Notes: generated by a model from the letters alone, not told the origin. A stretch of 64,000 bases of DNA from Macrostomum lignano (GCA_002269645.1 NIVC01001175.1:62001-126000), one strand, 5' to 3'. Numbered from the stretch's first letter, positions 1 through 64,000 are shown. Numbers and translations: made by a program.

Positions 1-95
1 CGGTGTGTCTGGATGTACTTTTACTGGCCTTTTTTCATAGGAGTCATTGAGACTTTTTCAGGTAGGTAGGAGTAAAGTAAATCTATTGGATACAG

Positions 96-488
96 ATAGA
101 TGGTCTCTTAGATATTATCTTGGTATCTTAGATAGTCTCTTAGTATTTTAGATATTCTCTTGGTATCTTAGATAGTCTCTTAGTATTTTAGATATTCTCT
201 TAGTATCTTAGATATTCTCTTAGTATCTTAGATATTCTCTTAGTATCTTAGATATTCTCTTAGATTGTCTTTTAGATAGTCTCTTATATAGTCTCTTAGA
301 AATTCTCTCAGTAGCTTAGATAGTCTCTTAGATATTCTCTTAGTATCTTAGATATTCTCTTAGATTGTCTTTTAGATAGTCTCTTATATAGTCTCTTAGA
401 AATTCTCTCAGTAGCTTAGATATTCTCTTAGATAGTCTCTTAGATCTTCTCTTAGTATCTTAGACATTCTTTTAGATAGTCTCTTACT
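96..488. repeat. AT-rich minisatellite, ~20-nt unit TAGATATTCTCTTAGTATCT
   Basis: Direct tandem repetition with variants; ends approximate. Confidence 0.9.
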
Positions 489-633
489 ATTTTTTATAAA
501 TATTAATGTGTATTAATCATAGATAGATCATCATATCTTACATGCAGCCTCTCCTGAAAGTATAATGTTCATATTATGTAACCTAGCGAAACATTTTACT
601 GTTTATAATGGAAGAAAGTGCAAAAATACCAAG

Positions 634-654
634 GCAGCCAATGGCAGCCAATAG
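634..654 (+). promoter_or_regulatory. Tandem CCAAT (NF-Y-type) boxes ~160-180 nt upstream of ATG 812
   Basis: GCAGCCAATG-GCAGCCAATAG; both fit the RRCCAATSR-like consensus. Confidence 0.45.
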
Positions 655-811
655 GAACCCTGGAACAGTTTCTGTTGGCCAAAGGGGAAGAAAGTTGCCT
701 GCAAAAAACCTGCCACAAAATTCTTCTGCGACCAAGCAATAAAATCTCTTGGTTTTTCAACTGTCCGCTCAGCTCTTGCTGCTAATTAATAAACAATAAA
801 TCAGACATCTG

Positions 812-1719
812 ATGGGTTCCAATCTGAGTAGCCCCGTGAGCAATCGGCAATCCACCGCCACCAAGGCCGCCAGCAATTTCTGGCACGAGATGACCAGCTT
901 CGACGCCAATTACCATGGCAACGGCTATTGCATTGTCTCTTCTCCTAGTGGCATTCTTGCCCTGCCGCAGCAGCCGGCCTCCAACCTGGCCAACGATCTG
1001 GGCAAGTCCACGCCCCAGTCTGAGGAGGACAACAGCGCCGTCCAGGTAGACAGCAGCAGCCTGCGGGAGTTCAACACCAGCTATGCTTATTATTCAACGG
1101 CTATGCAGCTGCAGCTGCGGGCTCGCCGCCACAATGCCAGCGTTGTCAGGGCGGCTGGGTCGGCGGCGGAGCCGCCCAAGCTACCGCCTCGTCGGCCGCC
1201 GACTCTTAGCTTGGCTCAGCATCAGCTTCATCATCAGCAGCATCATCAGCAGCATCATTACGTTTACAGCGTTGGCTATGCCGCCCCGAATCAGTTAGTC
1301 AAGCCTACCGCCGATGACTCGTTGCCATGGAAACTAAAACAACAGAAGCAGTTTCCTCCTCCTCATCCACCGCCGCCTCCGCCTCCCCCTCCACCAGTGC
1401 AGCAGCGCCTCAGCTTGATGCCTCATCACCAGCATCATCAGTCTGCTCCTGTCACTCCGTTCGATTGTCAGACAGCTTATCGCGGAGCTGGCAACCTCCG
1501 TCAGCGTCAGCGTCGACAGCAATTAAGTTATGCGTCCCCAATGCCGAACCTTGAGATTGCTGCTGCTGCTGATTTTGCTTGCGACTGGCGGCAGCAGCAG
1601 CAGCAGCTCCAGATTGACTTCTTCTGTTGGCTTCAACTGCCTGCGTTGGATTGGTCTCTTGACTACTGTCTGGATAGCATTGATAGTCCGAAGCTGGGAA
1701 AAATGCTTTATAGAGACAG
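812..1719 (+). CDS. Q/H/P-rich low-complexity coding exon; putative upstream exon of the SLK-like gene
   Basis: 303-codon ORF ending at a strong donor AG|GTGAGA (1719/1720) in phase 2, matching the phase-2 acceptor at 11256/11257. In-frame TAA at 797-799. A possible acceptor (CTAAT...TCAG) at 804 would instead make it an internal symmetric exon. Confidence 0.65.
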
Positions 1720-1795
1720 GTGAGAGATGTGCTCGGCTTCTTTAATGCTGTCATTTAGGAGAATTTTGACTGAAGTTTTAGCTACTTAATGCGTT

Positions 1796-2290
1796 TCAGG
1801 TCATTATCGTAGGCTACCAGTAATTGTCAGTCATTACTGTAGACTATTAAGTTTCAAGTCATTAGTGTAGACTATTAAGTGCCAGGTCTTTAGTGTAGGC
1901 TATTAAATGCCAGGTCATTAGTTTAGGCTATTAAATGCCAGGTCATTAGTTTAGGCTATTAAATGCCAGGTCATTAGTTTAGGCTATTAAATGCCAGGTC
2001 ATTAGTTTAGGCTATTAAATGCCAGGTCATTAGTTTAGGCTATTAAATGCCAGGTCATTAGTTTAGGCTATTAAGTGTCAGGTCATTAGTGTAGGCTATT
2101 AAGTGTCAGGTCATTAGTGTAGGCTATTAAGTTTCAGGTCTTTAGTGTAGGTTATTAAATGCCAGGTCATTAGTTTAGGCTATTAAGTGTCAGGTCATTA
2201 GTGTATGCTATTAAGTGTCAGGTCTTTAGTGTAGGATATTAAGTGTCGGGTCATTAGTGAAAGCCATTAAGTATCAATTCATTAGCATAT
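1796..2290. repeat. 28-nt minisatellite CAGGTCATTAGTTTAGGCTATTAAATGC
   Basis: Period 28 (1911 to 1939). Confidence 0.95.
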
Positions 2291-3371
2291 GTCATTGTCA
2301 AATCATTAGGCTAGATTATAAAAGTACAGGTCATTGGCTTAAACAATAAAGCACTAGGTCATTAGTATATATTCTAAAGTGCATACGCTCGTATGAAATT
2401 TGAGCGCTAGGTTTGCCTGTAGGGTCGAATTCAGAGTATGAGCCAGGTCATTCGAAAGCACACAAGTATTCGACTAAGGTCAGCCACTGCCTTGCTCCAT
2501 CCAGTGAAAATATATTAATTTCCGGACTTCGTTGGCTTCCAAGACAGGCAGACAGGATGTCAGCTATTGTGATGCATGCGCCCTGGCTGCCTCACAGCTG
2601 TTCCACATGCTGGTAACTAGGGTGGTAATCAGTCCTATATTGCTGTAGGGTTACCCGACACCTCCCCACTAATCAGCGTTACATATAATATATGTAGGCC
2701 CGTGTCCAATTCCAGCTAACCCCCGCAACCCTGCCCCAGCTTCACCCTTTGGCATCATCAGCCTTGGCTTCATCTGGTCTGTCAGAATTGAGGGATTGTA
2801 TCTCCATCCTTGTGTAGAGATCTGCGTGCCCTCGGTCGAGTCCATCTGCATATCTGGCCTAGTAGTCCAGTACAGGCCACCGACAGTATCCCCTTGACTC
2901 GCTGATTCTTCCCTATATTCCCGCCGCTACTGCTGCAGCTGCTGCAGAATGAACAGTGGGCTTCATCATCAGCTTCAAGAGTTGCTTTTCTCGGCCTAAC
3001 TCGTTAACAAGGGAAAAAGTGAAAGCGGAGAGAGAGACTATCTAGATTGCCTTGAGCTAGCTGTCTCAATTATCCGCCACATTCCCCAGCTGTTTCACAG
3101 TCTCCATGCGCTGCTTTCTAATATTGGAAAATCATCATTCTAAATATGATTATGATTGCTAGTGCAGTCAGTTCGTTAAGTGGATAGTTATGTTTTGTGT
3201 ATGATGTTCATCTTTATTACTAGTGGTATGTATACTGATGGAGCGCTGTGTTTTAAGATGCAGTGTAGAGGGTCGTCCCTAGTCTTTTAACTCATTATGT
3301 AGATCGTTTATATTACCAAAGATGGGTAATTAATGTGTAGAAAGTGAAATAAAGAGGCTGATATAGCAATG

Positions 3372-3510
3372 GAACAGATGGGGCAGAGAGGTGGAAAAGA
3401 TGGGGCAGAGAGGTGGAAAAGATTGGGCAGAGACATGGAAGAGATCGGGCAGAGACATGGAAGAGATCGGGTAGAGACATGGAAGAGATCGGGCAGAGAG
3501 GTGGAAAATA
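3372..3510. repeat. Purine-rich ~20-21-nt tandem repeat (GGGCAGAGAGGTGGAAAAGAT-like)
   Basis: About 6-7 degenerate units. Confidence 0.8.
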
Positions 3511-4329
3511 AAAATAGCAAGGATGGGGGTTGGCCGAGAAGAAACCTGTCGGGCCAAAGGATTCAAGAGGTCAATCAGCTATTCAGGCAATGAAATATTA
3601 TTTAGAAATTATACTTAACAGTCTCTTAGAGTCACTGATGATTCATTAATAGGTGACTCCTCAATCATCAGGAATATCGCATTCCATTATTCTGCTTCAT
3701 TATAATTCCCTCCCAAGTTATTCAGGTGCACACGGCTAAGCCGTTTTATTAAATGCTTTTATTTATTCAGCGGCTGGCACCGGGTGTTACAGACACCTGT
3801 CAGTCAGGTGCGCCGGACAGGAACCACCCGGGTGTGTCCGAGAATTTTGTTATTGTGTGTTGCGTGTCCCGCTAGTGCATGACTGTTTTTTCACCAAAAG
3901 AATTTCATCCATTTCTATGAGATTCTTTAGTAGTGCTGCCTCTGTCAAGCAGGTCTTGATGCCGATATGTTGTGTAATAATAATAACTTGCGGGCAAAAA
4001 TTCTGAACTGATAAGGCAAATCAACCTGTAAATGCCCGATAGGCTTGAAAGTTCTGTTAGAAGCTGTCTCTCCCTCTCTTATCTTAGAATCTGCTGCCGC
4101 TTTCCCTCCTAGCTGTCTATACAAAATAAATTTGCCTTTCTGCCCGATCTCTCGTGACCCCAGGTGCCCTCTCCTCACCTCCTCCCACCTCTAACTTGGC
4201 AAAATTTCTCCTAGATTTTGTTGCCTCTAGGAGGAGTGGGAAATATTCTATGCACGACGGTTATTTCTAACCTCTCCGCTATTAACTGGTCCAGCGATAA
4301 CAGCTTTATTGTGTGCGGCCTTGCTTTTA

Positions 4330-5633
4330 CGAGGGATACTCCAAAAGTTTTGCAATTCAACCACTTGCGCAAGTCGCACAATCTTCAAAACCAACTCTCT
4401 GTACAATAAACATGTACATAGTCCCCACCTCAATTTTCAAGTGAATTCATACATATACGCCTGCTCAGCCCCCAGTCAAAGTCAGAGACTCCTTAACTGT
4501 ACAGCTGCAGCCATGGAATTGAATCGTGAGCAGAATCGGCTACTAATTTGGTACTGCCACAAGCGAAAGCTCACGGCGCTTGAGACTCATGCCGAGCTAC
4601 TAGCAACATTGGAGGCTCAAGCGCCGTCATATGCTACGGTTACACGCTGGTACCGCGAGTTCCAGGCCGGCAGGACCAGCTTTTCTGACGACCCCCGGCC
4701 CGGGAGACCTCCGACAGCAGCGACGGAGGAAAACATCGCTGCAGTGCAGGAGCCGATTCATCAGGATCCGCGAATCACCACGGACATGCTAGCTATGAAT
4801 GTCGGCATTGGATCGGCAGCGGTCGATACGATTCTACACGATCACCTGAGAGTCAGGAAGCTTTGTGCCCGATGGATACCCCACATCCTGACAGATGCTC
4901 AGAAACAGGCCCGCAGGGAGTTCTGTCAGTTTCTCATCGATCGATATGAGCACGGGAGCCATCAGCGCCGCTCTGAGGTCATCACTGGTGATGAGACGTT
5001 TCTCTATCATTTTGACGTCGAGACAAAGCGCAGCAGTGCAGAGTGGGTGCCGAAAGGTGGTCAACGACCCCTGAAAGCAAGGCGGTCCCGGTCCCAGGGC
5101 AAGCGGATGTTTGCCATCTTCTTCGACTCACAAGGCGTGGTGGCGATGGTGAAGCTGGAGGGTCAAGCTACAGTCACTGCTCGATGGTACACTGAAGAGT
5201 GCTTGCCAGTCGTGATCGACAGCGTGACCCAGAGGGCGCCAAGGACGGGAATGCGAGGGCAGAAACTTCACCATGACAACGCCCCCGCCCACACGGCTGC
5301 TGCAACTCGAGCGTTCCTGGACCAAGAGGGCATTTCAACACTACCACACCCGCCCTACTCACCAGACCTCGCCCCCTGCGACTTCTGGCTCTTTCCAGAA
5401 ATCAAAAAGTCGCTTAGGGGGCACAGGTTTCAGTCCGACGAGGAGCTGGAGCAGGCGGCGAAGGAGGCGATTGACGGCATCCCAATTGAAGACTTCCAGG
5501 GCTTGATGAACAAGTGGCTCGGACGACGCACAAGTGTTTGCAGTTCCGGGGAGCCTTTGAAGGATTGTAATAGAAAAGTTTGGCAAAATTAACTTTAAAT
5601 AGTTGAATTGCAAAACTTTTAGAGTATCCCTCG
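4330..5633 (+). mobile_element. Tc1/mariner DNA transposon (DD34D), full length, 1304 bp
   Basis: 32-bp TIRs CGAGGGATACTC(C/T)AAAAGTTTTGCAATTCAAC at 4330-4361 and 5602-5633 (1 mismatch); TA target duplication on both sides; transposase inside. Confidence 0.97.
4513..5592 (+). CDS. Mariner transposase; extreme C-terminus probably frameshifted near 5526
   Basis: WIPHIL (WVPHEL-type), TGDET, HHDNA and YSPDLAPCDFWLFP motifs; 34 residues between 2nd and 3rd catalytic Asp. The expected ending (HKCLQFRG...FEGL*) sits in other frames. Confidence 0.9.
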   Translation: MELNREQNRLLIWYCHKRKLTALETHAELLATLEAQAPSYATVTRWYREFQAGRTSFSDDPRPGRPPTAATEENIAAVQEPIHQDPRITTDMLAMNVGIGSAAVDTILHDHLRVRKLCARWIPHILTDAQKQARREFCQFLIDRYEHGSHQRRSEVITGDETFLYHFDVETKRSSAEWVPKGGQRPLKARRSRSQGKRMFAIFFDSQGVVAMVKLEGQATVTARWYTEECLPVVIDSVTQRAPRTGMRGQKLHHDNAPAHTAAATRAFLDQEGISTLPHPPYSPDLAPCDFWLFPEIKKSLRGHRFQSDEELEQAAKEAIDGIPIEDFQGLMNKWLGRRTSVCSSGEPLKDCNRKVWQN

Positions 5634-5764
5634 TATGGCCTTTACTTTCAATGCCTCTGCCTGATTTTTGCATATGCGATTTGCCTTTGTTTGGATTTCA
5701 GATTTTCCCATGGTGTACATGTAACTATGGGCCAAATTTTGTCACCTTGTAAGTGACCCTTAAA

Positions 5765-6546
5765 AATCCTCTCTCAGATCCCTAAGTTAACCTCCCCTAT
5801 AAATCTCTCAGATCCCTCTTGACCTCCCCTATAAACCTCTCAGATCCCTCTTGACCTCCCCTATAAATATCTTCTCAGACAGATCCCTCTTGACCTCCCC
5901 TATAAATATCTTCTCAGACAGATCCCTCTTGACCTCCCCTATAAATATCTTCTCAGACAGATCCCTCTTGACCTCCCCTGTTAATCCCCTCTCAGATCCC
6001 TCAGCTGACCTCCCCTGTAAATCCCCTCTTAGATCCCTCAGCTGACCTCCCCTGTAAATCCCCTCTTAGATCCCTCAGCTGACCTCCCCTGTAAATCCCC
6101 TCTTAGATCCCTCAGCTGACCTCCCCTGTAAATCCCCTCTTAGATCCCTCAGCTGACCTCCCCTGTAAATCCCCTCTTAGATCCCTCAGCTGACCTCCCC
6201 TGTAAATCCCCTCTTAGATCCCTCAGCTGACCTCCCCTGTAAATCCCCTCTTAGATCCCTCAGCTGACCTCCCCTATAAATCCCCTCTCAGATCCCCAGT
6301 TGACCTCCCCCTGTAAATACCCTCTCAGATTTCTCAGTTGACCTCCCCTGTAAATCTCCTCTTAGATCCCTCAGCTGACCTCCCCTGTAAATCCCCTCTT
6401 AGATCCCTCAGCTGACCTCCCCTATAAATCCCCTCTCAGATCCCCAGTTGACCTCCCCCTGTAAATACCCTCTCAGATCCCTCAGCTGACCTCCCCTGTA
6501 AATCCCCTCTTAGATCCCTCAGCTGACCTCCCCTGTAAATCCCCCT
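5765..6546. repeat. ~37-nt C-rich minisatellite GATCCCTCAGCTGACCTCCCCTGTAAATCCCCTCTTA
   Basis: Period 37 (6001 to 6038); variant units at left end. Confidence 0.95.
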
Positions 6547-7276
6547 CAGTGCTGAAGTTTAGCTTTTGCTGATCGCAAATTTCTCTGAGCAAACCCTACC
6601 CCATGCTCCAGTTCCCACCATCATCTTCACTGCAAATTTTGCGTTTTTGTGGTTTGAAATTTTCTCTTTCAAGCCGGCCCCGAGTGCCAATCTGTTGCTA
6701 ATCAAGTGCCCTCCCCCTCACCCCCGAGGGATTGTTGGCCCCCCGCCAATTCATGATGAATTGGCGTCAATGCCTATAGAGAAAGACTGCTTGCTCAGGC
6801 CAGCTGCTCACACTTCACCGGCTAATCCAGTTTGGCAAGGCCTTCCTTATCCCTTCCCCACTCTCTTGAAGCTGTGCCCCTCAGCTCAACTGTGGTCAGA
6901 TTGCTGGGGACAACTGCTGCCGGTACATGCAAGCTCTGATCAAGCAGTCCGCGTCTTCCCAAAATCAATGATCCCCGCGGTTGGAAAACTTTCCCTCTCC
7001 AACCCGCACACTTTCTCCCCTCTAATTTTTTACTGAATCTGTCGGCTCGGCCTCTCAATTTGCCAGATCCGTCCATGGCATCCCATCGGATTGACCGAGT
7101 TAGAATCTTGTTTTTTCCCATCTCCCCTATATGTAGAATGTAATCTGACACTTATTCTTAGGCTAACAATAATATTTACACTTCATCTTTTACTGTCCAG
7201 TTCACGAGTACTCGGAGAATAATTTATTGTGTCGTACTCGTATAAATCATTACTTGATTAATATTCCGGTCATAAA

Positions 7277-7468
7277 CTATAGACGTATGGGCCATAGACT
7301 ATAGACGCATAGACCATAGTCTGGCCATAGACTATAGACGCATAGATCATAGTCTGGCCATAGACTATAGACGCATATGACCATATTCTGGCCATAGACT
7401 ATAGACGCATAGATCATAGTCTGGCCATAGACTATAGACGCATATGGCCATAGTCTGGTCATAGACTA
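7277..7468. repeat. 33-34-nt minisatellite CATAGACTATAGACGCATAGATCATAGTCTGGC
   Basis: About 5-6 partly self-complementary units. Confidence 0.9.
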
Positions 7469-7919
7469 CTAGCCAGTGAATGGCCATAAACATTCTTAGA
7501 TGGCGGTGGGCCGCCTGTCGTGTTTCAACCTCGTAGTTTTAAGACACATCGAACTTTCCCTCCCTTTCTTCTTGATTTAAAAACAGGCAAAATAAACAAA
7601 ACGTCTATGTAATCCGCTGTAAAAGAATGCTTGTGCATGTACGTTAGCGTGCTTAATTAGAAAAAAAGTTGCCGAAATACCCCCCTTTGGCACGATCGGC
7701 TCCATCAAAAGGAAGAAGGGGGCGGGAAGATACTCAAGTTAGACTGAGGCGGAGAGGCAAAGAGAGTTCGCGTCCTCATATATTGGTCAAAGGGATTTTG
7801 GCAGTGAAAAAAATTGCCTTCAAAGACTTGGACGCCTTGGCTGGCAACAAAGGGCTCGGGAGATTTTTTTTGCAGCTTAGCAGAACCGCGGCTAGCAGAA
7901 AAAAGTGAGGCTGTTCTGT

Positions 7920-7933
7920 GTTGCTATGGTAAC
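7920..7933. promoter_or_regulatory. RFX X-box-like motif GTTGCTATGGTAAC in an intronic promoter-like patch
   Basis: 12/14 match to palindromic GTTGCCATGGCAAC; GC box GGGGCGGG at 7719-7726 and reverse CCAAT at 7782-7786 nearby. Confidence 0.45.
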
Positions 7934-8221
7934 ATTAATTCACTTATATAGTGCCCGACAAACCAGAGATTTTTTATTCTGAAACCTAGGGCGGCTGAAG
8001 TTGGAGATTAAAAAAGCAATTTTCCAATTATGCAAATCAGTAATTTCCTTGATTTTATCGTGCTTAACGATTTACAGATTTCTATTGCGATTTTAATTTA
8101 ACGAATTTTACCAATTTGTATTGTTACTCGACTCTTGCTGCTGCGATATTATGCATAGAGACTGCCAGTTTTGCCACTTTTTATCATACTAGTGCCATTC
8201 TTGCACGCCACTATCCGTCAC

Positions 8222-8492
8222 AATTGGGCCAGATGTGCAACCGACAGCTCAGCCGCAGCTATTGCACGGCAAATCTGAAGGCTGCGTACGGCTGTTCAGT
8301 CCAAGGACTGGGGGGTCGCCACACACACCCTCAGTTACCCCAGCTAATGCTGGCACCCATTTTACAGCTGGGTGAACTGAAGCAATGCAGAGTTAAGTGT
8401 CTTGCTCAAGGACACAAATTGTTTTAGTAGGATCAGGAATCGAACCCCGACCTTCAAGTCGTGAGCCTGACGCTGTAACCACTAAACTACAA
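8222..8492 (-). mobile_element. tRNA-derived SINE (CORE/L2-tail-like body); left end approximate
   Basis: Minus-strand head with A box TAGTTTAGTGG (8479-8489) and B box GGTTCGATTCC (8436-8446); body has GTTAAGTGTCTTGCTCAAGGACAC and TTTACAGCTGGGTG motifs typical of such SINEs. Confidence 0.75.
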
Positions 8493-8982
8493 TCGTCTTT
8501 AAGAATGGGAAGAATGGCACTGGTTTCCTCATATCCATTACAAAAGTCATCTTTACCACCTAACCTATTTCAATATCACAGCCATTTTTATTCCTTTCAA
8601 ATTTATTAAAGCTAAAACAAATTTCTCCAACTTGGTTTTTCTATAAATTCTAAATTAGTTTAGCGCTCAGCTCGTGAACGAAATCGAATTTCCAATTCCA
8701 ACGGAAAAGTCAGAGAATTGTGCGCACTTTTGTTTCCTGAATTACAAAGCTAGCTATAGTGGCCGGTGCTCGCTAGTCTGCTTGGGCGCTTAGAGACATA
8801 CGCTTGTATTCGTCTGGGTGCAGAAAGCATTTTTTAAATTTGGTTAATGCCTCTCGTGACCATGCACCACCCACCATCCCTACCGCAGCTGCGGCACGCG
8901 ACTGCTGAATCTAAATATGATTGGATGGGTTTACTGCACCCGGTGCTGACCGCTGTTTCACATGGAGTGTCGGACTTCTCTC

Positions 8983-9700
8983 TCCCTCTTCTCACCCTCT
9001 TCCCCTCTCCCTCCTCTCACGCTCTTCCCCTCTCCCCCTCTCACCCTCTTCCCCTCTCCCCCTCTCACCCTCTTCCCCTCTCCCTCTCTCCTCTTTTCGA
9101 TCTCCCCTCTCACCCCTTCCCCTCTCCCTCCTATCACCCTCTTCCCCTCTCCCTCTCTCCTCTTTTCGATCTCCCCTCTCACCCCTTCCCCTCTTCCTCC
9201 TATCACCCTCTTCCCCTCTCCCTCCTATCACCCTCTTCCCCTCTCCCTCCTATCACCCTCTTCCCCTCTCCCTCCTCTCACCCTTCTTCCCCTCTCCCTC
9301 CTATCACCCTCTTCCCTCTCCCTCCTATCACCCTCTTCCCCTCTCCCTCCTATCACCCTCTTCCCTACTCCCTCCTACCACCCTCTTCCCCTCTCCCTCC
9401 TATCACCCTCTTCCCCTCTCCCTCCTCTCACCCTTCTTCCCCTCTCCCTCCTATCACCCTCTTCCCCTCTCCCTCCTATCACCCTCTTCCCCTCTCCCTC
9501 CTATCACCCTCTTCCCCTCTCCCTCCTCTCACCCTTCTTCCCCTCTCCCTCCTATCACCCTCTTCCCCTCTCCCTCCTATCACCCTCTTCCCCTCTCCCT
9601 CCTATCACCCTCTTCCCTACTCCCTCCTACCACCCTCTTCCCCTCTCCCTCCTATCACCCTCTTCCCCTCTCCCTCCTCTCACCCTCTTCCCCTCTCCCG
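8983..9700. repeat. Polypyrimidine minisatellite, ~25-nt unit CTCTTCCCCTCTCCCTCCTATCACC
   Basis: Tandem repetition; source of the spurious P/S/L-rich ORFs. Confidence 0.95.
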
Positions 9701-10159
9701 TTTAAAGCACATCCCATTGCAGCAGCACCAGGCATTTCTTTCTTTCTGTTAGTTGCAGTACAACTGATTGATGCAGCTTGCAAATCTCCTCTATTCATTT
9801 ATTAGCTGTAGAGCATGTGCATATGCCCAGCATTATGTGCCGAGTCATCAATCATGCTTAGTGATGCTGCCTGTTACAGGCCAGAGACTTTGCTCATTAG
9901 TTTCAGTTGGATAGAGCAACATCCCTAGGTATGAAACAGGATTATTCCATTATTTTAGGATGTTAAACCCTTACCATTGATTTACACTTCCTTCGACTAG
10001 TGCTGGCTTTCTACTGGAAATTATTTTTTAAGGTCAATCATTTTGGGTTAAAATAGAAGATCGGACTCATCGACTCATCGTACGCTGAGACTTTAGGGTC
10101 ACCTCTAACAATATAGATCAGATTTTGTATTTTATTTCTCTATACGCATGTATGGGGCG

Positions 10160-11220
10160 AGATTTTGTGACTGGTATCATTCGGTAGGGTGAGATTTTGG
10201 GACTGGTGTCATTCTGTAAGGTGAGATTTTGGGACTGGTGTCATTCTGTAGGGTGAGATTTTGGGACTCGTGTCATTCTGTAGGGTGAGATTTTGGGACT
10301 GGTGTCATTCGGTAGCGTGAGATTTTGGGACTGGTGTCATTCTGTAAGGTGAGATTTTGGGACTGGTGTCATTCTATAGGGTGAGATTTTTGGACTGGTG
10401 TCATTCTAAAGGGTGAGATTTTGGGCTGGTGTCATTCTGTAGGGTGAGATTTTGGGACTGGTGTCATTCTGTAGGGTGAGATTTTGGGACTGGTGTCATT
10501 CTGTAAGGTGAGATTTTGGGACTGGTGTCATTCGGTAGCGTGAGATTTTGGGACTGGTGTCATTCTGTAAGGTGAGATTTTGGGACTGGTGTCATTCTGT
10601 AGGGTGAGATTTTGGGACTGGTGTCATTCTGTAGAGTGAGATTTTGGGACTGGTGTCATTCTGTAAGGTGAGATTTTGGGACTGGTGTCATTCTATAGGG
10701 TGAGATTTTGGGACTGGTGTCATTCTATAGGGTGAGATTTTGGGACTGGTGTCATTCTATAGGGTGAGATTTTGGGACTGGTGTCATTCTGTAGGGTGAG
10801 ATTTTGGGACTGGTGTCATTCTATAGGGTGAGATTTTGGGACTGGTGTCATTCTATAGGGTGAGATTTTGGGACTGGTGTCATTCTGTAGGGTGAGATTT
10901 TGGGACTGGTGTCATTCTAAAGGGTGAGATTTTGGGACTGGTGTCATTCTGTAGGGTGAGATTTTGGGACTGGTGTCATTCTGTAGGATGAGATTTTGGG
11001 ACTGGTGTCATTCTGTAGAGTGAGATTTTGGGACTGCTGTCATTCGGTTGGGTGAGATTTTGGGACTGGTGTCATTCTATAGGGTGAGTTTTTGGGGCTG
11101 GTGTCAGTTTATAGGGTGATATTTCTGGGTCAATTTAATTCTACAGGGTGAGATTTCTGGGTCAATTTCATTCTACAAGGTGAGATTACGGGGTCAATTT
11201 CATCCTACAGGGTGAGATTT
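10160..11220. repeat. 32-nt minisatellite GGTGAGATTTTGGGACTGGTGTCATTCTGTAG (~28 core units)
   Basis: Period 32 (10221 to 10253); degenerates just before the acceptor at 11256. Confidence 0.95.
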
Positions 11221-11256
11221 CGGGGTCTCAGCATCTGTCTCTAAACGCACCTACAG

Positions 11257-11647
11257 ACGCGAGCAGCTCCGAGAGCAGAAGCTGCTCAACAAGGCGCACC
11301 AGAAGCAAGACACTGAGCTCAGCCTGCGGCATGAGCTGGAGAAGCAGAATCTGGAGCAGCGGTTCCGCCAGGAACTGCAGCTCCTGGCGAGAGATTTCGA
11401 CGCCGCCAAGGCGAGGCTTCGCCGTGAAGCTGACGAGGCGGAGCGCCAGATGAACCAGCAGTTTGAGAAGTCGCTCAGGCAGGAGACTCAGCGGGCCAAG
11501 GAGCAGCAGGAGCGGGGACTCCGGGACCTGCGCGACAGCCTCAGGCAGGACAAGAAGCGGCTGACCAGAGAGGAGCTGAAGAATTCTCAGCGCGAGCTCA
11601 AGGAGAAGGATAAGGAGGCCGAGCGGAGCCTTCTGCAGCGGCTGGCG
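11257..11647 (+). CDS. SLK: SLK/STK10-like C-terminal coiled coil (PKK region), exon A
   Basis: Acceptor CTACAG|A (phase 2), donor GCG|GTATGG. (R)REQLREQKLLNKAHQKQDTELSLRHELEKQNLEQRFRQEL resembles SLK RRQELRELRFLQKEEQRAQQQL...RRFEQEM. Confidence 0.85.
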
Positions 11648-11794
11648 GTATGGCTTAGATAATGTTTGATTTTAAGGAATCCTGAACTAATTCCATGTGA
11701 ATTAGCAATCCCAGTAAACCCGAACTTTACACCGACCCAACCCGAAAATTTGATTGGACGATTCTCCCAAAAATACCAAAACTCCCCAGCTAAT

Positions 11795-12660
11795 AACCCC
11801 CCCTAACTCAAAAATCGCCCAACCAGAAAATCCTCCCTAACTCAAAAATCGCCCAACTAGAAAATCCCCCCTAACTCAAAAATCGCCCAACTAGAAAATC
11901 CCCCCTAACTCAAAAATCGCCCAACTAGAAAATCCCCCCTAACTCAAAAATCGGCCAACTAGAAAATCCACCCTAACTCGAAAATCGCCCAACCAGAAAA
12001 TCCCCCCTAACTCAAAAATCGCCCACCCCAAAAATCATCAACCCCAAAATCCCTCTAACTCAAAAATCGCCCAACCAGAAAATCCTCCCTAACTCAAAAA
12101 TCGCCCAACTAGAAGATCCCCCCTAACTCAAAAATCGCCAAACCAGAAAATCCCCCCTAACTCAAAAATCGCCAAACCAGAAAATCCACCCTAACTAAAA
12201 AATCGCCCAACTAGAAAATCCACCCTAACTCGAAAATCGCCCACCCCAAAAATCATCAACCCCAAAATCCCTCTAACTCAAAAATCGCCCAACCAGAAAA
12301 TCCACTCTAACTCAAAAATCGCCCAACCAGAAAATCCCCCCTAACTCGAAAATCGCCCTACCAGAAAATCCACCCTAACTCAAAAATCGCCCAACCAGAA
12401 AATCCACCCTAACTCGAAAATCGCCCAACTAGAAAATCCACCCTAACTCAAAAATCGCCCAACTAGAAAATCCCCCCTAACTCAAATCGCCCACCCCAAA
12501 AATCATCAACCCCAAAATCCCTCTAACTTAAAAATGGCCCAAACCAAAAAAAATCGCCCCACCCCAAAATCGCCCAACCCTAAAATCCCCCTAACTCAAA
12601 AATTGCCCATCCCAAAATCTCTCAACCAAAAAAATCCCCCAACACAAAATCGCCCCAACC
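11795..12660. repeat. ~34-nt minisatellite CCCTAACTCAAAAATCGCCCAACTAGAAAATCCC (~25 units) filling an intron
   Basis: Period 34 (11837 to 11871). Confidence 0.95.
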
Positions 12661-12681
12661 CCAATTAATCGCCCGCCGCAG

Positions 12682-13050
12682 GCTCAGTTCGAAGAGCACG
12701 AGGCCGCGGCGCGTGTCGCACACCGCAAGAAGCTGGACGATCGGCAGCGCGCCCTGGTGCGCGATCTGCACGCACTGGAGAGGAAATACCGGCAGGAGCG
12801 GGAGGAGTGCGAGGAGCGGCACCTGTACGAGCGGTTCGAGATGCGCCTGTACCAGCACTCGCAGCACTGGTTGCTGAAAAAGCAGCAAGCGATGGAGCGC
12901 CACGAGCGCGACTTGGACCGGCTAAGGAAGCAGGCGGACGCCAAGCGGGATGTGCTCAACCAGTCTCAGGCGCTGGAGAGGCGGCGCCGACCGAAACTAT
13001 TAAAAAAGGAGCAGGCCACCAGGATGCGAATGTTCAGGGAGAGTCTGCTG
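12682..13050 (+). CDS. SLK: SLK/STK10-like coiled coil, exon B
   Basis: Acceptor CCGCAG|GCT, donor CTG|GTAAAT, phase 0/0, 123 codons. EERHLYERFEMR...ERRRRPKLLKKEQATRMRMFRESL resembles SLK EERHLQEKHQL...ERARLPKIQRSEAKTRMAMFKKSL. Confidence 0.92.
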
Positions 13051-13083
13051 GTAAATTTCCGGATTTGATTTTACATTAGTGCC

Positions 13084-13500
13084 GATACGTATCGAAGTTG
13101 ATATAGCTAGTCTATTTTAGAACCGATAGACCACCGATATGTATCGAAGTTAATATAACTAGCCTATTTTAGAACCAATAGACCACCGATATGTATCGAG
13201 GTTAATATAACTAGCCTATTTTAAAACCGTCGATATGTATCAAGGTTAATATAACTAGCCTATTTTAGAACCAATAGACCACCGATATGTATCGAAGTTA
13301 ATATAACTAGCCTATTTTAGAACCAATAGACCACCGATATGTATCGAGGTTAATATAACTAGCCTATTTTAAAATCGCCGATATGTATCGAGGTTAATAT
13401 AACTAGCCTATTTTAGAACCAATAGACCACCGATATGTATCGAAGTTAATATAACAAGCCTATTTTAGAATCGATCGAGAACTGAAGTTGATAAAACTAG
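13084..13500. repeat. ~41/52-nt minisatellite (ATATGTATCGARGTTAATATAACTAGCCTATTTTA...) filling an intron
   Basis: Alternating long and short units. Confidence 0.9.
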
Positions 13501-13561
13501 TTAATGATAGTCACATGGAGTAACGATATGTATTCACCAATTACTAATTATCTCAAACAAG

Positions 13562-13990
13562 GTAACGAACCCGGGACTACCGGACGACGAAACTCGACGC
13601 CGTCTGCGCGAGTTCGACGAATCCGAGAAGGAGCGCTGCCAGACCGAGCTGTCCCGCCTCGAGGGCAAGCTGGCCCGCGCCAAGGACGAATTCGAGCGCC
13701 GGGTGGCCCGGGTGGACACGGAGGTCCGGCACGAGCAGCAGGAGATGCGGAAGCTCATCGCCGAGCGCGAGGCCGACCAGCGCCGCGATTTGGAGGCCGC
13801 CAAACGGGCCCAGCTCAAGGAGTTCCAGGAGCTGCGCAGGCGCGAGAAGGAGGCCCTCGAGCAGCGCATGGCCGACGAGATGCGCGACCTCGAGGCCCGG
13901 CTGAAGTCCGAGTCACGCGGCGAGTCATCCGGCCTGCGCATCAACGGCGAGGGCAGGAGCGGGGGCGCAGCCGCCGTCACCCAGGCTTAG
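13562..13990 (+). CDS. SLK: SLK/STK10-like coiled coil, terminal exon C
   Basis: Acceptor CTAAT...CAAG|GTA, phase 0. VTNPGLPDDETRRRLREFDESEKERCQ...AVTQA*, colinear with the SLK DQDRDKIKQFAAQEEKRQK region; stop TAG 13988-13990. Confidence 0.88.
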   Translation, partial: VTNPGLPDDETRRRLREFDESEKERCQTELSRLEGKLARAKDEFERRVARVDTEVRHEQQEMRKLIAEREADQRRDLEAAKRAQLKEFQELRRREKEALEQRMADEMRDLEARLKSESRGESSGLRINGEGRSGGAAAVTQA

Positions 13991-14078
13991 GGAGATTGAA
14001 TTCCAATTGGGCATCGGTTTTCTAGATTGTAGATTTGTAAAAACCAAGCACAGAATCCCCCTGAATCTTTTTATTAAC

Positions 14079-14482
14079 ATGAAGTCACCTATAGATGTGC
14101 CCTGAAGCAGCCATGAAGTCCCCCTGAAGCCTCCCTGAAGCAGCCATGAAGTCCCCCTGAATCAGCCATGAAGTCCCCCTGAAGCCTCCCTGAAGAAGCC
14201 ATGAAGGCACCCTGAAGCAGCCATGAAGTCCCCCTGAAGAAGCCATGAAGTCACCCTAAAGCAGCCATGAAGTCACCCTGAAGCAGCCATGAAGTCCCCC
14301 TGAAGTAGCCATGAAGTCACCTTGAAGTCCCTGTGAAGCAGCGATGAAGGCATCCTGAAGTCCCCTGAAGTAGCCATGAAGTCACCCTGAAGTCTCCCTG
14401 AAGCAGCCACGAAGTCTCCCTGAAGCAGCCATGCAGTCACCATGAAGCCTCGCTTAAGAAGTCCTGAAGTCTCTCTGAAGCC
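14079..14482. repeat. ~21-22-nt minisatellite GAAGCAGCCATGAAGTCCCCCT just 3' of the stop codon
   Basis: Tandem repetition. Confidence 0.9.
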
Positions 14483-15014
14483 GCCAAGAACTCTCCTTAC
14501 AACCAGCCTTTGGAATTCAATAACCAAAAATTGCCAAGCCGTTAATTCGAGCTGCAAACGACTCCCAGACAACGAGAAGAAGAAACCTGCTGCATAAATC
14601 ATTTTGTTAAGCGCCTGCTATCAAGGTAAGAATCAGTGATGATTTTCAAGCAATCATCAGGTTACTAAGATGTCAATAATTGTGAATGAATTTCAGAATT
14701 CGAGGTCATATAACCAACGCTGCTGTTCGCTTGTGACGTTGCTTGGTCTGGCGCTCTCGCATTCTTCATAAATATAGTAGTGTGAAGACTATTTTCGGAA
14801 AATAGCTTAAAATGACGCGTGCGTATTCTGTCGTTTGAATCAATTTGTAAATTTCCTGCTCCCTTAACCAACTGTGAAATATGTTATGCATCTTCGTCAT
14901 CATTTCATTAATTGATTGATTGTTCCTCTATATGTAATATTTTTTATTGTTTTTTATTTGAACTAAGTTATATAAAAGTTTTTCTTCAACAATAATATAA
15001 ACTTGTGACGTTAA

Positions 15015-16952
15015 AATTAGTGGCGCCAAAATCCAGAATTAGTGACGCCAAAATCCCTGAATTAGTGGCGCCAACATCCAGAATTAGTGGCGCCTAAATC
15101 CAGAATCAGTGACGCCAAAATCCAGAATCAGTGACGCCAAAATCCCAGAATTAGTGACGCCAAAATCCCAGAATTAGTGGCGCACACATCCAGAATCAGT
15201 GACGCCTAAATCCAGAATTAGTGGCGCCTAAATCCAGAATTAGTGACGCCAAAATCCCAGAATTAGTGGCGCACACATCCAGAATCAGTGACGCCTAAAT
15301 CCAGAATTAGTGGCGCCTAAATCCAGAATTAGTGGCGCCAACATCCAGAATTAGTGGCGCCAACATCCAGAATTAGTGGCGCCAACATCCAGAATTAGTG
15401 GCGCCAACATCCAGAATTAGTGGCGCCAACATCCAGAATTAGTGGCGCCAAAATCCAGAATTAGTGGCGCCAAAATCCAGAATTAGTGGCGCCAACATCC
15501 AGAATTAGTGGTGCCAACATCCAGAATTAGTGGCGCCAACATCCAGAATTAGTGGCGCCAAAATCCAGAATTAGTGGCGCCAAAATCCAGAATCAGTGAC
15601 GCCAAAATCCAGAATTAGTGGCGCCTAAATCCAGAATTAGTGACGCCAAAATCCCAGAATTAGTGGCGCACACATCCAGAATCAGTGACGCCTAAATCCA
15701 GAATTAGTGGCGCCTAAATCCAGAATTAGTGGCGCCAACATCCAGAATTAGTGGCGCCAACATCCAGAATTAGTGGCGCCAACATCCAGAATTAGTGGCG
15801 CCAACATCCAGAATTAGTGGCGCCAACATCCAGAATTAGTGGCGCCAACATCCAGAATTAGTGGCGCCAAAATCCAGAATCAGTGACGCCAAAATCCCAG
15901 AATTAGTGACGCCAAAATCCCAGAATTAGTGGCGCACACATCCAGAATCAGTGACGCCTAAATCCAGAATTAGTGGCGCCTAAATCCAGAATTAGTGACG
16001 CCAAAATCCCAGAATTAGTGGCGCACACATCCAGAATCAGTGACGCCTAAATCCAGAATTAGTGGCGCCTAAATCCAGAATTAGTGGCGCCAACATCCAG
16101 AATTAGTGGCGCCAACATCCAGAATTAGTGGCGCCAACATCCAGAATTAGTGGCGCCAACATCCAGAATTAGTGGCGCCAAAATCCAGAATTAGTGGCGC
16201 CAAAATCCAGAATTAGTGGCGCCAACATCCAGAATTAGTGGTGCCAACATCCAGAATTAGTGGCGCCAACATCCAGAATTAGTGGCGCCAAAATCCAGAA
16301 TCAGTGGCGCCAAAATCCAGAATCAGTGACGCCAAAATCCAGAATTAGTGGCGCCAACATCCAGAATTAGTGGCGCCAACATCCAGAATTAGAGGCGCCA
16401 ACATCCAGAATTAGTGGCGCCAACATCCAGAATTAGTGGCGCCAACATCCAGAATTAGTGGCGCCAACATCTAGAATTAGTGGCGCCAACATCCAGAATT
16501 AGTGGCGCCAACATCCAGAATTAATGGCGCCAAAATCCAGAATTAGTGGCGCCAAAATCCAGAATTAGTGGCGCCAACATCCAGAATTAGTGGTGCCAAC
16601 ATCCAGAATTAGTGGCGCCAACATCCAGAATTAGTGGCGCCAAAATCCAGAATTAGTGGCGCCAAAATCCAGAATTAGTGGCGCCAAAATCCAGAATTAG
16701 TGGCGCCAACATCCAGAATTAGTGGCGCCAACATCCAGAATTAGTGGCGCCAACATCCAGAATTAGTGGCGCCAACATCCAGAATTAGTGGCGCCAACAT
16801 CCAGAATTAGTGGCGCCAACATCCAGAATTAGTGGCGCCAACATCCAGAATTAGTGGCGCCAACATCCAAAATTAGTGGCGCCAAAATCCAGAATTAGTG
16901 GCGCCAAAATCCAGAATTAGTGGCGCCAACATCCAGAATTAGTGGCGCTAAC
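15015..16952. repeat. 22-nt minisatellite AGAATTAGTGGCGCCAACATCC (~88 units)
   Basis: Period 22; blocks of variant units recur as higher-order duplications. Confidence 0.97.
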
Positions 16953-17640
16953 AGTCCACTGTTTCGAAGAGTTCATCAGTAAATTTATTTTTTCTTAATT
17001 AACTTTTCTTTGAACTGATTTTGGCTTCTGTAGTTCATTAGCAGCATTAGCAACGCGCGGGCGGACTATTTAAACAGCTAATTAATAACATTTCAATACA
17101 TGTTTCGATCCAATTGATTTGTTTCAATATCCCTTTTAAAGTCTATTAGAATCTTTCACGCAGTTCTCACTGTCACCGGACACTTCCTGTTATATTAGTA
17201 ATACTACTATATATACTACTGCTTATAATATTCGGTTGTATACCTGACTACCGTGCGTTCAATTTACCTTAATTATGTATAAATAATCATACAGAAACCA
17301 AGTTTTTTGTGCGTTCTTCATCGACTTGACCCGAGGAGGGTAATTGTCAAATTTTGCGCTGCTTTTTCGGCCAAATTTGGGCGGGAATGTCACTATTTTT
17401 GCTGCTCCTAATGACGATTATATATTGCTACCAATTATAATTAATAATTCAGATTCTAGCAGATGATTTGGTAATCACGATTTTTTTCTAATCCAGAAGC
17501 TCCGTCAATATGCAGCTGTTTCAAATATTTATTGGCATAAATTATCAGCTGCCTTGCTGTACGCCTCAGCCTCCTCCTTTGGAGCAAAAATCTGGTTGAT
17601 GATGCTGTGTTTCTGTTCGTGCTTTTATGTCATTACCTCA

Positions 17641-19886
17641 GTGACATTCCAGTGCCATTATCAGGAATTGGATAGTGACATTCCAGTGCCATTATCAGGA
17701 ATTGGATAGTAGCATTCCAGTGCCATTATCAGCATTGGATAGTGACATTCCAGTGCCATTATCGGCATTGGATAGTGAGTTTCAAGTGCCATTATCAAGC
17801 ATTGGATAGTGAGTTTCAAGTGCCATTATTAAGCATTGGATAGTGACATTCCAGTGCCATTATCAGGCATTGGAAAGTGAGTTTCAAGTGCCATTATTAA
17901 GCATTGGAAAGTGACATTCCAGTGCCATTATCAGGCATTGGAAAGTGAGTTTCAAGTGCCATTATTAAGCATTGGATAGTGACATTCCAGTGCCATTATC
18001 GGGCATGGGATAGTTATTTTCAAGTGCCATTATCAAGCATTGGATAGTTACATTCCAGTGCCATTATCAGGCGTTGGATAGTGGTATTCCAGTGCCATTA
18101 TCAGGCATTGGATAGTGAGTTTCAAGTGCCATTATTAAGCATCGGATAGTGACATTCCAGTGCCATTATCAGGCATTGGAAAGTGAGTTTCAAGTGCCAT
18201 TATTAAGCATTGGATAGTGACATTCCAGTGCCATTATCAGGCATTGGAAAGTGAGTTTCAAGTGCCATTATTAAGCATTGGATAGTGACATTCCAGTGCC
18301 ATTATCGGGCATGGGATAGTTATTTTCAAGTGCCATTATCAAGCATTGGATAGTTACATTCCAGTGCCATTATCAGGCGTTGGATAGTGGTATTCCAGTG
18401 CCATTATCAGGCATTGGATAGTGAGTTTCAAGTGCCATTATTAAGCATCGGATAGTGTGACATTCCAGTGCCATTATCAAGCATTGGATAGTGGTATTCC
18501 AGTGCCATTATCAGGCGTTGGATAGTGGTATTCCAGTGCCATTATCAGGCATTGGATAGTGAGTTTCAAGTGCCATTATTAAGCATCGGATAGTGACATT
18601 CCAGTGCCATTATCAGGCATTGGAAAGTGAGTTTCAAGTGCCATTATTAAGCATTGGATAGTGACATTCCAGTGCCATTATCAGGCATTGGATAGTGAGT
18701 TTCAAGTGCCATTATTAAGCATTGGATAGTAGCAATCCAGTGCCATTATCAGGCATTGGATAGTGAGTTTCAAGTGCCATTATTAAGCATTGGATAGTAG
18801 CATTCCAGTGCCATTATCAAGCATTGGATAGTGAGTTTCAAGTGCCATTATTAAGCATTGGATAGTGAGATTCCAGTGCCATTAGCAAGCATTGGATAGT
18901 AGCATTCCAGTGCCATTATCAAGCATTGGATAGTGGCATTCCAGTGCCATTATTAGGCATTGGATAGTGGCATTCCAGTGCCATTATCAGGCATTGGATA
19001 GTGACATTCCAGTGCCATTATCAAGCATTGGATAGTGGCATTCCAGTGCCATTATCAGGCATTGGATAGTGACATTCCAGTGAAATTATCAGGCATTGGA
19101 TAGTAGAATTCCAGTGCCATTATCATGCATTGGATAGAGTTTCAAGTGCCATTATTAAGCATTGGATAGTAGCATTCCAGTGCCATTATCAGGCATTGGA
19201 TAGTGAGTTTCAAGTGCCATTATTAAGCATTGGATAGTAGCATTCCAGTGCCATTATCAGGCATTGGATAGTGAGTTTCAAGTGCCATTATTAAGCATTG
19301 GATAGTAGCATTCCAGTGCCATTATCAGGCATTGGATAGTGAGTTTCAAGTGCCATTATTAAGCATTGGATAGTAGCATTCCAGTGCCATTATCAGGCAT
19401 TGGATAGTGAGTTTCAAGTGCTATTATTAAGCATTGGATAGTGACATTCCAGTGCCATTATCAAGCATTGGATAGTAGCATTCCAGTGCCATTATCAGGC
19501 ATTGGATAGTGAGTTTCAAGTGCCATTATTAAGCATTGGATAGTAGCATTCCAGTGCCATTATCAGGCGTTGGATAGTGGTATTCCAGTGCCATTATCAG
19601 GCGTTGGATAGTGGTATTCCAGTGCCATTATCAGGCGTTGGATAGTGAGATTCCAGTGCCATTATCAAGCATTGGATAGTGAGATTCCAGTGCCATTATC
19701 AAGCATTGGTTAGTGACATTCCAGTGCCATTATCAAGCATCGGATAGTGGTATTCCAGTGCCATTATCAGGCGTTGGATAGTGAGATTCCAGTGCCATTA
19801 TCAAGCATTGGATAGTGAGATTCCAGTGCCATTATCAAGCATTGGTTAGTGACATTCCAGTGCCATTATCAGGCGTTGGATAGTGA
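17641..19886. repeat. 34-nt minisatellite CATTGGATAGTGACATTCCAGTGCCATTATCAGG (~66 units), partly a 68-nt dimer
   Basis: Period 34; GACATTCC/ATCAGG and GAGTTTCA/ATTAAG variants alternate. Confidence 0.97.
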
Positions 19887-21014
19887 AGTTCTTGTGCAAA
19901 TCATCGCAGACTCCTGCTCACGAGCCTTATCCCACTAAATGTTAAAGTTGGTGCTGGAGAGATTTACTAATTTAGTTCGACTTGAGGTCACCCGCGAGGT
20001 CACATCAGCAGAATTACTTTGGATTCCCCCTATCTTCCACGAGCTCAGCTCGCGCAGTCCGCCTTATTGCGCAAGACCGGCAGATTACGCAATCCTGAAG
20101 TTTTCTTTTTGGACGCGAAATGCAATTTCGGGTTGATTGGATTTTCGCAGATGCCTTTGTGCTCCGACCGGCACTGGATCTTTTTTCTTTAACTCAATAT
20201 TCTTTATCTCTCATGGGAGCTGCAGTTCTGGTAGAAGCATGCGTTAAACCTCGTGCGGTCAGAGTCGGGTCAGCAGCGGTCAGGTCAGCCTAAAACCAGC
20301 ATCTTCCTCTGCTCAGTTCTCTTCATCTCATCCACTGAGCCTCCGGCTGCAGTCACGAAATTTCCGGCTTTGAGACCTGAATTAGAATTAGCTGATTGAT
20401 TGAAGCTTTGATGAGATGGACGGTGCTTCTGGGACTGGTCTTGAGCGGATTAAAGCACTGAAGCAACCTTTTGTACATGTAGACCTCAACTTTCAGGTTC
20501 GGTCTTTTTGTGCCTTCATTAAAGTTGATAAAATATTTGGATTTGCATCGATTTAATCGTGAACATTTTTGTCTTGGGCATCGCTGATGTTTTCATATCT
20601 TTGCATTCGCCTTGAACTCGCGGCCTTCCTGCATCTGCAGAATTACAGTACTATAATGTACTACTCGCATTATCGCGGTTTGAGTAGTGCTGAAAGCGTG
20701 TTTTAGGCTGCTTTGCTATAATTTTGTTTCATTAAGTTCGTTAAGTTGAGTCAACACAACCTCACATCTTATATATCAGACAGTTAATTTATTCCCCTCC
20801 ACTGCCGGGATTGGAAGTTAGGAATTTTGTATTCCCCATGCATTGCCATGGACGAGTTATTTTTAAGGCCACTTGATGTTTCCCCACAGAGGTCATCCAG
20901 GCTCAGGGCTCACTGTCTTAATCATCAACTCAAGTTACATGTACATGTAAAATATCCCATCTTGGATTTCGCAAGACCTGAGCACAGTAGGAACCATGGC
21001 TCGGCTTTAATTTT

Positions 21015-21630
21015 GGGGTGAACCAGGGCTCGGCTTTTGGGGTGAACCAGGGCTCGGCTTTTGGAGTGAACCAGGGCTCGGCTTTTGGGGTGAACCAGGG
21101 CTCGGCTTTTGGAGTGAACCAGGGCTCGGCTTTTGGGGTGAACCAGTTCTCGGCTTTTGGGGTGAACCAGGGCTCGGCTTTTGGAGTGAACCAGTTCTCG
21201 GCTTTTGGGGTGAACCAGTTCTCGGCTTTTGGGGTGAACCAGTTCTCGGCTTTTGGGGTGAACCAGTTCTCGGCTTTTGGGGTGAACCAGGGCTCGGCTT
21301 TTGGGGTGAACCAGTTCTCGGCTTTTGGGGTGAACCAGGGCTCGGCTTTTGGGGTGAACCAGGGCTCGGCTTTTGGAGTGAACCAGGGCTCGGCTTTTGG
21401 GGTGAACCAGGGCTCGGCTTTTGGAGTGAACCAGGGCTCGGCTTTTGGGGTGAACCAGTTCTCGGCTTTTGGGGTGAACCAGGGCTCGGCTTTTGGAGTG
21501 AACCAGGGCTTGATTCTTGGGGTGAATCATCAAAGCTCGGCTTTTGGAGTGAACCAGGGCTCGGTTCTTAAGGTGAATCAGGGCCGTTTTTGGGTGGTTC
21601 CCATGAGGGCTCGGTTCTTAAGGTGAATCA
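21015..21630. repeat. 24-nt minisatellite GGGGTGAACCAGGGCTCGGCTTTT (~25 units)
   Basis: Period 24; produces the 8-aa periodic ORFs. Confidence 0.97.
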
Positions 21631-22043
21631 GCTAGGGCTCGATCTTGGGTGGCCCAAGGCCTCGCATTTTTTCTTTTTTGTGCTTTGACGCTATATCCAG
21701 TGCGCGCAGGTCTCTTTTCTGATGCACTCTATTTGTTGCACTACAAGCACGCAATGCTTTAGACGATCGCACCACCCTCATAAAATGGGGCCATTTCTGC
21801 GAAGCATGCATTTTCGTCTCTTTCTACATCAGTCATGTGATCCGATGGCTCATTTTCTGAGCATATGCTGCCGCCAATGTCTTATAGTCCTCAACCCTTG
21901 GCTATTATTTCAGCCCAGACAATTACCACCGGCCTCCGCTGCCCCTCCACAATTTGCAACAAGGAGTGTGCTTTTTTCGTCTTTCACGCTTCTTTTTGAT
22001 GGCTTTTTAGTGCTCTGGCTAAGCTCGGCTTGGCCATTGTTGG

Positions 22044-22302
22044 AAAATAGCGAATATGAAAGCATCTACGAGTAATAAATCTTTCAGTTTCGGTTTTGAG
22101 TTTCAATGGAACGCAGTGCAACTACAGCGAAGAGCGGCTTTAGCTCATGGAATTGCTGACGCAAAATGGCATAAAAAACTGACATTACTTTTCTAAAACT
22201 CGCATATTCTCACAACTTTACCTGCAAGACACTTCATTTTCAAGCTTATTAATTTCAAAACCGAAACTCAGATTTATTAGATGCTCTCATATTTTCTATT
22301 TT
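22044..22302. mobile_element. Small fold-back/MITE-like element with ~50-bp imperfect inverted arms
   Basis: AAAATAGCGAATATGAAAGCATCTA...TTCGGTTTTGA (22044-22099) is complementary to TCAAAACCGAA...TAGATGCTCTCATATTTTCTATTTT (22255-22302). Confidence 0.55.
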
Positions 22303-22563
22303 TGAAGAATAGCTCAGCCGTCGAGCTTTCCAAAAGTACTAACAAAAAAGCCAGCCATTGCATAAGCTGAAGCCGCTTTAGTAATTCTGCCAAAAAAGGC
22401 ATATATATAATTATAACTCGCTTTATACCTACGTATGACCACGTCATCTGTGGTTAGCGCTCTTATTTATGTCTACAGATAGAAGTCAGACAAATATTTA
22501 GGAGTTCCTCTGATGCTGCACTGTTTAATGTCCAAGAAAATTCGGCACTCGAATATGCACTCT

Positions 22564-25120
22564 TGGAGTGATTCTCATGCAGATTGGAGTGATTCTCATG
22601 CATATTGGAGTGATTCTTATGTAGATTGGAGTGATTCTTATGCAGATTGGAGTGATTCTCATGCAGATTGGAGTGATTCTCATACAGATTGGAGTGATTC
22701 TCATGTAGATTGGAGGGATTCTCATGCAGATTGGAGCGATTATTATGTAGATTGAAAGGATTATCATGCAGATTGGAGTGATTCTCATGCAGATTGGAGT
22801 GATTCTCATGCATATTGGAGTGATTATTATGTAGATTGAAAGGATTATCATGCAGATTGGAGTGATTCTCATGCAGATTGGAGTGATTCTCATACAGATT
22901 GGAGTGATTCTCATGTAGATTGGAGGGATTCTCATGCAGATTGGAGCGATTATTATGTAGATTGAAAGGATTATCATGCAGATTGGAGTGATTCTCATGC
23001 AGATTGGAGTGATTCTCATGCATATTGGAGTGATTATTATGTAGATTGAAAGGATTATCATGCAGATTGGAGTGATTCTCATGCAGATTGGAGTGATTCT
23101 CATGCATATTGGAGTGATTCTTATGTAGATTGGAGTGATTCTCACACAGATTAGTGTCATTCTCACACAGATTGGCATGATTCTTACGTAGATTGGAGTG
23201 AACTTCTCACACATAGGTTGGAGTGATTCTCTCACAGGTTGGAGTGATTCTCTCACAGATTGAAGTGATTCTCACACAGGTTTGAGTGATTCTCATGTAG
23301 ATTGGAAGGATTCTCATGTAGATTGGTGTACTTTTCTCATACAAATTGGAGTGCTTCTCACATACAGATTGGAGTGATTCTCACATACAGATTGGAGTGA
23401 TTCTCTTACAGATTGGAGTGATTCTCACGCAGATTGGAGTGATTCTCGTGCAGATTTGAGTGATTCTTATACAGATTGGAGTGGTTCTCATGCAGATTAG
23501 AGTGATTCTTATGCAGATTGGAGTGATTCTCACACAGATTGGAGTGATTCTCACACAGATTGGCGTGATTCTCACACACAGATTGGAGTGATTCCCTCAC
23601 ACAGGTTGGAGTGATTCTCTCACAGGTTGGAGTGATTCTCTCACAGATTGAAGTGATTCTCACACAGGTTTGAGTGATTCTCATGTAGATTGGAAGAATT
23701 CTCATGTACATGTAGATTGGTGTACTTTTCTCATACAGATTGGAGTGATTCTCTCACAGATTGGAGTGAGTCTCTCACAGATTGGAGTGATTCTCATGCA
23801 GATTGTAGTGATTCTCATGCAGAGTGGAGTGATTCTTATGCAGATTGGAGTGATTCTCACAGATTGGAGTGATTCTCCCAGATTGGAGTGATTCTTATGT
23901 AGATTGTAAGGATTTTCACAGATTGGGGTGATTCTCCCAGATTGGAGTGATTCTTATGTAGCTTGGAAGGATTCTCATGTAGATTGGAGTGTTTCCCATG
24001 CAGATTTGAGTAATTCTCACAGGTTGGAGTGATTCTTATGTAGATTGGAGTGATTCTTATGTAGATTGGAATGATTCCCATGCAGATTGGACTGATTCTC
24101 ACAGATTGGAGTGATTCTTATGTAGATTGGAGTGATTCTCACGCAGATTGGAGTGATTCTCACAGCTTGGAGTGATTCTTATGCAGATTAGAGTGATTCT
24201 TTTGCAGATTGAAGTGATTCTCATGCAGATTGGAGTGATTCTCATGCAGATTAGAGTGATTCTTATGTAGATTAGAGTGATTCTTATGCAGATTGAAGTG
24301 ATTCTCATGCAGATTAGAGTGATTCTTATGTAGCTTGGAAGGATTCTCATGTAGATTGGAGTGTTTCCCATGCAGATTTGAGTAATTCTCACAGGTTGGA
24401 GTGATTCTTATGTAGATTGGAGTGATTCTTATGTAGATTGGAATGATTCCCATGCAGATTGGACTGATTCTCACAGATTGGAGTGATTCTTATGTAGATT
24501 GGAGTGATTCTCACGCAGATTGGAGTGATTCTCACAGCTTGGAGTGATTCTTATGCAGATTAGAGTGATTCTTTTGCAGATTGAAGTGATTATCATGCAG
24601 ATTAGAGTGATTCTTATGTAGATTAGAGTGATTCTTATGCAGATTGAAGTGATTCTCATGCAGATTAGAGTGATTCTTATGTAGATTGGAGTGAATCTTA
24701 TGTAGATTGGAGTGATTCTCATGTAGATTGTAAGGATTCTTACAGATTGGAGTGAGTCTCCCAGATTGGAGTGATTCTCCCAGATTGGAGTGATTCTCCC
24801 AGATTGGAGTGATTCTCCCAGATTGGAGTGATTCTCCCAGATTGGAGTGATTCTTATGTAGATTGTAAGAGTTCTCACAGATTGGAGTGATTCTCCCAGA
24901 TTGGAGTGATTCTTATGTAGTTTGGAAGGATTCTTATGTAGATTGGAGTTGTTCCCATACAGATTAGAGTGATTCTCACAGATTGGAGTGATTCTTATGT
25001 AGATTGGAAGGATTCTCACAGATTGGGGAGATTCTCCCAGATTGGAGTGATTCTCATGCATATTGGAGTGATTATTATGTAGATTGAAAGGATTATCATG
25101 CAGATTGGAGTGATTCTCTC
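22564..25120. repeat. 21-nt minisatellite GATTGGAGTGATTCTCATGCA (~120 units) with block duplications
   Basis: Period 21; produces the HENHSNL/MRITPIC ORFs. Confidence 0.97.
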
Positions 25121-25679
25121 GCACAACAATTTTTGCGAATGATGAAACTACTTTAACATGGATGAAAAAAGACGTACAGAGTGGGTAAAAGAGAGAAGAC
25201 AGCAGAAAGGGAGCAGAGAAGAGAGAAGAGAAGACGCGTTGCCATGGTGTCCCTGCCTACAGCAATAAATCTTAGCAAGTCTCTAATAAAAACGTTTTTA
25301 GCCCAGCAGTTGGGCTGAACTTCTCGCGGCATTGTGCAAGTATGGATTCATCATTTCTCTAAGAAGGTCCGCCATCTGCACTCAAGGCGCTCTCCACCCG
25401 CAACTCTCTCTGGCCCGAAGCGCAGCCTTTCAAAGCATTCAAAGTAATTGCAACCCCCCCCCCCAGTTGTCCTGCATTGCTGAGTAGGGGGGGGGGGTTG
25501 CGCCAGTTGCTAGGCACGCGGTAGCAACGGAGTAAAAAGATACAAACGTGCTACTAGTAGGGCCCTAAGACTCTACCCTACACCCCAACCTACCCTAAAG
25601 CGCAAGATTTGCAGTCTCTGACCAACAACCCACCCTCAGCCGCACGCTTTCCCGCGGGAGCGTGCCGCCCCAGCAAGTC

Positions 25680-25691
25680 TATATAAAGCCG
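25680..25691 (+). promoter_or_regulatory. TATA box of Ly6-like gene copy 1
   Basis: TATATAAAGCCG ~100 nt upstream of ATG 25783; the paralog has CATAAAAAGCCGC (59027-59039, -) at similar spacing. Confidence 0.6.
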
Positions 25692-25782
25692 CCCAAACTC
25701 GCGCTTCTCCGCTCCAGAGCGCGCCTTCTCCTGCATCTATTAATCGTCCAGAATCAGTCAACCTTTACCAAGCAGCACCGAG

Positions 25783-26360
25783 ATGAACAAGTCCAGCTAC
25801 ATCTGCCTGGGACTGCTGGTCCTGGCCTCCATGATCGGTAAGTGATTGAATCATGTAATGCACAGTTTCGCTCTGTCAATCAAAGGCACAGAATTTGAAT
25901 GATTGTCAGTCAAAACTGCCCACCCGCAGGTGTCGGACACGCCATCAGCTGTCTGGCATACAGCCACTCGGGCATTTCCGACCTCCGCGGCACCCCCACT
26001 GTACTGGAGTGCGGCAGCGCCGTCACCACCTGCAATAAGATGAACTTTGTACAATATTACACCGCTTCGAGCATGACCTTTAAATCCAATGGCAGCACTA
26101 CTGTGAGTAATAGATTAATGAGCTGATTCAGTCTGTCTCAGAATATTTGGCCCCATCCAAAGCAGCTGCGAACTCAAACGCACTCGCATTCTCAGGTCTA
26201 CGTTGGCAGCTGCGGCGGCTGCACTGGCTTGCCATCCTCGTACACCTGCACCACCTGCAGCACCGACCAGTGCAACTCCGCCTTCGCCGCTGTGCGCGCT
26301 GCCGCTCCTCTGACGCTGGCTCTGCCGCTGCTGATGGCCGCTGCCCTGCGCAGCTTCTAA
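25783..26360 (+). CDS. GPI-anchored 8-Cys Ly6/uPAR (three-finger)-like protein, copy 1; exons 25783-25837, 25930-26102, 26196-26360 (130 aa)
   Basis: Canonical GT-AG sites with consistent phases (1, 0). MNKSSYICLGLLVLASMIGVGHA signal; ISC...ECGSAVTTC...GSCGGC...CTTCSTDQCN; hydrophobic GPI-type tail SAFAAVRAAAPLTLALPLLMAAALRSF. Exon structure mirrored by the paralog. Confidence 0.88.
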
Positions 26361-26767
26361 AAGCAGAAAGAAAACTGGAGAGTTGGAGAGAATGAAACAC
26401 ATTGAAATACTCTACAAAAAACTGTGATATCGTTCCCTGATACTCAAGATCAACTTTTGCTACACGAATCAAATTATCCAGTTTTTTTACTATTTCGTAG
26501 CTTTAAATTCGTTTTATGATTAAGTTTAATTAATTTGATTTCCTTAAACTCTCGTAAAATTTATCCTTGTATTCTTCTAAAAGCCTGATTCCTATCTAAA
26601 AATGAAAAGTTCAATATAATCTCTTTTTCAAGCCAAATACAATACCAAACACACAAACAGTCAGTCCGTCTCAAATAAAATTTTAGATATTTTCTGAATA
26701 ATTAAAAAATGAGTCGGAGTATATGGCACGCTGTGAAGTTAATTTTCCAAAAAATGTGCACTGATGG

Positions 26768-28690
26768 TCAGCAGAGATCCGGAGTGAATGTCAGGAGAGA
26801 TTCGGAGTGAATGTCAGCAGAGATTCGGAGTGAATGTCAGCAGAGATTCGGAGTGATTGTCAGGAGAGATTCGGAGTGAATGTCAGGAGAGATTCGGAGT
26901 GAATGTCAGCAGAGATTCGGAGTGAATGTCAGGAGAGATTCGAAGTGATTGTCAGGAGAGATTCGGAGTGAATGTCAGGAGAGATTCGGAGTGAATGTCA
27001 GCAGAGATTCGGAGTGAATGTCAGGAGAGATTCGAAGTGAATGTCGAGAGAGATTCGGAGTGAATGTCAGGCGAGATTCGGAGTGAATGTCAGGAGAGAT
27101 CCGGAGTGAATGTCAGGAGAGATCCGGAGTAAATGTCAGTAGAGACTCTGAGTGAGTGTTAGTAGAGACTCGGAGTGAATGTCGGGAGAGATTCGGAGTG
27201 AATGTCAGGAGAGATTCGGAGTGAATGTCAGGAGAGATTCGGAGTGAATGTCAGGAGAGATTCGGAGTGAATGTCAGCAGAGATTCGGAGTGAATGTCAG
27301 GAGAGATTCGAAGTGAATGTCGAGAGAGATTCGGAGTGAATGTCAGGCGAGATTCGGAGTGAATGTCAGGAGAGATCCGGAGCGAATGTCAGGAGAGATT
27401 CGGAGTAAATGTCAGTAGAGACTCTGAGTGAGTGTTAGTAGAGACTCGGAGTGAATGTCGGGAGAGATTCGGAGTGAATGTCAGGAGAGATTCGGAGTGA
27501 ATGTCAGCAGAGATTCGGAGTGAATGTCAGCAGAGATTCGGAGTGAATGTCAGCAGAGATTCGGAGTGATTGTCAGGAGAGATTCGGAGTGAATGTCAGG
27601 AGAGATTCGGAGTGAATGTCAGCAGAGATTCGGAGTGAATGTCAGGAGAGATTCGAAGTGATTGTCAGGAGAGATTCGGAGTGAATGTCAGGAGAGATTC
27701 GGAGTGAATGTCAGCAGAGATTCGGAGTGAATGTCAGGAGAGATTCGAAGTGAATGTCGAGAGAGATTCGGAGTGAATGTCAGGCGAGATTCGGAGTGAA
27801 TGTCAGGAGAGATCCGGAGTGAATGTCAGGAGAGATCCGGAGTGAATGTCAGCAGAGATTCGGAGTGAATGTCAGGAGAGATTCGAAGTGAATGTCGAGA
27901 GAGATTCGGAGTGAATGTCAGGCGAGATTCGGAGTGAATGTCAGGAGAGATCCGGAGCGAATGTCAGGAGAGATTCGGAGTAAATGTCAGTAGAGACTCT
28001 GAGTGAGTGTTAGTAGAGACTCGGAGTGAATGTCGGGAGAGATTCGGAGTGAATGTCAGGAGAGATTCGGAGTGAATGTCAGCAGAGATTTGGAGTGAAT
28101 GTCAGCAGAGATTCGGAGTGAATGTCAGCAGAGATTCGGAGTGAATGTCAGGAGAGATTCGGAGTGAATGTCAGCAGAGATTCGGAGTGAATGTCAGGAG
28201 AGATTCGAAGTGATTGTCAGGAGAGATTCGGAGTGAATGTCAGCAGAGATTCGGAGTGAATGTCAGGAGAGATTCGGAGTGAATGTCAGGCGAGATTCGG
28301 AGTGAATGTCAGGAGAGATTCGAAGTGAATGTCGAGAGAGATTCGGAGTGAATGTCAGGCGAGATTCGGAGTGAATGTCAGGAGAGATCCGGAGCGAATG
28401 TCAGGAGAGATTCGGAGTAAATGTCAGTAGAGACTCTGAGTGAGTGTTAGTAGAGACTCGGAGTGAATGTCGGGAGAGATTCGGAGTGAATGTCAGGAGA
28501 GATTCGGAGTGAATGTCAGGAGAGACTCGGAGTGAATGTCAGGAGAGATTCGGAGTGAATGTCAGCAGTGATTCAGAGTGAATGTCAGGAGAGATTCGGA
28601 GTGAATGTCAGGAGAGATCTGGAGTGAAGGTCAGGAGAGATTCGGCTGTGAATGTCAGGAGAGATTCGGAGTGAATGTCAGGAGAGATTC
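26768..28690 (+). repeat. 23-nt minisatellite GAGATTCGGAGTGAATGTCAGGA (~83 units)
   Basis: Period 23; same family as the inverted array at 57581-57978. Confidence 0.97.
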
Positions 28691-29089
28691 AAGTGGTAAA
28701 GTTGAGATATTTTGGCCAGACCGGCCGGTTCATCTCTTTGCCGGCTCAGGGGAGCTGGTCCCCAACACGACCCCAATCGGAGTTTTTTTGGAGATGCGTG
28801 GATTCCGCTTCTCATTCGCTAAGACTTCTATTGCTCAGCCTCTCCGTATGAGTTTGTACCGGTATTGGCGTCTTCGGCATCAGGAATTTGAGCAGAGGAC
28901 GCAGCGCTACTTTACTAAATCATGGCGACCTTAGTCCAATCTTAGAATCGCACCCGTAGTTCTCAACTCCTTTTTCTCTTACTTTTAGTAGGCAGGTTCT
29001 GAGTTTTTCTCCTGTATTTATTCTGGCTGAGACTTATTTTCCTTTTTTCAGAACACTGTACTTCTTCGTAGGAATTTATTCCAACGACC

Positions 29090-29235
29090 CTGTTGTAACA
29101 CAGGCATACTACAGTTGTACTACAGGCATACTACAGTTGTAACACAGGCATACTACAGTTGTACCACAGGTATACTACAGTTGTACCACAGGTATACTAC
29201 AGTTGTACCACAGGTATACGAGCGTACTACAGTTA
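29090..29235. repeat. 22-nt tandem repeat GTACTACAGGCATACTACAGTT
   Basis: About 6 units. Confidence 0.85.
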
Positions 29236-29678
29236 CAATCGAGTTTGCTATAGTGGTCCTTGATTTATTTTTGCCGAGTTGCTTACGTTTAGAGGTCAAC
29301 CTGTCTCGGCCGATACGCCGATTTCGATATGCGATCGCCCACCTTTCGCTTTTGGCGCCAGAATGTGTCTAGCAGAGGATTTTCGACAAGTTTTTAGACC
29401 GTACAATATATTATACAATATATACACACTACTCTGCCCCAAGAAAAGCACAAGGAGATAAAAAAACGGAATAAAATAAAAAGTAAAATAACAAAAAAAG
29501 TTCATGCAACACGAAAAAATCCCAATCAAGTAGCAGACAGAAAGCTCGTCAACCGGTTGCCGTGTAAAAATCCGGTCGCCGTCGCTCCCTTCCCGACCGA
29601 CGTACCGCGTTGTCGGATTCAGCCGCGTACCGGCTGACCCGCAGAATCCTCGACGCTCGGACAGTCGTCCTCGGTGGT

Positions 29679-32600
29679 GTGTGTATTAACCTACGGCCGG
29701 GGTTTCAGCCCGGCGAGGGCGGCCGACTCCAGAAAGGTGTACGCCTCGTCCACAAGTCACATGGGCGTCGGATTAGCAGGGCAATTGAAGAGATGGGCCA
29801 CAGTTTGAGGCTCTAGGCCGCAGACCGGACAGACCGCAGCGTCGAGGACGTCCGGGGCCGGAGCCGGCGCCCATTCAGCGTTAAAATGCTCCGCGTTGAA
29901 AATAGAGGCTTTCATGAGCCTGCGCGGAGGCGGGAGGCTAGCTAGGTGGTGACACGGATGTTCTGGGCGCCTAGTGCGGAGCTTGAACTGGAGCGCAAGG
30001 AGGCGGTTGTGCTGGCGGACGGTGAGCAGCTGGACTTGCCTGTGTAGGTCAACTTCTGAAGTAAGGGCCGTGCAACCAGTGATGCAACGGATCGCCGCGT
30101 TCTGAGCCGACTGAAGCAGGGTCCAGGACGACGTCGAGATAATAGGGCCCCACACCGGCGCAGCGTAGTCGAGTAAACTTCTGCCAAGCGCTTTGAAGGT
30201 GGTCAGCAGTAACTCCTTGCAGCAGCCCCAGGACGAGGCGGCAAGGCAGCACAGCAGGCAGATTCTTTTCCGGGTTTTCTTCGCAAGGGTGGAGACATGC
30301 CTAGAGGAGAGTTTAGGGTCGAACGTCGGGCCCAGAACTTTAGGATAGAGGCCCTGCGGCAGCTGGGAGCCATTGATGAAGACTCGCAGTTGGCGGGAGT
30401 ATTCGCGCTGGTCTGGACTGAACAGAGTGGCCGTACATTTAGTGGTTGAAATCTGGAGCTTGCGCGACTCAAGGAAGGGAGCGAGATCGGCCAGGTAGCT
30501 ATTAAGCTGCTGTTCAATGGAATTGCAACTTGGGGACGAGGCGGCAACGGTAAGGCCGTCTGCGTAGCCGATCAAGTTAGTAGCCGGATTGGCAGGCACA
30601 GGAGCTTTGGCCAGATAGAAGGCGAAAAGTAGCGGGCTGATGGCGCTGCCTTGAGGTACTCCCATGCGGACCTGCCGCCACTTCGACTTAATGTCCCGCA
30701 TGATGATCTGAGCTTCTCGTCCAAGGATATAGTTGGCAAGCCAGGCCTTAATAGTGTTTGGAAAATCCGACTCAACGAGGTCGGAGAGCAGTTCAAAGTG
30801 GTCAACACAGTCGAAAGCCATCCGGAGGTCGATCGCACCAACGCCAGTCCTGGCCGGGGGGTTCGTCAGACAGAAGCCCGAGCAAATCTGCTCGAACAGC
30901 TGGCAAAGGGCGGTCCTGGTTTAGTGATGTGGGCGAAGGCCATGTTGCCAGTCTGGAAGCTGTAGTTGGTCGGTCAGAAGCGATAACAGGACCTTCTCCA
31001 GAATTTTAACGAGCGGTGAGAGGAAGGAAATCGGTCGGTACGACACATCATCGTCCTACGGTTTTCCCTCTTTCAGAAGTGGACAGATTAAGGACTTCTT
31101 CCAGACCGCCCGGATCTCATTATCGGCACCGCTCGATTGCCCGGATAGAGCGGTTGTAGAGGTTCAGGAGCGCCGCTCTCGCTTTGGGCCCGAAGTGTCG
31201 AATAACGAGAGGACAGATTCCGTCAGGTCCAATAGCTTTGGAAGGCTTGGACCGCTTGATTGCACGCTCAATGTCGTCAGCCGAAAAGACAGGGGCGTCT
31301 CCTGTAGCGCGAGTGAGAGCCTTAAGGCGTCGGCGGACGACGCGCATCTGCGGGTTCGAGCAGTGAAGACGAGGTCTCGTGAACTGGCAGTTGAGCCGGT
31401 CCACCGTCTCCGTGCCAGATAAGGCTGGCTTTCCGTTGAATTTTAAGATAACATTTTTATCCGCGCTCGGACGGCCGGCCAGCTTTTTAAGAGTGGACCA
31501 GATCCTGGGGGTCGGGGCCGACTGATTGCCGTTCTCGAGGAGGAACTCGTTCCAGCGGTCCCGTCTCTCCGCTTCCAAGCTCGCGTTGATTTGCGCTTGG
31601 AGCTCCGCAATTCTAGGATCCGACGGATTGCTAGAGCGGAGGGCGTCACGCTTGGATGAGAGCAGGCGGATGTCCGGAGTACAAGGATGTCCGGAGTGCT
31701 GCTTGAAACGGGTCTCCGGAATCGCCGCTTTCTTGGCTGCCAGGACGAGCTTACAGAAGGCCACTTCTTGAGTATCGGCAGAGCCTTCGCCAGAAAAGCT
31801 GTCCAGGAGCTCTCGAGGGTGTTAGTGAAGAGTTTCCAGTTCGCCCTTCTGAAGTTGATGAAGCATATCAGCCAAATTGGACACTCCCAGCGAGATCAGG
31901 ATAGGCAGGTGGTTGCTAGAAAGAGTGTTGAGAATATCGTAGTCGGCTTTCAGAATTAAGGATTGGTGAACAACCGTAACGTCGGGGGTGGAGTTCGGTC
32001 CGTTGCTAGGGAGTCTAGATTGAGCAGGCGAAGAGAGGAAGTCGAAGGGCGCCTGTTCGACCTGGAGGGCCAGCGAGTCCCCGCGCGGGGTAGGATCAAG
32101 CGCAGATTCCCAGGCTGGGTGGTGAGCATTCCAATCACTACAGATCACAGTCGGAGAGTCGGTGAGCAGGCTGGACAGATCTGGAGAGTAGCCGGCGCCA
32201 CAGCTGCTATCTGGCGGCAGGTAGGAATTGAACAAGCGAAAGGACGAAGTGGAGTTAAACATGATATCGATGCCTTGGAGTTCGCTGTGCCGATCCGTAA
32301 GGTCCGATGTTTCTACTGGAGAGAAGCGGATGACGTCGCGGACGAATAGGAGGAAACCCCCGCCTCTAGAGTTAGGGCGGTCGGTATGAATATAGGAGTA
32401 GCCAGGAATATCAGGAGATTTCGAGTTGCAGGACAGTTTGGATTCTTGAATGGCGATGACATGCGGGTTGACGCTGCTACAAAGGTGCTCCAGTTCTTTA
32501 ATCTTGCCGGCACTGCCGTTGGCGTTCCACTGGAGGATGATGAGGTGAGCTTGAGAATCTGTGGCAGAGCACCCAGACTTGTTGTGAGTGCCGGTGTGGG

Positions 32601-33141
32601 CACTGCCTGTATCGAAAGCGTGGTTGGTTTTATTGAGGTCGGTCTTGGTCGAGCTGACCTTACCGACGACTTGTGGATGAGGCTCGACCCCAGTCTCTGG
32701 GCTGTGCTTCTACCGCGTCCACAGCAAGGGCCGACGTAGTTAACGCTCCAGTTTTTTATCGTGATTTCAGCGCAATTGGATCCTCTAGCACGACAGTGCA
32801 CCAGCCCTTGCAGGCGGTGCACTGAACGGAGCTGCAGTTTTTTGCAATGGCCATCCCGCAGCCGGAACAGTGCCAAGTCTGCGGGCCTGGATTGCGCTCG
32901 ACGTCACCGGCGAGGAGGATAAGGTGGGCCAGCCAAGCCGGCCGGGCCGACCCGCCACAGAAAAAGGAGACCAGATCGAGGCGCCACGTCTGCCGAATCG
33001 GCTTTTCGCGACGAGGTGGAACCCTGGTGTAGGGGGTCGCGAACCATTTGCCAAGGCATGCCCGAAGGTACGTCGAGGTCGCTCCCACTTGCCGGCAAGC
33101 CGGACGAAAGCGGTTCGCAATGGAAGCAATGGAAGCAAATA
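29679..33141 (-). mobile_element. Vingi/Ingi-like non-LTR retrotransposon, near full length, frameshifted
   Basis: 14-bp TSD TCGTCCTCGGTGGT (29665-29678, 33142-33155). Domain order: 2A-like LLAGDVERNPGP, PHD-like Cys cluster, APE (ILQWNANG, AIQESK, SDWNAHH, SNHLPI), RT (AFDCV, GVPQGS, YADG), CCHC (CPVCG...H...C). No RNase H. Short AC-repeat 3' tail. Confidence 0.88.
32882..32923 (-). other. 2A-like ribosomal-skipping (StopGo) peptide LILLAGDVERNPG|P
   Basis: Exact D(V/I)ExNPGP consensus with the typical Leu-rich upstream helix. Confidence 0.85.
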
Positions 33142-33179
33142 TCGTCCTCGGTGGTCGGCTTGGCTGGCGGCCTGTCGCT

Positions 33180-34250
33180 TAGTTTCGGAGGTTGATAAAG
33201 TGCTTCAAGCGGTCGTGGTGGACCAGCAACCAACGCCTGCCGTTCACAGCCTGCAGCCGGTAGTTCACAGATCTGACCTTCTTAAGGACGATGAACGGGC
33301 CGGACCGCCGGTTCGACAGCGTCTTGCACTGGCCGCGCTTCAACGCATGGTGCGTCAGCATCACTCAGTCACCGGTCTTAAGTCGGTAGTCTCTGCCCCT
33401 AGATTGTAGAACTCGTGGGCGATCTCTGGGCCGCGCCTGATTCTCGCCTGCAGGTCCGTGCAGTCTGCGGCTGGTCGCGCTGCCCACCGAGCGCCAAGTC
33501 GACCGGCAGTCTCGGCTCCATGGCGCGTAGAACTTTTAAACGGCGACTCGCCCGTGGAGCTGTGCTCAGAGCTGTTGTAGACCCACAATATGTAGGGTAG
33601 CAGGGCGTTCCAGCTGACCTGGTTCTCCGAGCAGAATGCCGAAAGCATGTTGCCTAGTGTCCTATTGAACCTCTCGACGTTCCCGTTGCCGCTGGGTGAA
33701 ACGGTGAGGTTCTCGATTTTTCTGCTCCGAGCAGCGCGCAGGTCTGCTTGAAAACTTCGGCCCCAAACTGGCGACCTTGGTCCGAGTGCACGACCTCCGG
33801 AACTCCGTGCCGCAGCACCACGCAGGTCACCAGAACCTCGGCTACCGTCTTGGCGTCGATCTGGCTGAGGGCCGCCTTCACCCACTTTGAAAACGTGTCA
33901 ACAAAGCAGATGATGTAGCGCTTGCCTGACTCGGTGGCCGGCAGCAGGCCCTTGATATCGAGCTGCCTGACGGCCCACAGCTTGGCCGGTAGCCGCTGCC
34001 GCACCAGCTCAGCGCGCGCTCGCCTCGGCGCTCCCTTGCGGCGTTGGCAGACCAGGCAGCTCCGCACCTAGTCCCGCACGTCCTCACGCATGTCCGGCCA
34101 CCAGGAACACTCGCGCAGGGCCCGCAGCACCCGCCGCTGTCCGAGGTGACCCGCACTCGGCCGGTCCTGCGCCTATTGTAGCAGCTCCGCTCACATGTGC
34201 TGTGGGATCACCGGCAGCCCGTTGCGGAGCAGTGCGCCGTCCGGTGACAA
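33180..34250 (-). pseudogene. Gypsy integrase (HHCC, rve core, GPY/F), disrupted
   Basis: AGHLGQRR...WWPDMREDVRDYVRSCLVCQ; LDIKG, VHSDQGRQF, GNVERFNRTL; GPFIVL...VHHDRLK. Contains stops and frameshifts. Confidence 0.92.
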
Positions 34251-34287
34251 TGTCAGACAGGGCAGCAGCTTCTGGAACGACGTACTC

Positions 34288-34680
34288 TTTTTTATTTATT
34301 TTTTATTAGAGGCAGGGGGTAGTGTGCACCCTGGCGCACTTTAAGCGACATAGGCACACAACCGGCGAGAGGCATTACTGCCCATTCCGCCGACTCCCCT
34401 GAGCAGGCATACAAGCGCGCGGTTACGTACGCAGGCACACACTCACACAGAAGTGTACAGCGGCCCTAACTTTATATTATCGTTAGGCATGTACACTTCA
34501 CTGCGCCTTTGGGGGTTGGCTCTCAAGGCCATTAATTGCACGACCAGAGCTAAGCCGAGATTCCAATTCAGCCCCAAATTAATGTGACTGCACTTGGAAT
34601 CGAGCCTGGGTCGCTGGCACACCAGAACCTGCGCTAGACCGCTGGGCTACGGCCCCCTCGACCGGCCGGCCCCCCTCGAC
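34288..34680 (-). mobile_element. tRNA-derived SINE, 393 bp, inserted in the Gypsy pol
   Basis: A box TAGCCCAGCGG (34639-34649), B box GGCTCGATTCC (34596-34606), A-rich tail, 10-bp TSD CGACG(T/C)ACTC (34278-34287, 34681-34690). Removing it restores the frame VSASFQKLL. Confidence 0.85.
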
Positions 34681-34929
34681 CGACGCACTCACCGCCGCCG
34701 GAACTTGAAAGTTAGGCTGGAGCATCGCGTGCCGAACCGCGTGTAGAACCTGGTCCTGGTCCTGCTCGTCAGGCAGATTAGTGATCTGGAACTGCACCGC
34801 CGCTGCTCGGCTGAGGGTGTCAGGCACGATGTTCTCCTTGCCGGGCCGGTACAGGATCTCCAGGGGGAACTCCTGAATGAGTTGCAGCCAACGTGCGAGC
34901 CGACCCGTTGGCTCCTTCGCGTTGAGCAG

Positions 34930-36070
34930 CCCAGTGATCGGCTTGTGGTCGGTGAACACCTGGATCTTGCGATTGTTGCTCAGGTACATGCGGACTGCTT
35001 GAGGCTCCAAACGATCGCGAGCAGCTCCTGGTCCGTTGTACTGTAGTTGCGCTCTGCTTTGCTCAGTGTCCGGGACGCGTAGGACACTGGCAGCTCCTGG
35101 CTGAGCACCGCACCCAAGGCCACAGTACTGCTGTCACAGCTGATGACGATAGGCCGGCTGAAGTCGGGCAGCTGGAGCACCGGGGCCTGGGTCAGCGCGT
35201 CCTTCAACTTGTTCAGCGCCGCAGCATGCTCTGGCATCCACACGAAGTCGCCGCCCGCGCCTTTCTGAGCCAGGTGATGCAGCGATTTGGCAATGTCAGA
35301 GAAGTTTGGCACAAACCTGCGGTAGAAGCTGAGCATGCCGAAGATGCGCCGAACATCCTCCTCGGACTGCGGCTCCGGCATCCGCCTGATCGCCTCGACC
35401 TTCTCCGCGGCAGGTGCGATGCCGCTCTCAGAGACTTAGTGGCCCAGTTACGTGACGCTCCGGTAGGCGAAGAAGCTCTTGCCTGGGTTCAGCTTCAGCT
35501 TGGCAGACCACAGTCGATTTAGCACCTTGGACATTTACTAAAAGTGGCTCTCAAAGTCCCTGTTGAAGATGATCAGGTCATCAATGTTCGCAATGACCTC
35601 CTCCCAGCTCAGATCGGTCATGATGAGCTCCATCATTCGCTGGTAAGTCGCAAGCGCGCTGCCGAATCCCATTTTGCGGAATTGCATCAGGCCGCTCGGA
35701 GTGTAGAACGCTGTCAACGGCCGATCCTCCTCTCTGACCTCCACCTGAAGGAAGCCTTGGCGCATGTCGATCGTAGAGAACCATGAGCAGCCAGCCAAGG
35801 AGTCGAGCGCTTGGTGCAAATGCGGCAGCGGGTGGGCGTCTTTCACTGTGAGGTTGTTCAGCGCCCGCCAGTCGACACAGACTCGGATGTCATTATTCTT
35901 CTTTCTGACGATTATCAGGTTGCTCGCCCACGGGCTGGTGGAGGGCTCGATGACGCCGTGTTGTCTCATCTGCCCCAGCTTCTCGGCCACCTGCCTCCTG
36001 AAGGCGTGAGGCACCCGCAGAGGCCGTTGGCGAATCGGGCGTGCGCCGTCGTCCGCATCGATTGAAGTGG
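34930..36070 (-). pseudogene. Gypsy reverse transcriptase and RNase H, disrupted
   Basis: PIRQRP, IEPSTSPWAS, RVCVDWRALN, IDDLII, CDSSTVALGAVL, YSTTDQELLAIV, VFTDHKP motifs. Confidence 0.93.
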
Positions 36071-36074
36071 TAAA

Positions 36075-38120
36075 AAAGAGCAAAATTGAAAAAAATATTG
36101 TTACTACAGCGACTCACGCTGATTTTCATGTTTTAAATATCGCTTTATATAGTATTTCCGACGTAAATAAGTATTAGGACTGCAATTAGCTATTATATTT
36201 CGTCGCATTTAGCAACCTTAGGCATTACAGTGAATGTCTAGAGAGGTGGGAATTCAGGTAATTCATCTTGATGCTCATATTGCACCCTAACCTGCAATAT
36301 GCAGCCATCAAGTTTTCAACCAATTCCTGATAGTTGTCAGCTTTCCTATTTCCTAGAAAGTTGCTGACCACCTGGCAAAAAGCATGCCAGGCTGCCCTTT
36401 TCACATTCGTCATCGAGCTCTCAAAATCGGCATCCCGCATCAATTACCGGACTTGCGGGATTTGCCAGCCTTCTCAGCTTCTCCTCAGTGAGTGACGGAA
36501 ATGCACGGCACAAATACTCGACGCACTTTCCTTGCTTGTCGAGCGCTTTGGTAAATTGCTTGATGAGGCCCAATTTGATGTGCAGGTCTTGTTGCGATTA
36601 ACCAATGGCTCGTGGATCACATTCTTGGCTTTGCAAGGCTCCAGATGCTCCCTGACAGGCCATTCCTTCTGAATGTAGTGCTTCTGCTTTGCACGGCTGT
36701 CCCACATGCACAAGAAACAGGGAAACTTGGTGTAGCCTGACTGCTGGCCTAGCAGAAAATTGCCATCTTCAGATCAACGCAAATTACTCATTGGTGGTCG
36801 TGGTAGGCTTCATACCTTCAATAGTCCGGTTATGTCAGTACAGTACACCAAGTCTTTCTCCTGCGCGAAGTACTTCATTAATGGGCAGTGCCTGTTGTAT
36901 CTTCACCGAGAAAGTTCTTCGACTTCAGCCTGGAAGCCAGTAGCTCGCTGGCTTGCTTAGAAAGATGCAGATTGCGCACCAAGTCATTCAGCTCTCCTGG
37001 CGAGAAAGTCTGAGGAGCACAGCTCTCGTCAGAAGGCAATTAGGCATCATCATAAGCGAATGCATCCCCAGTGTCGCATTCCATGTCATCTTCGCCATCG
37101 CTGATGTCTTGCAGCCCAGCATACGCAGGTACAGGAATTTCCTCACAGTGAAGGACTGGCCGACGCGTTGTTTCAAGGTCAGGGTGTGTGAGAGTTATGC
37201 CGATTGTTGCGATTGATAATGTTTAGGCTGATGGCGCAAAAATAGCAGTCGCTGATGTGATTTGGTGTTCTCTCCACACCATCAGGATGCCGAACTTCAT
37301 GCCTCTGCTCTTGCCTTTGGTCCACAGGCGAAGTGCCTCTGTGCAGCTCTTGCAGACAACATGGGGGGCCCTTCGCTTGTCCTGGTCTGCAAGCTGCATT
37401 CCAAAGTATGACATATAGGCACGCTTAATGAATGGTGTTACAGAATTCAACCGATGCTTGAGGTTTTACTTGCCACAAATGTAGCAGAATGAGTTTGGGT
37501 CGTTCCTACATGCTCGCCTAGCCGATGCCATGGTTCCAAATTTGAGGTGAGGGTAGCCAGCGCGCACAGTGGTGATAGTTATAGAATTATTTGGCGATCA
37601 CAAGTGCCTGCTTTTATAGGCGTATCATATCATTATTTTATAGGCGCTGAGACCTGGGCCAAGCAGTCAAGATTAACACTTTTCAAAATTTTAGATTCAT
37701 ATTGATATCCTTAAGTGTTCATTCATGATTGCTTGGAAATCGAGAAGTGAGCACTACTGTCCTTCATATAAATACCTCTTTTTTCAAATTTTACCTGTTT
37801 ACCAAACGTGATCGTGGATACTCTAAAGTGCTTGTGGGATTTTTTTGCGCTTTGACCGCCATTATTTGCCTCCTAAACATCCCTTTGTGCGTTGAATACT
37901 AGTAAAAAGGCATTTTAAACTTGCAGATTGGTGTTCAACCTGATTTTTGGAAAAAAAAACATTAAATTTCTGCGATCATTTCAGAAATTCAAATTTGCCA
38001 AAAAACTTGACCTGATTGAGCAAAATGAAGGTGATTTTTGGATTCAGCGCCTCAAAATTATCTGAAATCAGCTGAGAAAGTATTGACCTTTTGAAAAAAA
38101 AACATTTTTTGTTGGCCAGT
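36075..38120 (-). mobile_element. Chapaev3-like (CMC) DNA transposon, 3'-truncated, transposase pseudogene (ATG 37531)
   Basis: MASARRACRNDPNSFCYICG; YFGMQLADQDK...APHVVCKSC; VWRE; AWHAFCQVVSNFLGNRKADNY...GCNMSIKMNYLNSHL. Terminus (C)ACTGGCCAACAAAAAA at ~38105-38120 with a GCTGAATCC subterminal motif. Family assignment from recalled motifs. Confidence 0.72.
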
Positions 38121-38235
38121 ACTTATCGTAAGGGCTTGCTAGCCCTGGGTACCGTTTCGTTTTGTTATCGTCTCGTCTCAGCCTCAGCTCCAAAAAGTTT
38201 GGCGGACCATCGGTCTCTTCATTTCTACAGTGCAG

Positions 38236-40005
38236 GGGCCCGTGCTATAGAAAAGCAGCTACGAGCGCGTAAAGCAATAAAACCATGCATTTTAGGCTAC
38301 AAGCCTGCGCATTTAATTAGTTGATAAACTAAGTGAATAAAAATGGTGTAAATGCTATCGTAATGACTTGCTTATGGGCTATTAGAGACCATAAAATTGG
38401 TAATTATTGTTTTCAGCAAAACGTGCCCGTTTTCGGCACAGACAATAGTACATGTACTGAAGAGTTGATTCGGGAGGTGATCAGTCTCCCGAAAACTCCC
38501 ACTTCCAGACACTTAAGCCTGGGAACAAAATCAGTGATCACTTACTGTTGCGGGCTCCTCTTCTTTGTCGCGCGTGTCTGTAGAGCTGTTCCTCCCGGGG
38601 TAGTCTTCTTGAAGTCTAGAGTCGGCCGAAAGTGAGAGCGTAACAATTAAATCGACGTCGCAGTATTTCTTCAAGTGCAGAATTCAATATATCCTCGAGT
38701 GCCGAAATCAATGTCAACGATGCGCCCTAATAACAAAATCAACTTCAATACGAGGTCCTCCAGAAAGGGCGTCTTCTTCTAGAACTAACGGAATCGGAGT
38801 CGTGTGCTCCTATCGGTTAATCTAGGATAACCAAAATCAATCAAATCAATAATCCTCTAAGGGTATCGGAATCGGTCCGCAGATCCTATCCAATCCCTTA
38901 GGAAAAGGGAGGCCTCAAACTCAATAGACTCGACAAAATCAACTGAACAGTAACGGCCGGCAATAACAATCGCTCTCAATAATCAAAATAACGAAGACTT
39001 GAACAAAGCTTACCAATTGGTGTTTCTCTTCCTCAGAGATATAGCCTCTTCGGAGGCTGCTCCGAGTCTGAGATTTCAGCTCGGATTTTGCGTTTGTATT
39101 TATACACAATTTTTCGGCCTTGAGTCGACCTTGAGCTCAAAACCGGTTTTTTTGATGAGTTCACGAAAGGAATTTTATTATTTGACAGGTGGGGTTTTTG
39201 AATAGAAAGGGGTGAGACTTGGGTCACATTCAGGTTAACATTGACCATATTTGGAAGTTCTAAAAATAGATGTCGAGAACCGGTTTTTTCGAACAATAGC
39301 ATAGCCACTCGCTGTTTGCGTGATATGACTGGTATTACTAAAAATAGAGTATGACAAAGCTATTTTTAAATTTGTATTCATAACTTTATGTGACTACTTT
39401 TAGTAGGCTACTGTGTTTGAAAATCTCTACAGTACATGTCGAAATCTAAGATTTGTGATGTTTTATGATGCAACATATGTTTGTTGAAAGTGGCGTTGAT
39501 TCTCATTCAGCAGAAATCGTGACACAGTACGAAATTCTTGGAAAAAGCTTGTCCTTTGTTAAATTGCCTGGGTCGCCGATCGTTGGCTCCCTCATCGTCC
39601 GAGCCTAGGTCGCTATCCGAAAACATGACAAAAAAGACACTCCTACTAACCTAAGAGTAAAATTTGGCCCTTGAAATCTTATCTAGGAGTTAGGAGCTAG
39701 AAATGAAATTCGCTCCTTCTATAGGACACGCAACACCTAAAATTCACTCCAAGGACCACTAGAAGTTACCGTTGTGGTCCTTGATTCACTCCTTAACGGC
39801 AACTCCTAGCTCCTACTCCCCGCTCCTTATTCTATAGCACGCGAGAAACTCCTAAATTCACCAAGGAGTCTCCTACGTCCTTAAAGGAGCCTCCTAGCTC
39901 TTAAAATTTACTCTTATTTCTATAGCACAGAAAAGCCATCTAGAAGTTAGGAGTTAGGACACTCTTAAGGATTTAGGACTTAAGAGTATTCTTTAGCACA
40001 GGCCC
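38236..40005. mobile_element. Non-autonomous PIF/Harbinger-like element, 1770 bp
   Basis: TIRs GGGCCCGTGCTATAGAA / TTCTTTAGCACAGGCCC (15/17 match); 3-bp TSD CAG (38233-38235, 40006-40008); subterminal (T)TAGGAG/CTCCTA repeats; no transposase seen. Confidence 0.7.
38453..39020 (+). mobile_element. Unclassified dispersed repeat, copy 1 (starts TG; LTR-like), nested in the Harbinger-like element
   Basis: Colinear with the reverse complement of 55440-55480 plus 56555-56962; shared motifs include CTCCAGAAAGGGCGTCTTCTTCT, GATCCTATCCAATCCCTTAG, TAACGGCCGGCAATA. Confidence 0.7.
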
Positions 40006-40359
40006 CAGAACTGGAGCCTCGCCACTTGTGCACATCCACGTCCTCATCAATAACCTCCGTGCTCTCGAAGGTGGCGATGCTCTAGTTAGACCGGGCTGCA
40101 GCTGAGGTTGCACACCTGAACCGGGATCTTGCCGCTCTCTTAAGGTATCGCGAACACGCAGCACTCCGATTCTGTCGATGAACTCCTGTGACGGCTCGAA
40201 GATGCCCTGTGCCTGCTTGGTCTCTATCGTCATGTCCACGACTTTAACTGACCTTGGCGGTACTACGACGACGCCCTGAAATCTGGCGATGATCACTGCC
40301 GGTTTCAGCTCGCAGCGACAGTCCAGCTCTCTCAAGGCAACGTCGTTGATCAGAGAGGT

Positions 40360-41085
40360 CTGCGCTCCGGTGTCCAGCAGCCAGCGGCACGGCTTGCCGT
40401 TTGCCTCTCCAGGAATAAAAATCGCATGAAGCACGGGATTGCTCCTTGGGGTTTGTGTGGGTCCCGCACCCGTTGCACCAACCCTTAGAAGTTTCCCGGA
40501 GCCTTTGATGGACAGACCGAGGCTTTGTGCCCCCTCCCAGAGCACTTGTGGCAGATGATCGGACCCGGCTGTTTCTCTCGCTGCTGACATTGCGCTGCAC
40601 GGTGTCCGAGCTGGCCGCAGTTGAAGCAGCCGCCTCCTCGCTGTTGACGGCGACGCCGAGTGTCGGTACCGGACTGCACGCTGACCCTCGCGATGAGCTC
40701 CTCTATGCGTTTCTCCAGTCGGTCCAAACGGTCCTCGCCCGGTCCCGCTGCTGAAGTAGCGCCGACGGCTCCGACTGCCGCCACAGACTGTCGCCCAGCC
40801 AGCTCTTCCAGCCGAATCGCCCGCTGCAGCAGTCTCCAGGCTGCAGGTCTCTGCGTCCTCTGCCTTAAGCAGGTTGTCACGAATGTCGGCCTTGAGTAGC
40901 TGCAGGAGTTTGAAGCGCACATCTCGGTCTCGCTGAGCAATTGAGTCCTCCGGTCTGGTTTTCTGGTGTAGCAGCTTCAGGTTGAAGCAGAGCTCACGCA
41001 GACAGAGTCTCGGCATCTCCACGTTTCCTCGCGTAGAAGTCGCTCATGGCCTTAGAGCTGTCGGCTTCACCTCCATACAACATTG
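40360..41085 (-). pseudogene. Gypsy gag (two zinc knuckles) and aspartic protease, 5'-truncated and frameshifted
   Basis: CFNCGQLGHRAAQC, CHKCSGRGHKASVC, WLLDTGAQTSLI. Confidence 0.9.
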
Positions 41086-41589
41086 TGAGGGTCCTTTATA
41101 CTTTTAAAGCTCTTTTTGTCTTGTCTCGGCCAGGTCACAGACGATCAGTTGGGCATCTCCTGTGAGCAGCAGCTTCAATTTATCCCACCGGACCATTTTA
41201 TCCCGTTTAGATCAGTATTGTGTTGGATAGTTTATTTTAGATATAAGTGCATTAGACATAATTATAGTTTAGTAGATGTCTATTTAAGGGGGATTTGGTT
41301 GTCCCAGGGTGGGGGGTGGTTGACCATTGCTATCACCCTTAGATGAGCGGTTGTAAGTATTCATTGGGATAGCTAATTTTAAATAGAAAGGATTATGTAT
41401 AAATCGATTTTAGTGGATGTTGATCTAAGGGGGATTTTGTGCAGGTTGTGCCAGAACTCTCCTCTTGCCTACTACATGTACTTCAGTGTAATTGCGCAAC
41501 GTAATGTATACTTCATTCTCTCTGATGCTCAGTGTATTTTGAAAGCTATTCAATCAATAATTTAGAAGGCTGCAAATGTGACTGAGGTA

Positions 41590-42660
41590 CTTGTATTTTC
41601 GAGTGAAGACAGGCATAGCAAAGGTGACTTTAAACCAAGTTTTCTTTTATTCATTGAACAACGAGTACGTCGACATTCCCGGGGACAATTTGAAGCGCAA
41701 AATGCGAGAAAAAGTAAAGCCTTTTCTTCCAAGACGGTCAATTGTTCTACAAAGTGAGAAACCGGAACTGCAGCAAGAAGAGGCGCCCAGAACAGCAGCG
41801 GCGTGCGCTCTTTACGAAGGATGAAGTCAGGGAATAAATCAAAACACTGCACGTTGAGTCATGTTACATGGGATTAAAGAGCACGATTGGCCTCTTTACC
41901 ACGCGATTCTACAGCGATGTGCCTGTTACACCAATTGTAGAGTCGGTAGTAAAGTCAGGCAATTGATGTGAAAAGACAAACAAGAAGTTCACCAGCAAAC
42001 AGCGGGAAATAAATCCGATTGAGGTGCTTACTGACGCTCGACGATTGTTCGGCTTTGTTGTAAAGTGAGTGTACTCACTGGTTTGGTCTGCTAATTACTG
42101 GTGGGGGTTAAGGAATGCGATGTACATGCGCGCTCTGATTGTACATGTACATGCGTTCTCGATTAAATATAACAGTAACTCCACCCTTAGTGTGAGGGTT
42201 TGAATTTGCTTTCTGAACTAAACTTGACTGGCTTGTCTCTCGCTCACTACAGGCTTCCTCTGCTTGGATTTAGTTACAATGCCGACCACAACTGAGAGTG
42301 GAGATCTTTATATCCTGCCTATATGTTGCAAATTTACGAAATTTGCAGTTTTTCGCCCAATACCAAATGTACGAGCCGAAATGGTCGCTCGAGAACTGAA
42401 ACGCCTATTTGGCCTTTTTGGCTGGCCTCGCATTCTTTTGAGTGATCAAGGCAGGGAATTCTGCAACTCCATCATCGAGGCTTTGCGACAGGAGGGCGGT
42501 ACGGAAAGACGAGTAACGAGTGCCTACAATCCCCAGACAATGGACAAGCTGAGAGGCTAAACCAAACGTGCCTCAGCTTGCTTCGCAAGGTTTGCAACTC
42601 CCCAACTGACATTAATTGGGATCGGCCATCTGGACGCAATCCAACTTGCTACAGTTGTAC
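41590..42660 (+). pseudogene. Degenerate DDE integrase/transposase of Ginger/Gypsy type
   Basis: MGLKST...RFY...N*CEK...INPIEV (HHCC remnant), then LDLVTM, LSDQGREFCN, SAYNPQT. No RT or RNase H nearby. Confidence 0.72.
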
Positions 42661-42663
42661 TAC

Positions 42664-45600
42664 AGGGCCCGATTCTTGGGGTGACCCAGGGCCAGATCCA
42701 TGGGGTGACCCAGGGCCAGATCCATGGGGTGACCCAGGACCAGATTCATGGGGTGACCCAGGGCCAGGTTCTTGGGGCCAGATTCTTGGGGTGACCCAGG
42801 GCCAGATTCTTGGGGTGACCCAGGGCCAGATTCTTGGGGTGACCCAGGGCCAGATTCTTGGGGTGACCCAGGGCCAGATTCATGGGGTGACCCAGGACCA
42901 GATTCATGGGGTGACCCAGGGCCAGATTCATGGGGTGACCCAGGGCCAGGTTCTTGGGGCCAGATTCTTGGGGTGACCCAGGGCCAGATTCTTGGGGTGA
43001 CCCAGGGCCAGATTCTTGGGGTGACCTAGGGCCAGATTCTTGGGGTGACCCAGGGCCAGATTCTTGGGGTGACCCAGGGCCAGATTCTTGGGGTGACCCA
43101 GGGCCAGATTCTTGGGGTGACCCAGGGCCAGATTCTTGGGGTGACCCAGGGCCAGATTCTTGGGGTGACCCAGGGCCAGATTCTTGGGGTGACCCAGGGC
43201 CAGATTCTTGGGTGACCCAGGGCCAGATTCTTGGGGTGACCCAGGGCCAGATTCTTGGGGTGACCCAGGGCCAGATTCTTGGGGTGACCCAGGGCCAGAT
43301 TCTTGGGGTGACCCAGGGCCAGATTCTTGGGGTGACCCAGGGCCAGATTCTTGGGGTGACCCAGGGCCAGATTCTTGGGGTGACCCAGGGCCAGATTCAT
43401 GGGGTGACCCAGGGCCAGATCCATGGGGTGACCCAGGACCAGATTCATGGGGTGACCCAGGGCCAGATCCATGGGGTGACCCAGGGCCAGATCCATGGGG
43501 TGACCCAGGGCCAGATCCATGGGGTGACCCAGGGCCAGATTCTTGGGGCCAGATTCTTGGGGTGACCCAGGGCCAGATTCTTTGGGTGACCCAGGGCCAG
43601 GTTTTTGGGGTGACCCAGGGCCAGATTCTTGGGGTGACCCAGGGCCAGGTTTTTGGGGTGACCCAGGGCCAGATTCTTGGGGTGACCCAGGGCCAGATCC
43701 ATGGGGTGACCCAGGGCCAGATTCTTGGGGTGACCCAGGGCCAGATCCATGGGGTGACCCAGGGCCAGATTCTTGGGGTGACCCAGGGCCAGATTCTTGG
43801 GGCCAGATTCATGGGGTGACCCAGGGCCAGATTCTTGGGGTGACCCAGGGCCAGATTCTTGGGGTGACCCAGGGCCAGATTCTTGGGGTGACCCAGGACC
43901 AGATTCTTGGGGTGACCCAGGGCCAGATTCATGGGGTGACCCAGGGCCAGATCCATGGGGTGACCCAGGGCCAGATCCATGGGGTGACCCAGGGCCAGAT
44001 CCATGGGGTGACCCAGGGCCAGATTCTTGGGGCCAGATTCTTGGGGTGACCCAGGGCCAGATTCTTGGGGTGACCCAGGGCCAGGTTTTTGGGGTGACCC
44101 AGGGCCAGATTCTTGGGGTGACCCAGGGCCAGGTTTTTGGGGTGACCCAGGGCCAGATTCTTGGGGTGACCCAGGGCCAGATCCATGGGGTGACCCAGGG
44201 CCAGATTCTTGGGGTGACCCAGGGCCAGATCCATGGGGTGACCCAGGGCCAGATTCTTGGGGTGACCCAGGGCCAGATTCTTGGGGCCAGATTCATGGGG
44301 TGACCCAGGGCCAGATTCTTGGGGTGACCCAGGGCCAGATTCTTGGGGTGACCCAGGGCCAGATTCTTGGGGTGACCTAGGGCCAGATTCTTGGGGTGAC
44401 CCAGGGCCAGATTCTTGGGGTGACCCAGGGCCAGATTCTTGGGGTGACCTAGGGCCAGATTCTTGGGGTGACCCAGGGCCAGATTCTTGGGGTGACCCAG
44501 GGCCAGATTCTTGGGGTGACCTAGGGCCAGATTCTTGGGGTGACCCAGGGCCAGATTCTTGGGTGACCCAGGGCCAGATTCTTGGGGTGACCCAGGGCCA
44601 GATTCTTGGGGTGACCCAGGGCCAGATTCTTGGGGTGACCCAGGGCCAGATTCTTGGGGCCAGATTCATGGGGTGACCCAGGGCCAGATTCTTGGGGTGA
44701 CCCAGGGCCAGATTCTTGGGGTGACCCAGGGCCAGATTCTTGGGTGACCCAGGGCCAGATTCTTGGGGTGACCCAGGGCCAGATTCTTGGGTGACCCAGG
44801 GCCAGATTCTTGGGGCCAGATTCTTGGGGTGACCCAGGGCCAGATTCTTGGGGTGACCCAGGGCCAGGTTTTTGGGGTGACCCAGGGCCAGATTCTTGGG
44901 GTGACCCAGGGCCAGATCCATGGGGTGACCCAGGACCAGATTCTTGGGGTGACCCAGGGCCAGATCCATGGGGTGACCCAGGACCAGATTCTTGGGGTGA
45001 CCCAGGGCCAGATCCATGGGGTGACCCAGGACCAGATTCTTGGGGTGACCCAGGGCCAGATCCATGGGGTGACCCAGGACCAGATTCTTGGGGTGACCCA
45101 GGGCCAGATCCATGGGGTGACCTAGGGCCAGATTCTTGGGGTGACCCAGGGCCAGATTCTTGGGGTGACCCAGGGCCAGATTCTTGGGGTGACCCAGGGC
45201 CAGATTCTTGGGGTGACCCAGGGCCAGATTCTTGGGGTGACCCAGGGCCAGATTCTTGGGGCCAGATTCATGGGGTGACCCAGGGCCAGATTCTTGGGGT
45301 GACCCAGGGCCAGATTCTTGGGGTGACCCAGGGCCAGATTCTTGGGGTGACCCAGGGCCAGATTCTTGGGGTGACCCAGGGCCAGATTCTTGGGGTGACC
45401 CAGGGCCAGATTCTTGGGGCCAGATTCTTGGGGTGACCCAGGGCCAGATTCTTGGGGTGACCCAGGGCCAGGTTTTTGGGGTGACCCAGGGCCAGATTCT
45501 TGGGGTGACCCAGGGCCAGATCCATGGGGTGACCCAGGACCAGATTCTTGGGGTGACCCAGGGCCAGATCCATGGGGTGACCCAGGACCAGATTCTTGGG

Positions 45601-45680
45601 GTGACCCAGGGCCAGATTCTTGGGGTGACCCAGGGCCAGATCCATGGGGTGACCCAGGACCAGATTCTTGGGGTGACCCA
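42664..45680. repeat. 24-nt minisatellite GGGGTGACCCAGGGCCAGATTCTT (~125 units) with recurrent 14-nt short units and a 484-bp higher-order period in part
   Basis: Period 24; equivalent ORF starts at 43543/44027 and 43797/44281 are 484 apart. Confidence 0.97.
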
Positions 45681-45774
45681 CCATACTTTTTTAACACAAG
45701 CTCGTTATATGCGTTTTTTGTGAGATTTTAGCATAATGCGCTGCTCTAATTCTAAAAATTCGCTGGGGGTAACC

Positions 45775-45990
45775 ACCCACCCACCGCCGCCTGACCTACA
45801 ACCACATGGGCATTGTTGACATCCGCGGCACTCCCACTGTAACAGAGTGCGGCAGCTGCGTTATCACATGCAGAAAGCACCACTATGATCAGACTTACAA
45901 CGCTTCGATTTTTACCGGCTGCGGCTGTGGCGGCTGCCCATGCGCTGCTTCTAAAAACAGCAAGCGATATTTTTACCGAATTCAAACAGA
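45775..45990 (+). pseudogene. Third, internally deleted copy of the Ly6-like gene
   Basis: LTYNHMGIVDIRGTPTVTECGSCVITCRK aligns to exon 2. GGCGGCTGCCCATGCGCTGCTTCTAAAAACAG aligns to the paralog stop region GGCCGCTGCCCTGCGCAGCTTCTAAAAGCAG. Signal exon, intron 2, CxxDQCN and most of the GPI tail are missing. Confidence 0.8.
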
Positions 45991-46317
45991 TTAAAATGTT
46001 TTGAAATAACTATAGATAGAAAACCTAGAAAGGCTCGCAGATCTTTGTAGTTTGTTCCGCTTTTCAGCACTAAATCATGACAAGAACTAATTTTTACTAT
46101 ACTGTAGTGTACACTTATTTTTATACCGTACTTTCTAGTGAGATAAAATTTACTGCACTTACTCTGGCTTAACTTTTTAATCTGTGCATAAGCAGCGCTT
46201 TATAAATATGAAAGCTAATGAAAATTTATAAATCAGTACTTACATAAAGTATAATGATACAAAATGGCAGATTGCAGGTTATTATATAGTTTAAAACTGC
46301 CAGGGAGAGAAATTCTG

Positions 46318-46849
46318 AATGGTATGGTTCTTGTGCACAGAGTGCCTGAGGGACAGACTGTAAATCAGGAGCATTACAGACGCTTCATTATTTACCATCT
46401 TCGACCAGCACTCCAGAAGAAGCAAGCACTGACACTTTCGAATAGACCCCTTTTGCTGCATGACAACGCAAGCCCCCACACTGGTCGGATTGTGTAGTAG
46501 CTGCTGGCAAACTACGGCTGGGAAGTCCTACCTCATCCCGCCTATTCTCCCGACCTTGTGACTTCGATCTCTTTCCAAAGCTAAAAAATCAGCTACAAGG
46601 CCACCGCTACTGCTGCCTGGACGAACTCTTCAGCATCATCGTCCGAGTGCTTCAACACCTGTGTGATTCTGGTGCTGCTGACGGAGTCAAGAAACTACCA
46701 GAGCGCTGGCAGCGTGTGATTGCGGCCAATGAAAGTTATTTTGAAGGCCTATGAAGTTTTTAAACTTTCCTGATGTACTGTTGCGTTTTTATTTGGTGAC
46801 TGGACGGATGTTTGGGATGCCAGTAGATGAGAAAACTATTATTGAACTA
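46318..46849 (+). mobile_element. Mariner transposase 3' fragment (a different family from 4330-5633), TIR cut off by the satellite
   Basis: VPEGQTVNQEHY, LLHDNASPHT, LPHPAYSPDL, PERWQRVI...YFEGL*; partial TIR AAAACTATTATTGAAC at ~46832-46847. Confidence 0.88.
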
Positions 46850-49800
46850 GGGGGATAATTGCAAACCTGACTGATGGATCATTGCAAACCTGACTGGGGG
46901 ATCATTGCAAACCTGACTGATGGATCATTGCAAACCTGACTGGGGGATCATTGCAAACCTGACTGGGGGATCATTGCAATCCTGACTGGGGGATCATTGC
47001 AAACCTGACTGGGGGATCATTGCAAACCTGACTGGTGGATCATTGCAAACCTGACTGGGGGATCATTGCAAACCTGACTGGGGGATAATTGCAAACCTGA
47101 CTGATGGATCATTGCAAACCTGACTGGGAGATCATTGCAAACCTGACTGGGGGATCATTGCAAACCTGACTGGGGGATCATTGCAAACCTGACTGGGGGA
47201 TCATTGCAAACCTGACTGGTGGATCATTGCAAACCTGACTGGGGGATCATTGCAAACCTGACTGGGGGATCATTGCAAACCTGACTGGGGGATCATTGCA
47301 AACCTGACTGGGGGATCATTGCAAACCTGACTGGGGGATCATTGCAAACCTGACTGGGGATCATTGCAAACCTGACTGGTGGATCATTGCAATCCTGACT
47401 GGGGGATCATTGCAAACCTGACTGGGGGATCATTGCAATCCTGACTGGGGGATTGTTGCAATCCTGACTGGGGGATCATTGCAAACCTGACTGGGGGGTC
47501 ATTGCAAACCTGACTGGGGGATCATTGCAAACCTGACTGATGGATCATTGCAAACCTGACTGGGGGATCATTGCAATCCTGACTGGGGGATCATTGCAAA
47601 CCTGACTGGGGGATCATTGCAAACCTGACTGGGGATCATTGCAAACCTGACTGGGGGATCATTGCAAACCTGACTGGTGGATCATTGCAAACCTGACTGG
47701 GGGATCATTGCAAACCTGACTGGGGGATCATTGCAAACCTGACTGGGGGATCATTGCAAACCTGACTGGGGGATCATTGCAAACCTGACTGGGGGATCAT
47801 TGCAAACCTGACTGGTGGATCATTGCAAACCTGACTGGGGGATCATTGCAAACCTGACTGGGGGATAATTGCAAACCTGACTGATGGATCATTGCAAACC
47901 TGACTGGGGGATCATTGCAAACCTGACTGGGGGATCATTGCAAACCTGACTGGGGGATCATTGCAAACCTGACTGGGGGATCATTGCAAACCTGACTGGT
48001 GGATCATTGCAAACCTGACTGGGGGATCATTGCAAACCTGACTGGGGGATCATTGCAAACCTGACTGGGGGATCATTGCAAACCTGACTGGGGGATCATT
48101 GCAAACCTGACTGGGGGATCATTGCAAACCTGACTGGTGGATCATTGCAAACCTGACTGGTGGATCATTGCAATCCTGACTGGGGGATCATTGCAAACCT
48201 GACTGGGGGATCATTGCAATCCTGACTGGGGGATTGTTGCAATCCTGACTGGGGGATCATTGCAAACCTGACTGGGGGGTCATTGCAAACCTGACTGGGG
48301 GATCATTGCAAACCTGACTGATGGATCATTGCAAACCTGACTGGGGGATCATTGCAATCCTGACTGGGGGATCATTGCAATCCTGACTGGGGGATCATTG
48401 CAATCCTGACTGGGGGATTGTTGCAATCCTGACTGGGGGATCATTGCAAACCTGACTGGGGGATCATTGCAAACCTGACTGGTGGATCATTGCAAACCTG
48501 ACTGGGGGATCATTGCAAACCTGACTGGGGGATCATTGCAATCCTGACTGGGGGATCATTGCAATCCTGACTGGGGGATTGTTGCAATCCTGACTGGGGG
48601 ATCATTGCAAACCTGACTGGGGGATCATTGCAATCCTGACTGGGGGATCATTGCAATCCTGACTGATGGATCATTGCAAACCTGACTGGGGGATCATTGC
48701 AAACCTGACTGGGGGATCATTGCAATCCTGACTGGGGGATCATTGCAATCCTGACTGATGGATCATTGCAAACCTGACTGGGGGATCATTGCAAACCTGA
48801 CTGGGGGATCATTGCAAACCTGACTGGGGGATCATTGCAAACCTGACTGGGGGATCATTGCAATCCTGACTGGGGGATTGTTGCAATCCTGACTGATGGA
48901 TCATTGCAAACCTGACTGGGGGATAATTGCAAACCTGACTGATGGATCATTGCAAACCTGACTGGGGGATCATTGCAAACCTGACTGGGGGATCATTGCA
49001 AACCTGACTGGGGGATCATTGCAATCCTGACTGGGGGATCATTGCAATCCTTACTGGGGGATTGTTGCAATCCTGACTGGGGGATCATTGCAAACCTGAC
49101 TGGGGGATCATTGCAAACCTGACTGGGGGATCATTGCAATCCTGACTGGGGGATCATTGCAAACCTGACTGGGGGATCATTGCAATCCTGACTGGGGGAT
49201 CATTGCAATCCTGACTGGGGGATCATTGCAATCCTGACTGGGGGATTGTTGCAATCCTGACTGGGGGATCATTGCAAACCTGACTGGGGGATCATTGCAA
49301 ACCTGACTGGTGGATCATTGCAAACCTGACTGGGGGATCATTGCAAACCTGACTGGGGGATCATTGCAATCCTGACTGGGGATCATTGCAATCCTGACTG
49401 GGGATTGTTGCAATCCTGACTGGGGGATCATTGCAAACCTGACTGGGGGATCATTGCAATCCTGACTGGGGATCATTGCAATCCTGACTGGGGGATCATT
49501 GCAATCCTGACTGGGGAATCATTGCAAACCTGACTGGGGGATCATTGCAATCCTGACTGGGGGATCATTGCAATCCTGACTGATGGATCATTGCAAACCT
49601 GACTGGGGGATCATTGCAAACCTGACTGGGGGATCATTGCAAACCTGACTGGGGGATCATTGCAAACCTGACTGGGGGATCATTGCAATCCTGACTGGGG
49701 GATCATTGCAATCCTGACTGGGGGATTGTTGCAATCCTGACTGATGGATCATTGCAAACCTGACTGGGGGATAATTGCAAACCTGACTGGGGGATCATTG

Positions 49801-52800
49801 CAAACCTGACTGGGGGATCATTGCAAACCTGACTGGGGGATCATTGCAAACCTGACTGGGGGATCATTGCAAACCTGACTGATGGATCATTGCAAACCTG
49901 ACTGGGGGATCATTGCAAACCTGACTGGGGGATCATTGCAAACCTGACTGGGGGATCATTGCAATCCTGACTGGGGGATCATTGCAATCCTGACTGAGGG
50001 ATTGTTGCAATCCTGACTGGGGGATCATTGCAAACCTGACTGGGGGATCATTGCAATCCTGACTGGGGGATCATTGCAATCCTGACTGGGGGATCATTGC
50101 AATCCTGACTGGGGGATCATTGCAAACCTGACTGGTGGATCATTGCAATCCTGACTGGGGGATCATTGCAATCCTGACTGGGGGATTGTTGCAATCCTGA
50201 CTGGGGGATCATTGCAAACCTGACTGGGGGATCATTGCAAACCTGACTGGGGGATCATTGCAATCCTGACTGGGGGATCATTGCAATCCTGACTGGGGGA
50301 TTGTTGCAATCCTGACTGGGGGATCATTGCAAACCTGACTGGGGGATCATTGCAATCCTGACTGGGGGATTGTTGCAATCCTGACTGGGGGATCATTGCA
50401 ATCCTGACTGGGGGATTGTTGCAAACCTGACTGGGGGATCATTGCAATCCTGACTGGGGATTGTTGCAATCCTGACTGGGGATCATTGCAATCCTGACTG
50501 GGGATTGTTGCAAACCTGACTGGGGGATCATTGCAATCCTGACTGGGGATTGTTGCAAACCTGACTGGGGGATCATTGCAATCCTGACTGGGGGATCATT
50601 GCAATCCTGACTGGGGGATCATTGCAATCCTGACTGGGGGATCATTGCAATCCTGACTGGGGGATCATTGCAAACCTGACTGGGGGATCATTGCAATCCT
50701 GACTGGGGGATCATTGCAATCCTGACTGGGGGATTGTTGCAAACCTGACTGGGGGATCATTGCAAACCTGACTGGGATCATTGCAAACCTGACTGGGATC
50801 ATTGCAAACCTGACTGGGATCATTGCAATCCTGACTGGGATCATTGCAATCCTGACTGGGATCATTGCAATCCTGACTGGGATCATTGCAATCCTGACTG
50901 GGATCATTGCAAACCTGACTGGGGGATCATTGCAAACCTGACTGGGGGATCATTGCAAACCTGACTGGGGGATCATTGCAAACCTGACTGGTGGATCATT
51001 GCAAACCTGACTGGTGGATCATTGCAATCCTGACTGGGGGATCATTGCAAACCTGACTGGGGGATCATTGCAATCCTGACTGGGGGATTGTTGCAATCCT
51101 GACTGGGGGATCATTGCAAACCTGACTGGGGGGTCATTGCAAACCTGACTGGGGGATCATTGCAAACCTGACTGATGGATCATTGCAAACCTGACTGGGG
51201 GATCATTGCAATCCTGACTGGGGGATCATTGCAATCCTGACTGGGGGATTGTTGCAATCCTGACTGGGGGATCATTGCAAACCTGACTGGGGGATCATTG
51301 CAAACCTGACTGGTGGATCATTGCAAACCTGACTGGGGGATCATTGCAAACCTGACTGGGGGATCATTGCAATCCTGACTGGGGGATCATTGCAATCCTG
51401 ACTGGGGATTTGCAATCCTGACTGGGGGATCATTGCAAACCTGACTGGGGGATCATTGCAATCCTGACTGGGGGATCATTGCAATCCTGACTGATGGATC
51501 ATTGCAAACCTGACTGGGGATCATTGCAAACCTGACTGGGGGATCATTGCAATCCTGACTGGGGGATCATTGCAATCCTGACTGGGATCATTGCAAACCT
51601 GACTGGGGATCATTGCAAACCTGACTGGGGGATCATTGCAAACCTGACTGGGGGATCATTGCAAACCTGACTGGGGGATCATTGCAATCCTGACTGGGGA
51701 TTTGCAATCCTGACTGATGGATCATTGCAAACCTGACTGGGGGATAATTGCAAACCTGACTGATGGATCATTGCAAACCTGACTGGGGGATCATTGCAAA
51801 CCTGACTGGGGGATCATTGCAAACCTGACTGGGGATCATTGCAATCCTGACTGGGGGATCATTGCAATCCTGACTGGGGATTGTGCAATCCTGACTGGGG
51901 ATCATTGCAAACCTGACTGGGGGATCATTGCAAACCTGACTGGGGGATCATTGCAATCCTGACTGGGGGATCATTGCAAACCTGACTGGGGGATCATTGC
52001 AATCCTGACTGGGGGATCATTGCAATCCTGACTGGGGGATCATTGCAATCCTGACTGGGGGATTGTTGCAATCCTGACTGGGGGATCATTGCAAACCTGA
52101 CTGGGGGATCATTGCAAACCTGACTGGGATCATTGCAAACCTGACTGGGGGATCATTGCAAACCTGACTGGGGGATCATTGCAATCCTGACTGGGGGATC
52201 ATTGCAATCCTGACTGGGGGATTGTTGCAATCCTGACTGGGGGATCATTGCAAACCTGACTGGGGGATCATTGCAATCCTGACTGGGGGATCATTGCAAT
52301 CCTGACTGGGGGATCATTGCAATCCTGACTGGGGGATCATTGCAAACCTGACTGGGGGATCATTGCAATCCTGACTGGGGGATCATTGCAATCCTGACTG
52401 GGATCATTGCAAACCTGACTGGGGGATCATTGCAAACCTGACTGGGGGATCATTGCAAACCTGACTGGGGATCATTGCAAACCTGACTGGGGGATCATTG
52501 CAATCCTGACTGGGGATCATTGCAATCCTGACTGGGGGATTTGCAATCCTGACTGATGGATCATTGCAAACCTGACTGGGGGATATTGCAAACCTGACTG
52601 ATGGATCATTGCAAACCTGACTGGGGGATCATTGCAAACCTGACTGGGGGATCATTGCAAACCTGACTGGGGGATCATTGCAAACCTGACTGATGGATCA
52701 TTGCAAACCTGACTGGGGGATCATTGCAAACCTGACTGGGGGATCATTGCAAACCTGACTGGGGGATCATTGCAATCCTGACTGGGGGATCATTGCAATC

Positions 52801-54637
52801 CTGACTGAGGGATTGTTGCAATCCTGACTGGGGATCATTGCAAACCTGACTGGGGATCATTGCAATCCTGACTGGGGGATCATTGCAATCCTGACTGGGG
52901 GATCATTGCAATCCTGACTGGGGGATCATTGCAAACCTGACTGGGGATCATTGCAATCCTGACTGGGGGATCATTGCAATCCTGACTGGGGGATTGTTGC
53001 AATCCTGACTGGGGGATCATTGCAAACCTGACTGGGGGATCATTGCAAACCTGACTGGGGGATCATTGCAATCCTGACTGGGGGATCATTGCAATCCTGA
53101 CTGGGGGATTGTTGCAATCCTGACTGGGGGATCATTGCAAACCTGACTGGGGGATCATTGCAATCCTGACTGGGGGATTGTTGCAATCCTGACTGGGGGA
53201 TCATTGCAATCCTGACTGGGGGATTGTTGCAAACCTGACTGGGGGATCATTGCAATCCTGACTGGGGGATTGTTGCAATCCTGACTGGGGGATCATTGCA
53301 ATCCTGACTGGTGGATTGTTGCAAACCTGACTGGGGGATCATTGCAATCCTGACTGGGGGATTGTTGCAAACCTGACTGGGGGATCATTGCAATCCTGAC
53401 TGGGGGATCATTGCAATCCTGACTGGGGGATCATTGCAATCCTGACTGGGGGATCATTGCAATCCTGACTGGGGGATTGTTGCAATCCTGACTGGGGGAT
53501 CATTGCAAACCTGACTGGGGGATCATTGCAATCCTGACTGGGGGATCATTGCAATCCTGACTGGGGGATTGTTGCAATCCTGACTGGGGGATCATTGCAA
53601 ACCTGACTGGGGGATCATTGCAATCCTGACTGGGGGATTGTTGCAATCCTGACTGGGGGATCATTGCAATCCTGACTGGGGGATTGTTGCAAACCTGACT
53701 GGGGGATCATTGCAATCCTGACTGGGGGATTGTTGCAATCCTGACTGGGGGATCATTGCAATCCTGACTGGTGGATTGTTGCAAACCTGACTGGGGGATC
53801 ATTGCAATCCTGACTGGGGGATTGTTGCAAACCTGACTGGGGGATCATTGCAATCCTGACTGGGGGATCATTGCAATCCTGACTGGGGGATCATTGCAAT
53901 CCTGACTGGGGGATCATTGCAATCCTGACTGGGGGATCATTGCAAACCTGACTGGGGGATCATTGCAATCCTGACTGGGGATCATTGCAATCCTGACTGG
54001 GATTGTTGCAAACCTGACTGGGGGATCATTGCAAACCTGACTGGGATCATTGCAATCCTGACTGGGATCATTGCAAACCTGACTGGGATCATTGCAATCC
54101 TGACTGGGATCATTGCAATCCTGACTGGGATCATTGCAATCCTGACTGGGATCATTGCAATCCTGACTGGGATCATTGCAAACCTGACTGGGATCATTGC
54201 AATCCTGACTGGGATCATTGCAATCCTGACTGGGATCATTGCAATCCTGACTGGGGGATCATTGCAATCCTGACTGGGGGATCATTGCAAACCTGACTGG
54301 GGGATCATTGCAATCCTGACTGGGGGATCATTGCAATCCTGACTGGGGGATTGTTGCAAACCTGACTGGGGGATCATTGCAAACCTGACTGGGATCATTG
54401 CAAACCTGACCGGGATCATTGCAAACCTGACTGGGATCATTGCAATCCTGACTGGGATCATTGCAATCCTGACTGGGATCATTGCAATCCTGACTGGGAT
54501 CATTGCAATCCTGACTGGGATCATTGCAATCCTGACTGGGATCATTGCAATCCTGACTGGGATCATTGCAATCCTGACTGGGGATCATTGCAATCCTGAC
54601 TGGGGATTATTGCAAACCCGATTGGTGGATAATTGCT
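46850..54637. repeat. 23-nt satellite GGGGGATCATTGCAAACCTGACT (~340 units, 7.8 kb) with 21-nt GGG sub-arrays
   Basis: Period 23; 21-nt variants at ~50770-50910 and ~53990-54560. Confidence 0.98.
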
Positions 54638-54982
54638 AGATTCTTATAAACTGATTCTGCAATGTGGATTAGGCTAGCAATTTTATAAGTGGTCGAAAGT
54701 TTTTTTAAGTGTACTCGTGTACTTAAAACACCACGCTTATTGTTACCAGTGACACCATACTAATCGCTACCAGAATTTAAATAAATAAATTTTGCCCCCT
54801 TTCTTATCGGCCGTCCCGAAGGGGGCACTGGATTGCTAGTTAAGACTAGGTGCAACAGCATCTAATTAGTACTACGTCGGTATTTTTCGGGTGGGCATTA
54901 TTGCGACTTACCTTGGCTGGGCGCGTGAATGTGCACAATAATAATTAGCACGTTACATCACGCGTTATATCACGCTTACACA

Positions 54983-55030
54983 AATAAGTGTCATTCTTAA
55001 TTTATACAAAAATTAAGAATGACACTTATT
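54983..55030. other. Perfect 21-bp inverted repeat with 6-nt loop
   Basis: AATAAGTGTCATTCTTAATTT-ATACAA-AAATTAAGAATGACACTTATT. Confidence 0.9.
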
Positions 55031-55439
55031 GGATATGCAGGCAATGATGGAAGATGAAATAGTGAGCAGCTACCATCCAAGTCGCGAGAGCGGATGATTA
55101 GTCATGGTAACGGAGCTGATGTTCAGGAATGGAGTCATGGAGATGCTTCAGTTTCCCAGGCATCGCTACTACCAATAGCGTCACCATAATGACGATCATC
55201 TACTCCCACTATGTTGAAATTGTCAACGACTACGTGACTACTAAGTAAGTAGTAGTAAGCAGTAGTCGCACTACTACTAGAAGTAGCACGAAAAATTTTT
55301 TAAAAGCCAAAATTTTAAATGTCACGCATTCATACCCTACTTTTAGTAGTATCACGAAAACAGCGAATGACTATATTTCATTGTGCGGAGAACTTCTAAA
55401 TATGGTAAATATCAATCTGAAATCCAACTAAGTTTCACT

Positions 55440-56962
55440 TATACCAATCGGTAAGCCTTTGTCGAAGTCTTTGTTATTTAAGACTTCACAAAGCCTTCAA
55501 AGACTTCATACAGCCATTTCTGCTGTCATGGCGCTGTACCACGGCACGACGGCTGCTGTCTCAACACCGGACGGCCTATCGGATTTCTTCGAGACATCCT
55601 CCGGGGTGCTCCAGGGAGATACGCTAGCGCCGTTCCTATTTATTCTGGTGCTTGACTGGGTGCTGCGGACTGCTCTGCCTTCCAACGACGACGGCTTCCT
55701 GCTGCGGCGACGTGTGGGTCGACGCCAACCGGAGAGACGGCTCAGCGTGCTTGGCTACGCCGATGACCTCGCCCTGCTGTCCTCGACCGTCGAGGGCGCC
55801 CAACGACAGCTGGATAGGCTGGTTGCCGTTGCGGCGAGCGTCGGCCTGGTGGTCAACACGCAGAAGACCGTCGTGCTATGCGTGCCGGACGACACCGAGG
55901 CTGCAATCTGCTGCCGAGGCGCTGACGGACAGGCGAGTGAGCTTCCAAGATGTCAGCAGTTCGTCTACCTCGGCGGTCTGGTTCCCGACGTTCGCGAGGA
56001 TCTGCGGCGTCGCCGAGGACTTGCTTGGGCTGCCTTTCGTTCTATAAGGTCAGTTCTGCAGTCCGAGGCCCTACCGGACCGCCAGAGGGCGGCGCTGTTC
56101 CAGGCGGTGATCGAAACCGTCCTGTTATACAACGCCGAGACCTGGACGCTGACAGACTCGCTCGAGGCTCAAGTCGACGCGGCGCACGCTGGCCTGCTGC
56201 GCGCCGCCTTCAAGATCGGCAACGAGCGAGTCACCAACACGGCGCTCTACCATCGCGCCGGCCTGGCCCGTCCTAGCGATCTGCTGCGCCGTCGGCGACT
56301 CCAGCTGGCAGGCCACGTCATCCGCGCCGAGGCCTACTGTCCGGAGCCGGTGCAGGAGGTGCTGCTACTTACGTTGCAGGCACCCTACCGGCGGGGACAA
56401 GCGAGGACACGGCGCTACGTCGACTGTCTGCTGGCTGACGCCGGCGCCCCGGACTCTGCCGGCGGTGCGGCCTTTGTTCGCGCCCAGGCTTCGAAGCGTG
56501 CCATCTGACGTTGCTTTTGTGATCCGGCAGCGTACTCTGTTGTTGTTGTTGTTGTTGTTATTTAATTTTTGAAAGCTGAGTTTATTGCCGGCCGTTATTG
56601 ATCCGTTCATTTCTATTGAGTTATTGAATTTGAGGTCTCCCTATTCCTAAGGGATTGGATAGGATCCACTGGACCGATTCCGATACTCAGACGAATTATT
56701 GATTTGAGTGATTTTGGAACTCTACAGTAACAGATAAAAGGGCACACACGACTCCGATTCCGTCATTTATAGAAGAAGACGCCCTTTCTGGAGTACCTCA
56801 TTACTGCTATAAAGTTGATTTTGTCATTAGGGCGCACCTCTGATTCTGATTACTGATCTCGAGGAATACATTTACGTTGACGGATTAAATTTTTACGTCA
56901 CTCAAGTGCTCGGAAGAGGGAGTTTTCGAGTGACTGGATCACCACTCTTAAACTCTTCAACA
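55440..56962 (-). mobile_element. Unclassified dispersed repeat, copy 2, split by the RTE insertion
   Basis: Both flanks of the RTE match consecutive parts of 38453-39020 in inverted orientation. Confidence 0.65.
55481..56554 (+). mobile_element. 5'-truncated RTE-clade LINE (RT and C-terminus, ORF to 56508)
   Basis: GVLQGDTLAPFLF, GYADDL, FVYLGG, ETVLLYNAETWTL, LQLAGHVIR; (TTG)n tail; TSD TTGTTATTTAA at 55470-55480 and 56555-56565. Confidence 0.9.
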
Positions 56963-57580
56963 TATTAGGCTTCAGTAGTACAATTTAAGAAATTAGTCAC
57001 TCTCTGTTATGGCACTGACGGCTATTAGTGCATTATATTATTGTAAGAGATGTCCCATATAGACATGCTGAAAATTTACAAGCGCATTAGAGAGCCAAGA
57101 GCTCATATTGAGTTTCGAACTCGCAGTTTAGTTTGCGTCACAACTTCAAATCGGTTCATCCCTACCCCTAGTCTTTCCTTTGCTTCTCTGGCAAGCACTG
57201 ACAAGAGTATGATGCCTTGCAGTAGTTTCTTTTCACGATACTATTTTTAGTAGTCCCTGGCTGGTCTACCATAGATTTTTCATACCATATTGCTTCTAAA
57301 TGGTTGCCAATCGCAACAGTACAGGCCCGAACATTCAGTATTGAAGGGGGAGGACAGAGTGAGTAGTTTAAGGTATGAATATTCTCTGAAGTTCCAGCCC
57401 GCTATCTATAACTAATTTTAGCGATATTCCCATCCTAATGTCAGGTTCAGTTACTTTAATATAGAGTCAGAACCAGATATGATTTTCTTATTAAATTTAA
57501 AAAAATTAAACTATTGATATTTTTCTTTTCCCGTTTGACTATCCGATATCACTCGTAAAATTTGCTTCAGGCCTGCCGTG

Positions 57581-57978
57581 CAATTCACTCCGAATCTCTC
57601 CTGGCATTCACTCCGAATCTCTCCTGACATTCACTCCAAATCTCTCCTGACATTCACTCCGAATCTCTCCTGACATTCACTCAGAATCTCTCCTGACATT
57701 CACTCCGAATTTCTCCTGACATTCACTCCGAATCTCTCCTGACATTCACTCCAAATCTCTCCTGACATTCACTCCGAATCTCTCCTGACATTCACTCAGA
57801 ATCTCTCCTGACATTCACTCCGAATTTCTCCTGACATTCACTCCGAATCTCTCCTGACATTCACTCCAAATCTCTCCTGGCATTCACTCCGAATCTCTCC
57901 TGACATTCACTCCGAATCTCTCCTGACATTCACTCCGAATCTCTCCTGGCATTCACTCCGAATCTCTCCTGACATTCA
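57581..57978 (-). repeat. 23-nt minisatellite, reverse complement of the 26768-28690 family (~17 units)
   Basis: CATTCACTCCGAATCTCTCCTGA is the reverse complement of TCAGGAGAGATTCGGAGTGAATG. Confidence 0.97.
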
Positions 57979-58345
57979 GTGCACTAACTTTCTGCAATAA
58001 TTTACAATTGCTGAATTTTAAAAATAAGCAGAAACTTTGATAGTGTTTTTACGATTCAGAAAGTTTGTGTTGTACTTGGCTTTAAAGAAAACATATGAAT
58101 TTTCTTAAGTAGAAAATTTGCTTGTAACAGAATATAGGTGGGATAAATTTTGCCAGAATTTAATAAAATCAAATTACTTAAACCTAATCGTCAAACAAAC
58201 TTAAGGCTGCTAAGAAGTAAAAAGTTAAATAATTTGATTCGTGTAACAAAAGTAGATTTTGAGTATCAGGGAACGATATTAAAGTTTTTTGTAGAGTATT
58301 TCAATGTGTTTCATTCTCTCCAACTCTCCAGTTTTATTGCTGCTT

Positions 58346-58933
58346 TTAGAAGCTGCGCAGGGCGGCGGCCATCAGCAGCGGCATAGCCAGCGTCAGAGGA
58401 GCGGCAGCGCGAACAGCACCGAAGGCGGAGTTGCACTGGTCGGTGGTGCAGTTGGTGCAGGTGTAATAAGACGGGAAGATGCCAATGCAGGCGCCGCAGT
58501 CGCCAGTGTAGGCCTGAGAATGCGAGTGCGGTGAGAGCTCAGCTGCTTTGGATGGGGCCAAAAATTCTGAGACAGACTCAATCAGCTCATGCATTTACTA
58601 CTCACAGTACTGCTGAAATTGGCTTTATAGGTCGTAGGCGAATGGGTATGATATCGCACAATGCTTATCTTCTTGCAGGTGGTGACGGCGCTGCCGCACT
58701 CCACTACAGTGGGGGTGCCGCGGAGACCTTCAATGCCCTCATGGCCATATACCAGACAGCTGATGGCGTGTCCGACACCTGCGTGTGAGCAGTTTTAGCA
58801 GATGATATTCAAATTCAGTTTATTTTATTGGCAGTACAAGAAAACTGCGTATTTCACATGCTTCAGTCAGCTTACCAACTAAGGCGGCCAGGACGCTGAG
58901 TCCCAGGAGAATCGAGTTGGTCTTCTTCAGCAT
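58346..58933 (-). CDS. GPI-anchored 8-Cys Ly6/three-finger-like protein, copy 2; exons 58933-58876, 58778-58606, 58513-58346 (132 aa)
   Basis: MLKKTNSILLGLSVLAALVGVGHA-ISCLVYGHEGIEGLRGTPTVVECGSAVTTCKKISIVRYHTHSPTTYKANFSSTAYTGDCGACIGIFPSYYTCTNCTTDQCN-SAFGAVRAAAPLTLAMPLLMAAALRSF; canonical splice sites with the same phases as copy 1. Confidence 0.88.
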
Positions 58934-59785
58934 TTTGGTGGCGTATTCAGCAGTTTCTGTGGCAATGAGGCGACTATGAAGCGGAGTGTGAAACCTACAT
59001 AGATGACCCAGAATCCCTACAGCGGTGCGGCTTTTTATGTAGATTGAGAACCTGGGGTGGGGCGTCTGCAGGGGTGGCTGTTAGGGATAGAATCCCCGAA
59101 ATTTTTGCCCACCTGTGCAATGGTAGATTGTCCCGGCTATAGCTATCTAGAGGAGGGAAGATTTTGCGTCTATGGCAACTAGACTGACTCAGAGCCCGCT
59201 CTTAGCAACCAAAGGCATTCATCTAAGCCCCCCCCCCCGGCTCCCACCACCCACCTCAGCCTCAGCTGCAACTACGAGCAAGACAGATCCATAAAAACCT
59301 GCGGGTTTAAACTAACCAATTAGTTTGGTTTTATTGCTGGGACGACTTTATAAGATAATGCACTTAGAATCGAGTGAAGAACCTCCTGCAATGATCTAAG
59401 AAATCTTATCAGCTGCTGAAAAAACCTGAAAGTTTCGCTGTGCGGCTTGGTTTCAGATAGATAAATCTGAGAGATAGGGATATAGATAGGGAGATTGGGA
59501 GATTAGATAGATAGATAGATAGATATGCGATCAAACTGCCGGCCATGTTCTGGAGGTAGTCGCCTCACAGTCGAACGCACACCTTGGTACTGCTGGCCAT
59601 GTGGACGACTGTTTGGTTGTTGAGGTACTCTTGCTTGGCGGTGATGCGAGCTGTACCAGCTTCGGCTTTTGGTCGGCATAGGGAAACTGTGAGATTGCTT
59701 CACTGGTACCGGGAGAAGATAATGCAAAATGAAACCACGCACACAGTTGAAGCAAATTCACAATTTCTTTAATTCTAAGAAAAGA

Positions 59786-59822
59786 ACCGAATTTTCGACC
59801 TAAACAGGGTCTTCATCAGGGT
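59786..59822 (-). ncRNA. Minimal type I hammerhead ribozyme motif (Penelope/retrozyme-like)
   Basis: Minus strand ACC-CUGAUGA-A-GACC-CUGUUUA-GGUC-GAAA-AUUC|GGU: intact core, 4-bp stem II, palindromic AAUU stem III, 3-bp stem I, UUC cleavage triplet. Confidence 0.65.
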
Positions 59823-59879
59823 ATATTGTAAATAAAAAACTGTGAAAAAGGGCAAATTAAAACAGAGTTAAATATTTAC

Positions 59880-63461
<3,582 letters not shown>

Positions 63462-63636
63462 CAAGACGGACCCTAACCGATGGCGTGCTGCTCTAAAAGT
63501 CCTGACTATCTTTGTGTGCATCAATCAGTTCTCAAAAAAGCAGCACTGACCGTGAGCAGTGTGTTGCAGGCTACGCAGGAAGCAGTCGGACAGAACAATG
63601 TGAAAGTATCTCTTAACTGGTAGCCATGGCTACCTT

Positions 63637-63728
63637 GAGGGAGAGGGAGAGAATGAGAAAGGGAGAGAATGAGAGAGTGACAGAGTGAGAGAGTGGGAGA
63701 GTGGGAGAGTGGGAGATTGGGACAGAGA
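63637..63728. repeat. GA-rich low-complexity repeat
   Basis: Direct observation. Confidence 0.85.
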
Positions 63729-64000
63729 GCTACGCCTCTCCAGCCCCCCCCCCACGTTCAACTCTGTGCATGCATCGCTTTGTCGGGTAGAGGCGGAAGT
63801 GTTGCACTGGTCTTGAGACAATGAACTCCCAAATGAGTACTGAGCTCTTTTTCTCAGAGCGTCCTTGACGACTAGCTCAAGGAAGCTAGTTGCTAGTAGT
63901 AGAAGCAAGTTGAGAGAATTTGGTTGAGTCATTGAGTACTAGTACAGTAGATCTTAGCCAAGTCAGTTGCTTCTTTCGCTGATGATAAGCATTTAACGTC

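Follow-up and report, generated by a model that had tools for sequence, protein, structure and literature searches.

Ly6/uPAR (LU) proteins that are GPI-anchored include CD59, Lynx1, Ly6E and the Drosophila quiver/sleepless protein. In Ly6/CD59 genes the signal peptide is followed by the first half of the domain, and then by the second half together with the GPI signal. The genes of snake venom three-finger toxins have exons that evolve faster than their introns and untranslated regions (UTRs). Within the platyhelminths, the CD59-like/SmLy6 family of Schistosoma also comprises GPI-anchored Ly6/uPAR proteins (PMC3812095, PMC4492491). Ten cysteines are conserved in these platyhelminth CD59-like proteins, and the published domain definition includes an Asn adjoining the last half-cystine, which gives a C-terminal CN (PMC3812095). 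Plethodontid modulating factor (PMF) of salamanders is a hypervariable three-finger courtship pheromone (PMC4029566, PMC6487043).

The window analysed here, a 64,000-nt stretch of Macrostomum lignano DNA, contains two genes that are intact and a third, dead fragment, all belonging to a family of small, cysteine-rich, probably lipid-anchored surface proteins known only from flatworms. It probably carries part of a Macrostomum-restricted cluster that encodes GPI-anchored, three-finger-like proteins with positively selected loops. Gene structures were reconstructed from the sequence. Copy 1 (25783-26360, plus strand) and copy 2 (58933-58346, minus strand) are both intact, with three exons and precursors of 130 and 132 aa, respectively; GenBank BOX15_Mlig010602g1 is copy 1 (100% identical) and BOX15_Mlig013890g1 is copy 2. 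Every intron is of the GT..AG type, with a length of 92-97 nt, and exon sizes of 55-58, 167-173 and 165-168 nt were found in 10/10 genes modelled.

In copy 1, exon 1 (25783..25837) provides the ATG and signal peptide (MNKSSYICLGLLVLASMI-G) and is nearly identical among copy 1 and the P2, P3 and P7-type genes. Exon 2 (25930..26102) is the hypervariable part; it completes the signal peptide and encodes Cys1-Cys3, loop I and most of loop II. Exon 3 (26196..26360) supplies Cys4-Cys8 with the CN motif, and then the GPI-attachment signal and stop codon. Copy 2 has a signal peptide of a different type (MLKKTNSILLGLSVLAALV-G) behind its ATG in exon 1 (58876..58933). The hypervariable part of its domain lies in exon 2 (58606..58778), and exon 3 (58346..58513), which follows a 92-nt intron 2 (58514..58605), again holds Cys4-Cys8, CN, the GPI signal and the stop codon. 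The layout is thus a signal-peptide exon and a domain spread over two exons, the last of which also carries the GPI signal. In copy 1, TATATAAAG (25680..25688, plus strand), which lies ∼100 nt before the ATG, reads as a putative TATA box; this TATA-like motif is also kept in P2/P3/P7-type genes and may have a promoter role.

The preliminary description of this DNA had proposed a family of GPI-anchored proteins with 8 Cys, and the gene models and the aligned members agree with a multigene family whose 8-Cys products are secreted and bear a GPI signal. Each precursor consists of a signal peptide, an 8-Cys domain ending in CN and a GPI-like tail. As judged by inspection, the N-terminus is hydrophobic with a core of 12 residues, and G-H-A stands before the predicted cleavage site with a mature Ile next. 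The mature domain of ∼81 residues ends in C-x4-C-N. Directly after the CN, again by inspection, comes the GPI-attachment signal. Its candidate omega site consists of the small residues N-S-A, and these are followed by a spacer of 9 residues (FAAVRAAAP) and the hydrophobic LTLALPLLMAAAL, the hydrophobic tail being 13-16 residues long. The products would, on these sequence features, be anchored to the membrane via GPI. Among 12 members, some with as little as 34% identity, there is no variation at C3, C23, C30, C59, C62, C71, C74, C79 and N80; the C79-N80 pair is kept in 12/12 aligned members, including P0012 and P0015 (34-36% identical). The 8 Cys, the CN and the two targeting signals are invariant across seven genes whose mature residues differ by up to 43%, and this pattern of fixed elements and variable remainder is far beyond chance. 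Copies 1 and 2 also both keep RGTPTVxECGSAVTTC and an NGS/NFS sequon, and have in common the tail AF(A/G)AVRAAAPLTLA(L/M)PLLMAAALRSF. The signal-peptide and GPI parts have omega values of 0-0.4, which are indicative of purifying selection.

Several of these features are those of Ly6/uPAR proteins: a ∼130 aa precursor with a signal peptide, a single ∼80 aa disulfide-rich domain that ends in C-x4-C-N with the GPI signal directly behind it, three coding exons, and an arrangement in multigene clusters. Moreover, the C2-x6-C3 and C7-x4-C8-N spacings are those of CD59, as verified on the CD59 sequence. The family differs from Ly6/uPAR proteins in having 8 Cys rather than 10, with the loop-I disulfide absent; in having C6 and C7 two residues apart (C-x2-C) in place of the canonical adjacent Cys-Cys pair; and in its long loop II, with 28 residues between Cys3 and Cys4. 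Sequence and profile similarity to Ly6/uPAR proteins is not significant, and searches with the family profile did not retrieve the platyhelminth CD59-like proteins. Of the features that define the domain, the C-terminal CN is present as C79-N80 (PMC3812095). The disulfide criterion asks for at least 3-4 conserved disulfides (6-8 half-cystines) in a canonical framework; the family has 8 Cys invariant in 12 members and two canonical spacings, with an atypical C-x2-C and a connectivity that cannot be read from sequence.

The two independent AlphaFold2 models obtained are of low confidence (pLDDT 56.6 and 45.3), and the first has five β-strands forming three hairpin-like fingers. When these low-confidence models were compared with 350,542 PDB chains using Foldseek, three-finger proteins made up ∼45/50 and ∼43/50 of the top hits, with best E-values of 0.23 and 0.18 and TM scores of 0.37-0.67. 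The hits included short- and long-chain snake neurotoxins, muscarinic toxins, uPAR, Lynx1 and SLURP-2, with snake toxins as the top structural matches. These matches are weak but consistent, and the predicted fold is not one unrelated to three-finger domains. The three-finger/Ly6 assignment first made from motifs stays probable: the structural matches are almost only to three-finger proteins, but the models are of low confidence and no significant sequence or profile match accompanies them.

An alternative is that the proteins, while secreted or GPI-anchored and fast-evolving, have a novel flatworm-specific disulfide-rich fold with only the CN-plus-GPI motif in common with Ly6. A Pfam hmmscan of 10 members (E<=10) found no member of clan uPAR_Ly6_toxin except a Toxin_cobra-type hit in P0007 (E=0.36, 11.5 bits), and no family-profile match within this clan (UPAR_LY6, UPAR_LY6_2, QVR, Toxin_TOLIP, DUF753 and others) was significant. 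Sequence and profile searches against PDB sequences gave no relevant match, and hhalign against five human LU proteins aligned only the terminal CxxDxCN (8 columns, probability 3.8%). When 1.84 billion representative proteins were searched exhaustively, the family stood isolated, its members coming only from M. lignano and one further transcript; the family is lineage-restricted. The atypical Cys framework and the low AlphaFold confidence point the same way. A novel fold is nevertheless considered unlikely, given that two separate models match three-finger proteins almost exclusively, that five strands are predicted and that the three-exon layout is like that of Ly6 genes. Moreover, copy 2 and five relatives carry the UniRef auto-name 'UPAR/Ly6 domain-containing' and one member is named 'Protein quiver', and the eight Cys with an invariant Asn after the last of them fit the published domain definition (PMC3812095). 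A three-finger fold is likely for the family, and the genes most probably encode proteins that sit on the cell surface by a GPI anchor and adopt a three-finger (Ly6/uPAR-like) fold.

The divergence of copies 1 and 2 was recounted. In the mature domain 29 replacement codons (28 in the preliminary description) and one indel stand against 5 synonymous-only codons, and the replacements are concentrated, as had been described, in two loops, the one that follows Cys1 and the long one from Cys3 to Cys4. The proximal 3'UTR (26361..26480, plus strand in copy 1) has 9 mismatches in 120 nt, close to the earlier ∼7 in 117, and beyond it similarity drops to ∼70%. Intron 2 of copy 1 (26103..26195, 93 nt, GTGAGT..CAG) was reported as very similar to its copy 2 counterpart and indeed has 10/92 mismatches. 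As an independent check on selection, the coding DNA was set against neutral markers. Between paralogues, mature-coding DNA is 17-27% diverged versus 4-15% for intron 2 (Fisher p reaches 3e-5), in agreement with the earlier view that the coding regions evolve faster than the intron they enclose; intron 2 could owe its conservation to constraint or conversion. Divergence at the four-fold sites of conserved codons is 3-22% (3/28 for copy 1 versus copy 2), near the intron level.

Site models were fitted to 83 codons of seven genes (copies 1 and 2 and five paralogue/homeologue genes from other contigs) using our own GY94 implementation, not codeml. The 2ΔlnL values were 42.2 for M1a versus M2a and 42.7 for M8a versus M8, as obtained from only ∼5 independent lineages and uncorrected for recombination among paralogues, which can inflate such tests and has demonstrably occurred at the 5' end. 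About 25% of sites were placed at omega ∼7-8, clustered in loops I and II. The result was 41.5-43.9 over all 3 topologies, 34.7 with another codon-frequency model, 28.5-37.2 with a 5-gene subset, and 31.8 and 17.5 for M1a versus M2a on single exons, the latter value being that of the mature part of exon 3. By comparison, parametric bootstrapping under M1a (n=115) gave a 95th percentile of 4.1 and a maximum of 9.0. In exon 2, P(omega>1) exceeds 0.95 at A5, S9, S12, L21, N31, M33, V36, Q37, A41, M44, F46 and T52. Codon site models thus reject neutrality, and loop sites are under positive selection, with loop omega still above 1 now that more copies are included. Whole-domain pairwise omega is 0.3-0.8 with F3x4 codon frequencies and 0.9-1.5 with equal frequencies. 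Because the domain as a whole does not exceed 1 and a quarter of its sites lie well above it, the signal is site-specific, and the proposal of positive selection stands for that quarter and not for the entire domain.

It is distinctly improbable that there is no positive selection, with the loops unconstrained (omega ∼1) and the gene ends and intron 2 either homogenised by conversion or recombination or, for the intron, constrained. Recombination is real: copy 1 and a very divergent P7-type gene have a common 5' flank and exon 1, ∼97% identical and ending 11 nt into intron 1, and the remainder of the gene is 30-50% diverged, so that 5' ends have demonstrably been swapped by gene conversion or recombination. 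A model-dependent whole-domain omega of ∼0.3-1.5 and a 3'UTR conserved proximally and not distally would also fit. However, within-exon site models still reject omega<=1 (2ΔlnL 28-44 against the bootstrap maximum of 9), and many selected codons have 2-3 positions changed. Moreover, intron 2 lies between more diverged coding parts, also in comparison with P17 at a different genomic locus; conversion tracts would need to fit the intron exactly in many pairs, and the four-fold sites of conserved codons show intron-level divergence. The similarity of the UTR and gene ends is not purely the work of gene conversion, as might have been supposed, yet recombination or conversion does account for part of it.

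M. lignano is described as a neopolyploid (PMC10733133). It is hardly credible that the copies stem from assembly errors, or from haplotypes of a single gene left uncollapsed, with divergence that is allelic: the Mlig_3_7 assembly does hold two to three near-identical versions per locus, copy 1/P0002 and copy 2/P0005 being such pairs, but copies 1 and 2 lie in one window, 32 kb apart, on opposite strands, with different signal peptides and unrelated promoters (55% mismatch upstream), which refutes their being haplotypes, and the same gene order (copy 1-type ... copy 2-type, P7-type) is repeated on each homeologous contig. Copy 2, P7 and P17 each differ very little from their homeologous or allelic counterparts; the diversification is therefore between paralogues and is not that of a generally hypervariable locus.

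Downstream of copy 1 lies a 23-nt minisatellite (GTCAGGAGAGATTCGGAGTGAAT; 26767..28690, plus strand) that is part of the duplicated unit. It recurs inverted downstream of copy 2 (57583..57978, minus strand) and behind P3, copy 2-type and other genes in loci L002-L006. A 21-nt minisatellite in the copy 1 5' flank (22563..25118, plus strand) is also present in P7-type genes, which share the promoter and exon 1 as well. The family probably grew by tandem or inverted duplication of a gene plus flanking minisatellite unit, and further when the genome of M. lignano recently doubled. In the duplicated genes, positive selection would then have repeatedly replaced residues of the finger loops, in loop I (Cys1-Cys2) and above all in loop II (Cys3-Cys4), and purifying selection would have retained the disulfide core, signal peptide and GPI signal. 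Ectopic recombination or gene conversion would also keep or exchange the gene ends, and a paralogue, once fixed, would stay conserved. Since the loops are the binding surface in three-finger proteins, each paralogue may, by analogy, have gained a different binding specificity.

Compared by description, the family resembles snake toxins in its probable eight-Cys form of the fold, which lacks the loop-I disulfide, in being multigene, and in concentrating changes in the loops with signal peptide, introns and UTRs conserved. Snake toxins differ in being soluble, secreted products of the vertebrate venom gland, without sequence similarity to the flatworm proteins. Nothing in the flatworm family suggests a toxic function. 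PMF is likewise a three-finger-type 8-Cys family that combines hypervariable coding and conserved untranslated regions with an altered cysteine/disulfide framework, but it is secreted and not GPI-anchored, and its variation takes the form of many co-expressed isoforms within individuals; a search for expression data on the flatworm genes, which would bear on the roles put forward in the preliminary description (self/non-self, mating, pathogen), returned none. Reproductive selection, which drives PMF, would be a plausible setting in a hermaphrodite with strong sexual conflict.

The third copy in the window is a truncated pseudogene (approximately 45789..45967, plus strand), in which part of exon 2 (∼45789-45908) runs straight into the terminal ∼37 nt of exon 3 and the beginning of the UTR (∼45918-45967). 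It is ∼75% identical to the other copies and is without the signal exon, intron 2 and the C-terminal half of the domain. Its first-loop variation had been offered as a further instance of diversification; as this is a decaying fragment, that variation is neutral decay and gives no evidence of selection. An orthologous relic of copy 3 is present in a homeologous contig.

The copy 1 gene lies on the forward strand, with exons at 25783-25837, 25930-26102 and 26196-26360 (130 aa), and the copy 2 gene on the reverse strand, with exons at 58933-58876, 58778-58606 and 58513-58346 (132 aa); both models come from a reading of the sequence combined with a scripted splice-site check. The two ATG codons coincide with the limits that the preliminary description had set for the cluster. 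The spliced copy 1 protein is 100% identical to GenBank BOX15_Mlig010602g1, from a 205,708-bp contig of GCA_002269645.1, and BOX15_Mlig013890g1, on the same contig, equals copy 2; the family genes are currently annotated as 'hypothetical proteins'. In both precursors a hydrophobic signal peptide is followed by a mature domain of ∼ 81 residues and then by a GPI-like signal. The mature domain contains eight cysteines and ends in C-x4-C-N, and the residues directly after the CN have the layout of a GPI-attachment signal: an N-S-A small-residue site, then a spacer of a few residues, then a tail that is hydrophobic.

Copy 3, which had been taken for a third varying gene copy, turned out not to be a gene. 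The sequence at about 45789-45967 (+) consists of 120 nt of exon 2 fused to the 3'-terminal ∼ 37 nt of exon 3 plus the opening bases of the UTR, and lacks exon 1, intron 2 and Cys4-Cys8. A relic resembling it is present in a homeologous contig, and copy 3 is therefore regarded as an old pseudogene. Beside it, at about 46300-46750 (+), lies a degenerate mariner-like fragment. Between copies 1 and 2 there are just transposon remains and kilobase-long minisatellites, with no other host gene; retroelement remains, comprising non-LTR reverse-transcriptase fragments and gypsy-like LTR pieces (gag/protease, RT, integrase), lie amid the family genes at 29757-31764 (-), 33361-41022 (-) and 55459-56508 (+).

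Homologues were sought by word index, with copy 1 as query, by an exhaustive comparison of a family profile with 1.84 billion representatives, and with a second, broader profile. These searches returned none from beyond M. lignano except the Logan transcript P0015 (SRR28338165), an intron-less contig, and no bridge sequence to known Ly6 proteins was found by word index or profile. Within the species, the ten modelled genes have one common structure: the exons measure 55-58, 167-173 and 165-168 nt, and the introns 72-97 nt. The gene order on contig NIVC01001388 is P0002, P0003, a relic, P0005 and P0007, where P0002 is the syntenic partner of copy 1 and P0005 that of copy 2; the P0003-type gene has no counterpart within the window. 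Copy-2-type genes and genes of the P0007 type (P7-type) also occur on two further contigs, and genes of the P0010/P0032 and P0017/P0018 types lie at a second locus. Because M. lignano is a neopolyploid (PMC10733133), near-identical contigs are read as homeologues or haplotypes. For comparisons of paralogue DNA, P0017 and P0018 were used in place of the UniRef-only members P0004 and P0008. Literature searches, including a full-text search of five gene identifiers, found nothing on these genes, a search for 'Macrostomum lignano' with 'Ly6' gave nothing relevant, and the family gene identifiers are absent from the supplements of five M. lignano transcriptome papers.

Recounting the differences between copies 1 and 2 gave 29 replacement codons and one indel in the mature domain vs 5 codons with synonymous changes only, in good agreement with the preliminary description. 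The similarity it had noted outside the coding sequence was also recovered (in the 3'UTR, 9 of the first 120 nt are mismatched; in intron 2, 10 of 92), as was the conservation between the copies of the cysteines, the RGTPTVxECGSAVTTC core, the NGS/NFS sequon and the C-terminal tail.

Recombination among family genes is demonstrable at their 5' end. Copy 1, P0002, P0003 and the P7-type gene, itself very divergent, have the promoter, 5'UTR and exon 1 in common at ∼ 97% identity. The tract shared by copy 1 and the P7-type gene (window 24003-25848 vs positions 1-1947 of L003, a homeologous contig; also in L005 and L006) extends from an upstream 21-mer minisatellite as far as nucleotide 11 of intron 1, where it ends; outside it the two genes are 30-50% diverged. 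This end of similarity points to a recombination breakpoint that gave rise to chimeric genes. The signal-peptide/promoter types, MNKSS... and MLKKT/MLNKT..., are discordant with the mature-domain tree. It follows that the conservation of the gene ends is due in part to exchange. The earlier claim that the coding loops change faster than introns is upheld by the comparison of exons with intron 2.

Intron 2 (26103-26195 in copy 1; 58514-58605 in copy 2) is unusually alike among paralogues, and an Rfam scan detected no RNA element that would explain its conservation; it may carry a splicing or regulatory element. In copy 1, P0002, P0003, copy 2 and P0017, the coding DNA of the mature domain is 17-27% diverged, whereas intron 2 of the same five genes, flanked on either side by a variable exon part, is 4-15% diverged. 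For P0002 and copy 2 the counts are 57 of 259 mature coding positions vs 4 of 91 intron 2 positions (Fisher p=3e-5), and the excess in the exons holds also for P0017, at another locus. This comparison constitutes evidence independent of any codon model. Hypermutation of the exons was rejected because third positions of four-fold codons whose amino acid is conserved show 3-22% divergence, no more than the intron, and so the excess consists of replacement changes.

By the Nei-Gojobori method, pairwise omega ranged over 0.6-1.3 in the mature domain and 0-0.4 in the segments encoding the signal peptide and the GPI signal. Pairwise maximum-likelihood estimates for the whole domain were 0.3-0.8 (F3x4) or 0.9-1.5 (equal frequencies) and never significantly >1, so that omega is not above 1 over the domain as a whole. 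Site models were fitted with a purpose-written Goldman-Yang codon program, not codeml, to 83 codons of copy 1, P0002, P0003, copy 2, P0005, P0017 and P0018 (n=7). A class of sites with omega >1 was found with this larger sample, at 2dlnL=42.2 for M1a vs M2a and 42.7 for M8a vs M8, tests that recombination can inflate; omega was ∼ 7-8 at ∼ 25% of sites and <0.1 at ∼ 57%. The proposal of dN/dS above 1 is therefore borne out for about a quarter of the sites but not for the domain taken whole. The statistic was 41.5-43.9 whichever of the three topologies relating the four lineage groups was used, 34.7 with equal codon frequencies and 28.5-37.2 for a subset of five genes under three models of codon frequency; the exon 2 part alone gave 31.8 and the exon 3 part alone 17.5. 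In 115 parametric bootstrap replicates simulated with M1a as fitted, the 95th percentile was 4.1 and the maximum 9.0, which indicates that the program is well behaved under the null and places the observed value far beyond the null distribution. A six-gene run that included the P7-type gene inflated the tree length to 25 and was judged unreliable, and runs without P7 were preferred.

A posterior >0.95 (mature copy 1 numbering) was reached by A5, S9 and S12 of loop I; by L21; by N31, M33, V36, Q37, A41, M44, F46 and T52 of loop II; by V56, which shortly precedes Cys4; and, in loop III, by S69. They fall mainly in the loops after Cys1 and between Cys3 and Cys4, where changes had been described as clustering. 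Decay of copies 1 and 2 as pseudogenes or under relaxed constraint was rejected in view of their intact ORFs, their invariant cysteines and the ∼ 57% of sites at omega ∼ 0.05-0.09.

Diversification lies between paralogues. Non-coding DNA differs by 2-10% between homeologous contigs, copy 2 and P0005 differ at 2 mature residues, P0017 and P0018 at 3 residues, and the P7 genes encode identical proteins in 3 of 3 cases; copy 1 and P0002 (13 replacements vs 4 silent changes) are the only such homeologous pair with many replacements. Exon-2-only relics adjoin intact genes at conserved positions on every homeologous contig (L002 18792-18884; L003 5214-5381; L005 14233-14346; L006 13193-13345; window 45789-45967); they contain stop codons, and their identity to intact genes is 70-76%.

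The three-finger assignment was drawn originally from motifs. A published definition of the domain comprises conserved half-cystines, five strands and an Asn beside the last Cys (PMC3812095), and the family shows both sequence features, with eight invariant cysteines and an invariant CN. The C2-x6-C3 and C-x4-CN spacings are identical to those of CD59. The family differs from the canonical domain in its long loop II, in having C-x2-C where that domain has two adjacent cysteines and, as described previously, in lacking the usual loop-I disulfide. Foldseek searches of 350,542 chains with either of two AlphaFold2 models returned almost exclusively three-finger proteins, including snake neurotoxins, muscarinic toxins, uPAR, Lynx1 and SLURP-2 (E 0.18-5, TM 0.37-0.67). 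The models themselves, run with and without the GPI tail on 8 and 12 sequences, are of low confidence (pLDDT 56.6 and 45.3) and became worse once the two most distant members were added; model 1 has the expected five strands, albeit at that low confidence. Against these indications, Pfam searches with 10 members (E<=10) gave no Ly6/toxin clan match except Toxin_cobra-type with P0007 (E=0.36), and family profile and sequence searches of PDB sequences found nothing relevant; alphavirus E2 matches at E about 0.3 were judged to be chance. Alignment by hhalign to five human LU proteins, among whose sequences CD59 alone was confirmed (exact match to PDB entry 1CDQ), paired just CxxDxCN and gave no usable match. 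UniRef automatic names read 'UPAR/Ly6 domain-containing' for copy 2 and several relatives and 'Protein quiver' for one, although the underlying match was not reproduced. Taken together, a three-finger fold is considered likely.

The family products are most likely GPI-anchored, three-finger-like surface proteins. In the mechanism considered most likely, genes would duplicate and positive selection would then act on their finger loops; by analogy with related systems, the resulting paralogues may differ in binding specificity, and they are conserved afterwards. Purifying selection would hold the scaffold and targeting signals, and ectopic recombination would shuffle or homogenise the gene ends. 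Candidate roles are the modulation of receptors, recognition during reproduction and interactions with microbes. M. lignano is a hermaphrodite with strong sexual conflict. It is very improbable that the cluster is a Macrostomum-specific recognition system (e.g. sperm-egg, partner, self/non-self) whose specificities arise through selection and exon-level exchange between paralogues, with the relics as sequence donors in a role likened to that of pseudogene cassettes in other diversifying systems.

Three-finger/Ly6 proteins are a classic case of a stable scaffold with loops adapted to new partners, among them toxins, pheromones, modulators of receptors and proteins that control complement, and positive selection on loops alongside conserved introns and UTRs is known from snake toxins, salamander PMF and mammalian Ly6 genes. 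New here is that pattern in a lineage-restricted, unannotated, sequence-isolated family with a modified cysteine framework, from a free-living flatworm and too diverged for standard domain searches. It adds a clear invertebrate example of exons outpacing their own intron, and is a good, if unsurprising, addition to a well-known theme. M. lignano is, to our knowledge, the one flatworm with routine transgenesis and RNAi, and the link between loop diversification and function is therefore directly testable.

Minisatellite arrays with 21-34-nt units occupy a large share of the window (15015-16958, 17640-19886, 22563-25118, 26767-28690, 42663-45680, 46850-54636 and 57583-57978), the longest being a 7.8 kb array of a 23-mer (343 copies). 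One 23-mer array is found 3' of almost every gene of the copy-1/copy-2 subfamily and is therefore read as part of the duplicated unit. A further array, (AGATAGAT)n at 59880-63461, spans 3.6 kb with ∼ 448 copies, 96% matching, and is strongly skewed in both GC and AT. At 4309-5592 (+) lies a 427-aa ORF, apparently intact, for a mariner-like transposase with the motifs ...HDNAPAH... and PYSPDLAP. The repeat at 8221-8484 contains a marginal tRNA match (8428-8496, -; Rfam 30.7 bits vs a gathering score of 29) and is probably a tRNA-derived SINE; the sequence holding the match recurs in L004-L006. Finally, a 303-aa ORF at 812-1723 (+), rich in Q, P and H with poly-Pro and poly-Gln runs, may be a host gene exon or low-complexity sequence.
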